Source: Oikopleura dioica | Lineage: Eukaryota; Animalia; Chordata | DNA: 64,000 nt | Reading direction: 5' to 3' | Assembly (NCBI GenBank): GCA_907165135.1 | Contig: OU015566.1 | Coordinates: forward strand, 9,176,001-9,240,000 | Shown here: positions 1-64,000 of the stretch, piece by piece | Numbering within the stretch: position 1 is the stretch's first letter | How the letters are laid out: every line of letters starts with the position of its first letter | Notes under the pieces: generated by a model | Seen by the model: only the letters and a program-made list of their open reading frames with translations | The model's database searches: none | Told to the model about the DNA's origin: nothing | Position numbers and translations under genes: made by a program

Positions 1-869
<869 letters not shown>

Positions 870-1338
870 TTCCTAATTCCCGAATACTCCTAACCTAGCC
901 TACCCTACTCAAATTCGGGTTCGACTCGTCTTAAAAATCGAGGTTTTATCGCCAGATTCATCATCAAAAAGATTCAGTAGCTTGCAGATTTGCAGTCAGG
1001 ATAACATAGGTTCTACATTACCACAGTAAAGTACTGTATACATAGATAGATATTAATAGAATATAATAAAGCAAAACCTATTTTACCCAATTTGAGAGTA
1101 AAACTGCAAAATTGATCGTAAAAAATGAGCCATCGTCGATGAAAAATAAATAAAAACCCTGTCAATACTGTTATTTTGATTTTAATCTCTGATAAATGCA
1201 ACATTATTGATTATAACTTCGTTTCCTCTGATGATTCAACCTCTTTTTATTCAATAAAAACGTAAAAATGAAATAAAAATAAAGTTTCGAACCCGAATCA
1301 GGAATCTGCTCAGTTCGGTCTCCTCAAAGTCAACTCTT

Positions 1339-4300
1339 TCAGTGCCACGCTGCGAGTGTTTTCGCGTAGACGATGCTCGACCAATCAACGCGCGGGAACC
1401 AGCCCAGCGCCCAATGACCACGAGGAGGATGCCCCTTTCGCAGACATTTTTCCCTTCTCAAGGAAAATGTGGTCTTGCTCGATTCTCCGAGAAATAAAGA
1501 TTCGGGCGGCTCTACCAGTGAACAAATCATGAAAATAAGCAAAAAATCAAGTGTAAGAGCAACCAAGGCCACGTCAACCAAGCCCGGGGCTCGTTACGTA
1601 ATCGGACAGGAACTGGAAAACCTCGAGTGATACTTCGTTTAGTACCTTCTATCTGTTTTAAAATCAAATACTCAGCCATGTCTTCTTGAACGATCCTTTT
1701 TCTTTCTGACAAGAACAGTAATTGATATCAATACCTAAGGTATCTACGATACTGTCTGGTAGACCGTTGAATTCGAGTGAACTCACTGAGCTCAACTCAG
1801 TTGGAGTGCAAGACTTGTTGATGCTTTCGCAATAGAACTCGAAAACCTTAATCAGCACAGCTACTGAGCTGTAGAATTTATTGGAAGGAAAGCAGATTAT
1901 TTTGAGCGTATAGCTAAGAATCTCTCTTTATGCAAACAGCATATGCCCTAAAAGACAATAAATAGCTTTTGAATGACATATACGAATTACCGGGTATCAT
2001 CAAAACCAGGGCCAAACACCATCTTATGTCCTCTTTCCGCTGCAATAATTCCTCGCGGTACTGATTGTTTTACTCGAAAATTCTAAAAATCAACTTACCT
2101 CTGGGATTATTTTCGCACCAGGGAATCCCATGATCCTCGGCATTAAAACTCTCCATCGAATATCCAGTCAGAAAGCTGAGGGAGTACTCCTTCGACAATC
2201 CATGATAAGAAATGTCCGCAAATTTTTGTTGCATCAAATTGTATTTTTGAGCGAATCGCATGTCCAATTTTTTCACTTCGCAGTGCGGAACTGTTGCTGA
2301 ATAGATAAGTAATCGGCCTTCAGAGTCGAAAGTGTCGTTTTCGCAGACATAGCGGGAGAAACGAGTGATCCAGCTACTGAAAACATAAAAGATTACATCA
2401 GGGTTCAAAATCACCTAGTTTTTAGGTGAGGTGAGGTGATGATTACAAAAAAGGTGCACCTTAAGGGTGTCAACAACGATTTGGCCAATTTTGTGACTGT
2501 AGTTTCAGTATCTTCCCGTATCGTATTCAGTTATTTTTTTGGATGATATATTACATTGAACCCTAATTTATTAGTTTAATTTGGCGAAATTTTTAAAAAC
2601 TAATCCATTAATCCCCACCGCCGCTTCAAAGGACGTTTAAATGCTTGATCTCACCAAAGTTGTACCTGTAGATTCGGTACCTTCCCGAAATTCAATTTCT
2701 TTTATTTTTCTCAGGATGAAAGGTTGAACGCTAAACTATTAGTTTAATTTGACGGATTTTTGAAAAATGAGCTGTATGCACCTATTTGCATGCATAATGT
2801 GATGCAACGATTTTTTCAAAGTTTGAGCACGATTCTAGTTCGGTTCCTGAAATTGAAATTTTCTCGTTTTCACAGGGATAGTAGTTTGACCTATCGACAA
2901 TCACCCGGGGCGCTTAGATTGGGCACTGATTAATCCCTTAATCCTCTTTTCCGGCGCTAAAGTGCAGGTGTTTGCGACTTTTGCCGCGCTGTTTGAACAT
3001 GTAAAATTAGCCCGATCTTATCGAAATAGGTATCATTGAATAGAGATTTTTTCGGGCTTTCAGAAAATATATAGGTTGCTATACTAAATAATAATTTTCA
3101 AAATAGCATATTTCACAGTGCATTTCAGTAGAACGCTACTGCATTAGAGCGCACATAGAAATGGTCATATCTCGAGTTCTCGTTGAGATATTTCAGATCT
3201 GAAAAAGTGTTAGAATCATCGTCCACCAAATAACAAAAAAGGTTTCGATGACCTTATCGGACATGGCTGGACCCGATCGTTGTTGACACCCTTAAGGTGC
3301 ACCTAAAAAAGTCCCAAATCTCAAAAATTTTAGGTGAGGTGGGTGAGGTGATAGATTAGAAAAAGGTGCACCTTTTAGGTGCACCTAAAAAGCCAATTTT
3401 TGAAAAATTTTAGGTGAGGTGGGTGAGGTGATATTCTGAAAAAGGGTGCACCTTTTAGGTGCACCTAAAAAGACGGATCTTGGAAGTTTTTTAGGTGAGG
3501 TGGGTGAAATTTAGGTGATAATTGATCAAGTGTGTGCACGGATTTTGCTCCTGACTTCGATTTCGAGTCCTTTGAAATTACTCGCAAATTTCTTCCGGGT
3601 AATCCGCAGATTTTTCTACGAGTCTCCGCGCGAGTAGATCGAGTAAATGGGTAAAGGATAATCGCGAGCTACTCGGCGGAAAGGATAACACTCGTAGCGC
3701 GGGTAGCCCGTGAAAAGGCTCTCCGCGCGAGTAACCCGTTGAAAAATCTGCGGGTTGCCCAGTAAAAAATGCCGGGTATTGACATTTGCTCAGTGTCCCT
3801 ACGCCACAAATCAGACCCTAAGCTACATTTTGGTACCCTTGGGGACTCTCTGCGACTTCTCTGGTCGGAGAACATAGACTCCCCAGTTGTCGGAAACATA
3901 AAAAAACAGTGTCAAAGGACTCGAAATCAACAGCCAAGTTTGAATTTCAAACTTTAAAACAACTCACCGAGAAAAAAGGTGCACCTAAAATCAAAACATT
4001 CCTAGGTGAGGTGAGGTGAGGTGATGATCACAAAAAAGGTGCACCTTTAGGTGCACCTAGAAAAGGCCCAAATCTCGAAAGTTTTAGGTGAGGTGGGTGA
4101 GGTGATGATTTCAAAAAAGGTGCACCTTTTAGGTGCACCTAAAAAAGCTTAAATCTGAAAAATTTTAGGTGAGGTGGGTGAGGTGACAATTTGCACCTCA
4201 CCTAAATTGAACAAGGTGCACCTTTAGGTGAGGTGATTTTGAACCCTGGATTACATGTATATCGAACAAAATTTAGAAAATCTCACCTTATGGCGCAGTA

Positions 4301-5082
4301 AGTTCTTTCCTTTCCTAATTCAATTGGGCGAAGAATCAAATCAGCAGTTTGATTGGAGACTTCTCTTAATTTCGGATCCAACTCTGCTCCAATTTTCTGT
4401 TCGATTTCTCCGTCCTCTGACGCAGTTGTAACACTCGTGTTCAACCAAAAAGCTCCTTTTTTGATAAATCTATAGATCGAGTCGGAAGTAACGTTGATGT
4501 GATTGATCGTAAATGTCTGCCAGGGAGTGTGCTATTCTTTTCCGCGCAAACTCCCCTCGATTCCTCGATGGTTCCTCGTCCGTAAACTTGCGATTTGTAG
4601 AAACGACCAGCCATGAAAATTGTGATTTCGAATTCCTTTTCTTGGCCAAAGCCTGCTTCGAACTTATGAGCAAAATGTCGATGTGGACCTATCGGTTTTC
4701 GTCTACACTGGGCTCGACAGCCTGTGTAGAAAACCTGAGTCAGGATTTCAAAGATCTGAAAACCGGTTTAAAAAACGAAGCCACTTTGCTTAGAACTTTA
4801 AAATATCTTTGCGGCTTTTCATTCAAGATCTTTGAGACCCTGACTCAGGCTTTCTACACAGGCTGTCGTGCCCAGCGCCCATATACCATATTTGCGAGTG
4901 GTCTTGTAGCCATTTGTGATTCTCCGTTATTTTCAGAAGGAAAGGGGTACTGGAACCTGATCAAAAGAAGGCTCACCAATCCACTATGATTATTTTAGTG
5001 AAAAATAGAGGCGTCGCGTAAATTTCGGTACTCACGTGATGAGAAGACTAAAAGAAATGCAGAACGCAAAACTGAGTTTCAT
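1339..5082 (-). CDS. Hypothetical multi-exon protein; weak by-eye resemblance to C9orf72/DENN-like proteins; both ends uncertain
   Basis: An open exon ending at 4287 (..SIYRFIKKGAFWLNTSV..RTYCAIS) joins in phase across intron 4286-2377 to an open exon of about 92 codons (SWITRFSRYVCENDTFDSEGRLLIYSAT..WCENNPR). Short GT-AG introns follow near 2.10 and 1.99 kb. Other junctions are unresolved. Confidence 0.5.
2399..4248. mobile_element. Non-autonomous hAT-type DNA transposon inside an intron
   Basis: 18-bp TIR CAGGGTTCAAAATCACCT at 2399 with its reverse complement ending at 4248. Perfect 8-bp TSD GATTACAT at 2391-2398 and 4249-4256. Many subterminal TAGGTGAGGTGGGTGAGGTG / AAGGTGCACCT repeats. 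No transposase ORF. Confidence 0.9.
2465..3291. mobile_element. TTAA-flanked (Kolobok-like) MITE nested in the hAT element
   Basis: 16-bp perfect TIR GGGTGTCAACAACGAT (2465-2480) / ATCGTTGTTGACACCC (3276-3291). TTAA on both sides (2461-2464, 3292-3295). It interrupts a GGTGCACCTTAAGGTGCACC subterminal repeat. A TA TSD with a 1-nt longer TIR cannot be excluded. Confidence 0.8.
4706..4877. mobile_element. Short MITE with TGAGTCAGG-containing inverted arms, intronic
   Basis: CTGGGCTCGACAGCCTGTGTAGAAAACCTGAGTCAGG pairs with CCTGACTCAGGCTTTCTACACAGGCTGTCGTGCCCAG (2 mismatches). Related arms occur at about 8092-8130, 12843-12980 and 14498-14532. Confidence 0.75.
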
Positions 5083-5624
5083 CTCTTATCTCTTCTGAGG
5101 ATTGTCTTCAACTGAGCCGTAATGAAGCTTCGGATAAAGAGAACATTTAATTATATTGGAAGTTCTAAAAATAAACGGAAAGAATAGTCCTTTTTTCAAT
5201 TATCTTTTATATTTGTTCTTTATAAGAGAAATATTATAAAAAATCGCTAGTCATGGTGATATTATTTTGAAAACCACCATAAACAGGAGCACTCATTCGT
5301 TATAAAAGGAAATCCAATTATCCAAAAATAGAAGTGCTTAATTCAACGTCGATTCTCAAACTAATCAAGCTACAGTTTAGTTGAAATCAAAGATGATCAC
5401 CGGCCTTATGGGAAACTGGCGCCTGGCGATGCTGCTTATCACCTGTTCGGAACTAATTTGAACTAACTCCTTCAAAGGCAAACAATCAACCCCAGCTGGG
5501 CAACCGCTCAAAACTGATGGCGCTAGAGATCGTTTTTCGCTCAATATAATCACTTCCGAATGCAAATTTTTCATCAAACAATTTTTCTTATCGAAAAGAA
5601 AAAACACCAAAACAAAACAACAAA

Positions 5625-5888
5625 ATGTGCTTTTTGGAAAACCAAGCGTCCGGAGAATCTTTCCCCAAGAAGGAAATCGAGCAAGTCTACATCCCCAAGG
5701 AAAATTACTGCCCCTTCTGCCGCAAAACAATCGCTGGCCCTAGAATCGCCCTTGTCGTCCACCTCGCCATGGTTCATACCGAGAGATCACTGTTCGAATG
5801 CTCCGAGCTTTTACGATCTTCCGAAAGCACCAAATTCATCGTTGCCAGAAAGAAACGCATTGACGCCCTTCTTACTGTATCAGAATGA
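5625..5888 (+). CDS. Possible small C2H2-like zinc-finger protein
   Basis: 87-aa ATG ORF containing YCPFCRKTIAGPRIALVVHLAMVH (C-x2-C-x13-H-x4-H). It lies divergent from the upstream minus-strand gene. No second finger is evident. Confidence 0.35.
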   Translation: MCFLENQASGESFPKKEIEQVYIPKENYCPFCRKTIAGPRIALVVHLAMVHTERSLFECSELLRSSESTKFIVARKKRIDALLTVSE

Positions 5889-8800
5889 CCCCTGACTGAC
5901 TAAAAACTGAAATATCACTGCAAAAATAAAAAGACAAATATTCAAATTTCTTGTTTCAATTTCCTTCCAGACAGTTTGTACTGTATGATACAGTCTGTAT
6001 CTTGGCGCAAGTACTGGCAAGCGAATACTTTTGCAGGTGTCGATTTCAATAGAAGACTTCTTCGCAAGACAGCTTTGTCAGGGATTGTTTTTTCTGCATC
6101 AATCATGCAGCTCATCAATTTTTATAAAATCGACAAGGCTTTGAATCTTTCACCATTGCCGAATATTTCATCTTGCCTTTGCTGGAAGTTTCTCACGTGA
6201 CTTTTCTGCAGGGGAAACTTGATAAGGAAATTAGTTATTGCCAATAATTTTCGATTCACAGCTCTTTTTTGAATAATTTCTTCGATGAAAACTAATTTGT
6301 GGCGATGGGATTATGTCGCTGGACTCATCTAGACAGAAGAATCAGAATCAAACGATTCTGTAATAAGGATTAATTGAAAACAAACTAAAAGGCGAAACAA
6401 GTCTCAAGAGAGCCCTTAGCTGTAAAAATGTGACTTCTGCTTCAAAATTGCTGCCATAGAAGTTCGGCGAGTCGGTAACCTTTCTCATTGGCCAAAAACT
6501 TTATGCTGCTGAAAGGGTGGCGCTGTTCCAGATCATGATTTTGATGAAATAAATGTTCACGAACGGAATTCCAGATTTTTCTTGTTTTGATAGTTAGGAG
6601 AATCAACTGTTGTGTTATTTTTTTGAATTAGTAGAAAATTGGTGTTGGCTTGCGTTAATCTTGCGTGAGACAAGTATTTATGTGAGGTCCGTTCATTTGA
6701 CTTTGATTAATTCTGAAGTGGGCACACTCCTGTCCCGCGCACACTAGGGAACAAATCCACCTGACCGGGACTGCCCTATCAAATATTCATCCAGTAATCC
6801 GTTACTGTAATGTAATGTATGCACTCTCCACTATTCTTCTCCATAAAAATCAACAGCGCCGGGCGCCTCTCTCAATTCTCAATTTCCCCAATAAGCAAGA
6901 AAAAGAACAAAACCCTTTTGGCGCCTTCTAACTCCACTTAATTCCGATCAGATGTTTTGCTGCGAAAACCTAATTTTCACAAGGAGACTTTTATTCTTTC
7001 AATGATTCTCCGGGGGCTACAAAAATTCGATTTCGTGATGGAAAAATAAGTTTAAAATACCTAAGTCAGGGTTCTAACAGAGCTTTAAAAGTTCAGGTTT
7101 CAAACACAGATTGCCAAGTTCAAGAGCCAATGTTTTAATAGCTGAACATTTGATGAGTCCTGTAGTTCAGTATTAAAATTCTGCTTGAATAATAATCTGT
7201 AGAACTTTCGAATTGGAGGTGCTAAATGAAAGGAGAACAACTTTCTTGCGACCAGATTACAACACGGCTCGTCTGCAGAATCTTGCACAGTTGTCTTGAA
7301 GCGTATGTCCGGGTGAGGGCGCGCGGGCGCTCGTTTTTGTGCGTACAGTTGGCTATCTTTGCGTCGAGGACAAGGTGCGCCGCCGCCGCAAAATCCGCCT
7401 TTCGCGCTAAAAGTCATCCCGACTCAACGCAAGAATTTTAATCTCTTTCTGGGGGAGGCTCAACCCTCGGGCGAGATTAAAAACAAAAGAGACAAGAAAA
7501 GAGACAACAAGAAATTATGATCCCGCGGTAAAAGAAGAGCTGCAAAAGGTTCAGTTAATAGAGAGAAAGAATTTCACAAATCAAAAGAAAAGAAGAACTT
7601 TGAAAACACAGCTTTTAGAAACACCGAAAGGAGAATTGATGACACGCGAACGCGACGGGTAAGAGATCCATTCAATAAATTAATGGGCGATTGAAAGTGT
7701 CAACGAAGAAATTTTCTACCTTGTTTTTTGCACTTTTTAGTTATAACTGCTTCGAACTGTGGAGTCTTTCTAGCGCTTGATGGACACACACTAAGTTGCC
7801 TTGCATGAGTATTTGGTCGGTGTATAATTCATGTTCCGTGGTCAGCAAAGCAATATTTGATGGGCTCGCGTGCTTCAATGTCCCTGAGGAAAATGTAACC
7901 ACTCGTGGTCAACATTATTTAGACATTTTCATGCTGTCGCGTGCGACATTTTATCAATACACAATCGATAATCCCCTCAAACTCCAACGCCTCAGCTGCT
8001 TTTTCCTCTTTATGTTTTTCAAATATATTCTCTATTACATTCGCTATATTCTCTATTTATCGAAATCTAACCACCACACGGCTTCGTTTTGCCTGACTCA
8101 GGTTTTCTAAACAGGTTGCCGAGCCCAGCCCCTAACGCTTACCCTAAGCTAGGCTAACTTAGAGCTGAGAAACCCTAGTTGCCCCTCTCCAGTAGTGATA
8201 ATACAAATTGTAAACGAGAGTTAGAAAACTTTAATTTAAGACTAAAAGACGCTTAAAACCTCAACACTCTTTCAAATTTAATCCGTTTGCGGTTGCCCTA
8301 GAACTCTATTACATAATTAATTAAACGTCTCGAGGCGTTGAGCTACTTATGCAGCGATCAATTAGCAGGTCAACTCTGAGTCGCACTTGCACTGGCGCGT
8401 TTTTTTGCGAAAAAATTAAAATTTTAACAACAAGTGCTCAATTAAAACTCATCAGAAATGACTTCCGTAATGAGGCGATTTGTGAGTGATCCAAAAAGTG
8501 TGGCACGATTTGTTCTGAGCCTGTGCTAAGCTCCGATAAGTACGAAGTTATTTTGCGTCCTCATACTGAAAAGACAAAGAGGATTTCCGCGAGAAACTTT
8601 GATTTCCGGTTTTCAAAACTACTCCCTTACAAGCGTATGTTGTTTCTTCGTTGATTTCTAGCGATTTTATCACCAAAAATATTAAAATTAGGGGTCTCAT
8701 CCAGCGTGAATCGTGAAGATCTTTGATTTTTTATGAAAAAATATAGTCAAATAAAAAATTTTGACTCATCAAAATAAAAGTCAAAAACAGAGAAAACAAA

Positions 8801-10414
8801 GCCAAAATCTAATCTTTTTCGAAAATCAGGCAACTAAAAAATAACAAAATAAAATGTAAGCAAACAAATCTGTAGCCCTTCATAAGATCTTTACGATGAA
8901 GAAGGAGCACTAGAAAATAAATATTCGTTTTAGCAAATTTGGCTGGAATCGTGAAAGCTCTCCGAGCACGTCTACGGCCTAGTGTCTCACGACGAGGCTA
9001 CACTTATATGGCGGCTAATGAAAGGCACGGTCATCATCGTTTAATAAACTTTACTGTGTATGCTCGAAATAAGCCAAAAAGCGGGCGCTTTTGTTTGTCC
9101 AGTTTTGATGATGACCGACGATCAAGTCCAGGAGCGAGTCAGAAAAGATCATTCTTCATGTGAGTTATTAGTGCGCAGATGGTGCGGGATTATGCCACAA
9201 ATCGATTTATTTCTGAGCCGGCGAGCATGTCACGCTTGATGAGACTAAGAGTCCTACAGAGGAAATTTATATCAATTCCACTTCTTAATTCTCCTCCTTG
9301 ATTTCGATACTTTAACACTTAAAAACAGCAATCGAAATCGGCAGAACCAAAAAAGAACACCAACGATGATGAGTTTTTCTCGTTGAATTTTCATGACTCA
9401 GGACAAAGATGAAAAATCTCCCGTAAAAAATTCGGCTTTTACTACTGGCAACTCGAAAAGCTCCATACAGGGATGGGTTAAAAATCGGCTCATCTTACAA
9501 GTAAAAATTAAAATCGGGGATTCGGAAAACTGAACATATTCTGATGCTTCATTTTTTGATACATAAGCAAAAGGTAGCCGCTTGAATATTTATCCCTGAA
9601 AAGCGAACATGGAAAGATGACGAGTACGGCAACTGGGCAGCTAGAGACACGCCTAACACCCAACCAGTTACCCCTGCTCATAGGAATGGTCTCATCTCTT
9701 TTTTAATCGGGTGATAGTAAATATCAATAAAACCCCGATCTCATTTATTTCTTTTTTTTACCCCAATTCTTTAATATTGGCAATGGCTTAGACCTCCTTA
9801 ACCTCTCGTTCTATAATGGAAGGGATGTCTCTCTGGTCTCGTAAAATTCATCGCGGACAGGGTAAAAATTGGGCTTTAATTTAATGTCAGCGGCAGATTT
9901 ATCACGGCGCCGAAAAAGGATGAATTAATCAACACAGCACTACTGAAAATTGAAACACGCAGGTGTTTTTATTGGTCGTTAGGATGGGGTTCAGGAAGGT
10001 GAGGAGTCCAAATATGCAGGTGGTATCACCTTGTTGTCTCGGGACCGTGCAGATGCGAGCAAGTGCGGCGGATCAATAGCGTAAACTGCCCTGCATCGCA
10101 GATAAAATCAACATCCGGTACCCCCCTTAGAGAGATAATTTGACGTAAACTGGAATTTTGAAAATTATATTTCGACCATATAATACAAAAATGTACAAGA
10201 ATTGAGAAATATTCAATGGATATGAGTTTTTCAAACTAAATTTCACAAGAAACTCATTTTTACTTGACAATTGGCTCATCTGGTGAGCCTAATTGGCGGC
10301 AAATATCTCGGATATTTCTAGGAGATCTTTTAAAATATAATTTTTAAATTTAATTGCCAATTTTCAGGATGACTCCTTTCAGGATGAGGCCCTCAGTCTT
10401 AGGGAAAGTGGGCT

Positions 10415-10777
10415 GCAGGGACAATCGTCTCACCACTATGAGCAGCGCGCTGCCACAGCGTCCCTTAGCAGGGTAGTAGTACTAGATAATAATATTCTTG
10501 ACTTTATTATATGCTTATGGAAGGTGCCCGCTCCGCTGGATTGGTGATAGGAAAGTATTAGAAGTGGGATAATTGTCTAACCATCCAAAGGAGCCTGCTA
10601 CTACAGTGTGACCTATCTGATCAAGGAGTTTCCTTTCCAATAATCCCATGGAGCGGGCACCTTTCATAAGCATATAATGAGGAAAACAACCGTTTCATCT
10701 AGTACCTTGCTTAGGCACGCTATGGTCCATGGTCTATGGAAGCGCGCTGCTCAGAGTGGTGAGACAATTGTTCCTGC
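10415..10777. repeat. About 360-bp imperfect fold-back palindrome
   Basis: GCAGGGACAATCGTCTCACCACTATGAGCAGCGCGC pairs with GCGCGCTGCTCAGAGTGGTGAGACAATTGTTCCTGC. The inner TATTATATGCTTATGGAAGGTGCCCGCTCC pairs with GGAGCGGGCACCTTTCATAAGCATATAATG. Confidence 0.85.
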
Positions 10778-12842
10778 GAAACTAGTATTAATACGAGATG
10801 AATGATTAAGCTAAGAATCTAAGCTAAGAAAAGATTGACAACTTTGATGATTTTGAATAAAAATAAATATTGAGAATACCTATGTATTGATAGTCGGACC
10901 CGTCCCGAATATGACCTAGATTACCATCACTTCTACCCCTCAAGCTTTGAACCGCCGCGCTAGGTCACAGCTGTTATCTCATTTTCAAATCAGTACCAGT
11001 TTGGACTCCTCACCTTCCATAAACTCGTTAGGATTATAAAACAAAATAAACAAAATAGAGCGAAAGCTACTTTCGGAAAGAATTAATTAAGGTGTCAAAA
11101 AGACTGGGCTACTTAACCTATGTAGAAAGCTGAGTCAGATTCTGAAACATCCAATCAATCCAACTTATGTTGTTTACCCAGGTTGCTGAGTCAGGAAAGG
11201 GGGGGGGGGAGTGTTCTCTTCCTTGATTTTCTCATGCCTTTTTTATTTGTCAATAGTTATCGGCGATAACTTATCGGTATACTTACATTAATGGCTAATG
11301 AGTGATCAACTCTTTGATTGATAACAGCTCCGTTTAATTTTTGCAATGCGACTGTAGCTTGACCATTTGGCTTTAAAAATTGACTTTTGCGCGTCGCCAT
11401 CGGACGTAAATTGTAATAGCCCGAATGAGTAAGTAGCTATTTCGGAGGGGACTGTTCACTCCTTTAGCCGATTTCTTCGGGATTCCCTTCGCTTCTCCAG
11501 TTGACCACTGACTGCGGGGCCATGTGATTTTGTGTGTGCATAAAAACATCAAATACGAATCAGCCTTTTTTGAAGAGAAAGAATGAAGGAGTCATGGAGC
11601 CAGATTTTTGACCAAATTATGCCGTAAATGACAGAGTGTATTTTGACTAACAACCAGGATGTGATCGTTTTCCTTAAAACTGAGCAGAAGGAGACAAAAA
11701 AGTAAGTAATTTTAAAAAGAAGGTTTTGAAATTTAAAATAAAATTGAATAGAATTTCAAATCGGAAATCTCCTGGTAAAAAAATTGAGACGCTTGAGAAG
11801 CTCAGATTTCCGCGTCTTATCATTTTATTACGCAGCTTGCATTTTTCGTTCAACTGCGATTTTAGAAGGTCTTTCATTGCGCGTATTTTGATAAGGCCGG
11901 ATGGTTTGATGGAGCTAAACGCGGCTTGAAACAAGCAGCTCTTGAATTAAGCCATGGAAAGGTTTCATCAGCGCGCTGGTCCAAGTGAATAGTAAAGGCT
12001 CAATTCAATCAAATTAGAGGCGATCAGCTCTTATGTGAAGAGCACCGCGAAATTTTCGCAAATCTTCGCGCTTCAAATCCGAGCTGCTGAGTGTTTAGAA
12101 CACTTGAAATCAGCGATTTAAGCATTTAGCACCGACTCAGTTGAACAAAGGATTTCGTCAAATTATTAAAAAAATATTCTTTCAAAAAGCTTAATTTTTT
12201 CAAGGAGCGAAATTCTTCTTCATAGAAATCGTAATTTTTTTTGAGTGAAAAACTAAATTGACGAAAATTTTTGATCGAAAATGATTTTTTCAGCGAAAAG
12301 CACTATTACAGTCGATAAAGAGCAATGTTAGTGATCGCGCAGACTAGATTAAAAATGCACAATATCCTTCTCGATAATTCTGTTTAGATTTGCTTGGCCT
12401 TGAGTTTTGTTGCCTTTTATCATTTTAACCGTTTTATTCACGCGCTTCGGGCAGGCGCGTTGGTGTCGAAAATGGTTGCTAGCATTCTGAATACCGCGCG
12501 CCACATTATCCGTTTCTTTAATCTTTTATCCCAAATAGCTATAATTCATGAGTCCTTCACCTTTTCCCGTGGTCCCCATTTCACCGCCTTTTCGTCCCCT
12601 TTCAAGAAAACGAAATACACACTCGCCAGTTTGAGCAATTTTCAAAGCCAAGAAGCCAGAGAGCTTTCCTCGATTCCCGTTGAAATCATTCTTGATCGCG
12701 GAGCAAGAACAAGAACTTTTTGAGACAACTTTGAAGGGACGGATTCATTCCTGTGAATATTTAAATCACAAGTTTCAATGACAATCGTGTTCAAGTGTCC
12801 GCCAATCGAGAAGAATTGCTAACAAGCAATTGGCAATAAGCG

Positions 12843-12980
12843 GCTGGGCTAAACAACCTCTGTCAAAAACCTGAGTCAGGATTTTGAAAGTTGAAATTAG
12901 AATTACCATTTCCATTCTATTCTTTGAAAAATCTACTACGCTGGTTCAAATCCTGACTCAGGTTTTTTACAAAGGTGCAA
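12843..12980. mobile_element. Second copy of the TGAGTCAGG MITE family
   Basis: Perfect 20-bp inverted repeat AAAAACCTGAGTCAGGATTT / AAATCCTGACTCAGGTTTTT. The left arm begins GCTGGGCT, like the 4706 copy. Confidence 0.65.
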
Positions 12981-13267
12981 TCGAAATATTAAAAAATCTC
13001 AGTTTTTTATTTTTAATATTTATAAATCGATTCTTTTGGTATCTTAACTCTTAAGGACCCGCCCCCCCGTCAGCTTTTTTTGAAAAATCAAATTTCGGAA
13101 TTTTTGAATTTTGACCCCGGAGATGGATTCTACGGGTCAAAAAACGATTTTGAGGCTTCATTTTTAAGTATCAACTACAGTAAACTTTTCGCTCGCGTTA
13201 CTAGTTGCACTTTCTTTTGATAAACGAGAATCCACGCCAAGGCCAGAAGTGCCATCGTAAATTACAG

Positions 13268-16200
13268 TATGCGTAGAATTATCATCTGCAGTCGCAGGAA
13301 AACATCCAACCGCCCCAAAGGTTGATAGACAAGGGACAGAAAAAGAGAACAGCAAGTTCCATTTATCGCCGCCGGACAGGCAGGCCTCTGAATATCAGGT
13401 TGGGCACACACGAGAAATTCATTATGAGACCCTTTTTTATGCGTCCAACCGCGCTGAGGCCGCAATAAATTTAGGTAAATCTGAGTCAGAGAACAAAAAA
13501 GAATGCGTTTTTTTTCTTGCAGCTTTTCGACATTTCCATAAAAAATGCATTCACCAAAGCCACAATTGATGGCTCCTCAGAACGCGGAGAGGGAGAGAAA
13601 ATGGCAACACAGGGCGACACAATAATTTTCGAACAATACAGAAAAATAGAAATTGGGTTTTAGAAAAGAAAAAAAAGAGAAATGGTCTTTTTCCCAAAAA
13701 GAAAAAGAAAATGAGACGTGAAAACATCCGATTTGACTATTTGGTAAATAAAATTATTGGCTTACAGTAAGCAGCTACAGTAATTAACGCCAATCTTCTG
13801 CAGGTTCACCAAAGTTTTTATTCACTTTAACACCTTGTAATTCACAAAAATAACTATTGACTAACACGGAAGTGTCCATTTTTCTCTTCCATGTCTTTTT
13901 TTTTCTCTTGGTACTAAATTCAATATTCTGCAAAAATGAAATCTATTACTAGTACAGTAATTTTCTTCGAAAACGATTAATCAAACAAGCCACAGAAAAC
14001 CAAAGTTATCAAAGGCCCTTGTCAACTCTCGCGGCTTGTTTCACGATTGTAAACTAGAAAGAAAGATCAAGGTTAAATAATAATTTCTCAGACTCAATTT
14101 GACACTCCGTGTGCCCAAAAGAAAGACAGAGTGTGCCTCCTGAATATCCATGGCTACTACGGGCACACTTGCCTCGGCCTCTTCCTGTAGTAGAAATCGG
14201 TAAAATTATTCGTAGTTTTCTTTCTAAGAACCCCATCTCTGAAAACACAAATTCCACATCATCTAGATTTTCAGAAACAAAGTCTATTTTTAGAGATGTT
14301 TTGAAAATCTGTAATTTACAAGTTCTGAGCTGATTTGGAAATAGGTCTTTGCTTAGTGTTGAACCAATTACGCGTCATTTTTTATGTTCAATTTGTGATT
14401 TTGGGTGCTTTTTTGAAAAAGCGCATAAGGGAGATTCAGGGTTAGGGTTGGGCTTTCTGACCTAGGATTGGAAAAATGTATTTTTGATTACCTCAAACCC
14501 TGACTCAGGATTTCGCACAGGTTTCCAAGCCCGACGCTCAAAGCTCAAATCGACAGGTTCCTGTGATTTTATTAATTTTCGAACTACTGTAGCTTTGCTA
14601 GTAAGAGCTTACTGCTGGCTGTAATTGATGCTCCGATAAGCAGTCTCATCAATAATGAGCATTTGTGGACAAGGCAGTAGTGATAGATTTACGACGAGCT
14701 AACCAAGCTTCCTAAAATGTCCAACATTGGCTTTCGCTCAGATTTATCGCAACTGTCGTACTAATTGTCTCCTGTAGCTCCCGGCTGCTTCAACAAAAAT
14801 AGAACAGATGCGTAGAGATAGAGAAATAATTAATTTTCTTGGCAAATGATTCCCGCTTATTCTTCCATAACGCCCAATGATTGGTAAATAGAAAATATCC
14901 TGCCTGATTTAGTGATGGGTTCTAGACTCTAAGCCACTTGAAAGCAAGTTCTAAGAATTATAAAAATTATCATTAGAGCAGCTGGAAAAGGCGCTGCAAT
15001 TCTTGCTCCAAATACTTGCGGTTCACTTGAGAACTCCGTTATAATGTTTTTTGTCACTTTGGACCGACGCATTAGGGCAGACAACTTAGCACAGTTTTGA
15101 GTATTTCGAGGTGAATTAAGGGCGTCATTCCTATACAGTATAGGCTATACTAGTAATTTATCCGTTAATTTCCGGTCTCTTCATTTTTATGAACGAGGGT
15201 TACCTAAAAACTTGATCGCCCTTATGGTTATTTGAAATGTAGAGTTGAAAGAAACGTTAGAAACAGCTTACCACTGGGAATAAACGACTTGCTGACAGGC
15301 TCTTTTTCAAGCCACCAGTACCGTAGATCTTAAGGAAAACACGAGTTAGAGATCAGAGACTTTCATCAGCTAGCAATATAGTTTTAGTTTGTGTCTTTGC
15401 TGATTTTTCGACGAAAAAATAGATAGAAAATCATTTTGATGTTATGTTTTCAGCTTCTATCGCATCGGAATCGTGAGTCAAAGATTAAATTATGTTCTCT
15501 TATGAACTTGAATTAACAGGTTTTGTGAGTAATCCTCCCGAGAAAGTCCCGTATTCAAAATTGGAATCGGGTCTATCAATCGATATCCAACTTATACCAA
15601 CTCATTTTTCTTCAGCTATTATTTTTGTTACCAACTAAGTTTAAAATAATGTTCGCTTCGCGATATGTTGCAGAGAAAATCAAGTTCTATTTCCCAATTC
15701 ATTCATACAAAAAGACGAAATTCCGGGCTCTAAAATTTTCTCCATAGTGCGTCGAGTTTCATCCCCACTTCTCCAAATAACCCGGAGAGCCCGTCCGAAG
15801 GCCGCTTCGATGCAGATTTTCTTATCAAGAAACGAGAGCATATGCTATTGGTGAAAATATTTCTCGAGAAAGCTCATAATTATCTTTACTGAAAAAATTT
15901 TTTTCTGGATCGATATTTTTTCTTAGCAAATTTTCACCAAAAACGGTAGAGACGGTTGAAAGACGACCGTTTCTACAAAAGGGATGATGAGACCAGTGAC
16001 AGTCTGCCACGCAGTGGACCGCCTCTGAACGCTGACACCAATCGCCCAGGATCCAATGGCTCCGCGCTCACTTGCAAGTAAGTACCTTCTCAAAGGGATT
16101 CGAATTCATTATTAATGAATCGCGAATCATCAGTGCTCTTGAACTTTGCTCATGAAATCGGAGAACCTTTAAATCAGTTATGAGATATTTAACTGAAATT

Positions 16201-19200
16201 TAAGCAAATCAAAGTTGAAACTGTCGATTAATTTTTAATGGATTTCGGTCTGGGTCTGTCGGGAGTGTATTTTTGTTTGTGACAAGAATGTCAGAATGTA
16301 AATGCGTATCCCAGTTCTGAACAGATTTGAAGCGCCCTAGCTATTGTTTCAAGTTGTGAAAGGTTTAAATATTGAAAGACATTAATCTTTGAAAATGCTC
16401 GTGCGCGAGTTGCTACCACCGGATCGAGCTACCATCAACGGCCGCATGGGCACCTGAACCTGGCCCCTCGATGGGCAAAAAATTCAAAAAAATTGTGAAA
16501 AAAATTCAAAGAGAAAACTCAAAACACAAGAAACATCGATGGTAAATACCAATTTATTGAAAAATTTTTCATAAAAAAAAAGAATTTCAAAGAGAAAATC
16601 GAAAAAACGGGAAGTTTTTAACGCATTTTCGGGGGTGAGAATTTCAACAATTTTGACAACGACATTGGTTTAACTCGCCAAGGTCATAATTTTGAAAATT
16701 GAGTTGCGCCAGCGACATAACAAAGTTGAGTTTTAGAACTTCAATGTTCGGGGCGTCGTTTTTCATTTCCTCCTTTTTTAACACTAGCGGATAAAACCGA
16801 CAAGAATTAGTGTTTTCTAATTGAATCAGTTCTCACGAGCCGAGCCGGCGATAATGCGCAATTATGAGCTCTCTCAGCAAAACGCAGATATTCGACTCTC
16901 TGATCGACGTTTCAAGCTAGCCAATGTGCCCAACTTCAGCCCGGCGGCTAAAGAGGTTAACGAAATCGAATAAAAGCCGAGGAAAACTCGGTTGAAGAAC
17001 TCAATCTAGCTCGAAGAATAAGAACGAGTCTATTTCTATTTTTCGCTGGATTTCCGCGATTTTCCAAAGCGAAAATTCGCGGAATCATGAAACGGAAACG
17101 ATGAGGAGAGATGGGCAAGAAAACCTTTGTCATAGAAAAGGGGGAAAAGGCAGATATTGACGTTGGCTTTTCACCAGTTTGAAAAACTAGCTGCATCAAA
17201 TCGGAACAATTAAAAACCAGCCCCTACTTAGAGAACGGAACCGTGGTTGTTTACAAAGATGTTAAAGGGCGCCCACTCCGATCTCATGAGCGAATTTTAG
17301 CGTAAAACGTCTCCACTGCGAAAACGGTTTTTGTTAAACTTTCTCTAGCTCGCTACGACGCAGACGCCAAGATGAGCTCGCTGAGTTCGAAGAAAATCCC
17401 GCTGAATGGGAAAAAATAAAGGTAATTTTAAATTCCAAAATCACACCGCTTTTTTCACTTCTTCAAATCTTCTTTTTGCTAAAATTCCTATTGTTGCTTT
17501 CTAAGCCATGAAAATCAAGCTCAATATGACGGAGAACCCGCTCAAAAGAAAGGCTCAAATTATTTCATACTTGTAATCACGGCTTTTCGAATATTCGAAT
17601 ATAGCAGCTATCTGAGTTCAAGCAAAAATTAACGAGTCAGCAATGAGATTAGCGGTTATGTTAAATTGCAACCTTTTTTTCAGAAACATCTTCGGGGTCG
17701 AAAACGCGTATGCATCAATGTAGGCGGCACAAGACATCAAGGTTCAAACTCAATTCAACCTCCCTATTCGCTTTCCTAATGGATTTCTAGTGCTATGGTC
17801 TACACTGGCGCGAATTCCTAAGACGCGTCTCGGGATGCTGCGGGACACAACGTGCATGTGGGATCTCAAACAACTGGTGGACGACTACTGCCCTGAGACG
17901 GGCGAGATCTTCTATGACAGGCATCCGGGCTATTTCAACACCATCCTCAATTTCTACAGGTAAGTTGAAAGAGAGAAGATCGAATTGTCGATGACGAGCT
18001 CGCGGCTCTTTGCGGCCTGCCAGACGATCTCTTAGTCGATTAACTTTCACGCCGCGCAGAAAGAGAATGATCGGATACTCAAACTCAAATTATGACGTAA
18101 TCGGATAAATTAAAATTGAGATAATTTTGACAATTGCAGGTCTTGACATCAATAATTGAACTTGAAAATTGAGATAAGATAATAATTAATTTGAAATTTC
18201 CACTGTTCGAATTATTATTTAAATTCTAGAGCGGCTCCTAAGGAAGAAGTTCTTCTTTTTCCACGTGGAAACAAAGCTCTGTTTTTGTCAAATCTGCTCA
18301 GTTTACGAATTCTACTGTCAGAAATTTTCTATTTGATTTGAGACAGAAATATTTACGCCCCTGAGATTCTGAATTTATCGAAAGATGACTTTCAAATTCA
18401 ACTCTCAATTTCAACGCTCAAAAAAAGAGGGACTGTTTTGATTTTGCCACACGAGCGGGCGGCGTAAATTTGTTATGCTCGGCCAATGTGAAACGAAAAC
18501 TATATTGGTGGTCGTACGCGCCAAATAGTATTATTCTCGTAACTATACGCGAACTTGGAGCTTTTGAAATTTCATTTTCGAAAATCACGGAGCCGAAAAC
18601 GTGAGAAACTAATAATGAAATCAATGAAAATTTATAGCGAATATTTTTTCTCTCTTCAGAACATCGAAATTACATATACCCGAGGATGTATGCTCACTGT
18701 CATATGGCGAGGAGCTAGACTACTGGGGCATTGACGATATTTACATCGAGAGCTGCTGCCAGGGCCGGTACCACCAGCGCAAGGAGCAAATCGTGGACGA
18801 GAAGCGCCGAGAAGAAGCGGCACTCGGCGACGGGGAAGACGAATTTGCGGGCGTCACGTGTTGCGTCGCGCGCCGCAAGAAAATGTGGGACCTACTAGAA
18901 AAACCAAATTCCAGCTTCTCTGCCAAAATCCTAGGAACGCGGTTATCAGACAAAATGCATGTAATGCAAAAATTCGAAGCTCGAAATAGAAAGCCACTTG
19001 ATCGGATATTCGAAAACCCAAAATATCGTGCCCAATTATCATGTTAGTTTTTCAACTATAAGTTCTTATTTCTGTCGATAACCTCGGTAAAGCCATAATT
19101 TCTGTATTATTTATTGTACTTTCAACAATCGCACTATCACTCAACACGATGCCTGACTTCAAAGGTACTCTCTAAGTTCGCTTCCTTCTTTAGCCAGGAA

Positions 19201-22200
19201 TTGTAGATAAAGCAGAGCTTAATCATATCGAATCGGTATGCATTGCCTGGTTTACGATGGAGTATGTTTTACGCCTAGGACTGGTTCTCTCTTTTTCTAA
19301 AATCATAATATTGAGTCGACAAATTCGTATAATTTTATCATCAAAGGCTCTTTAATTATATTCGAGAATCTCTTTATAAGCTGCTTCGCCCGACAAATGG
19401 AGATTTCTCAAGTCTCCCCTTAATATCATAGGAATCGGATTTAATATCAACCCTAAACCTGAAGAAATTGGCGGTTTAAAAAGTCTCCATACTCGACCAC
19501 CTTAATTTTGCATCTGTCAGGCGGGACCTGCATCTAAGCGTTAAAACTCGATTATCGGCGAAAAATCGGGACTTATGTGAATTCACGTACCACAAACGTA
19601 AAATAATTCAAATTCGCAGTTCTTCTGTTTTTGCAGACTTGTGAAAAACAACGAAGACAAATTAAATCCGAAATGAAGATCTCACCGCGATATTGCCTTA
19701 TTACATCACCGTCTTTTTAACCGAGTCAAATGCTAACTTGCTGGAATTTCAAAACGTCCGCCGGATTGTTCAGGTAAGAAAAAAATATTTTATTCTATTC
19801 GAGTTTTCAAAACAGATTCCAAAGAGCAGATTATGCAACCATTAACGATGTTTTTTGATTAATTTCGAGCTCAAGAATTTCGATTTTTAAAACGTAAGAA
19901 TGCAAAAATTGTTGCTATGATAATCTTGGAATTAATTGGAAGGAGCTGCAGGTGAACGATGTTTGGTGGTGCGCCGGCGTCTCTTTAGAACCGCCACCCG
20001 GACTCATCGAAAATGCACAAGTCCCCAAACCACATGATCGCTCAATTTAAATAACACCGCCACGCGGCTCTGACTCGCACCTTCCATTTCCCGAGACAGA
20101 GATTAAGGGTATCGTAAGCGGTCTGAAACATCCTGTCGCTAGAAAATCAGAAAAGTTTATTTAGTACTCTAGTTCGCGTAAAATGCCCACAACGATGCAT
20201 AAAACATATTTCAAAAATAATTAGTCTTGTATACATTTTGCTGGCGCAATTAACCACGTGCCCATGCAAAGCGTAATTCACAACAAGTTATTTTAGATTT
20301 TTCGAATCATGCGAATTTTACGAATTCTGAAACTGGCGCGCCACTCGACTGGTCTTCAATCTTTAGGCTACACAATGCAACGGTCGTACGAGGAACTCGG
20401 ACTGCTTCTTCTTTTCTTGGCCATCACCATTTTGAAACGGTTATAAATTTAATTCGGCTTTCCTAAAAGAATAGTTCTCGGATAAAGCTGAGTCAGGCTT
20501 TCACTTCACTCGTTAATTTTTCCCGAAAAGCGGTTTTTATCGTTTGTGAATAAAGCGCCCGATATCAAGTTTTCCTCGTCTGCGCGGAAAAATAATCGTT
20601 ATCGGACTTTTGACGAGTCAAGTGTTTCACGCAAGCGGCTTCCGATAAAGGTTGCCCATCCAACGTGGATTTGCGCTCTTGATTGAAGCTGAAAATTGCA
20701 TGAGAAAACATAATAACCGGTCTGAGATCTTCTCGTCGCTGTGCTACTTCGCGGAGAAGGAAAATAACGCTGAGATGTTCTCTTCGATCCCGTATTCGAT
20801 GTGGTGGGCTACTATCACAATGACAACGGTAAACGCACGAACCTGACTGACCTTTTGCGTTTCAGGTGGAGTTTGATTACCCATACTATGGTACTACAGT
20901 GTACAGAGCCTCCCTAACAGTGGCACACTTCCTAAAATAATTAAGACAAAACTCAATGTTCATTCTTGTCAATCTATATTTATATATTCTTCCGGTCATT
21001 TTCAGCTTCTTTTTTCGCATAAATACTTTTTAAAATTTTGAAAATATTTATTTTGATAAAAAAAAACGAAAAATACGCAAAAAAATAATGAAAAAAAGAG
21101 AAGCTAAAAAGGCCATTTGTCGATAAATATCGAAAAAATTTGGCATCTTTACCAAATTTTGTCCTTATTCTTTCCCCAACAGCTGTTGAAGCCGTGGTTG
21201 AGAATTTTGACAATCAAAATTTCTTCTATGGCGAGCTTGTTTTAGTTGTTAGTTCTCGCGCATTCCACACAACGTGTAGTATTTCTTGCGATATGCCCAG
21301 CGAATGTTGAAAATCGCCAGTCATATTGAAGTAAAATCGATGAGCTATGATAGTAATGCGTGTCCGCAGCATTTCCAACAAACATTGTTTTAATGATTTG
21401 CTTTTTTGAGGCCACGCAATTGGATAAGAAAGTGCTTGCAGACGGAGAAATACTCAAAGAGCAATATTAATTTCTCATTTTCCTTTTTTCAAGGCACCAA
21501 GAGTTAGGATAAGGATTCTTCGGAGACGATTCTAACTGTATTTCTTCAGCTAGCAGCATTTTCTTTCAACCCTATCATATCATGCGTACTCCTTTCCATC
21601 TTTATATCCATATCTACCTACCTGTAGAAACCTGCTCCCACTTCAAAATCAATCTCTGCCTCAACGCAAAAGTTCGCAAATTTTCATGAATGTACCGTAA
21701 TCACTCCAAAAAAAGAATAACCATAGAAGGCCCGTAAATTGCGAGGCAAAAGTGAAGATTTTGAAGTGGCCTAGGGAGAAGCAAAACGCTCTTTTAGGTC
21801 GGCTATGGAGACATGTATCCGAAAACACCGATGGGAAAGATTGTCGGCTGCGTTTGCTGTATTACAGGTACAGTAAAGAAACGGTGAAATTACTCTCATT
21901 CGCCGATGATTTGAGAATTGGGATCTTAATTATCATTCTAGGTGTGTTGGTGATTGCGCTACCAATCCCTATCATTGTCAATAACTTTGGCGACTTCTAC
22001 AAGCAGCAAAAGCAGCTGGAGAAGAACATGAAGCGAAAGGAAGCTCTGGAAAAGGCGAAAGAAGAGCATTCCATCTTCGCAGAGGTGAAAATGAGCCAGT
22101 ACAACACGCCGGATCGTCACTTTGGCTCGAAGACGCCGAACTCGATCAAGTCCGCGAATAGAAACGAGGACACAATCAGGTGAGCCAGAATCGATTGAAC

Positions 22201-23552
22201 TTCCTGGAGACAGGCGAAGTGTATGCGTTGTAATTCAGCATAAGGACGGGGCTAGAATCATCAAGTGTCAAAAAATACAGCCGCAACTCGTCCTTCTGTT
22301 TGTCAAGGTTGGCGACCTTACAGCGAAGGAGTCTGTGGCTTCCTGGATCGACAACTGGCCGCACCAGGTGTCACCAGTAAAAGCCAAAGCGAACATTTCG
22401 TATACACCTTGCGTCATCTTAGTATTCCGTTTATTGGATACGTGTTGGCTTATCCTATTCGAGCTTTTTTTGAATTATTGGCACTTTTATTGCACTTTAG
22501 AGAATTTCCGACTAGCAGTATATTTTACGTTGACGTAGAAACGAAACTAGAAAATTGCTTAGCTTTCAAATCGTATTATTTTAGAGAACAAAAAATATAA
22601 GCTTGTGGCTTCTCAGTTCAACTAACGCAATAATTCCTTTTCCGCTTTAATAACCACAAAGGCAAACTTTTTTCGGAGTAACTTTCTTTCTTCCTATTTT
22701 ATGATTTTCATAATTGCAAATTTTTACATTTCCCCCAACCGTCGATAGCTCAGTTGGCAGAGCGGGAGACTGTAGAGGGTTAGCAGTTATCTCTAGGTCA
22801 CTGGTTCGAATCCGGTTCGACGGAAGCTTTTTTTATTTTTCAAAAGATTTCGTCCCTTTTTGAACTCTTTTTTAGTGAAAAAATTTGCGAAAAAACTCCT
22901 GTAAAAACTTCACGCACGCAAGAAAACTACGTCATTCAATCGAATAATATTATGTGAGTACAGAACTGTTGATTCCCCAGGATTAACTGTAACACCCAGA
23001 AACGTGCCGGGCACGATCGTGACCGAGTCTGAACCTGAGTCGTCAATAATGTTCCAACACAACGCAACAGAAGCTCTCCAACAAACAACCTCACAACAAA
23101 ATAAACCGGATCAAATGCAACCCAAGAACCAAACTAACAATAACAACTCACCAACTGAGGCTAGCGCGACTTCTTACGAGCCAGAGAACAATCTTTTCAA
23201 CAGGTACTAAGGTTCACTCTTGTCCAGCATTCTTGGCTTGAAAAATCGAAGTCGATTTTTCGAATAAAATTATCGCGTAATGGAAATCGCAAGATTTTCG
23301 TCAAGCAAAGCTCAGAAGTTAAAAGTTAAAACTAATCTGTTTAGTAATACTATTCTTATCTTCGAGTAAGAAGATTTTTATAACCCGCACCGGCGTCAGC
23401 GAGCTATTCTAAACACGTTTTGTGTTTTGTTCTTTTCTAACAAGTGGTGTTCCATAAAGTACTTTCTTCTTAGGGATCCAAAACCTTCGAATTGCCTGCT
23501 AGGCGACGCGACCTTTCTCAACTACATCGACAAGACGCCCGACAAGGAATGA
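13268..23552 (+). CDS. KCNB1: Shab/Kv2 voltage-gated potassium channel alpha subunit
   Basis: Core exons: 17684-17741, 17791-17959, 18660-18934, 19093-19164, 19198-19278, 19381-19431, 19679-19773, 20297-20434, 20727-20828, 21798-21867, 21942-~22180. They encode the T1 domain ([35 protein letters not shown]), S4 ([24 protein letters not shown]), the pore ([14 protein letters not shown]) and S6 ([16 protein letters not shown]). Phase-consistent 5' exons (13268-13474, 15454-15472, 15952-16077, 17349-17421) and 3' exons ending at TGA 23550-23552 are less certain. The start codon was not found. Confidence 0.93.
22739..22824 (+). tRNA. tRNA-Tyr(GTA) with a 13-nt intron
   Basis: CCGTCGATAGCTCAGTTGGCAGAGCGGGAGACTGTAG[agggttagcagtt]ATCTCTAGGTCACTGGTTCGAATCCGGTTCGACGGA. 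The cloverleaf stems pair, the intron follows position 37, and an oligo-T terminator lies just downstream. Confidence 0.95.
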
Positions 23553-26500
23553 CTTTACCTCCAAAGAAATGTCACTGATCGTTGTTGACTCCCTTAACCC
23601 TCAACTTCTCATACACCTGATGGCTTCAAAAACAACACACTACTTTCACAGCAACCTACTATGTATAAGCAGAGCGAAAACTATCTAACTGTCTGGCTAT
23701 TTTTTGACTCTTTTGCGCATATTCTAGCGCGGGCAACTTTTCAAAACTCAAATTTCAAGCCAATCAACACGCCTTTTAGTCAAGACAACGCGCTCAAGGC
23801 AACGCAAAAACCTTCGATTGGGGGCATGAGGAGGCGTTTGTGTGTCTTAGCGGCAATGGCGAGAGAAAAATCTTTTGGCGCGAAATTTGAATTTTGTAAT
23901 TTGGCGGGCTTCTTTTATATAAATTTCGTGCACGTAATAATTTTGCTTGCATGCGGGGGCACGAAGAAAAGTGCCTTTGAGATGATATTTCAACAATTTA
24001 TTTCAACTTTCATTCTTTTGATTTTAACAAAAATCATAGTACGTTAACATGTGCATTATTGGAAAAAAAGCCGAATATCGTTATTATAATGTTTATTTCC
24101 TCCTGCATGCTTGGTGACAAATCCGATCTTTACCTACCATCTTTTATAATACTATCTATAATTCATTTATATTTCCAGCACAGAGATTATTCATTAAAAA
24201 CAATCACCAAAAGTAAAGGCTTGATAAACAAGTTAAATTTGCAATAAGTTCAATAAAGCGTTGTTAAATAAATACAGACCAATAAAATTGGAATTCCTTC
24301 TTTCTGTCTTGCTTAAAATCATGATACGGGTTGGAATAGTATGGTTTTGCGAGTATTTTATATTTACAGAGCAAAAGGGGGGATATACAGTACTTTACAT
24401 AAACGGCTCTTCATTCTGTTTCCCAATCATCTTCTTCATAATCTTCTCCAGAGGCGATATTCTCCAGACATCAATATTTAAATGAGATGATTCAATTTTC
24501 CGAGAATGAGAAATTTTCCCAGAAAATCAATTTATTCGAAGTCGATAAGAAAAGAGAGTAATTTGCCATTTTTATAAAATGAATGAATTATTATTTATAG
24601 ATTTTTAGCTCAAATTTAAGAGTTCCGCCCTTTTATTAATTAAAATTTTTGATACAAATACAGAATTTGAATGTTTGTGTTAGTCTTGTATGTCAAATTA
24701 GTATTTACATGATTGATAGTTTTTGAGTTGGCCAATCAGATGTGCAAAAACAGCGCCACCCAGCGATAAATTTCAAATCGAAAGTTGGGCGAATATATTT
24801 ATATACGATTTTGATTGGGCTGCTCGATGGCGCGCTTCCGCACAAATTTCTCGAAATCTGATTGGCTGAGATTAATTTTTCGCAATGAAAGTTGAAAATC
24901 TTGCGCCAACTAAAGCAATGGTTTTCCTCCACTCAAAAATCAACCTTAAATTTTCACTCAAAAACAAAGCTAAAATTTTTATGACCAATTTTTAGCCAAA
25001 AATTTTGGATAAAAATTCTAGCGGCAGTGAAGCTTGAAAAAACGTGGGCGAGGAGACATATTGGTGTCAATAATTGGTTTTGAAAATTGAATTTTCGAAA
25101 TTTTAAATATAAAAATTGCTTCGAAATTTCAACCAAAAGCGATTTTATCATGGACGGGTCAACTGGAAAAATTTACAACTAATATATTTCTGAAGCTCTC
25201 AGCGGTTTATTTTCTTAAACATATGAAGATAAAACTCATTTGTTATTATTTTATATCAAATTACTAATTTAAATAATTTTTAAGCCGCTTTCCCTTTTAA
25301 AATTTTTTATCCTGATCTTCTTGCATCGACTTTTTCCAAGACATCTGCGTAAACACCAAGCCATTTTTGTTCCAATTGCTAAAATTTTGTTAAAAAAACT
25401 CAGGTTTTTTTTGCTTAGAATTCAAGAATTAGCTTTCATATCTATCTAGTTATCAGTATTTTCAGACCAAGTTCAACATAATCTTTGGTTGCTATTTGAG
25501 GTTTTGTTATCAATGGACAGAACACCGCGAAATTTAAAATTTGAAAATTTTGCTTTCTGTCTTTTTTAGATCTTACTCCAAGTTTGTGCCAGAATCTTCC
25601 TTGCTGGCGACATCCGTCCATGTGTTCCCAAATCCAGTTTCTCAAGTTGTTGAAGATTTGCTTCGAGCTTCTAGTCGGATCCAGAGGAATTGGATCCTGG
25701 AGTTTGCTTTATCGAGTTAACCTTTGATTTTTTAAGGTTTTGTTTATTCACGTGGATTTCAAGATCTTCAATTTTTAAATTAAAAAAGAGAACTTGCTTT
25801 TTCGCCCGAGAGAGAGAGAGAACTCAGCTGGTTAATTTTTTGGAAGAACTCCTCAGCTGCGGCGCGACAAACTCACTCAAGGAAAAGATGAATCATACGT
25901 AGGACGAAATCATCAGCGCGAAATTTTAATAAATCGAATTGATATTTTTTGGGAAGGTGTGAAATTTGTTCTAACTTGAAGTTTTTTTGGTGAACTCTCC
26001 TTCCGTCGGGGTTAAACAGGTTTCCACCACTAGAAGATTTGTTAAATTTTGCACAGAAAAAGAATATATCAGTGATTTGAGGGCTATGTTAGAAAAAATG
26101 ACAATAAAGTGCCTTTGAGCCCAGACGGGTTAAAATTTAAATCGTTAGAAAAGGCCTAGAAAATTATAAGAATTAGCGCAGACTTACCCAAGTTCTCGCA
26201 CTCCAGGACTTCTCCGCTTTCTTTTTCTGTTGTACTGTGGTTTACTGTATTGGTGGTTTGAAACGTGCGCGTGCTTGATTTTCTTACTTCCGCGCGGAAG
26301 GTGGTTAAAATTCCGCACAATAATCAAAATTTTGTTGGCGAGTTTCTGTGTAAAAGAAAATCCGAAATCCACGAAAAAAGAAGAGGGATAAATTGTTCCG
26401 TCAAGTGAGAATTAAGGGATCCCCGGTGCTTATTTTCTCAATATTGAAAATTGGCTAACCACGTGGCTTCGCAGCCTTCGAGAAAAAGAAAGAGCTCAAG

Positions 26501-28532
26501 CAAGGGCTTTCTTTTCTGTTTTGAAATAAATGTATTGATAGTTGCGGCGAGCAAATTCGCTGGAAAGGAAGTTGAATTTCTCCAGGTTCGAAATTAAAGC
26601 TGCAATCCGTCAATGGGGCCCGCCTTGAGCGGAAGCGGCCGAGGTCCTTCTTGAGCGACTCACAAAAACATAATTACAACCCGTTGCCTTTAGTCTGCTT
26701 GGTTACCTTCTATTCCATTCGAAAAAGGCACTAACTCACGTAAACTTGCAATTATAATTACCCGGATTTGTTCGTTGATGTTTTGTCCGCTCCCTTAATC
26801 CTATCTCTTCGAGAAAATTTTCACCGAAAATTTCGTGTATTTTAAGTTCGTTTTAAAGTACCTTTAGTTCGAACTCTCGAATTTATTTTCACTAGAGATT
26901 TTTCTTCTAAAAAGAAATAAAATCGTAAGACACCGGTAAATCACTGTTCCATAGAAAAGTGTTACCAGCAAATTCATTAGAGCGCTAGAATCGGATCGAG
27001 CTGGCTTCCGGATTAAAAATTACACCGAAGGCCCCTTCCTGCTCCTTGTTGGAACAAGACCGGTTAACCACGAATTTTCGCACCAATTTCGATCCAACTT
27101 CGAACAATTCTCTTTCCGCGGTCGAGTTTGCGGAACAATTCTTACATAACAAAATAATCCACAATTATTTCGTTTCTTTTTCTGGTCACTTTGAGTTGTT
27201 TTAAGTTGGGGGCGGAAAATTTTCGCGGTTGTGAAAATTCACGAAAACTGGAAAACTTCGAAAACTTGGCTCCATGAAGGAGCAGGTGAAGTTGAACTAG
27301 TCGGACTTTGGTCGCATTACTGACTCACTTTTTTGTGTCTGTTATTTCAAATAGAAAGCTCTGAGCTAAAAATCAGGGTTCAGAGGTTTTTAAATTGTTC
27401 TCGTTTTCGGAAGAGGTTATACTGATAATATACAGCTCACGCGTTCTAGCCACATTCCTTCGACATTTTTCGTAGCTTTCGGCGATCCGATCCGTTTTGT
27501 TTTTGATCCGTTGCTAAAATACAATCAGTAATGAGAGGCAAGAAGCAATTTTGATCGTGTGTTGTGCATTTATTTGCAGCACACGTTGAATTATGTTCAC
27601 ACGACTCGACGCAGAGGGTTGATGCGGTTTTACGAGCACTAGTTATCGCTCAGTTTAATTAACGAATGATATGATAACTTACCCGCTTTTGGTACCGAAA
27701 AAAAATTATTTGAAGCGCTTTCGTAATTTTTAAATACCATAATTTGAAAAAAATAAAACAGGAAAAAACACGATTTATAAAAAATAAGGGTGTCACTAAT
27801 TTAAAAAAAAGCTGGTCCAAATAGCCGTTTTTAGAATCAAAATTGCGGTGTGACGATTTTTTTGTTAATTTTGAATTTGAACATCAATTTTATTTTTTCT
27901 TCTTTTTTCACAACGGTTGATAATTCATAAACAATGTGAAAAACGTGGTTCGAGAGCAAAACCACTAATTCCGAAAATATTATTTTAGAATTTGAACACT
28001 CTTCCTCGCCTATTAGAAAAAAATTCTCGTTAGAACGTACCCGAGGAATTTGACCCGCGCCGACCTGCCAGGAACAAACCTATTTAGCACTGGGTTTTGA
28101 GCTTTGATGCTCAAGAGTATCCGCACGTTTAGTGCTTGAGAGAAAAAGATCAAGTTATAAAACTCGTCGAACCTCAGAGCTCTTCAAAGAAGTGGCTGTG
28201 GCTGGTCTAACAATATTTAAAAAGTGAGATTTTCAGAATCCCTTTCTTAGAGTTTCTTTTTTTTTTTCTTCTCGATTTTTGATTAATTAAGGGTCTCGAC
28301 ATAGTTATTAAGACTGGACGGGAAAGAAAATTTCAGAGTAAGGGTCTTTGATGAGATTTTTGACAGGTCCAGTTTGGTTCTTCAAGGGAAGGTGAGCATC
28401 TTAATCGAGTTTATTCAAAATCATGTTTTTAAAGCACATCCGTCAGGATATTCTCACGCTTCGAGTTTTTCGTGAAAAACAAGATTCGAATGTTGCTAAA
28501 GGAAATGATCTTCAGAAAAAGATAGATTGAAT

Positions 28533-28784
28533 TTATCGAACGAGTTTTCTCTTGTTCCACTTTGATGAGTGGAATTGCTCTAGTTCTCGTGCCCATTGTT
28601 TGTTCAACCCTTTTTGCAGTGAGTGGGGGGTGCTCTTGACTGGTTCGTTGGAAGTGTGTTCTAAGCTTTTAATTAATTTTCGACTCACCTTGAAATTTTC
28701 CGCGCGGTTGTCTCTGCTGAGCACGTCCTTGATGTAGAAATCGGCCCAAGCGGCAGCCACATCGGAGAGCTTCGTCAGAACCAT
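28533..28784 (-). CDS. Possible exon(s) of an unidentified gene
   Basis: ATG ORF MVLTKLSDVAAAWADFYIKDVLSRDNRAENFK followed by a consensus donor AAG|GTGAGT. Other exon-like fragments lie at about 25.3-26.3 kb (-) but could not be joined confidently. Confidence 0.3.
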   Translation of the reverse strand: MVLTKLSDVAAAWADFYIKDVLSRDNRAENFKVSRKLIKSLEHTSNEPVKSTPHSLQKGLNKQWARELEQFHSSKWNKRKLVR

Positions 28785-29445
28785 CCGCGAGTTTGGAGCT
28801 TGGCTATCTGTGCCTGTATTATTGGTTGCGAATTTTTGTTAACAAAAATTTCGTATTAAAAATGCTTTCCGCTGAAGTTTGACTTTGAAAACTTTTGAAG
28901 AATTTTTTTAATAAAATGGTATTTAAGTTTTGTTTTTTTCTGATAATTTAAAATATTTTTTTTTTGCGAAGGAATTAAACTGAAAAACTCCCGATGTTCA
29001 TTTGTCCGATAGAAACATTTTAAAACCATCTGGCAGCGAGTTACCTTTAGTCGTAATTACTTTCACTTTTTCCAAAATCGGCAGTGACGCACTCAGGTGC
29101 TTAGCGAGGGAAGTGACCGTGCAGATAGCGCAGCTGAACCACCTCGCTAGCTTGGTTTGCTAAATTGCGAAAAAAAAAAAAATTTCGCCCATCGAAAAAT
29201 TTCTGAACGTTTCCAAAATTGGAATGGCGCTGCTATTAATGAAAGAATGCGGCACAGGTCTCTTTTCGTAACACTGGAGATCGCGTGAATTTTTTCACGA
29301 TTTTCGGAATTTCGCGCTGTTCTCACGGCTAGAACAAAGTGCGCGGAAATTAAAGGTCGGATGACGATAAGAAAAAAGGCGAAAGATTACGACAAAAAAG
29401 TTTAATCAGCACTTTTTCGACATTGAAATTGGATCAGAAAAATTA

Positions 29446-32417
29446 CTAATCCTAGACGTCGTAGTTTGACTTCAGAAGTTTTTGGAGTGTTTTGAGGCCA
29501 AGCTGAAGAAAGAAATACTTGAAAATTGGACTGATTCTTGGCTTCCCTTTCTGTCCCTGTAAGACAAAGAAAATTTCGAAAATTTCGTAATTGGAGGTCG
29601 GGTAATTTTGAATTTTAATCGGAAGTTGCTCTAGAGTGATCAGCTCCCCGGCGCGGGAATGTACCTTTAGAATGTTAACGAGCTCGTCCATTTACTTGCT
29701 GCTCAGCTCCTCTTCGCAGAAGAATAAATTCAAATCCGAAAATGAATGAATCGAGCTTTTTTGTTTATTTTTAGTCGGCCTGTTTTCGTGAAATAAATTT
29801 TATTTTCCATATGTGTAAATGAGATAAATAAAGAATCATTATTCAATTGAAAGCTTTTAGCTGACAGGCTCGTTTTAAAAAAACACAGGTTAATTATTTA
29901 ATTACGCGGGCTTTATTTAGAGACTGATTTCGAAAACAGTGAGTATTTTGATTAAAAAAATGGAAAATTTTTTTTCAATTCTTTTTGTTAACAACTATCA
30001 ATCATTGGAAAATACGTTTACAACCGGCAAAATTGAAAGATTCAAGAAACGGAAAGCGGAAGAAATCCGCCGGAAATAAAATTTCCCCGGGCGTCTAACA
30101 CGAATTTATTTCGCATTCTTCAATGTCACGCTCAATTTTCTCTCGCGTAAAACTACGCTTTCGAACTCAGGCCCAAGTGTCTCTACCTTGTCATTCGTAG
30201 GAGATAACTTTCGTCGTTTTAACGTGTACAAAAGTAACTAATTACCGTTTGGCTCTTTGGCCATTTCCTGTCGCTCTTATCTTTGTCCATGGGTGAGTGG
30301 GTCAATAAAACAATTCATCTCTCCATAAGATTCAGTACTTATTCGTTCATAAAGCAACGTGGTCCGAGTTTAATCCAGATTAAAAACAATCGAATGTTTC
30401 AATTTCATTTGGCATTACCGAGATGAACGATATTTTTCTTTAAATTATTCCAATTCGGTTTGATTCCGATTTTAATTGGATTCGAACGTGATCGTTCTCC
30501 TTTTTTCCGCAGATTTTAGATAATCAGCGACTTTGGACCCTGCTCTGGGATATCCCTTCCATTTCGACTACACGTCACATCCCCGAAGAGTGGATATCCT
30601 CCAACACGTCCCTCATCCCTTTTTCTTCATTATCAGAAAACTTCATCTACACTTGTAAATTATCACGTTTACGATTTGAAAAGTAGGACGTTTTGTCGTG
30701 GAACTTGGAAGTTTCAGCTTTGACCACTCAAAAGATCGAGTTCAACCCTTTTCTTGCAAGTTTTTCACTATCTGCAAGTTTATTATCACAGGCAGGCGAG
30801 TGTTGACGCAAAATGTTGGTTTCTTGAAAAGGCGACTAAGGAGATAGCAGATGCTTTTCCATTTCTTTCAAAAATAAATTGATGATTAAAAAGAGAAATA
30901 AGTGACGAAGAAGGACTCTTATCACGGTTTCAAAAAGTGGGATGATGACGAATTATATCATTACTGTAATTTTACGGAATGAAATTTCGCACCAAAACGT
31001 GACTAAAAATGACCGAGAAAAAAAAAGCGAAATTACGACAAAACCGCCCCAATTTAGGAATGGACTTTTGAGCGTCGTGATTCTGGCCACAGAGTAGAAT
31101 TGCGGAATTTTGCGCAATTTGGACTGCGAGTCGTCTAGACCTGGAATTTTCTAGAGCAAAACAGATGGCCCGTGATCGCAAGATTAGTCCGGTCTGTTGT
31201 GGTAAAAGTGCTGACCCACGGGAAATTTTTGAGGAAAAGACAGCCAACGCAGTTCTTTTCTGGTTAGAAAAATGGGCACGTGGATCAGATTTTGGTAACA
31301 CATTTTTGGACTCGCTCCGATCGTCCTGTAGTTCTCTATAAAAATGCTGCCTTAGTAGGCGTATCGATGAAATCTTTAAATGAGGGGTTATTTTCTCAAC
31401 GCTTCTCGATCAAAATCATAACTCGCATAGCCAGTGATTCCCGCGAATTGAACTTGTCTTTTTCAAATACCTCGGTCAGATTCTAGCTCATTATCAAACA
31501 TGTGCGCGACTGTAATTACGCTTCTGACGTTTTCTGATAGCTGTAATTGCGGTCGATGGAAGGAACTCGCCTGTTGCAGCCTTTATTCGATTCGAAATTT
31601 GATTAATCAAATTGATTTATCAAGACATTTCATATCAAATTGACAGAACGCAAAAACGCTGGCGCTAGAATGCAGAGTGTTCGTTTTGTGATATTTTCTC
31701 GCGTTCTCAGGAATTTTAAAGACCCTCTTTTACCGAGTTTTCACGTTTATTTCGACTCCCGTCAAGATTATGCTTTGTAAACAGCTTTAGACGATTTACG
31801 AATACAAAATCTTAACACTCTTCTTTCTCATCTTTTTCTAAGAGAGAGTTAAATTTTGGGTTCGGGAAAGGGTTAGGGGTACCCTTAAAAAGCAGAAGAA
31901 CCGATAAGCTTTGAATATTATCGCTCCTTATTCTGAATCCCTTCAGATTTGATCTTCAGGTCAGACTTGTTTCAAAGAACCCTGATTAGACCCTCCATGA
32001 AAAAATATTTTTCAATCATTCAAACTCGCGGAGCGATTAACCCCCGTGATTCGTTCATATTCGCGCGAATTCTAGCGCACGTTCCAGTTAATCTCTCGCT
32101 GCACTTTGCGACCGCAGATTGGACTCACTCATCAGATTTTCGCCTTTAACGCGAGCTGTCTTCCACTCAGCCCTTGGCGAGGATGCGAAATCGAATGAAT
32201 AATAATTGAATAATTCGCGAAATCGAGACGATAAAAATGCCCACTCTAAACTCGGCGGCTCTGACAGCCCCGTGGTTTTTAAAGTTGAAATATTCCTCAA
32301 GTCAGGGGAACGAAAACGAATATTAATGAGAGGGCGAACTTTCATTATCTACCCAAAGCGAATTCCTCGAAAATTCATAAATTCTCGGTGAAGTCAAACT
32401 ACGACGGCTAGGGTTAG
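29446..32417. mobile_element. Possible ~3-kb TA-flanked non-autonomous TIR element
   Basis: CTAATCCTAGACGTCGTAGTTTGACTTCA (29446-29474) and the inverted TGAAGTCAAACTACGACGGCTAGGGTTAG (32389-32417) are each bounded by TA. A third copy of the motif is at 34013-34041. Confidence 0.45.
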
Positions 32418-35400
32418 TAAATTCACTCTTCTACTGATGTTGCTCCGAAATAACTTCCAAGCGGGAAAAGTAGCTTGAACCCTTGATTAGGTATTTCAAA
32501 TGCGGTCTTTTAGGAACCCTTTCTTTCGTTTGAGAGAAAGAAACTCGCTTTCACATTAATGTTTCCCTTGAAAGTTAACCATGAGAAGAATGGTCAAGAG
32601 CATTCTAAAGATGATCCTCTCTCCTCAAGTCGCAATTTCGCAGAGAGATCGAAAAACGCGCCTTATCTCGGCGCGACGTGAAAACAAACTGTACGTCTAG
32701 TATTTTCGAACAAGTTTCTGTTTCCGCTGCGACCGCGCCGCTCTCACTTGAGACTGATAAATATTTTTCTCTTATCATCTCTCTTTAATTTGATTGATCA
32801 AGGGGACGCACGTTGTTTGGACGTCAAGGCCGAAATTTTGCCCAGCGAAGCCGAATTTTCATTATCATCAAAAGGGCCATCAAGCAAAAAATAACGAGAT
32901 AAGAAAAACGAAAACAAGGAAGATATATTCCTCTGAGTGTCGAACTCGTAATCGAACTTGAATGACCGGAAGAAAGCAAAGACAATATTTGACGCCAAAA
33001 TTTTCGAAGACTTTTTTGTGTTTTCGAGGAAAAGGTGAAGGCAACATCTTCACATTTAAATTAAACAAAGGACACTTATATTAATGCGGAATGCTTCGGA
33101 AAGGGCGATTAAGGCTGGTTTCATCTTCAATTTGGCGGTCAATCACATTCGTCGCCAATGAGAGTAAATGACAAACCGTGGCGGTTGGATTAGCCAAATC
33201 GCCCGTTTGTCTTTCTTCTCCGCCGAATCGCCTTCCGAGACACGTTTTTCGGGCCCTTTCAACGCCACTTATCCAAATAAACCAAAAAAGAAACATTGTT
33301 TTTGACATGATTGGATGATTTGGACAGGGCTTTTTCGGACCTTCAAAAATCGTAACATCAGTCAACTTGGATCCCAGGATCTGTGAACTTTTCCTGTCAA
33401 CAAGAATGATATGGTTAAGTTAGAGTTAAACTCCTTCAGAGAGTTGTATCATCACGTGAACATCATCGAGAATGCCGAAGAAGACAACCGCTTTTGTAAG
33501 AATCGATCATTCTCGATCATCAATTCAAGCCGACTCGATAATCGAAAAGTATCATTTTTTTTTCTTTGAACTTGAAAAGACGAAAAGACGCTATCCGAAG
33601 TTCCCTTTGTGAGCTCTGAAAAACTGCAGTATCAGCGATACTTTCTCAAGGGATTTTAGAGCCGCATTAATCAACTGGAGCCTGGGGAGGAATTAAGATA
33701 ACTCTGAGCTTTCGTTTAGCTCGATATCTTCGCTTTGCTCCTGTAACGTTTCTGGTCGTTCCAGTATCTACCTTTTCTCCTTTTCTAAGTTCAGAAATGC
33801 GCCAGACTAAACGAGGTTAAACCGTAAGCACGTTAGATTTGTTGCTTCTTGAATCAGATAGACTTGAAGTTACCCTCCGCAAGAACAACGCAGACAGGTG
33901 CCAGGACGAGGCAAACTTGAATCCAAATTGTAATCGGATAGGAATTCTAGAGCCGCTTCGAAATTGCGTCATGAGCGTGCCCAAACGCATGCGGCATGCC
34001 TTTACCGGTTTACTAACCGAGGTCGTCGTAGTTTGACTTCAAGAAAATCCGTTAAAATGGACCTGTAGGAAGCGTCTGACTAGCAAGTTTCTCGTCCATT
34101 TCCGGTAGACACACTTTAGAAATTCCTTGCTTTCCGGCGGGAAGTAGAGTTTTTGCCCTGCCGCCTTAGCTTGTCAGCTTCGCGATTCAAGGTTAAAGTC
34201 AACACGGGGTCATCAATGATTTTCTGACTCGGTCGCTTCTCGGCAAAACCGCGAAGATGAAAACAGTAGCTCAAACGAAATCTACCGCGGTGAAGATGCG
34301 TGGTGCGAAGCGGCTAATTCTGATTTTGCAGGGAAAATCAAGGGGAAAGAGGTTTGGTTGAGCTTGTTTTGTTTAAAAGGCGCATTAGGACAGCTAGGCC
34401 AAGTTTACATGTGACTAGTATATGGTGATTGAAGATGAGCAAGGGTTTAGTCAGAAATTCGAGAAATGCGATGAGTTTTACGAACAATAATCCATCAATG
34501 GCAGTCTTATAATGAACGAATTATGTAGAAAAAATGATGAATTCTTTAAAAGATAAAACAATGCTTCTGATGTCTTTTTCATAATCCGCCATTTTCTAGC
34601 GCTCGTAATTTCACGTTCCGAAGCCCCAGTCCGATGAATTAGCCGAATAAAATTCTTTATGCTCGCATGTTTCCGGTAATTCAGCGAAATGCAGAATTTA
34701 ACGCTTGTAACGAAAATCGCGGACCGATGAAAAAAAGGCGTGGATTTGTCGTTGTTTCAAATTTTATCGGAAAGTGCGACTGTTTTTGTCAATTTTGTTT
34801 TGATGAGCGGCGAAGATCGCGCGAAATATTTCTCAATTAAATTAGCGCCGCCGATATATTTTGGCCAAATATTCAAAAGCTCGATTATTCTGATCATCGC
34901 CAAATAAACTTGAAATTCGAAATTGCATCTTGCCGCTCCTTGACTGTGCCACGTAGGTAGCGGCTTCCGGGGAAGTTCACTTTTAGAAAAAAAGGGGCAG
35001 GATAGTTGATTTAGCAAGTGTCAGAACAGGCACTTTCAAGAACCGGTTGGAAGGGAAAGAGCAAGAAATCAAAATCCGACCTTTTTAAGAAATTATTTTC
35101 CTTAAATTTTCAGCTAAAATCCTGATAAAATTTTATTGATAATAATATTTTCATGATTTGTATATTAATTGATATTTATACTTTCGAGAAGAAAAAAGAA
35201 TTCTACAGCTGTTTTTAAAGCTTCAAATCATATAAAAATGAATGAATCTAAAAAAACGGAATTATTGGTTTTTGAAATGATTACTTTTTTCTGAAAAAAA
35301 TAATTGTAAAAATTATCTACGAAAAAATAAGTTTGATCAAATTTCCCTTTTTAAAGTGACAAAAACATAATATGAATTTAGATATTTAAGACTCTTTAAT

Positions 35401-38400
35401 ATATTTTTTTGAATTGTAAAAATTGAATTTTCGAATTCGTAAGACCACTTTTTTGCATGGTAAAAATCTATGTTTCCCAAGAAAAATATACAACCAAGCC
35501 TGTAGCAGCGAGTGACAAAAGAAAAGAGATCTTCATCGTTTTCGATTTATATAAAGCTAGTATTTATGATAAACCGAAAATATATTTCTCGTGTGTTCTT
35601 TCTTTGTCAGTTCTTTTTTCGTTCTCTGTGGAGTTCTGCTGCTACTCAAAAAGGTGGAAAAAGCACGGAAGGGCTTATTTTGAATCAATGAAGAAGAAAG
35701 TAAGAAATTGCTGGTCGAGAGTCGCGTCAATGACGATCGCGACCACTCGCGGCTTTGGCTCAAGAGCGCCGCGCAGCACGGCGCGGACTAGACGGAGCCA
35801 GTGAGTTAAAAATGACGAGAAACAGAAAGGAAAGAAAAGATTGCGAAGACTTCAAATTCACGGTGAAGAACAAGAAAGTATACGAAGAAGGACGTTGATC
35901 ATAAGTTATTCATAACGTATCATTACTGGTCTTGGACCGATTAATTAATCCGGATTTGTTTTTACTTAGAATTTGGCCTCAAATTTGAAGAATCCCCCTT
36001 TTTACGAAGGAAAAATATTACGCTAAAATTCTTCTTTTGGGCGAATGCCTCCTTTGAGGAAAAAAAGTTCCAGTCTAAAATCAAGAAATATAAGATATGC
36101 AGAAATATGACAAGTTCACAAGTTCTTATCTTGTCATTTTTGAAAATTCGACGTGTTTGAATTTACAGTATCTTGGCTGTTGGACAGTATCGCCTCATCT
36201 TTTTGGAACGTTTTTCCGAACTTTTGGTCAATGAAATCTAAGCGCTCTTTTAGCTGTGAAATTTCGTGAGCTTTAAATATAATTTCACAATTTTAAAATT
36301 AAAATCAAATTCAAATTAAGTAAGGTGGGATTAACGCCGGGCTAATGACGCAAAATGAACAAGATACAGATATTTATCTCAGCAGTTGCCGGGTTAACTT
36401 TTCGCAACTTTGTTTACATGATTACTTACGCTTTTAGCCGATTAATAAATCACTTTGTTTTACTCACGACTATCATGATTTCATGATTTGAGTGCAAAAA
36501 GTCACCTCGGCCTACTTGTAGATGGCGTCTATTGAGCAATTAATTGAAGCGAGAATGGTTGAATCCTGCTGTTTTAGAAAAAGGGGGCTTGCAACTGGAG
36601 TTAACCTGAGAAAGCCGCGCTCATCAAGCTGGATGAAAATTAGATTGCCCAACAAGAAACCTTCACGCGCAGATGATCCCTTACTGGAAGCCCAACTTAA
36701 TCTTAAGGTTTTTACTCACTTACCATTTCGTGGCATCACGTGACTCAGAGTCAACGTGCAGGAAACACCGAGAGCGACGAAAACGGACAGAAAGAATGCG
36801 CTTTTGAAGAAGGATTCCAGCCTGTCGAAAATGTGAAAAGAGGACATCTGTATGCTAACTTTAATTGGTGGGCTTTCGCGGGAAACGTACCGCAGAAAAC
36901 GAGTTAGAAAGTTGCTTTTATTTTCCAGAAAGATGTCTTTTTTTAACCTCTTTGCGCAAAAAGCCCTCTTTTTTGGCAATTATCCTTTTTTTTCTTAAAA
37001 AACAATTTTATTGCCTCATTTGTTTGTTCAAAAATTTTCGCTTCCGAAATCGTTGAAATCATTAAAATAACAATTTAGTATCTCCCGATCAAAAACTCGT
37101 ACCGCTTCATTTCAGTCCATCAATTTGCTGTGAACGATATTTTCCGTAGCTAGAAAACCCGTATCATTTCACGAAAGAGCCGCATCAAAACGAGACTTTC
37201 ATCTTGAAGAATTAACGCCGCGGCAGGTGACTGCTCCGATAATAGCGCAGCGGGGGCTCACAGACGCAGATTTGTTTTATTTAAAAAAAATCCATTCAAG
37301 GAATTTTAGAGACTCAATTTTTGAATTATAAAAAATCACGATCTTTTATTATAACTTCCTCAATAAAATGAGACACATTTTTTTTAGAGTTTTTACAAGA
37401 TAAAGCGTGAAATTTCAAAGCGAAAAGGATGACGAGCGGAAGGCGATTTGTTTGCGTTGTTTAGGGGCTTTATCGCACCTCGGAAAATGCGCGTTACGTG
37501 GAATGGAATCAGATTCTAATGGATTTAAATTCGAACGTTACTTCACCTTATCTGTCTTTTCTCTCAAAATAACTCGAATTTTAACTGAACGAAAAGCCAC
37601 GAAAAACCTTTGACCCTTTGACTCAAGAACTTTTGTTAAAAAAAAAATAGACAGATAACAATTAAGAAAGGAATTCTAGCTTCAAATTCTAGCGTTTGTG
37701 TTATCCTACCATGAAAAACTCAGCTTTGAATACCGTTCTTGCTCAACCTGAGAAGAGTCGAAATTAAGGTAGTTCTAAGAAAAGCCAAAACCAAAAGGGC
37801 CTTTTGTCCTGGGCGGTTTTTGGGCAAAATACCACCAGGTCAGCAATCCAGTAAATATTTAGAGAAGAGATGGAAAACAGAGACATTTTCATTTTTAGTT
37901 TATTATTTAATTTAGGCTTGCATAACGCGCCACACGTTCTAAGCCTTAACTTATCGTGAATGACAATAGTTTCGAGAAGGTGTCTTAGATAGGTTATAAC
38001 TTACAGCGCGAAATTGCGAACAAGCGGATATACAGCTAGAAAGTCAGCAGCACTTCCCAGGGATTGATTTAGAAGAACTCTTTGTTCAGAAAAAAAGTGA
38101 TCTTACTTTCTCACCGATTTTATCTTCATTTATGACAGTAAAAGGAACACCAGTAAACTTAACGGAAAGTATGATCCACTGTACTAAAGTGATCTATTAA
38201 ATCCTTATGAAAAATATCAAATTTCCCCCAAAAGTCCCTTCAAATTGTCATCCCCGGTAAAGTCCCTTAATTCTACGCACTGTAAGTTCGTCTTTTCATG
38301 ACTATCATTGGGCAACAAAGTTTTGTTTGAAAATACGCTGAGGCGACGTTATTTCTAAATCTGGACTTTTTCGTTTCATCCCGTATGCTAATCAACTTGC

Positions 38401-39169
38401 CAGTCGTTGAATATCCGACTCGTTCAAATTAACTCAACACGGCTCAGAAATAATGACCACCTCATTCCCCTTATCTCCTCAACTAAGAGCCTTAGCAATC
38501 TTGAATTCATAAATTATCAAAGATTGCAATTGACCAAATAGGCGTGAAAAAATTGACGAACTGAAATGACGATTCTTTGAAAAGCGCTTCGCCAGTGGAC
38601 TTGTGACAATCAAGGTGTCATTTTTGTCCATAATTAATTTATCCGCTCTTTCTTTTCTTATTCATTCCGGCTTCGGCAGCGGAAGACGATTAAATCGCCT
38701 GACAAACGGAGCGGTTTTCGACAATTTTCCTGATGAAAAACGTGGTGGTGTTTCTTCAAGAACCCGGCGAAATTTGCACATTTCCGAAAATCGAGGAAAA
38801 TCAAAATTTTTGATGAATTGTCGATCGTTTAGGCGGGCAACTGAGAATGACTGGATTAGCTTGGGCGATGTTATTCAAGCTGACGTTGGCCGAGCTTGTC
38901 CCAAATTGAATTGGTGGATGGTAAGTTCGAGCAAAAATTAATTTCTTCTGCAGCTGCGCTTGTGTGTCTTCTACTTCTTATCAAAATGCACTTCGGAAAC
39001 ATCTGCCCGCTCCACAAAAAAACTTACTTCGAGCTACGTGGAGGCAATTTTCAAATCAAATTAAAGAACCTGTTCCAAACTCGAAATGGCTTGAAATTTG
39101 GGAAATCTTCGACGAGCCGGGCGGACTTTAGCTCATGTAGATCATTTGAGGAGCGGTTATAATCTCCTG

Positions 39170-39400
39170 AACATTTGATAATATTTTAGATGTCGTGAAA
39201 CAGTTCTATGAAATTTCCATAATACAAATATTGAATAATTATAAATTATAATAGATTTTTATTAATTTTAATTTTAATATTATTTTTTTAATTTTATTTA
39301 ATTAATAATTATAAAAAATGATTATTATAATTTATAATAATTATTTTTTAAAATTAATTTAATTAACAAAGTATTATATTTTCGCTTCCTCAATGATTTA
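39170..39400. repeat. Extremely AT-rich low-complexity tract
   Basis: Almost only A and T (ATTATA/TTAATT-type runs) over about 200 bp. Confidence 0.7.
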
Positions 39401-40339
39401 ATGAAAAATGAGGCGTCGAAAATGAGTTATCTCAGACGGCAAATCCATCATTCTAATTCTTTCGCTGGTCGCTGGTAACCTTCGTTTTTCCATTCGGCCA
39501 AGTTTGCGCGACCGCGAATTTGAATGTTATCGACGACAATTGTGACAATTGTGAAATTCGCATTTAGACTTCGTTTTCGTTTTTTTTTTCTTATTTGCAG
39601 ATTTTTGCGAGGAGGTTTTTAAGCTGACTTTTGAGCGTAATGTATTTTGGAGCGGAAGGTGATGAGCGGCGTCCAAAATGAGCGCTCTAAAAAGGATGGT
39701 GAAAAATAACTTTGGAAGCTGTAAAATCCGCGCGTGGCGGAAAATTGAACAATCGCCGCGGAAGGCCACTTTCCGCCAAAATCGCTCTCGCTACTGTTTC
39801 TGCTTTGACCTGGCCTTAATTCGCGAAAATCCACGGAGCAGGCGAAATTGCGCCCGAGAAAGCTGCCCAGTGATAATTTATCGTTCAACACGTTCTCGAT
39901 GACAATTGGCATGCGACGCAAACGATTGTTGATCGCTCGGCAGAAATTCTAGCTGTTTAAAAAAACAGCGGCTGACAATGAGTGTTCTAGCAAAAGTGAA
40001 GGCGATTTTTTAAGAACGGCAAAGCCGCTCTTTTGTTTCGACTTTGTTAAAGCCGCTACGCGGCTTTTTATTTTAATATTGTGAAATGCTAATTGAGGTC
40101 TACAACCTTAACTTTTGAATTGAAGAGTGAGCAAGGTTTCGAATTTGCGGTGCTCATTTCACTTTTTAGAAGCCCGTACAAACTCGATTACAACGCGCGG
40201 CAGACGAAAAAGGAGGTTTATCTTGTGTGGTCAAGTGAACCCTTGCAAAATCGCGGTTCTGCTATTTATATGCGACACAGCTTTCTTGCAATAGAATAAA
40301 TTATTCTAGCTCCAGTTTTCGGCAATTTTTCAAAAGCTG

Positions 40340-40412
40340 CGCCCGATGTGGGACTCGAACCCACGACCGTTGGATTAAAAGTCCAACGCTCTACCGACTG
40401 AGCTAACCGGGC
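40340..40412 (-). tRNA. tRNA-Lys(TTT)
   Basis: The reverse complement is GCCCGGTTAGCTCAGTCGGTAGAGCGTTGGACTTTTAATCCAACGGTCGTGGGTTCGAGTCCCACATCGGGCG (73 nt), a canonical cloverleaf. Confidence 0.95.
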
Positions 40413-42411
40413 TCGAGGGACCGCCCTGAACGATGGCAATAGATTTTGTAGCCCGTGGGCGCGAGCGAGCTCCGACCTCGTTTACGCTCGGTTCGCTAAA
40501 GAAATGAGACGGATGTTTTTATGAAGCGATCCATTTTATAAAATCTCATCTCCTTGGATGCTCTTAAGAAAGCGTGGTGGAGAGATTCTTGTGAAATGAG
40601 CACATTCCAAGGTTTGAACAGATTCGTTAATAAATCTTGATCCGACGCCAGTGAGAAAACGAAGATCGATTAAAATTCTAGCGCTTTCTAAGTTGAGTAA
40701 AAACGCGCAACTAAGAGAGCACGTAGAAAAAAGAAAAACTGCTAGAAAACGAGGAAGAGGCAGAAAACGAGAGAAGAAGAACAAAGTCACCTGCATCTTT
40801 AGAAGAAAATGAGTCGAGTTGTTTATTGAGCACTTTGTTGTTTTTCATTGTTTTACGGTGCTCAAGATTCTCACGCTTCTCTTCACCAAGTCTTACAGTC
40901 GTGTTTTTACATTGAGCTTTGATCTCTTCGTTTTCAAATTAGCTTAAAAACAGTTTATTTCAATTTTTTAATTTAAAAAAAATTACGATTCTGTCTACAT
41001 TTTTTCGAACACAATTTGACCTTCAATTTCAAATTGATGATCAAAAGTTGCCATTGGAAAGATTCGTCTGAGACGTCGTTAATTAGACAGCCCGTCATTC
41101 TAATTGGCTCCATTTTCGTAAAAATGCTATTCCAAATTAGATTCTCTTCTCAGAAGCAGACATAAATGACAAATTTTTGACGAACAGACAAGTTTTCTTC
41201 GCAGAGTTCTAGATTGCCACTTGGCTCCTGCTTGCTAATAATCGACTAATGACGAGGATTCAATCAATGATTAGCATACTCCTAGGATTATCAAAAATTA
41301 AAATTGGCAAATCGCTCACTTGCCGTGTCCTTCGTTGAATAACCCTCGATCGAAGCTACTCAGTATGCGTTACTGTCTGCCCGGTTGTGCTTGTCTTCCG
41401 GATGCAGGCCAACAAGTTCAACTCAAAAAGGTCCCACGTTAAGGCCCTCTCCTTTTTATTAACTTCGAGTTCTTTGTGTGTGGCTGCCCCTTATGACAGG
41501 CCGCTCCTTGAAGCAGTCACTTAGCATTGTCACCCACTCAAGTCCCAATAGTTCTAGTAATAAACAACCCCGTCCCTTCTTCTGAGAAAATGATGGTTTT
41601 CCTTGAACATCTCTCCCTGTGTTTTTCAAATTGCCACGTAAATTTCTGCCGCACACTTTCCAAAATGAAGTTCGGCATGTTTCGAGAGCACCCTGAGCAA
41701 ATGAAAACCACTCCTTCCGATTTTGTCACTTAGGTGGATTGAATACGAAAAACATTTTTCCATGAAAAGGCTTTTTGAACTTGGACCGAGGAAACGATTT
41801 GACCATGGAAAAATATGTTCCCGACAGTTTGGCGCATATAGCCTCAATATTTTTAAATTCATGTTGGAACAATCTCCGGCCAAATAAATGCGAAACTAAA
41901 CAAGTCAAAATCATGTTCAGGCTGTGATACTTTTTTATGATAAAAGCTCTCTAAAAGCTCGAAAGACTGAGAATATATTATCGAAATATGCTCTGCCAAT
42001 TCTTTATCAGTGGCGATAAGAGGCACTGTTTACGCAGATATTTTTTTCTGGAGCCTCCTTAGCCAAAAGTCTAACTATTTTGAAAGCATTTCAAGTCTGT
42101 TCTAAAAATGCAAGTTGTACAATACAGTTTTACGAACTACAAAGGACAGGCAACAGACAAGAACTTGCCTCATGCCAATTTTATGTCGCTCTGAAAGGAC
42201 TTCAACGTGAGCAGGTTAAATGGTTAAAAGCACAATTTGTTTTCTTTCGGCGGGCGCTCCTTCAATCGAATTTATTAGTGAATTAACATCAGGTTATGAT
42301 CAATTAGGAGGCAATTTTCAAGCTGAGTTTGATTGTTGAGCAGATCAATAAATAAAACTACCTGCAGCAGATGTTTAATCCTCTAAAATGTGTTCAATGA
42401 ATTTATTAACA

Positions 42412-44146
42412 ATGTTTTTCCGTGTGTTCTTGCTTTGTTTTTGTGTTTCAGCGTTCTTGCACTGGAATCATAAGTACTGTAGGTAGTCACTCTTAATTAT
42501 CATGGGAAAGCTGAGTCACTAGAAATTGGCGTTCCGGCAGGTGTCTTCTGGGCCGAACAGAAGAGATTAAGAAGCGTTGAGTGACTCTGAATCAATTGAA
42601 ATTTCTGAAGAAGCGCAGAAGCCATTGTTGAGAATAAAATGCCAGAGTACACACCACTGCCATAATTTGTTTAAGAAAATAATCCAGAGAATCAAAACTC
42701 GAAAGGAAAACTCAAAACGAAAGCGGAAAAAAGCAAGGTAAGAGATTTTAGTGTTTACGCAACGTCAGATGCAATCGTCAGGAAACATAAGCGTTTATAA
42801 AGATTAGATTGCCTTTGTGCATGGGCAATAATCTTAAGGAGGGGGTCGACGAGAATCGGGATTTCCGTGACCAAAAATGCGGGAAAACCTGATCAGATAG
42901 GCAAAATCTGAATTTACTTGCAAAAAGAAAAGGGTTGAAAAAATTAACCGGCGAGAAGTAGAAAAAATTTTGCCCAGAAAAAATCGGTCAAAAATGCCGT
43001 CAAAGTAGGGGCATTTTCGCGAAAATGCACCAAAAATAGTCATTTTTTTTACATTTTTGTTCATTTGACCCCTTAAATCTTATTTTTATCGAATGATTTT
43101 AGGCTCAACAGATTCGTGAGGATCTGAGGATTCCAAAAATATAAGATTCAGACACAGACCATGTGTATACGCAAAATTACGATCACCTCTGAAAAAATTC
43201 TCGTCGACCCCCCCCCCTTAAGGGGCTGGGCGGGAGAATAATTCTGTGAACAGAACTATTCTGTGGAAACAGAACTATTCTGTGAAAAAACAGAACTATT
43301 CTATTTGAAACAGAACCATTCTGTTTGAAACAGAACTATTCTGTGTCGAGCTTAAGCAAAATTTACTTTGATTATGTCGTAGATAGCTTATAATACTTCG
43401 GAACTCATGTCTTAGAATGGAAAAGGATTGACTTTAGTTGGTCTTCGAATCCTGCAGCCAAAAACAATCTATAACAATTATAGTTTGTTAATAGAAGCTG
43501 AACCGAAGAGGCTATGAAGCACGCTACGGGCCTACGGCCCTTGCGCGCATTTTCTGATAGAGAACTCATTGGGTTGGCAGGGGCAGTCTTTTTCTACCGC
43601 TGGGACTCATTTTTAGCAGCAAACAACTTCTGCATTGGCAGAATAATAGTTGTTTTCGCCAAAAAAAATTTTTTTTTCACAGAATTATTCTCCCGGAAAG
43701 GGGGGGTCTTATCGTGAGAATAATTCTGTTTTTCACAGAATAGTTCTGTGCACAGAATTATTCTCCCGGTTGCCCCCCTTAAGGGGCCTCTCGGAAAGGC
43801 AAATTTTCCGGAAGGATTCAACAGATTAAAAGAGAATTTTCAAATCAACGAAATTTTTTTCATCAAAGAGAGATTGTTTAAGAAAAATCCCTTTTTTCGA
43901 CCCCTAAAATTTTTTTCCGAAAAATATTCAATGTCGTAGTGTCTCCTTAATCCCCAGGCCAAGGAAAAGCAAAAGATAAGAAAGCCCTGGGGCGAGTGAT
44001 AAGCGCTGGAAAAGCAAATAGAATTGGCCCCGAACGCGCAATATTTGTTAGTATTTGGCTTTGTGTTTTTTCGCATTTTTGCAACTTTGTTTAGTCTTTC
44101 CAAACAAAACTCGGATCATCCGTCGCCTGAAAAAGACATCAATTAG
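42412..44146 (+). CDS. Putative small secreted, basic protein
   Basis: Signal-peptide-like start MFFRVFLLCFCVSAFLHW. GT-AG-bounded exons give ..AQKPLLRIKCQSTHHCHNLFKKIIQRIKTRKENSKRKRKKA, then AG|GTAAG and a phase-matched last exon LSKQNSDHPSPEKDIN*. Internal junctions are tentative and no homology was recognised. Confidence 0.35.
42838..43217. mobile_element. TTAA-flanked Kolobok-like MITE A
   Basis: TTAA-GGAGGGGGTCGACGAGAAT ... ATTCTCGTCGACCCCCCCCCC-TTAA, with TTAA at 42834-42837 and 43218-43221. Confidence 0.75.
43222..43778. mobile_element. TTAA-flanked Kolobok-like MITE B with subterminal ~20-bp tandem repeats
   Basis: TTAA-GGGGCTGGGCGGGAGAATAATTCTGTG ... CACAGAATTATTCTCCCGGTTGCCCCCC-TTAA. 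AACAGAACTATTCTGTG-type repeats are at about 43250-43345, with inverted copies at about 43680-43760. Confidence 0.8.
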
Positions 44147-44208
44147 GAGAGAACGCTCAAAAACGACCAGAAGAACATCTAAATCAAGAAAATAATGACG
44201 AGAAATTC

Positions 44209-45349
44209 ATGAACAAGAAAACACACGCCTGCTTCTTTCTCACAGTATTTCTACTTGAGTCAACAGGTAAAAATCATTTATAAGGGAATTTTTATGGGTA
44301 AATAAAAACCAAAGAAATCTTTTTGTAAAACGACTCAAGGCCTTTTTATTATCGAAAATAAAAGAGAAAAACAATTTTATAACGAATATTTTAGTGGCAA
44401 GAAGCATCATTGGAATCGAGGGTCCAAAACCTCGAAATCAGGTCAAATATTTTGGCGAAGAAATTATCCTTTCTTGCACCAGCTATTTCGACGACAAATT
44501 GTAAGTCAGCAGATACGTATCAGACAAATCGATATGAGATCTAGATATCCCACTGTCAATGAGAAGGTCATGTAGCAACTTCCTTATTAGAAGTTCACTG
44601 AATTTCAGTGACCGAATTTAAACTTCCTCTAATTCATTTGTTACAGCACCAAATGGCCTCCAAAAATAACCTGGCTTCGCAAATTCTCCTCTGATGAGTC
44701 TCAGCTCAAGTTCAAGAGGTGGGAGCATTCTCAAATCGAAGAAGAGTGGTTCATTATTCCTCTCAATCAAAGTAGAATCGACAATCCTCATTCACCTAAA
44801 GAGAGGATCATCCATTTCGACCGCTTCAAATACATTTCTAAGGTGCGGTTTTTTTTTCATTTGACTTAATCAAATGTCTTTTTTTCAAGATCATTTTTCC
44901 GCTTTCAACGCAGGTCGAAGATGGCAGCTACGCGTGCGTCATCGACGATTCCGAAATCTTGGCCACCGCGACGGTTTCGGTTATTTCTCCGCGCAAAGAC
45001 TCTTCTCGTAAGTAGCCGAAACGACCGCATGTTTAGATTTTCAATTTTTTGTCACTGCACGCTACTGAACTTACATAATGAGCGCTTACAGTTGGCATTA
45101 CTGTGAAATTGATCGGAGCGGACATACAGTAGGCTCATTACTACGATAGTGAGAAATCCGGATACTTCAATTTACTGGCGATAATCGCATTAATTAACTA
45201 CTCATACTGTAATTAACTGCATTTAATGAGTCATTTTAGTGACTTCTACTGCTCCTGACGAAGGCCGAATGCTCGGTCCGTACATTATTCTAGCGCTATC
45301 TCTTGTCGTCCTCATATCCGCCATTTTCCTCAAATTTCGACTGAAATAA
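44209..45349 (+). CDS. Single Ig-domain type I membrane protein
   Basis: Exons 44209-44266, 44395-44500, 44647-44842, 44890-45007 and 45240-45349 are all GT-AG and phase-consistent. They give a signal peptide (MNKKTHACFFLTVFLLEST), Ig hallmarks (GEEIILSC, PPKITWL, EDGSYAC), a TM helix (YIILALSLVVLISAIFL) and a short tail KFRLK*. Confidence 0.8.
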
Positions 45350-45614
45350 AACTTCCAAATCTGTCTTCATTCTGTAAATAAAGTGACAACCAAAAGAATC
45401 TTATCAAAGATTTTCCTCTTATATCTTTTTTTTAATTAGTACTCCAAAGAAAAAAAACACGCAGAATCGATTCTTGTCAGTTCCAGTTGTGCGTTGTATG
45501 AATTATCGATTAGTTTCATCCTCCAATGGTCATCCCTCCTTAAATTAGCACATTATCTGACAGAAAGCCATAAAGAATCAGCTTCTAAGAACCGAGAGAC
45601 AGTCGTTTTCTAAA

Positions 45615-48600
45615 ATGTCCCGCCTGGTGAAATTGTTGCTCAGCTTTTTGAAGCTCAGCTCCGCGCTCAACGAGCTTTACTACGACATCTCAAAGACCAA
45701 GAAATGTGACGAGGTAAGAGTCGCGACGAGTTATGCGGCCAAAGATGATTTCTGCATTTTCGCGGAAGCATAGAAAGACTCATTTTTCTCGAAAATAATG
45801 AATAATTTGATCAATCAATTTTCGGCGAAAAAGTGCGTAAGTCTTCAATTTCGTAAGAAATTTTGCAAAAAAAACTCCTTGGCAGAGATTCTTGAGGTAC
45901 CAAATGCGTTGAAAAAAAAAATCAAGTTTGTGTAAATTCACCCTGCGCACCGGTCACGTGCGGATTTTTGCGTCAAAGCCGAATAGAACCTTTTCATTTG
46001 ATTCACACAGATCAAATTTACAATTTACCAAGTTTTATTTCAAATGATGAAAGTTCGCGATTAAAAACTAGAAGACTACGTGTACCGAACCTCTTTTTCG
46101 TGCTATCTCAATCTTTCACTTGCTCTGAGGAATTTAGCAAATTTCTTATCGCATATTATTGAGACTTGGAAACGTGGAATATTTCTTATCAGAAGCTGTG
46201 TTGTAAATCAATTCTATCGGAGTTTAAATGATTTTCCAAGCATTCAATCAAATCAAAATCTAACTCAAAAGAATGAAGAAGAAATTACGTGGCCGTATTA
46301 TTGAATTTTTACCGAATCAAAGCCAAATATTCTTTGAATATTTGACCGAACACGTACGTAAATAGTTTGGGCTTGTCATCAATTCATTAGAAACATGATA
46401 CTGTTTTTCGACGAGCTCCAAGAAAAGTGATAAGGCAATTTAGATAGAAGATATAAAGAACTTAAATTTTAAAAAGTGATTTGCGGCGTGTTATCGCCAA
46501 TTTCGACCTCCGGACAAGAAAATTAAACGAAAAATATTATTTCGGCTGATAAAAGGAGCCACTCTCGAAGATCCCCAATGGACCAAAGATTGTTTTCCTT
46601 CGCTTGAATAATTATGTTTTGAAGAAACCACTAAATCGTTAATGCCCGGCCGCTACTGTAGAAAGCTTGGCACGTTCTGTAAGGAGATTTTACGCATAAT
46701 GCGGCTTCCGCAGAAATATTCTACCGACCAGCACTTTTGGTTTTTAAATTATTACTTTGATTTTTAATTTTTATTTTTTACCTTTTTCTTCGTTTATTAA
46801 ATTAATGTTTCTTTATAATTTGAAAAAAAATAAAATATAATTATTTATTGTTCATTGCGTAATAAGTAATTACTAACGTAATGATTTTTTTTCTTGGACA
46901 TTCTTGGTACTAAGACAAAATCAAATATTTAAGACAAAAATAACAAGCGCCAACTCAAAATTCTCCTTGTAAGAATAGAACGAGCTTATTCAGAAATAGC
47001 AAAATAACATTTCGTAAGAAATTTGCCAAAAGCAATAGTGCTTCAAAACGTGAACAAATGATCTATGATTATTCTCTCTTAAATTTTACTGTAAAATTGA
47101 AAATGAAAGAAGGAAAGATGCAGATGACGCAAGAGTTGAAAGGTTTCTTGACGGATAGACGGCTGAACTGAGTGCAGCACTAGAATATTTATTTAACGTA
47201 AAGGCTCCACAATATTTTGTGTTTGTATTTTGGTCTATCTTTGGGTACGTAAGAGCGTCCCTTCTATGACTAGGTTGGAGTACTAGCAGATAGCTGTAAA
47301 TCGTAACCCAGCGCTGGAAAACCGGAAGAAACCTCCGGCAATATAAGCCGGGCGCAAATTTCCGGCCACGTATTTTTCAACTTTCCAAAAACAAAAATAA
47401 ATGCGGTCCTTTTTTGATGACTCATCTACTGCATTTGATCTCGTAATTTTGGTTCACCACTTTGGGGCACTGTCGTGGTGACAAATAACTGTTAGTGACG
47501 TTATCTAGCGCAAACAGCAATTACGACCCGTTTCAGCCGCTTTCTAACCCAAAAAGATACCACTCGTCATTATTTTTTGCAAATGGTTAAATTTTCGTCT
47601 TCCGTTTTATTTCTTGCTCCTCTCACCACCGCGATAGCCAATTTTAATCATCGCCTGTGCTGGAATTAATTGTATCCTAGATTGCGACGGAGCAAATTTT
47701 AAAAGAAGAGCTGGACCGCATGCTCGCCAAGAGGGTTGAAAATGAAAATAACGCTTTCTCTCTCTGTCTCTTGAGGCGACGAGATAGGAATTTAATTTAA
47801 AGAATATTCGATTTGTTCGTTGAAATTCATCTTGAACCCGAATATTGAAAAAATAGTTAAGTTAATCAAGTTTCTTTCTTCGAAAACATAATTTTCCAAC
47901 CTGTAAAGATCCGCGATTCTACGACATCCGCTTGCGACCATATTTCGGCCAGAGTAAGTAGCGCTTTCTGTATTAATGCGCCCTTACTGTAGGTCTTTAA
48001 CATAACAATGAACCTATCATTAAAAACTTGGCTTTAAGACATATTTTATTTTTGCTTTTTTTGATTGATCATTTTCCAAATTTAAAAATCCCTTGTCGCT
48101 TAAAAAATTCTTCCTTTTTGACAGATTGTAGATAAGGAAAGTTTATAAAGATTTCACGTGAATCACTCTCTGAGCTGCTTGGGCTAAAGTAGGGGGATTG
48201 TTGTGATAAGGTGAAGGATGTTCGTATCCAGGAGGGATTAGTAGGTGCGGCCTCCGGTTAATTTTTTGTGATAAACCAGGAAAGCGGATATGGCCTACGT
48301 AGGAGAACATTTTTCTTATGCGGTTTATTCTTCTCCTCCCTTCTTGGCTGATACACGACTTCGAGAAATATTAGATCTTTTCTTTCATAATAGAAATTAC
48401 TCAAAACCCACTTGAAAATGTCGCTTGTGGAATATTTTTGAATAAAAAAGGTGGAACAGGCAGATTCTTTTCTAAGAACTGTCACAGCTGGTATCTTCAA
48501 AAATGAGATATTCAAGAGCGAGTGAGTCAGCACGTGATTCCAAGAGAAGCTTTCTAAGAAAACATTCGCTTCGTTTTCAAACTTTCAGCTTTGAGTTCAT

Positions 48601-51600
48601 TTTTTCAAGGCCGATTGGAACGCCTATTATCGTGCAAACTCGGCTAAAAAGGCTTTTAACGGCGAGATGTTATGACAAATCTGTTCTTAGGGCGAATTAT
48701 TTAAAGGCGCCCCGAAGACAATTTTCAGATTTGACAATAATCTCTGTCAACCTATCACTTTTCTTTAGAACCGTTTAAAATACTGTATTTGCATGTTAGA
48801 AATACGCTCATTTATCCGATTTTGCGATGCGTTAATCTCGAAGTCTATATTTGCTTTTAAAATTTGATCAATGTGAAGGGGCCAAGAATTTAATGAGCCA
48901 GTGCTTGAGTAAAATGCTCGTTTAGAACTGATCACTCTTCGATCAGGGGGCCATCTCTCTGATGGCTTATAGGAAGTGGTATTTATTCGGCCAAGTTGAC
49001 GTAGCCGGCAAAATTTTCGATGAGACGCCATAGAAATTTGACTTATTTTGATCAGTTTTCAGCCTCTAAAAAATCCTTAAAAAAACATTAAAGAAAAAAG
49101 TTCAAAAAAGAATTACGTGACTATCATCAGGCCCTCATCCCTTAATATCTCGTTATCATAGTCGCCCACTACCTGGATCGATTGATAAGCGAATTTCTAG
49201 AGAACGGATCGGATGTTCCACAAAGCAGCTCTCCGTATCAATTTTCTGTACAAGAACAAAATATTAAATTTTATCGCAACCTTGCTCCTTGATAAAAGTG
49301 CTATCTTCTAGCTCGTAGGGACGAAAACGTCGACTAAGACTGATATGATGGGGCTGTTTTAGAGGCGTCTTATCATCGTATATATCGGGGGTTTATTGAA
49401 CGAAAATAGTATCATTTTGAGTTTATCACAAAAAGGTTCAAAAGAAAATGGCAATAGCGAACTTTCTTTTGATTTTAGAAAGACATCCATCATAAATTTC
49501 GAACCTATCTGCTCGCGGAAGTGCTCGATTCTAGAGCTCGATTGAGCCCGGAAAGAGACTCGAATTTCAAAAACTCTTGAATACACCGCTCGGTTTATTA
49601 ATTGTTCGGATCAGAAATTTATCCAGTAAGACTCCTCCTCGATGCAAACTTTTGATGCGTTGAGTTGAACCGCTTTTTTTGGCTGCACCTGAGTGAATAA
49701 GAAATATTTGGGAAACAATTTCGGACCGGAAATTATCCCCTTATCTTCTCATCTTCTTCGCCCTTCTAAACGCGGGACTGAATAACCTCAAGGCGCGAAA
49801 AATGATCCGGTTCTAGCTCATCCTACCCGCAATACAGGAATACCGAGTTCTTATCGCATAAAAAACTGCTATCTGATCCTAGATCTAATAGATAAGACAT
49901 CGTAATTTCCTGATACTTGCTGCCCCATTTCATAAAAAAACGGATAAGCAATTATTAAATAAGCCAATAAGAAATCTTTCTATTTCTCCAATTTCCTCCA
50001 ATCAAAATCACTGCTGTAAACCATTATTTCATCAGTGGCGCTATTAAATGAAAATTCGACCAATCAGCAAACAGTGAATTTTAATAAAGCGCCATCTATC
50101 GACTTTATTTCCTGCCCCCATCAGATCCGTGTTAGTATAGTGGTGAGTATTCCCGCCTGTCACGCGGGCGACCGGGGTTCGATTCCCCGACACGGAGAAC
50201 TTTTTGATTTCATTTTTATTAAAAATTATCAAAAATAAAAAGTTCCAAGTTAGAATACTCGGTTCAGGAAGAAAAGCCAAAATCTCAGATAACCGAGCAA
50301 GCGCCAATCGCATACATCCTGAACACACGATAAAGCCCTTTATCTTCCCCCTTCTTTGACACAAGGTCACTGTAGTAAAATCGCGTTTTTAGATGAATCA
50401 GTCGATGTTGGAATTGGAATCGACGTTGCGCAAATCGACGATGTCTCGGAAGTGAACATGGGTCAGGGTTGCCCGGACGCGGATGAGTTTGTAAAAACTC
50501 GAACTTCCGACTGGGTCAGGGGATTATCCTTCGGTTCAGGGCAACCGTGCGGTAGATTTCCAATTAACTCTTTACTTCCAGCAATCGTGGATCGATCCGC
50601 GCCTCAGGAATGAGTTTTCTCAAAGGATACCCTTATTTCTAGGCTTGGAAACATGTGTGAGTCACAGTTCTTAAAGGTCTTTAATAAAATTAAAAATAAC
50701 CTCAAATGAGATTCACGCCTGGAACAGTCAACTGTTCAGTCAACCTGGATTCCCGCGTGATCGACAACATCTGGCTTCCAGACATCTACTTCATCAACGA
50801 CAAGAAATCATTCGTCCACGATGTGACTAGGCCCGCGTTTAAAACAATTTAATTCTGACGGATGGGCATTTTCAATGAAGATGTATTTTTTACCAACGCG
50901 CGCGGAGAAAGAACCGGATGATGCGGCTCTATCCGGATGGACGCGTGATGTATGGACACGGGCGGAGATGAATTTTAACTTAGTCCTCTTTTTCGAAAAA
51001 TGACCTTTTAGACTTGTTTTTTCAATGATTGAGCAAACGGGAAACGCGCAAGTTCCGTAAAAGAAGACCACGCTCAAATAGAATGTGATCCAGGGCATTG
51101 AACAAGTACCTAAGCTTCCCCCCAATTTGAAAACCCTCTAATTTTCATCCTTTTAGGCGAACAAAACCACATTATTATTATCCCGCTGCGATTTTGCAAT
51201 CGGCCGGCCACAAGTATTCGTGGCGACATTTGTCTTAGTACTCGTTTACAAATTGTTTTCACGGCAAATTCGAGATTGACAATTTCACCTTGTCAACGAG
51301 ACTGACGATGTCACGATCAAATCGTCAATTTTGCCAATTAACGTATTTATTACGACATAACGACTCGAGAATCCAGAACTGTTCGAAAATCAATTTACTC
51401 CAATAACAAACTTTTGCAGAATCAAAAAGTTTCAAGTTTTTTTGAAATTTTTCTTCAATAATTTATTTTTCACGCTCTTTCATCCCTTTCCCACGGCGAC
51501 GTAAACAGGAAATTGTCCTAGTTTCACCCAATCAATAATTTTATGATAATCTGACGGGTAAATCCCTTTTAAGCAGCTATTTATCCGACAATAGTCCGAC

Positions 51601-54600
51601 TCGTCTATCGTCGAAAAGGCGCTTTTCTAGCTCCACTCACGTCATCCTCTTTCCTGAGTCAAATTTTCATACTCCCACGAGTTCCACGAGAGTTTCCAGT
51701 AAAACAGCAAAGATGAGATAGCGTCTGTTAAAAAGTGCGCACAAAATCGCGGCAGATAAATCAAGCGCGACACGTTGAGCCAATTCTATTTGAAATTTAG
51801 AACAGTTATCAATCAACGAAAATGACAGCCCTTAATTCATAAAAGGGGCAATTATGTTACGATACAAGAAGAATGTTCTTTCAGACGTAATAATGTAACC
51901 CATGAATTTAAGCGAGGGATCTGAAAACGCTATTTTTGAGCAAAGTATTCTCCTTAATTTAAGATAGTGATACTGATACCCTTATCCGTTCATGCTCGAA
52001 TGCTTGAAAATCTGTCTCACGAAATTCATCTTCAATTAAAGAGCGCGGCTTACGATTCAGCTGAGTTGTATGATGCATCTTCAACGATATCCGCTGGATA
52101 CACAAAATTGCACTTTGGAAATCGAGTCATGTAGGTTCAATCAATTATTTTTTTTTGCATTTTGAAAACAGGATCGCTCAATCTCTAAAACGCGTAAAGA
52201 AAGAATTACGCGGATAGAAAGACGTGGCCAATTGACCATGAGGCAAGCTTAATCCCGGATTATCATTGCAGCTTATTACCAAGATGCGAGCTTCGCGATA
52301 ATTTTAATGAAATAGATTTATTCCAAATTATTTGCGGCTTTCAATAACTGTCGAATAATGAGATAAATGCTGAGGGTACATTTTTAATTGCCTATTTCTC
52401 GAAAATAGACATAAAAAATGCACTTTAATTATTCTTTTGACCGCGCAACAAATACCTTATTACTTTTCAACTCAAAAAACTTCTGGGCCAACCAAAGCCC
52501 CAACAACAAAAATTAATGAGTAAATTCCATTCCAGCGAGATGCAAAAGTCGGAACAGAGTGGATGTTCGTTAGGAGTCGCTCAATGCTGTTTCCGTTTCT
52601 GTTTTTAAATATTTAAATAATCGAATTTTGAAGATGGATACGCCGCGGATGACCTTAAGCTTTCAATGCTTGGTGGAAGGAACATGTTCAACATGCAATT
52701 TTTTCGAAGGGAGTTCCCTTAAGTTTTGAACATAAAAAAGCCAGGAAAAAGCAGTGACTGGAATTGACAATCTTCATCTTTCACAATTCGAGGTATTTTG
52801 CTTATCTAAGGAACCACCCTTATTCGACTCGGCGGCTTTAGAAAGTCCGGAAATTTATCCGTTGGTTACATAAGTTTTCCCTTCTTGAGTATTACAAGAT
52901 TATTTTGTGGCTTCTTGGTTCCACCTTGATTTTAATTGGCAAACATGAGGCGAAAAATGACCGTAACAGATTTGGCTGGTTTGAGCTCTAAAGCGTAATG
53001 CTACGCATCCGACTAAGAACCGAGCCATGTAAAAATATCATTTTCCTTTCTTATCGCCAACGTGAAATCATTAACAAGCTGCTTGCTTTTTCTAACGTAA
53101 ATGCAATTAAGAAACCCAATCCCTCGCTTTGAACTTCAAACAAACCAGGCCTCAGTTATTGCTGATTTTAGGAAATGATCTTTTTGTTATTCGCGAACGG
53201 CAAAAATGAAACACTTGTTCATCAAACTCTGCCTTTCATTTTATATGTATTTGTAAAGTATAGCTTTTCAGTAACTAACTAAGCGGGGAATAACAAGATT
53301 GTTATAGAAAGCGTCTTCCATTTTCACGAGTTTGATAGAGCAAAAGATTTCGATTTTCGCGGTTTTCGCTCTCCTCAAAGAGAGGCAAAATCGCTCGATT
53401 CTACAGAAAGAATCAATTATACGTTTCATAAAAAATGCTCAAAATCAGGAAATTCACCATAACAAGACTTGTTTCATTACAAAGGAATCAAAGAAAAAGT
53501 GATCTGAAAAATTAAGAATTATAAAAAGAAAGTTTTGCTTTTTAGAGCCACATCTTTAAAAAATCAGCGAGCGAAGTTTTTTATTTCAAAATCTGTTGAC
53601 GTTTTGGCTCCAGTATTAGTCCGATAGAATGTCTTTGCGGTCAGCAAAGATTCCCGATTACGTAATCGCTCCGGAAATCAGCGGATAAGTTGACACCGGA
53701 AAAACCTAAGGATAAGCCGGCCAACCTAGCTCCCTAAAAAGAACTCATCCCGACCTTCTTACCAAAGCTTATTTCTTAGGTTACCGACTTCCAATTTGAA
53801 TATCGACTGCAAAACTTCTCCACTGGATCGTATCCGCGTCTTTCTCTTAGTAAGCATTGGAGTATTTATTTACCACGTGAGATCCTTCTCCCCTTGACCC
53901 ATTTGTTTAGAGTTCAGACTCAAACGGAACATCGGCTATTTTCTCCTCCAAACGTACATGCCGTGCTCGTTGATAACGATTCTCAGGTGAGTCAAAAATT
54001 TTGTCAACTTGGAAGGCGATTTTGACACACGTTGAATGGCAAAGATAAGCGCTCCTTAACTTTGGTTTGAAAAATAGGAAACTTTAATTAATCCACCTGG
54101 GGGCCCTTGGTGATTTTGATAGATAACCGCATTAAATGGTTTTAATTCTTGCTGAGCTTGAAAATGTGATTTAATCTTAATTCAAGAGTCATTCAAGAAC
54201 AAATTTCTAAAAAATAATCGAACAATTGCATCACATTTCTTATCAAATAAGCTTCAAATTATCTAATAATTATGGTCATGATTTGTGATTTCTGATTTTA
54301 GCTGGATCTCTTTCTGGATCAATTACGAAGCAACAGCCGCTCGAGTTTCTCTCGGAATCACGACAGTTTTGAAAAGGAAAGGGCATCAACTCTGTAATTT
54401 TGTTGTCTGCAATTTTTCTGTAACGAAGCATTTCCGCATTCTGCTGAGCCAATTTCGCTGCGTGGGGCTGAGCAGGTGGCGATGCCTTTTTGAGGGTGGA
54501 ATGTGGTCCTATGCGTTTTTTCTTAGACACAAAGCGTTTCTGATCATAGAGTTAGACAATGACGACTATTTCGACAAACGTGAGAGCTTCGTTGCCTAAG

Positions 54601-57600
54601 ATCCCGGATATCAAGGCCTTAGGTAAGCTTTTACTTTTTTTATTACGATGATTCTTATTGATGGCCCTTGATACCTTTTTAGATGTCTACATGCTGGGAC
54701 GGGTCGGCTCGTTGAACGTATGTATGTTTTTTTGAAAGTGTTTGAAAAGAGCGAGTCACTCAATCACTCGCGATATGGACGAGCCGACGTAAGATCTGTT
54801 TCGTTTTCGTCTTTATGGCGCTGCTAGAATATGCGCTCGTTAAGGGGATCAACGTCATTATAGAACGTCGCGCCAAAACAACTGTAATGCGTCTCAAAGA
54901 GACTGTGACGCCTTCTTTTGTCAGTTTGATATTGAAAGTTCAACTTAAAAAATGAGACCTTAGTTTATCAAAAAAATTGTGAGCAAAATTTCGTAACCTC
55001 CGATGAGGGGTATCAACCCGAAATTTCGTCATCATTGATTTCGGAAAACCACAACGTGGCCTTGATAAGTCTAGCCAAGTGATAAGAAGGGGTCTCTTAT
55101 CCCTTCGCTTCTCTTTCCGCCAAATATTTACTCGGCATGAAACCTGGACCCGTGCTAATTAGAATGGCAGAGATGTCGAGATAGCCACTAATTGCCCGTA
55201 AATACCAATAACAGGCCCAGTTCTAGCGCAGATAACTATTCAATCACTTTTGCAAGGTGTCAAAAATTCACACGCGGCTGACGTTTGGCACCCGTTCGAC
55301 ACGTTTCCGATTTTACCGTAAAAAGGCATCGTTGATCCCCATTTTCGTTAACTACACCTTTTTTGGAAAGAAGGCTCGAGTGGCGAAAAAGAAATTAAAA
55401 GAGTCCCTAAGGTGAGTACCGTTTTCATTTTGATATCCAGCTGCGGGCTGAGCAAACCCTTCACTTTTACTGGAGCTTGTCTAGATTGTCTGACAGCTAG
55501 GATACATACAGTTCTTTCCGTTTACAAATTGACATGACCCAGATGAGAAAAAAGACTATTAGTGTTTGGGAAAATTCTCTCCAAAAATGTAGAATTTCTT
55601 CATCTTTTTTGCAACTCAATGAGAAAGAAATGATAGTTTCTAATTTTAGATTATTTCGTCACTCATTTTTAGACAACGAGAAATCGAAAAGGCTCAAGAA
55701 AGAGCTCAGCGGAATGCCCAAAGGATGGGCATACCTTACAGCACGACGGAATTCGAAGGTAAGACTGTATCACCTTTAGAAAGCGTAAACTGATTCGCCT
55801 GGAATAGAGGTAAATTTAATCCTACTCATTCGTCTCTCCTGTATATTTCTTGAACGGCTAAGCTCCTGTGGAGGTTATTTTCATTTAATTTCAATAGTCC
55901 AAATCAGCACTTTCCCGCTCATCCCTTTTTGATCCGTCTCGCACTGTCTCTCCACGTTTCTCCGTCTCCCAGTCGCCCAAACAACTAAATTTAAGAAAAA
56001 AAAGACAAAAAATGAGCCAGTAATTGGATACTTTGACTTCCGCTCAAGAAAAAAAAAGAACTTCAAATGAGGTTTTCCGTGAATTTTGGTCATGCATTCA
56101 GAAATGAACATTTCAAAGAAATTTTTACAGTAAATTTGGAAAATTGAATTACCGGAAATTTCAGCGAGACTTGATGGATATTTATCTAAAGATCCAAGAC
56201 GGGAAAATTTAAGGGCCCGCTGAATAAACAAAGCCCCAGCTAAATGATAAAATTTTGTTTTCACGGAAAAACATCGTGACAGGCCGGTGACGTGTTGAAC
56301 TTTTTGACTTTTGAAAGATGACTAAGAAGGTTACAGTAAATGTTCCGCAATTGCATAATTGGGCGATGACGTTTTGATTTTTAGAAAAACTCGATGGCGG
56401 CCGAAATATGCTCCTAAGTGGGGATATCAACAAACCATAAATTAAGACACTCTTAGCATCCCTAGTTTACCCTTGCTTTGTTCTGATGTTATCATCTAAA
56501 AGTCGCTTAATTCTGTATATACTACTAAATACCGCTACTAAATACCGCGCTCCTGTAATCCCTAAGTGGCAGAACGGGTAGGTTATCTTGGTCATCGGAA
56601 GAAAAGCAAACAGCTTCATTTACCTGTTGCATCAGAAATTTCATAAACTCTCAGAGCAACATGACTTCGCCGTTAATTAACTAGGCGTAAAACTCCCTTT
56701 CTTTTTCTCGCGTTACGATATTAACCGTAGTATTATCTCAAAATTCGGCCACCTATAGCCGAATTATTCGTCAATATTTTCAATAATTCTTAATGAAAAA
56801 TTCGGCCAAATTGACCGAATTATTGGGCGGATTCTACAAAGTATTTTGGTGAAAAATTCGGCCAGTGAAATTCTCCGTGGACAGTCATTTTTCTTTTTTG
56901 AGGGCTTTCGCAATCGCTATGAATGCTTGTTATCAATTCTGATAATTTGATTTTTTAGGACATTAACCGGACTTATCATTACCACAAGAATTCCGGTCGA
57001 CCTCTTTCTAATAGCAACTGGTCTGCGGCGCAGACTCTGCGCAGTAAGAGCTAGTTGCAGCTCCCGAGGACTTTTTTTTGATAAGAAAATTAAGATCGTA
57101 GTATTCGCTAAAATAAAGGTTAGGGTTAGGGGGCACCTGCAAAAATGACGGAACAAATTACCCGAGGGGGATAGGGTAACCCTAACTAACCCTAGACTAG
57201 ACCCCGGCATCTTAGGACCGAAGGGGCGGAGCCCCGAGGTAAGGAACCATTAGATTGGATACTTTTTTACTGATAAAATGGAGACTCTTAATAAACGAGT
57301 GGCTTTATAGGGGCGCTGCCTTTACTCTTGGGGGCCGAATTATTCATTCAAAATATGAGTATATGAAAATTCGGCATTTGGCCGAATTTTGAGATCATAC
57401 TACCATATTAACGCCGATCCTGCGGCTCATTAGCGATCAATTAGTCAAAGCTCCTAATTTGAAAGACTCACTTCTCAAATCCAATTGCAGATAGAGGCTA
57501 GAAAGTTCGAATTGGAGCGCTAGAAAATGATTCTAAACGGAGATGGTATAGGATTTGAAAGCCCAAATAATTAGGTGACGCGGTCTGTTACACGAAGAGG

Positions 57601-58119
57601 GGAAATAGGCGCGATCCAATTTTTGGTCGGGGATTATGAGAGGAGTGGACCTATGAAATTGGCTTACTTGGGTCGTACTGACTCAACTTGTGACAGTTTC
57701 TTTCTTTCAGTTTCATCAATTAGGCAAATAAGGAAGATATTAAATTTTGGGCAGGATACCCTTAAGTTAAACCTCCTCAAACTCCGTAGAATTACACGAA
57801 TATGAACTTTTTCTTAATGAACTTTCCTCGTGAGTAGGTAGACTTTCGCAAAAGATGTTCCCCACGTAGGAGTGTAAAAGTGTGAGATAAGAAAAAGATT
57901 AAAAAGCTTGATATCCCGAATCGTGGACACCGAACAGCTCAATCAACGCGGCGAGACACGACTTCACGAGTGCCCTTCGCAGCTGCGCGGAATACGTTCA
58001 ATGTTCAGTTTCCAGTCATCAAGGACGTCTCGATCATTGACAGAGTCTCCAGAGTTGTCTTTCCGTTCACATTCATTATTTTCAACATCATTTACTGGAC
58101 TTATTACATCTTTTTCTAA
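45615..58119 (+). CDS. GABRB: GABA-A receptor beta-like Cys-loop anion channel subunit
   Basis: About 20 exons from 45615-45713 (signal peptide) to 57907-58119. Motifs: [10 protein letters not shown] (47909-47953), [47 protein letters not shown], Cys loop [25 protein letters not shown]1 ([13 protein letters not shown]), M2 ([19 protein letters not shown]), M3 ([17 protein letters not shown]), M4 ([21 protein letters not shown]). The M3-M4 loop exons and the subunit class are less certain. Confidence 0.92.
50126..50197 (+). tRNA. tRNA-Asp(GTC), inside an intron of the GABA receptor gene
   Basis: TCCGTGTTAGTATAGTGGTGAGTATTCCCGCCTGTCACGCGGGCGACCGGGGTTCGATTCCCCGACACGGAG (72 nt), followed by an oligo-T terminator. 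Confidence 0.95.
54844..55340. mobile_element. TTAA-adjacent TIR element that forms an intron in GABA receptor M3
   Basis: Perfect 11-bp TIR GGGGATCAACG / CGTTGATCCCC. Direct repeat TCGTTAA at 54837-54843 and 55345-55351. Confidence 0.6.
56725..57405. mobile_element. Intronic TIR element with AATTCGGCC subterminal repeats
   Basis: GTAGTATTATCTCAAAATTCGGCC at the left end pairs with GGCCGAATTTTGAGATCATACTAC at the right end (1 mismatch). Several AATTCGGCC/GGCCGAATT copies lie inside each arm. Confidence 0.65.
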
Positions 58120-59157
58120 CTGCATAAAACAAGCTCATCCAAGATCAAGAATTGAACTTCGTTTTTTCCATTTTTTTCTTGAGAAAAAACCGTAGTGAAA
58201 CCGAAAATATAGCTCAAGTCAAAGTGGCCATTGAGAAAGAAGCTAATAGGATTAGCCACGATTTCTTGCGTGTTCTGTTGTATTTATGCACTCTCAAATA
58301 TACGGAGATTCTAGCTCTCCCGCAGCTTCGGTAGCAAATGCTATTGCAACTGAACATTGTGGTTTGCAGAGGGATTACTGTTGTTTGATTTTAATCCAAA
58401 GATAGCGGTTTCTTAGTGCTTTCGATACACATCAGCAGGATTTCTTCACTAACCGCATTGACTCAATATTATTCAGAATAAAGCATACTAAAATCCAGAG
58501 AAACAAACCCACATCATTTTCCCATTACTTTTAACCAGGCAAAGTTATTGAGTAACATTTTGTTCAGCAGATGTGAAATTATTGGTTTTCATTAATGCCT
58601 GCCAGTTTGCTGCCTGCGCAATAATGATTACTTTCGCGCGAGTGAAATATAATTGGAGCGACAGATTAGACAGTTGCGCTGAGGGAAGATCTCACTGCCT
58701 TCTGAAGCAAGCACGCGCCGAATGAATATTTAAATTTTGATCTCTTTTTTGTTTCTCGGCCTTTTTCTTTGCCTCGACCCTTCATCCCGGGATCCAATCT
58801 TCAGTTGCATATTTGAGCATATGCTTTTCCTCACAATAGACTATGGGCGGCAGCGAGAGTACTGACTAAATTCCCGAATAAAGCGAGAAATAATTTTTCA
58901 GGTGTTGAACGACCGAGAGAAGGCGACCCATGCTGCGGCGAGGCGCGAGATGGAGACTTTCCTGTTTTAAAAGGTTCACCGAGTATCTATTATTCAGGCA
59001 ATTTGGCTTGAGCTGATGATGATAATAGAAAACAGACGGGGGATACGGTGTTAATTCTATCATCATCAGGGTGTCTGGTAGACAGGGGGTCTGAAAGTAA
59101 GACAGTTGTTATTAACATTTTTATTTGTTTCATTCGAGGACGGGAAAATGATTTTGA

Positions 59158-59803
59158 ATGGTTGACTGGGACTGACGACTAGGTTCGTGAGGACTAGGTT
59201 CGTGTGACTAGGTTCGTGGTGGGTTCTGCCAGAGTATTGAAATGGGCTTATATTTTATATAGAAAAATTTTGGGGCAGTAAGGGAAATGGCTTGATGACT
59301 AGGTTCGTGTGACTAGGTTCGTGAAATTTTATATAGAAAAATTTTGGGGCAGTAAGGGAAATGGCTTGATGACTAGGTTCGCGTGACTAGGTTCGTGAAA
59401 TTTAAAATAGAGAAAATGTGGGACTATATTTGCCAAATAAGTATCCCACCCCCACCCTCCCCGTATGAGCCGCTAGGCTTAACACGCAGCATAACATTCT
59501 AAAAGTAAATAAAATTAAGTTCTATTTCTTTCTAAACATCAACCGAACCTAGTCTTCACGAACCTAGTCCCACGAACCTAGTCTTCACGAACCTAGTCCC
59601 ACGAACCTAGTCATCACGAACCTAGTCATCAACCCATTTCCCTTACTGCCCCAAAATGGAGAAGATACAAAAAATACATATAAAAGTCCAAATTTCACGA
59701 ACCTAGTCACACGAACCATTTTTTCCAACATGGCACCCACGAACCTAGTCACACGAACCTAGTCCTCACGAACCTAGTCATCGGTCTCGGTTGACTCAAC
59801 CAT
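59158..59803. mobile_element. Fold-back element built from ~15-bp GACTAGGTTCGT repeats
   Basis: About 7 GACTAGGTTCGT units on the left and about 10 inverted ACGAACCTAGTC units on the right. Ends are ATGGTTGA / TCAACCAT. There is an internal ~74-bp tandem duplication (59253, 59327), and part of it (GGGGCAGTAAGGGAAATGG) recurs inverted at about 59632-59657. Confidence 0.75.
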
Positions 59804-61032
59804 GTTGAGAGGATGAATTTTTGAGTAGGAAAACAAAAATATTTTGTACTGAAAAGCCTTTCTCTTTTGATGAAATCATTTTCCAGCTGAAAAAATTCAT
59901 GGAAGTGCTGTTTTTCGATAAGGTGATAATACAGTCGAATCAGCTTCTGTCAGATATTTACTGAAGCACTTCAATATCTCATCAAGCCTTCTTGATGAGC
60001 GAATAGGAGAGTGTGGTTTAACACTGATATTGACCAAATCTATATTTTGTGTATGATGTATTACTGGCGCGGTATATGATGTCTTATATCATCGGCCTAA
60101 TGAATCGATTGATAAGTTTTTTCAGCGTTCCTTCTTTTTTCTTTGTATCTATCTGTGGAACAATATTTTCAAACCGGGCAGAATGAAAAAGGGATCGATA
60201 GCGCACGTCAAACAGTAGAAGACAGAGTGTTTTGTCTTAGTCTTACCACTTTGCAACCTTTCTTTTCTTTTTTATAATGCAACTGGGCGCCCGCCGATTT
60301 TTTAAAGAGAGACTTGATCACATTTAAGACCCCTGGGGCTCCAAAATCTGGGAGTACTCCTTGTTGATTGCAATGATGACCGCCTCCGCCAAGTTTTTAC
60401 GAATCATTTTTCCTTTTAGCTACAATTTAAATAAGATCGTTGTCACTTTGATTGAATTTAAAGCGAAAATTTGGAAGCAATTTGAGATCCTTAATTTGAA
60501 CTTTTAGCTTTTAAATATTTGAGAAGCGTATCCCCAGTAAAATAGAATACCAGATCTATCCTGCATATAATATGGCATGCGTGTTCACGCAGAAGCGTTG
60601 TATACGAAGATAGATTAAAATATGCGCGCATCAGACACCCCCACGTTAGGCTGTATCAAGTAATAGAACGAGCTAGTCCATTATTTTTTAAACAGTGCCA
60701 TCGATTGTTACACCATGGAGCTCGAAAGAGTGTTTCGGCATCAATTAGGGCTAGATCAGAGCTTTTATAAAGGATTATTTTTATTTCGCCAAAAGAAATT
60801 TTAAAGAGAAAACGCAGCATTTTTTCACAACAGTGAATTTTGAAAATTGAAATCATGGAAGAGACCAAATCTTTTCGCACAAATTTTAACAAAAATAAGC
60901 GGGTTGAAATTGGAATGCATATTTTGATTCAGTCGAATCGATTTTTTGCCATTATGAATATATTGAATATAAAAAAAATGCTTTATAACTTATAAAAAAA
61001 AACGTGGGCTGACATTCTGTGACAATTTAGAC

Positions 61033-62574
61033 ATGTCGTCGACAGCGCAGATGGAGGAAGAATTGGCCCTCGTTTCGGTGAACGAATCGAATTCAGCCAC
61101 TTACGATATTCTCCTAAAAATAATGGCTCTTGGGGACACGGGCGTCGGTAAAAGCTGCTTTCTTGTACAGGTACTGTTGCGGGAAAATGAGTTTATCACG
61201 GCTTCAATGGTTACTTTTAGTATGTTGAAGGGAGATTTATGATGAAATATGTGACTACAGTTGGTGTCGACTTTTTTCTCCGAAAACTGGTAAGCGATGA
61301 TGATAAAAGCAAAACAGTTTATTTCATCTTACAGACATACGAACATTCCGACTGGGAGAAAGAAGTACAAGTCCAACTATGGGACACAGCCGGCCAAGAG
61401 CGCTACAGAAGTCTAACCCGTGCTTTTTACGAGATGGGATGGGGTTTTTACTCCTCTTTGATCTCACAAACATCGAGAGCTTTAGGCATACTGAATCATG
61501 GATAGGTAAGTTGCTCTTGGAAATAAATTAGCTAAAGTGTTTTCAGAGGAAATAAGAGAAAAGACAATTTGCGAAGATCCAGATATTATCCTCGTCGGGA
61601 ATAAATCCGATATGGAAGATAAACGCCAAGTGCCTCGTTCTGCCGCGATCAGCCTCGCTGAAGCACACAAGTAAGTCGTCTTTTGTACAGTGAAAATGCT
61701 GTTTATTAGGATCATAGTTTTGAGCTTGAATTGGGAGTAAGTGTGTGCGAAATCTTCCTCGTTGCAATTTTTAGCTCGATAATTTCTTTTGACGAGCTGA
61801 ATCGATCGAGCATTTCCAAAATTTTCTCAATTTTCATGGAGATTGCATTATCTAGTCGATGTCTTCGGCGCTCAGATTCATCGATAAATGCTTGTGCTCG
61901 ATTCTGTTGACTTGTTCGATGCAAATTTTCAATGACATTTCTGTCGAACAAAGTTGACGAAAAAAACTCGTAGTCAAGGAAGTAACACTCCAGCATATTT
62001 TCAACGGAGTCTTCGAACAGTTGAAAGAGCTGGTTAAATTGTCTCGCTTTTTGGGTCTGAATTTCTACTGATGGATTCAAAAATGCTCAAAATATTATCA
62101 TAAACAAATAAGGGAATCCCAAGTCTAATTTATTCAATTCTTCAATTTGCGCTTCAAGAGTTCCAATCAAAGACAAAAGACCTTTTCCAAATTCCGACTG
62201 GTTGAAAATATTCAGTTCAAAAGCTTCTGTTTTATTTTCTCTTTCCGACATTTTTATCTTTTGCCAATTTTAATTTTCTTTTGAGTGAGCTCATTTTTAT
62301 TTGCTTTACGCGCTCACACTTTTAGATTACCATATTTTTCAGTATTCCATACATCGAAACATCCGCTGCGACGGGAGAAAATGTCCAACTTGCTGTAAAC
62401 TTACTTTTGCACAGAGTGATGCAGAGGCTCAAAAAGTACATGCGCGACATCAGATATAACTACGAAGAAGAGGTAACGAATCAGGACCCCACATTTTTTA
62501 TGATATTTTAGGAGATCAACCTGAACCAAGAATCGTCCTCATGCTCATTGTGCTCAAAAACAACGACACAGTAA
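61033..62574 (+). CDS. RAB27: Rab27 small GTPase; apparent 1-bp frameshift in a T-run
   Basis: Exons 61033-61170, 61221-61289, 61335-61505, 61547-61670, 62343-62472 and 62512-62574. They encode YDILLKIMALGDTGVGKS, TTVGVDF, QLWDTAGQERYRSLT, RDGMGFLLLFDLT, CEDPDIILVGNKSD and PYIETSAATG. One extra T is needed at 61424-61428 to stay in frame. Confidence 0.88.
61712..62250 (-). CDS. Putative antisense gene nested in Rab27 intron 4 (helical/coiled-coil-like)
   Basis: An open frame of about 120 codons (61712-62067) joins in phase across a GA-AG intron (62118-62068) to an upstream exon (EAFELNIFNQSEFGKGLLSLIGTLEAQIEELNKLDL). The ATG at 62250 is in frame only if one base is added in the A-run near 62230. 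Confidence 0.45.
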
Positions 62575-64000
62575 TCCTCAATCATCCTTTTTTTTCTTTG
62601 CCGTTTGCCATCAGCATTATTATTTTAAATTCGAAGCTCCTGTTCATTGTAAAATTTCACTTCACGACCTCAAATAAAAAACTAAAGAAAGAAAGATGAA
62701 GAAGGAGAACAGACCTGATCAACAGTAAAGTCGTCGAATTATTCCCATATACAGTCCTTACGCACAATTCCGGAACTTTTTTTTCCAGCGAAAATGGCAA
62801 AATGTCCGGAATTGTACGGATTTTCGAGATAAAATTTTTCTCCTCTCAAAAAATCTGTTTTATGGGGCCATGCTCAAAATGGCCTTTTCTGATGGACATC
62901 ACTGACTTCTTTGACCATTTGTGATTCTTATAATACAGTTTTTTCCTTTTTTGTGGACCACAATTTTGTGGACATTTTGTTCATTATAAGGGGTTTTTGA
63001 GGGTCACTTTTGCAAGGATAATGTTCCACTTTTGTGGACATTTGTCCAGCCGAGAAAATTTAAGAGGAAGAAACAGAGTGTTATTTTTCTTTAATCAGGA
63101 TGTTTTTGTATATACACGCATAACAGATATGGTGAGAGGAATATTCCCGAGCACGCGCGATAACTTATACTATGGGAGACTCTTAGCAGCCTTAGAGTCA
63201 AGATGAGAGAAAGTACCTCTCTGTCAAACCTTAGAAGAATCGCTCAATTTCTACGAAAGGTCGAAAAAATCGAGAAGCTCACTTTGTCTGAAATTGTCTG
63301 AAACGAGCGAAAAAGAAACCTGTTTGTGAAATTCGTGCAAAAATAGAACGTTGATTGCTTTGAACTTGAATTGGGATTAAAATTCGATTCATTTTTAAAT
63401 ACAGTAATCAGGAGAGACTTCAAAAAGAACAGGGATCCTACTAAAACCTGTGTTTCCAATAACCTTTTGGTTGACAAGCTCGTCTCCTTCAAAGTCGAGT
63501 CGTTGAATTGCATTAGGACTTAAGTCGCCTGCGACGATGAAAATTGAATTTCTGATCATAATTGCAGATCCATAATCGTCAGCCTTAATTGAAATTGGTT
63601 TTATAAATATTTCGAAAATTTACGTATTGAAGGTCGCCAATTTTATTCCAGTTGTTGTTTTTGAGAAGCCAGATTCGTTTTTGTTTAATCCATTTATAAC
63701 TTATCCATCTTCCTCCTCCAGCAAGCAAAAGATTTCCACTTGGTAAGCCCATCAAAACATGATGGCTTATTTCACTAAAAGATTTTTTAAAATGAATTAT
63801 TTCAAAAAATTACACCGGGAAATCGGCTAAAGACGACCAGCCATGAGAATTCAGAGTCTCCACTTTATTCGCAGCATCGCTAAGAGAACTTCCAACAGTT
63901 ATTGGTTTCCCTTTATAGAAACCAAGCTTGCCCCCGCTATGCGAAACTTTGGTCCCATGTGTTGAACTCGAAGTTTCCCCATCAAAAATTTCACATTTCT

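Follow-up and report, generated by a model that had tools for sequence, protein, structure and literature searches.

Non-GT introns of two Oikopleura dioica genes carry terminal RNA stems that may help to define splice sites

Introns of the Kv2 and GABA-A-like genes

We rebuilt the models of a Kv2 gene and a GABA-A-like gene in a 64-kb stretch of Oikopleura dioica DNA (the window, meaning the whole stretch analysed) without using a stem as a criterion for choosing introns. The sample comprised these two genes and their orthologues, and every intron of both was scored. Junctions were taken from intron-less orthologues in marine metagenomes, from two metatranscriptome mRNA contigs and from RNA reads of a diverged relative. 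In the following list, lead and tail are the nucleotides between the 5′ or 3′ junction and the nearer stem arm.

18935..19092, plus strand: Kv2 GA-AG intron; arms 18938-18947 (CGCGGTTATC) and 19077-19086 (GATAACCTCG); lead 3 nt, tail 6 nt
19279..19380, plus strand: Kv2 GA-AG intron; arms 19283-19289 (GGTTCTC) and 19364-19370 (GAGAATC); tail 10 nt
19432..19678, plus strand: Kv2 GA-AG intron; arms 19435-19445 (TCGGATTTAAT) and 19661-19671 (ATTAAATCCGA), perfect 11 bp; lead 3 nt, tail 7 nt
20435..20726, plus strand: Kv2 AA-AG intron; arms 20438-20444 (CGGTTAT) and 20713-20719 (ATAACCG), perfect 7 bp; lead 3 nt, tail 7 nt
50462..50555, plus strand: GABA-A-like GT-AG intron with a weak GTCAGG donor; arms 50467-50474 (GGTTGCCC) and 50539-50546 (GGGCAACC), perfect 8 bp
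50608..50710, plus strand: GABA-A-like GA-AG intron; weak bulged pairing only, TGAG.TT with AA.C.CTCA
50831..50907, plus strand: GABA-A-like GC-AG intron; arms 50834-50839 (CGCGTT) and 50895-50900 (AACGCG), perfect 6 bp; tail 7 nt
50961..52043, plus strand: GABA-A-like non-GT intron of 1.08 kb; arms 50964-50973 and 52024-52033, 10 bp with one G.U pair
52680..52740, plus strand: GABA-A-like GA-AG intron of 61 nt; arms 52684-52691 (ATGTTCAA) and 52726-52733 (TTGAACAT), perfect 8 bp; lead 4 nt, tail 7 nt
54372..54555, plus strand: GABA-A-like AA-AG intron; no terminal stem
54697..54793, plus strand: GABA-A-like GG-AG intron; arms 54703-54712 and 54779-54788, perfect 10 bp
about 54840..55347, plus strand: GABA-A-like intron; arms 54844-54854 (GGGGATCAACG) and 55330-55340 (CGTTGATCCCC), perfect 11 bp

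Intron-less orthologues prove six of the junction pairs (18935-19092, 19279-19380, 19432-19678, 20435-20726, 50831-50907 and 52680-52740). The whole Kv2 core is spanned by a sister-lineage mRNA contig without introns, which supports its junctions; contig L026 holds an intron-free reading frame of 440 residues with 97% identity to the window's conceptual Kv2, and contig L028 equals the lineage C exons at 99-100% identity while skipping the CC-AG and GA-AG stem introns of that lineage. In the GABA-A-like gene, the diverged relative's reads support 50461|50556, 54371|54556 and 54696|54794: they pass from 50461 into the next exon, connect 54372 onward with the downstream exons and contain, in their loose ends at 54793, the 14-nt microexon that precedes the 54697-54793 intron. 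The 50608-50710 junction has the open reading frame as its sole basis. The 1.08-kb intron (50961-52043) may end in GG-AG, GC-AG or GG-CG, is missing from the relative L025 and lies where protein comparison leaves room for 0-2 extra residues. A search for RNA reads of the window's own lineage, at 99% identity, found none. Stem introns are precisely removed from mRNA.

With a register ambiguity of 1-2 nt at each non-GT junction, and with GG-AA or AG-NA as equally valid readings of GA-AG, the ends of the 16 non-GT introns are GA-AG, GC-AG or GG-AG in 10 cases, AA-AG in three, and CT-AG, CC-AG and TT-CG in one each. A 3′ AG in the preferred register is found in 13 of the 16, and in 11 the first intron base is a G that follows exonic AG or TG. 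The class of introns seen here is wider than GV-AG. The second intron base is free: it differs among sister lineages, being GA in the window and in L001 and GC in L027, with stem and register unchanged. The pyrimidine fraction of the tract is lower in non-GT than in GT introns (0.49 versus 0.58, p = 0.029).

Pairing strength and register of the terminal stems

The data show that the two ends of a non-GT intron pair with each other far more strongly than with the ends of other introns. The mean duplex energy of the 16 non-GT introns is -11.05 kcal/mol for their own ends and -4.89 kcal/mol for swapped ends (permutation p <= 1e-5), compared to -4.15 and -3.17 kcal/mol, respectively, for 31 GT introns (non-GT versus GT, Mann-Whitney p = 1.1e-5). 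A duplex of -8 kcal/mol or stronger is formed by 12 of 16 non-GT introns versus 4 of 31 GT introns, and two of these four GT introns have weak GTCAGG donors and a GGTT/AACC stem. Control pairings, made with windows shifted 20 nt inward and with the flanking exons, reached just -4 to -5 kcal/mol, and, among 11 short non-GT introns, 9 have the stem in the minimum-energy fold of the whole intron. Stem formation is specific both to the two ends of one intron and to the non-GT class. This scoring, carried out over both genes and against both GT introns and swapped ends, bears out what a preliminary description of the locus had proposed from the sequence.

The stem arms listed in that description are all present. 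Six stems are perfect (introns starting at 19432, 20435, 50462, 50831, 52680 and 54697), including the 8-bp stem reported for the weak-donor GT intron 50462-50555, whose duplex energy is -21.1 kcal/mol; that of 54697-54793 could be extended by two further AC/GT pairs, and the duplex of the 1.08-kb intron reaches -11.9 kcal/mol. The stem of 18935-19092 is also real, but contains a single C.U mismatch that had gone unmentioned, and the 7-bp TGAGTTT/AACCTCA helix claimed for 50608-50710 is in fact 4 bp, a bulge and 2 bp, with a strongest duplex of only -3.9 kcal/mol. The two exceptions named at the time are confirmed: 19279-19380 has a weak stem (7 bp, one G.U pair) and 54372-54555 has none (-2.6 kcal/mol), the latter being a true exception to the pattern. 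Reading-frame evidence indicates that both 54372-54555 and 50608-50710 are spliced although hardly any stem, or none, is present; therefore, the stem is not obligatory.

We considered whether the stems could be a product of chance or of the gene models, since inverted repeats that are short and AT-rich occur frequently, and junctions might be picked to fit them. An annotation-free scan found about 2,500 inverted pairs with a perfect 8-bp match on each strand and no visible register peak, as that explanation would have it. However, intron-less orthologues and mRNA contigs fixed the junctions without reference to the stems, and the permutation test, with all introns of both genes scored, contradicts an artefact. 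We regard this explanation as extremely unlikely.

The most common register has its first pair at +4 or +5 and a 3′ tail of 6-8 nt. A first pair at +3 to +6 combined with a tail of 5-8 nt is seen in 8 of 14 real duplexes versus 17 of 68 swapped ones (Fisher p = 0.022), while the overall spread covers leads of 1-5 nt and tails of 3-10 nt. The register is therefore a mode and not a fixed value, and the near-fixed geometry originally proposed survives in this weaker form. Similarly, the stems are diverse in sequence, as had been stated, but eight of them, from four lineages, have a GGTT/AACC core in common that had been overlooked.

The intron at about 54840-55347 departs furthest from canonical ends. 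None of its 8 possible registers (54837-55344 to 54844-55351) offers GT or AG, and each border carries one copy of the 7-nt direct repeat TCGTTAA. The relative's reads join 54836 to 55345, and the open reading frame requires removal of this intron. It occurs in every related contig that covers the site, and its arms are intact in population contigs L036-L038; in L039 the intron starts and the contig stops within it. With its border repeats, this intron looks like a transposon insertion flanked by a target-site duplication. Direct repeats elsewhere are limited to the AG dinucleotide, with perhaps TCAAG at a lineage C intron.

An enzyme that recognises a terminal helix and cuts both strands at a set distance from it, as proposed for euglenids, could excise such introns in place of the spliceosome, and would account for introns lacking GT and AG altogether. 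The register of about +4 with about -8 is near the euglenid one (+4 to +6 with -8 to -6), the 54840-55347 intron keeps intact arms in the related contigs reaching it despite having no canonical dinucleotide, CT-AG and CC-AG stem introns exist in lineages B and C, respectively, with the latter absent from mRNA, and the weaker pyrimidine tract of non-GT introns points the same way. Against this mechanism stand the prevalent 3′ AG, the G start after exonic AG or TG that a relaxed spliceosome would be expected to favour, the variable lead and tail, and the reported dependence of the non-canonical Fritillaria introns on a U2-type spliceosome. Such excision appears improbable, and removal is presumably carried out by the spliceosome.

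Evolution of the stems across lineages

Non-GT introns mostly occupy lineage-specific positions. The 18935-19092 intron is missing from lineages B and C and from L026, 19279-19380 from A″ (L027), B and C, both 19432-19678 and 20435-20726 from C, and both 50831-50907 and 52680-52740 from L025. Where an intron persists, its arms can be conserved: those of 19279-19380 are identical in L002, those of 54697-54793 show no variation across L036-L039, the 5′ arm of 20435-20726 is kept in L027, and the 7-bp core CGGATTT/AAATCCG of the 19432-19678 stem is the same in A, A′ and A″.

The A″ orthologue of 18935-19092 has a 13-bp stem with its first pair at +4 and a tail of 7 nt; tandem repeats make up its intron body, unlike the window's. 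Comparing the two stems pair by pair, we found five double compensatory changes, one repaired mismatch, four unchanged pairs and no one-sided change, whereas the neutral divergence of 0.372 per site predicts about 4.7 one-sided changes (P = 0.0018). A GTTA/TAAC core is kept between them. The compensatory substitutions that the preliminary description had suggested looking for between populations or species are thus present, in this one intron, and show that compensatory change has shaped at least one orthologous stem. The comparison with lineage A′, at 12.5% neutral divergence from the window, has three substitutions among 56 arm bases, two of which disrupt inner pairs; over these 56 bases, the count is not significantly below the neutral expectation. 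Lineage B and the window have different bases at 58% of 4-fold sites, and both intron positions common to A and B bear stems in each lineage, with unrelated sequences. At the site of 19432-19678, lineage B has a GT-AG intron with a GGTTAA/TTAACC stem; at that of 20435-20726, it has a CT-AG intron with a 5+11-bp stem.

These comparisons bear on whether the stems are neutral relics, that is, terminal inverted repeats of recent miniature transposons with no part in splicing, where stem and non-GT ends would both mark young introns and GT introns would be old. Such a history agrees with the transposon-like direct repeat and perfect 11-bp inverted repeat of 54840-55347, the mostly lineage-specific positions, the common GGTT/AACC core, the two uncompensated pair-breaking substitutions relative to A′ and the transposon-derived non-canonical introns already published for Fritillaria borealis. 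It does not readily explain five double against zero one-sided changes at 0.37 divergence, stems at both shared A/B positions although silent sites are near saturation, the 19432-19678 core that is identical across three lineages, or the lack of any multi-copy family in the window. We consider it unlikely, but an alternative of some weight. No second copy of any intron was found within the 64-kb window, and a transposon family is therefore undemonstrated beyond the 54840-55347 duplication and the GGTT/AACC core.

The arms could also be maintained at the DNA level, either by transposase recognition of elements that are still mobile or by re-insertion or gene conversion. The perfect arms of 54840-55347 (11 bp) and of the L027 intron (13 bp) do appear young, and the L027 intron body consists of tandem repeats that do not resemble the window's. 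However, the register relative to the junctions is identical in both lineages (+4, tail 6-7 nt), the GTTA/TAAC core was kept, a second insertion at the same nucleotide is improbable, and the window holds no further copies. Moreover, arms of 7-13 bp are below the length for efficient gene conversion. Upkeep of this kind seems very improbable.

Proposed role in splicing and comparison with known systems

We favour a mechanism, to which we assign a probability of roughly 55%, in which these introns derive from transposons and their terminal pairing is selected for, helping to define the splice sites. The stem has been retained in related lineages via matching mutations, and therefore probably helps to mark the cut sites. 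Former terminal inverted repeats would survive as an RNA stem in spliceosomal introns, reaching from about 4 nt inside the 5′ junction to about 7 nt before the 3′ junction. The intron body would be looped out, leaving the junctions no more than about 10 unpaired nucleotides apart. Non-GT introns (AG|GAA...) offer no U1-complementary GT donor and have a poorer pyrimidine tract, and the stem could replace these missing signals, juxtaposing and delimiting the two cleavage sites for a permissive U2-type spliceosome that would still favour G at +1 together with a 3′ AG. A transposon origin is likely for most stem introns, and a causal role of the stem in splicing is plausible. Before U6 could pair with the 5′ splice site, a stem beginning at +4 would first need to open, which would count against such a role.

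The preliminary description had offered weak-site positioning and transposon-repeat relics as readings of the stems. Both are supported in part and are compatible with each other: the repeats of 54840-55347, the shared core and the lineage-specific positions speak for a transposon relic, but compensatory changes argue against a decaying one.

Introns with G(A/C/G)-AG ends are known from Oikopleura dioica and other larvaceans (Denoeud 2010, as reviewed in PMC4122922) and are called the 'GV/AG' class in PMC13326754. According to the portions of this literature available to us, they share with the present introns the GA, GC and GG donors, the 3′ AG, precise removal and enrichment among new, lineage-specific introns; those portions describe end dinucleotides and a 'permissive spliceosome' only, and mention neither terminal pairing nor register nor compensatory change. 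Here, in contrast, AA-AG, CT-AG and CC-AG introns and one intron without GT or AG join the same structural class.

The MITE-derived non-canonical introns of Fritillaria borealis (Henriet 2019, as summarised in PMC11282704 and PMC13326754) are similar in their larvacean host, terminal inverted repeats, species-specific positions, removal despite non-canonical ends and target-site-duplication-like repeats, the last being clear here only at 54840-55347. In these summaries, the Fritillaria introns are mostly AG/AC or AG/AT, a YAY (TAC) triplet precedes the 5′ site and recurs at the 3′ end, and the genome has duplicated U2AF genes. The introns described here instead have G(V)...AG ends after exonic AG or TG, without the AG/AC, AG/AT and YAY pattern; about half of all introns are still GT-AG, and the 64-kb window contains no repeated family.

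In the dinoflagellate Amoebophrya, introner elements carry inverted repeats of 8-20 nt and direct repeats of 3-5 nt over their borders. They resemble the present introns in having non-canonical ends linked by inverted repeats, and their authors proposed that the hairpin joins the exon borders. However, they form multi-copy families in a protist apparently without U1, whereas the introns described here belong to a chordate, each has a sequence of its own, and most of their direct repeats span 2 nt (AG).

Euglenid nonconventional introns share the non-canonical borders, the poor pyrimidine tract and, at least for 54840-55347, the target-duplication-like junction repeats. Their helix pairs +4 to +6 with -8 to -6, compared to a start at +4/+5 and a 6-8 nt tail here, with a spread wider than published. 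The CAG/CTG consensus of euglenid stems has its counterpart here in a different recurrent core, GGTT/AACC. Excision of euglenid introns yields circles and follows an unknown, probably non-spliceosomal route, whereas most of the introns described here retain G at +1 and a 3′ AG.

Gene models and splice junctions

We characterized the introns of two plus-strand genes, in which non-canonical introns between positions 18935 and 55351 had been proposed to share a terminal RNA stem. Both genes show conserved, unbroken reading frames once the non-GT and the GT-AG introns are removed. The GA-AG introns, the very small GT-AG introns and the relatives in marine metagenomes are consistent with an Oikopleura-type larvacean. 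Kv2 loci orthologous to that of the window were gathered from a number of marine lineages by searching with the protein sequence of a single Kv2 exon, by look-ups of encoding contigs and by a metagenome scan.

Genes in the window
~17.4-23.0 kb, + strand: Kv2 (Shab-type) potassium channel gene (sequence reading and rebuilt gene model)
22739-22824, + strand: tRNA gene (Rfam), within the Kv2 GT-AG intron 22180-22875
40340-40412, - strand: tRNA gene (Rfam)
50126-50197, + strand: tRNA gene (Rfam), ~200 nt upstream of the first mapped GABA-A exon
~50.4 to beyond 55.4 kb, + strand: GABA-A beta-like Cys-loop receptor gene (sequence reading and rebuilt gene model)

Kv2 lineages, by distance from the window
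Lineage A: contigs 96-99% like the window
Lineage A' (L002): 12.5% of 4-fold sites differ from the window
Lineage A'' (L001, L027): 37% of 4-fold sites differ from the window
Lineage B (L003-L006): 58% of 4-fold sites differ from the window
Lineage C: L007-L024

All junctions were set independently of the stems. Intron positions vary among lineages, and therefore each lineage can be used as an intron-less reference for the rest. For Kv2, every possible donor-acceptor combination was enumerated and compared with the reference protein. Introns 18935-19092 and 19279-19380 are missing from lineages B and C; introns 19432-19678 and 20435-20726 are missing from C, and B has introns at identical sites. 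Two intron-less metatranscriptome mRNA contigs are also available: L026 contains a 440-residue reading frame with 97% identity to the window's conceptual Kv2, and L028 has 99-100% identity to the lineage C exons.

At the GABA-A gene, introns 50831-50907 and 52680-52740, as well as a 1.08-kb intron with ambiguous ends (50961-52043), are absent from a relative, L025. RNA reads with 90-95% similarity to the window back the junctions 50461/50556, 53986/54302, 54371/54556 and 54696/54794 and the joining of 54836 to 55345, with none over 50556-53900. Across 50300-56299, every read from runs with the same species label is just 90-95% window-like, with mismatches at third codon positions; these reads represent either a diverged cryptic lineage or a paralogue. 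The junction of 50608-50710 was placed by the reading frame alone. Every non-GT junction (first intron bases other than GT) can slide by 1-2 nt, since the AG (or G) at the end of the exon recurs at the end of the intron. Canonical GT-AG alternatives at each of them broke the frame or added residues that the intron-less orthologues lack. Two further candidates for non-canonical introns, 52131-52633 and 53850-53910, were both resolved to GT-AG.

Several exon arrangements were observed alongside. A 37-nt GT-AG mini-intron directly follows the Kv2 pore-helix exon (window 20829-20940; also L003 ~4045-4115 and L013 ~3990-4045). On its 3' side is a short reading frame (24 residues, then a stop) whose start is DNA-conserved in lineages B and C; this frame may serve as an alternative terminal exon, cutting the channel short ahead of the GYGD selectivity filter. 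The Kv2 S3 exon is present in two tandem copies in lineage C (L013 3096-3217 and 3428-3532; L020 10907-11028 and 11233-11337), reading GPLNIIDITAIMPYY... and SPLNIIDITAILPYY...; the mRNA contig L028 takes the first copy, and the pair are candidate mutually exclusive exons. A match to K_chan_RES, the Rfam potassium-channel RNA editing signal, at 21798-21985 (63 bits, threshold 51) covers the Kv2 pore exon, a 74-nt intron and the S6 exon, and may merely reflect coding conservation. In the GABA-A-like gene, a 14-nt microexon (54683-54696, ATGTCTACATGCTG), present in the relative's reads, is flanked by a GT-AG intron and a GG-AG stem intron.

Strength and register of end pairing

We scored the best duplex between the first 20 nt and the last 20 nt of all introns in both window genes and of those introns in lineages B and C and in L025 that had been defined independently (16 non-GT and 31 GT introns). 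The proposed enrichment of end pairing in non-GT introns was borne out, both against GT introns (mean own-end energy is -11.05 kcal/mol for non-GT and -4.15 kcal/mol for GT; Mann-Whitney p = 1.1e-5) and against controls whose ends were swapped inside each set (means are -4.89 and -3.17 kcal/mol; permutation p for own ends being at least as stable as swapped ends is <= 1e-5 for non-GT and 0.0065 for GT). Energies of -8 kcal/mol or stronger were reached by 12 of the 16 non-GT introns and 4 of the 31 GT introns, and two of these four have GTCAGG donors with a like stem. Control windows, located 20 nt inward or in the flanking exons, gave merely -4 to -5 kcal/mol. The terminal helix is inside the minimum-energy fold of the whole intron in 9/11 short non-GT introns versus 5/13 GT introns, and pyrimidine content ahead of the 3' site is 0.49 versus 0.58 (p = 0.029). 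For both genes and their orthologues, the stem observation is real and statistically strong. An annotation-free scan for inverted repeats (AG/G...AG, all lead and tail registers) returned ~2,500 chance pairs per strand, swamping the ~10 real cases.

Among good-donor introns, strong end pairing was seen solely in the GT-AG intron 17960-18659 (donor GTAAGT), where a purine run at +10 to +20 forms 11 bp with the intron's own pyrimidine tract (-14 kcal/mol).

The preliminary description gave the register as near-fixed. We found instead a clustered register, whose mode (first pair at +3 to +6 and a tail of 5-8 nt after the last pair) contains 8 of 14 real duplexes; among the swapped duplexes it contains 17 of 68 (p = 0.022). 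The lead before the first pair and the tail add up to 4-14 nt, mostly 9-12, with no constant 8, and a fixed 8-bp target duplication with a '2+6' cut was rejected. Intron 54372-54555 has no stem and is the true exception it had been taken for; 50608-50710, formerly counted among the stem introns, pairs weakly and is an exception as well. The stem sequences had been described as mostly different, which misses a common element: eight of them, across lineages A, B, C and L025, carry GGTT as a core of the 5' arm, with AACC at 7-10 nt from the 3' end.

The class of stem introns extends beyond those that start with G and end with AG. A CT-AG intron in lineage B is closed by a stem of 5+11 bp. In lineage C, a CC-AG intron is removed from mRNA, and a GA-AG intron combines a 9-bp stem with a tail of 7 nt. 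The relative L025 contributes a GA-AG intron of its own: in its 6-bp core stem, GGTTTT/AACC, pairing begins at +4 and 7 nt remain as the tail, and an additional A-U pair in the duplex fold shifts these values to +3 and 6 nt. An Rfam search of the stem introns found no known RNA family in any of them.

Probable origin and maintenance of the stems

The preliminary description regarded the stem either as positioning weak splice sites or as a relic of transposon terminal inverted repeats. A transposon origin is favored by the lineage-specific intron positions, by the GGTT/AACC core and by the direct repeat and perfect inverted repeat of intron ~54840-55347. No second copy of any intron was found within the 64-kb window, which counts against a currently active family.

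We then compared the arms across lineages, counting the arm pairs of 18935-19092 against its A'' orthologue in L027 by junction anchoring. The orthologue is a GC-AG intron with the stem ATTCGTTACAAAA/TTTTGTAACGAAT, in which pairing begins at +4 and the tail is 7 nt. Out of 10 window pairs, 5 are changed on both sides, one mismatch is repaired, 4 are unchanged and none has a one-sided change, compared to 4.7 one-sided changes expected at the neutral 0.372 per site (P(none) = 0.0018; a single intron). The intron begins with GA in L001 and with GC in L027, showing that the second base is free while the stem is kept. A, A' and A'' have the same 7-bp stem core in 19432-19678. At both intron positions common to the window and lineage B, B also has stems, with unrelated sequences. 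Within-lineage variants are few and leave the arms untouched. Between A and A', the arms differ at 3 of 56 bases: one substitution turns a G-C pair into G.U and the other two break inner pairs. This count is not significantly under the neutral rate.

Compensatory substitutions between lineages are present, as five two-sided changes in one intron, and purely neutral relics are a less likely reading of the stems than a selected helix. The likeliest reading (confidence of about 0.55) is that these introns were born from transposons and that selection keeps the terminal helix, putatively aiding the spliceosome at two otherwise poor splice sites, which the helix would help it to locate.

In A'', the orthologue of 18935-19092 (L027 1250-1430) is packed with a ~19-nt tandem repeat (GAAAAATCGGGAAAATCAT), and that of 20435-20726 (L027 2700-3139) with palindromic GCGAAGCTTCGC repeats; the intron bodies turn over fast while the end pairing stays. 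Inside 19432-19678, at 19470-19640, blocks of 10-30 nt (e.g. CATCTGTCAG, GCGTTAAAACTCGATTATC, TGAATTCACGTACC) are identical in the window, L002 and L027, despite the 37% silent-site difference. These blocks have no match in an Rfam search and may be an uncharacterized conserved intronic element.

An intron lacking GT and AG, and comparison with known systems

Intron ~54840-55347 has neither GT nor AG in any of its 8 possible registers. Its perfect 11-bp stem leaves a 3' spacer of 7 nt, and TCGTTAA stands as a direct repeat on both borders. It is not a private insertion: three contigs with ~96% identity to the window carry it with intact arms, and a fourth, at 93% identity, contains its start. 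This intron would be the clearest substrate for a second, spliceosome-free removal of introns in a chordate, by analogy to euglenids, whereby the terminal helix, and not GT/AG, would set both cuts at a set distance from the helix base. Transposons inserted in coding exons would then be erasable from mRNA whatever their end sequences. We consider such a mechanism improbable, and less likely than the neutral relic.

Between 10 and 95% of larvacean introns break the GT-AG rule, and a helix that aids the spliceosome would bear on how they are recognised. Should a terminal stem at a set register contribute to defining these introns, recognition would have a cis-acting component; the stem would also explain the freedom of the second intron base and how a transposon that lands in an exon turns at once into a harmless intron.

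In the papers covered here, GA/GC/GG-AG introns of O. dioica and other larvaceans are known as end dinucleotides only, handled by a permissive spliceosome (PMC4122922; PMC13326754), and Fritillaria borealis has transposon-derived introns with inverted repeats (PMC11282704; PMC13326754), where work on recognition concerns U2AF paralogues and snRNA methylation. The F. borealis introns differ from those of the window in their AG/AC and AG/AT ends and their YAY triplet. In the literature searched, which covered Henriet 2019 and Denoeud 2010 through later papers, we found no report of terminal pairing in GA/GC/GG-AG introns of Oikopleura-type genomes. Euglenid nonconventional introns pair their ends at +4..+6 with -8..-6, nearly the same register as the window introns, and end-paired non-canonical introns are likewise known in Amoebophrya. 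A stem that helps to define introns would connect the end-paired introns of euglenids and dinoflagellates with those of a chordate.

Follow-up and report, generated by a model that had tools for sequence, protein, structure and literature searches.

How can an intron be removed exactly from a coding sequence when none of its possible 3' ends is an AG? Almost every spliceosomal intron has AG at its 3' end, and in the accepted picture of Oikopleura dioica the rule-breaking introns deviate at the donor only. The question is raised by a GABA-A beta-like receptor gene of this species, in which the exon encoding M3 is split by a 508-nt intron. The gene lies in the window, the whole 64-kb stretch of genomic DNA analyzed here, whose numbering is used throughout (Table 1).

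Table 1. Features of the M3-coding region of the receptor gene, in window coordinates.
Feature	Position	Strand	Basis
Mini-exon encoding DVYML (M3 start)	54682..54696	+	Translation; RNA loose ends
Neighbouring non-canonical intron, 97 nt, GG-AG	54697..54793	+	RNA loose ends matching L009 exactly; alignment
Exon M3a, encodes 15 residues	54794..54838	+	Translation; comparison with Bergen copy
Left direct repeat TCGTTAA, includes target TTAA	54837..54843	+	Sequence
Intron, 508 nt, GT..TC register	54839..55346	+	Read joint combined with Bergen sequence
Conserved 5' intron block	54839..54887	+	Alignment with Bergen copy
Left inverted-repeat arm GGGGATCAACG	54844..54854	+	Inverted-repeat search
Internal motif GGGGTATCAAC, resembles left terminal arm	55007..55017	+	Sequence
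Interior block, reversed in Bergen intron, 86.5% identity	55020..55071	+	Alignment
Second interior block, reversed in Bergen intron, 73% identity	55253..55319	+	Alignment
Candidate branch-point motif TTTTACCGTAAAAAG (A at 55315), then last intron AG (55324-55325)	55311..55325	+	
Right inverted-repeat arm CGTTGATCCCC	55330..55340	+	Inverted-repeat search
Pyrimidine-rich tail ATTTTC, between stem and 3' cut	55341..55346	+	Sequence
Right direct repeat TCGTTAA	55345..55351	+	Sequence
Exon M3b, encodes 22 residues, then canonical GTGAGT donor	55347..55411	+	Translation; Bergen comparison

The reading frame runs ...ATG GCG CTG CTA GAA TAT GCG CTC G to 54839 and restarts with TT AAC TAC at 55348. As the first-pass annotation had recognized, the LEYAL-VNY sequence is interrupted here by a stretch with an 11-bp perfect inverted repeat and a 7-bp TCGTTAA direct repeat. 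The arms GGGGATCAACG and CGTTGATCCCC are 100% complementary over 11 nt, and ATTT (55341–55344) separates the right arm from the right direct repeat. Enumeration also bore out the statement that exact excision can never read as GT-AG: the eight exact excisions of the window sequence are TC..TT, CG..TT, GT..TC, TT..CG, TA..GT, AA..TT, AG..TA and GG..AA, none of which is GT-AG, GC-AG or AT-AC and none of which ends in AG. The sole GT donor, formed by G54839 and T54840, lies within the left TCGTTAA. An intron of the U12 type would show AT-AC or GT-AG ends, with /RTATCCTT at the donor and TCCTTAAC at the branch site; here the donor region reads GTTAAGGGG, and TCCTTAAC is absent. Larvaceans, moreover, have no U12 spliceosome (PMC13326754). 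The intron has no coding capacity, and its retention would halt translation after 37 codons in the window sequence. The N-terminus MLVACHEPSN of the annotated protein P0010, considered as an alternative exon, is intronic and represents a mis-annotation.

The RNA joint 54836→55345, which skips 508 nt, is supported by 16 reads (X19, 6; X20, 10) that begin at about 15 different positions, and the spliced reads join LEYAL directly to VNY. The reads were placed on the window, not on the Bergen O. dioica sequence L009 (GCA_000209535.1 / FN653054.1), at 90–99% identity, nearly all at 90–95%, and the exact letters of the joint were inferred from the reported overlap 'both = 4'. One loose end of 30 nt, part of it intronic, agrees with L009 at 30/30 positions, and another loose end matches L009 across the next canonical junction; the joint-supporting reads agree with Bergen at every letter and derive from the Bergen-type lineage. 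Taken with the L009 sequence, the read joint leaves just three registers for Bergen, GT..TT, TT..TG and TA..GT, all of them lacking an AG 3' end. In L009 the last AG of the intron is found 16 nt before the cut and out of frame, leaving the Bergen intron without an in-frame AG acceptor. For the window, the alternative registers 54840–55347 (TT..CG) and 54841–55348 (TA..GT) fit both lineages equally well. In two X20 reads, TGTG precedes AACTAC; these reads fit the unspliced T-run/GTGAAC boundary of L009, and the RNA source therefore appears to carry the intron. Precise removal is observed in the Bergen-type lineage, and we infer it for the lineage of the window.

Exon M3a is also preceded by a non-canonical intron, whose Bergen counterpart is TG-AG or GT-AA. 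RNA loose ends read ...GATGTGTACATGCT, from the DVYML mini-exon, and are then joined at 54793, which rules out a canonical GT-AG intron at 54703–54793 adding the residues GR. This 97-nt intron is closed by a 10-bp terminal stem (54703–54712 / 54779–54788). The solved GABA-A beta-3 structure was aligned across the DVYML mini-exon stretch, and exons were searched singly. The neighbouring introns of the receptor gene are GG-AG and AA-AG.

Distribution of the intron and selection on the receptor gene

The intron occupies the identical site in the Bergen sequence. It is also present in X3 contigs and in three wild metagenome contigs (Tara contig L011, 96% identity; L010, 93%, left end only; JGI contig L012, Bergen-like). 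More distant relatives represented by metagenomic DNA (L002 and L003–L008) have an uninterrupted LEYALVNY exon with the site empty, and the intron was therefore gained. The first-pass annotation, which had suggested looking for such an empty site, had proposed a transposon-driven gain caught in progress. The undivided exon of the relatives supports the gain, but the event is not in progress: deeply diverged lineages, separated by 29 changed letters in synonymous codons, have the intron in common, and its interior is diverged and inverted between them, with the terminal stem kept. No empty-site ORF carrying the exon variant of the window is on record. The intron is old and apparently fixed in the O. 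dioica species complex.

Between the window and Bergen, exon M3a has one synonymous change in 15 codons. Exon M3b has 10 changed letters, all in synonymous codons (0 amino-acid changes in 21 codons), and the M4 exon has 19, again all in synonymous codons and with no amino-acid change. The two exons 3' of the intron thus total 29 changed letters in 68 codons with the amino acids unchanged; between the window and L011, the same exons differ by 4 and 0 letters. All five displayed differences (5/5) between the window and X3 in the last exon are synonymous. Judged by these substitutions, the receptor gene is under purifying selection. A pseudogene or broken allele is ruled out by this selection and by the distribution of the intron across samples.

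Terminal stem and origin of the intron

The ends of the window intron pair at −21.5 kcal/mol, compared with −9.0 ± 2.7 kcal/mol for shuffled 3' ends, none of which was as strong (0/1000). The Bergen arms (left, GGGGATCAGCG; right, GCTGATCCC) are likewise mutually paired, at −21.0 kcal/mol, and at most 1 in 1000 shuffles pairs equally well. The stem occupies intron positions +6..+16 and −17..−7 and is kept in four sequences from the two lineages. Between the window and Bergen, one A-T pair is changed to G-C through substitutions in both arms, and this one covarying pair in two lineages suggests a role for the stem. The whole intron folds with z = −0.76; the terminal stem alone stands out. The first 49 intron bases are 94% identical to Bergen over 50 aligned positions, compared with ~70% for other intron DNA of the gene. 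Covariation in the conserved block around M3a is uninformative, because its consensus fold has almost no variable columns. A search of Rfam with positions 54300–55500 returned no match at E up to 1, and the conserved block is therefore not a described RNA family.

TTAA-specific cut-and-paste transposons, piggyBac and Kolobok, are flanked by a 4-bp TTAA duplication flush with both termini. Compared with these, the intron is similar in having TTAA next to its left end, GG..CC termini and the size of a short non-autonomous element. It differs in that the duplicated stretch is 7 nt long, a transposase and a reference copy are lacking, and only the left arm is flush with TTAA, the right arm standing 7 nt (ATTTTCG) away, where both lineages have the pyrimidine tail. 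This offset is not predicted by a clean TTAA insertion. DNA-level, piggyBac-like excision was rejected, since cutting where TTAA meets the inverted repeat would not remove the 7-nt tail.

TTAA-adjacent perfect 11-nt inverted repeats occur at three loci in the window, against a shuffle mean of 0.5. The core GGGKRTCRAC directly adjoining TTAA is common to two other elements in the window and resembles that of other TTAA|GGG..TCRAC elements there, in agreement with the resemblance to a nested MITE terminus at 2465 that the first-pass annotation had noted. The terminal 11-mer is found only at the two intron ends within 64 kb. Further copies of the element, which the first-pass annotation had proposed to look for, did not appear: BLAST returned the self match only in the 64-kb window and the orthologous site only in 22.6 kb of L009, and a scan of JGI metagenomes with a 24-nt terminus found the same locus only. 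The multiple copies typical of introner-type introns are thus not seen in these data. Other marks of such introns are present, namely the 11-bp perfect inverted repeat with the TCGTTAA repeat, and the orthologous empty site in relatives. With no second copy found, the case for a transposon origin is made by the two kinds of repeat, inverted and direct, together with the motif resemblance. By this account, a non-autonomous DNA element of ~0.5 kb with terminal inverted repeats would have entered a TTAA in the M3-coding exon, after the split from the relatives with undivided exons and before the deeply diverged O. dioica lineages separated.

It is rather unlikely that the intron arose without a transposon, for instance by staggered-break repair with filler DNA, the stem having evolved or been kept as a splicing aid. 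Such an origin would agree with the failure to find another copy in the window, L009 or the JGI metagenomes, with the 7-nt length of the direct repeat and the offset of the right arm, and with the joint change of both arms in Bergen, which is expected under selected pairing. However, the perfect 11-bp inverted repeat starts at TTAA with a GGGG end, like other elements of this genome, and its core is similar to those of other window elements.

Route of removal

A 3' site without AG does not sit easily with the chemistry of the U2-type spliceosome. We consider it probable that the stretch is nevertheless an established intron: an old TTAA insertion, removed exactly without an AG, with its ends set by the stem, and fixed in a gene under purifying selection. 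In the most economical register, the donor GT would be built from the G of the target and the first T of TTAA, and the 3' cut would follow a short pyrimidine run (TC in the window, TT in Bergen), so that removal restores LEYAL/VNY precisely. The stem of 11–12 bp, located 5 nt from the donor and 5–9 nt from the 3' cut, may keep the cut sites together and mask the adjacent AG region, which is not used; structure and distance, not an AG, would in that case determine the 3' site. A motif similar to TTTTACCGTAAAAAG, a putative branch point, occurs at the matching place in L009 and L012, and the pyrimidine tail has 8 pyrimidines in L009 and 9 in L012.

The first-pass annotation had pointed to a canonical alternative, GT 54839 to AG 55325, which would add ASLIPIF to M3 (SSLIPIF in X3 and L011). 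Both dinucleotides exist and would give an in-frame product free of stop codons, and since the RNA reads come from outside the window lineage, that lineage may use GT-AG as a major or minor isoform, exact removal being confined to Bergen. We nonetheless regard this route as improbable. It is not conserved, because the corresponding AG leaves 16 or 17 nt, out of frame, in L009 and L012; AG 55325 itself lies in an A-rich context ~10 nt past the best branch-point candidate; and none of the listed read joints uses it or leads to 55326. Moreover, the window lineage shares its stem, pyrimidine tail and 5' block with Bergen, where removal is exact.

The absence of AG also invites the idea of removal outside the U2 spliceosome, either by an endonuclease and a ligase or by an unknown route like that of euglenids, with the stem and its single-stranded flanks as the signal. 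The stem lies 5–9 nt from both cuts, a TSD-like repeat is present at the junctions, and the architecture resembles that of euglenid nonconventional introns (PMC11282704). We give this route little credence, as the lineages conserve a GT donor that can be used and, 30–32 nt from the cut, a yUnAy-like motif, and all non-canonical introns of the larvacean Fritillaria borealis require the U2-type spliceosome (PMC13326754).

The joint could also be an artefact of reverse-transcriptase template switching across the stem, with the element kept in cellular RNA. A non-canonical joint, direct repeats (7 nt in the window) and a bridging stem are its classic signature, but the repeat at the joint is just 2 nt (GT) in the lineage of the reads themselves, 16 spliced reads stand against 2 candidate unspliced ones, and retention would stop translation at 37 codons, yet the M3b and M4 amino acids are unchanged between the intron-bearing lineages, all of which makes an artefact very improbable. 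A young disabling insertion in one allele, that is, a broken gene copy, might be suspected where an element interrupts a coding exon and no exact splice site is canonical, but is refuted, almost beyond doubt, by its presence in every readable sample of two diverged lineages, the lack of a recorded empty-site ORF with the exon variant of the window, and the strong purifying selection downstream.

The established intron that we favor may, as a tentative extension, represent an O. dioica class of introns clamped by a stem, in which RNA structure and distance, not an AG, determine the 3' cut; old transposon insertions in exons could thereby be removed exactly without a canonical acceptor. Both introns flanking M3a would be members, the 210-nt ultra-conserved block around this exon would be the structural code, and the route may be partly independent of U2AF/AG recognition.

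Comparison with known introns

The closest parallel is found in F. borealis, for which non-canonical, MITE-derived introns have been described (Henriet et al. 2019, as summarized in PMC13326754 and PMC11282704). In its host machinery, the U2AF beta paralogues have diverged and the m6A of snRNAs is altered, and a U2AF duplication linked to non-canonical introns has been reported for the F. borealis lineage (PMC13326754). To the extent covered by these summaries, the O. dioica intron shares with them a larvacean host, ends other than GT-AG or AT-AC, terminal inverted repeats, a TSD-like repeat, a lineage-specific position and precise removal from mRNA, the last observed here for the Bergen-type lineage only (16 reads and L009). 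The main F. borealis classes summarized there are AG/AC and AG/AT, with one YAY triplet preceding the donor and another closing the intron. The two O. dioica lineages instead have GT..TY, TT..YG and TA..GT as their common registers, and YAY is absent. The present case is also a single intron of O. dioica, unlike the genome-wide majority attributed to F. borealis in these sources.

In euglenids, nonconventional introns have no pyrimidine tract, and their removal follows that of the conventional introns, takes an unknown route and yields circles; they share with the O. dioica intron non-canonical borders, a stem joining the ends a few nucleotides from the cuts, TSD-like repeats and a suspected MITE origin (PMC11282704; PMC4770533). 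In contrast, the O. dioica intron has a pyrimidine tail as well as a GT donor and a motif resembling a branch point. Introners are known from Micromonas, Aureococcus and dinoflagellates (Huff et al. 2016; Gozashti et al. 2022, as summarized in PMC11282704). As summarized there, they too turn an inverted-repeat DNA element with its target duplication in an exon into an intron, with one splice site, here the GT, built from the duplication. They form multi-copy, near-identical families with GT-AG or GC-AG ends in that account, whereas the present intron lacks an AG acceptor and showed no second copy in the window, L009 or the JGI metagenomes.

Within O. dioica itself, Denoeud and colleagues are said to have described in 2010 a non-canonical class consisting essentially of G-any donors with AG acceptors. 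The present intron resembles the non-canonical introns of its own species in its host, in the GG-AG and AA-AG introns beside it and in terminal-stem geometry, but the G-any/AG class keeps AG, which occurs in no exact register of either lineage here. About 11–12% of O. dioica introns are non-GT/AG (PMC8008620), GA-AG being unusually frequent (PMC7072748).

For annotators, the locus is a warning, as the public Bergen gene model is broken exactly at this AG-less intron. An essential-looking neuronal receptor gene carries a conserved, RNA-supported intron under selection that has no AG acceptor and has self-pairing, transposon-like ends. This would connect the Fritillaria phenomenon with a laboratory model animal and would offer a mutable substrate for the study of 3' site choice without AG by a U2-only spliceosome. 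It would also show that exonic transposon insertions can persist as introns over long evolutionary times.

Borders and possible excisions of the M3 intron

The exons encode the M1–M4 part of a Cys-loop receptor, and the M3-coding sequence aligns best with solved GABA-A beta subunits, in which a 29-residue stretch is unbroken. In the window, this sequence is interrupted by a 508-nt intron (54839–55346), referred to here as the M3 intron. When the frame, the arms and the heptamer were re-read, the window letters agreed with the first-pass annotation; between the right arm and the right TCGTTAA copy lie four bases, ATTT. Because this repeat is 7 nt long, eight exact excisions are equivalent, and none of the eight is GT-AG, as the annotation had claimed, nor is any GC-AG or AT-AC. 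It was also correct that GT 54839 and AG 55324–55325 form the sole canonical in-frame pair, the product of which gains ASLIPIF. Beyond the two arms, the 11-mer arm sequence does not occur again in the 64-kb window. Pairing of the intron ends was calculated at -21.5 kcal/mol, compared to -9.0 ± 2.7 kcal/mol for shuffled ends (0 of 1000 shuffles equal).

Features of the M3 intron and of related introns and elements (window positions unless L009, the Bergen locus, is named)
Feature	Position	Strand or orientation	Sequence or ends	Source
Frame break at M3 intron	to 54839; from 55348	+	...LEYAL, CTC G; TT AAC TAC	window sequence
Left arm	54844-54854, directly 3' of TTAA 54840-54843	+	GGGGATCAACG	window sequence
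Right arm	55330-55340	+	perfect reverse complement of left arm GGGGATCAACG	window sequence
Direct repeat	54837-54843 and 55345-55351	+	TCGTTAA	window sequence
Left border in L009			...GCGCTCG TTAA GGGGATCAGCG...	
Right border in L009			...GCTGATCCC TTTTTTTT GTGAAC...	
97-nt upstream intron	54697-54793 (L009 9704-9804)		GG-AG in window; TG-AG or GT-AA in Bergen	
Reversed interior blocks	55020-55071, 55253-55319; L009 intron 395-446, 130-203	reverse		alignment
Clear TTAA/GG..CC/TTAA non-autonomous elements	2465-3291, 42838-43221		inverted repeats GGGTGTCAACAACGAT, GGAGGGGGTCGACGAGAAT; cores like M3-intron arms	

Exact removal without an AG acceptor in the Bergen-type lineage

Exon queries were searched singly, one exon per search. 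The M4 exon alone retrieved an annotated protein of 115 aa (P0010), with identity across 47 residues, whose coding locus (L009) is on FN653054.1 of assembly GCA_000209535.1, which we take to be the Bergen (OdB3) assembly of Oikopleura dioica. Divergence between the window and this assembly amounts to 16% in the M4 exon and ~30% in alignable introns, so the window represents another lineage of the species complex. In the public Bergen annotation of L009:2792–12636, this receptor is divided between two gene models (158 and 115 aa), and the first exon of the second (MLVACHEPSN) is placed within the M3 intron; the gene predictor was probably defeated by a sequence gap together with the non-canonical introns.

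In L009, the intron is present at the identical position and measures 491 nt. In three poly-A RNA runs, nearly all reads were just 90–95% like the window, and the RNA therefore comes from another lineage. A 30-nt consensus of read loose ends, part of which is intron sequence lying 5' of the DVYML mini-exon (54682–54696), matched L009 at 30 of 30 positions, and the loose end past KESLR matched L009 across the next junction, which is canonical, identifying the reads as Bergen-type. In the table of these Bergen-type reads aligned to the window, 6 reads of run X19 and 10 of run X20 skip 508 nt by joining 54836 to 55345, with ~15 distinct starts and four letters compatible with both sides of the joint. 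The message GCGCTCGTGAAC is compatible with this four-letter overlap and leaves only the registers GT..TT, TT..TG and TA..GT on L009, the same three being GT..TC, TT..CG and TA..GT in the window. There is no in-frame AG acceptor in the Bergen intron, and its last AG precedes the cut by 16 nt (by 17 nt in L012, a Bergen-like JGI contig) and would shift the frame. Two X20 reads have TGTG before AACTAC; these letters agree with the unspliced T-run/GTGAAC border of L009 but disagree with the spliced message, which suggests that the intron is present in the RNA source. The Bergen-type lineage thus removes the M3 intron precisely, and the intron has no AG acceptor there.

It is possible but improbable that the window's own lineage splices GT 54839 to AG 55325 and inserts ASLIPIF. 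The RNA evidence derives from the Bergen-type lineage; among the joints listed for its reads aligned to the window, none uses this AG. That the exact joint arose as a template-switching artefact is argued against by the junction repeat, which is only 2 nt long in the Bergen sequence.

Conserved ends and proposed splicing of the M3 intron

The stem and both ends of the M3 intron are conserved. Over the first 49 nt of the intron, identity between the window and Bergen lineages is 94%; together with the mini-exon, the 97-nt upstream intron and exon M3a (54794–54838; one synonymous change in 15 codons), this 5' segment makes up a ~210-nt block (54678–54887) of 92–95% identity. Other intron DNA of the receptor gene aligns at ~70% identity, and the exons downstream are rich in synonymous changes. 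Rfam gave no match for the block, which may serve two neighbouring non-canonical introns as a structural or splicing code. At the 3' end, the lineages have in common a motif resembling TTTTACCG.AAAA, the right arm, closely preceded by an AG, and a pyrimidine tail (6, 8 or 9 nt). The stem is equally strong in both, with one position changed on both arms (left A to G, right T to C), and this one covarying pair hints that the stem is functional. The interior yields no forward alignment between the window and L009; alignment in reverse recovers two blocks, one of 52 nt at 86.5% and one of 75 nt at 73%, indicating that the middle was inverted in one lineage, and both ends are collinear. Evidently, the ends of the intron matter and the orientation of its interior does not. 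An internal motif like the terminal repeat (55007–55017) adjoins one of the reversed blocks.

The 97-nt upstream intron is of the same design, with a 10-bp terminal stem 6 and 5 nt from the cuts and an inner hairpin. Its removal is supported by ~14 RNA loose ends, and the DVYML/ICFV junction equals human beta-3 in length. In the M2-coding region, an AA-AG intron (54372–54555; VL/TMTT), absent from the L002 relative, contains in its 5' part GGGCATCAAC, which is related to the terminal-repeat core and has a degenerate inverted partner near 54476–54488; the intron may represent a decayed element similar in kind to the M3 intron but older.

We propose that the donor would be a GT composed of the G of the target and the leading T of TTAA, and that the A of the TTTTAC motif, 30–32 nt from the cut, would serve as the branch point. 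The AG 10 nt past this candidate A would be too close for use, and the stem, 5 nt from the donor and 5–9 nt from the 3' cut, would juxtapose both sites and lead to a cut after the pyrimidine tail.

To our knowledge, non-canonical introns of O. dioica retain AG acceptors, unlike the M3 intron. About 11–12% of O. dioica introns are non-canonical (PMC8008620), and GA-AG is unusually frequent (PMC7072748). The literature searched, with incomplete coverage, yielded no description of stem-closed or non-AG introns in this species. Among published systems, the most similar is the population of non-canonical, MITE-derived introns in Fritillaria borealis, for which two reports (PMC13326754, PMC11282704) give AG/AC and AG/AT as typical ends, with YAY triplets; these ends and triplets are absent from the M3 intron. 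Introners, as described in PMC11282704, build a splice site from the target duplication, as is proposed for the M3 intron, but form multi-copy families. Stem geometry is shared with euglenid nonconventional introns (PMC11282704, PMC4770533).

Origin and age of the M3 intron

The first-pass annotation had read the intron as a transposon-driven gain caught in progress. The gain stands: the orthologous site is empty in more distant relatives, with LEYALVNY uninterrupted in genomic contigs L002 and L003–L008 (Tara METAG scaffolds included), which also lack the window's neighbouring introns. The ORF containing exon M3b (55347–55411), used as a query, returned ORFs of more distant relatives only. 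The intron is present in the window, in contigs of DNA run X3 (both borders covered), in L009 and in L012; it is whole in Tara metagenome contig L011 (96% identity, arms identical) and found at 93% identity in wild metagenome contig L010, left border only. Judged from these sequences, the gain is younger than the divergence from the L002-like lineage and older than that between the window and Bergen lineages.

The claim that the gain is in progress is refuted. Retention leads to a stop 37 codons further on, and the changes between window and Bergen (10 letters in M3b, 19 in the M4 exon) are all synonymous, with 0 amino-acid differences in 68 codons; therefore, living animals of both lineages must remove the shared intron in frame. 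The same facts dispose of a broken allele. Between the window and L011, four letters differ in M3b and none in the M4 exon, and all five differences shown from X3 in the last exon are synonymous. The exons downstream of the intron are under selection.

A transposon origin is the best reading, although not proven. In its favor are an inverted repeat flush at TTAA with a GGGG end, the duplicated target, the empty outgroup site and a core, GGGKRTCRAC, common to the M3 intron and both clear non-autonomous elements of the table; the likeness of the arms to the element at 2465 was thus borne out. Three points speak against it: the right arm is offset by 7 nt, no second copy was found in the 64-kb window, L009 or JGI metagenomes, and selection for splicing may have kept or shaped the stem.

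The M3–M4 intron contains a hAT-like miniature element (56726–57404) with an 8-bp target duplication (ATATTAAC) and ~25-bp inverted repeats; with a clean empty site in L011 and extremely high X3 word depth, it is a polymorphic, high-copy transposon.

In L001 (700–800), a JGI contig derived from the RNA of a distant relative, a downstream junction is spliced, and ~800 nt of non-coding, tandemly repetitive sequence ends in CCAG directly 5' of GTGAATTAT (VNY). This stretch may represent either an alternative 5' end or an intron that arose independently at exactly this site. L002 (1380–1850) has a GA-AG intron five codons upstream (FVFM/ALLEY) and lacks the window's M2–M3 introns, and the intron of L003 is two codons off the window's KAL/D intron. 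The turnover of intron positions in this receptor gene is very fast.
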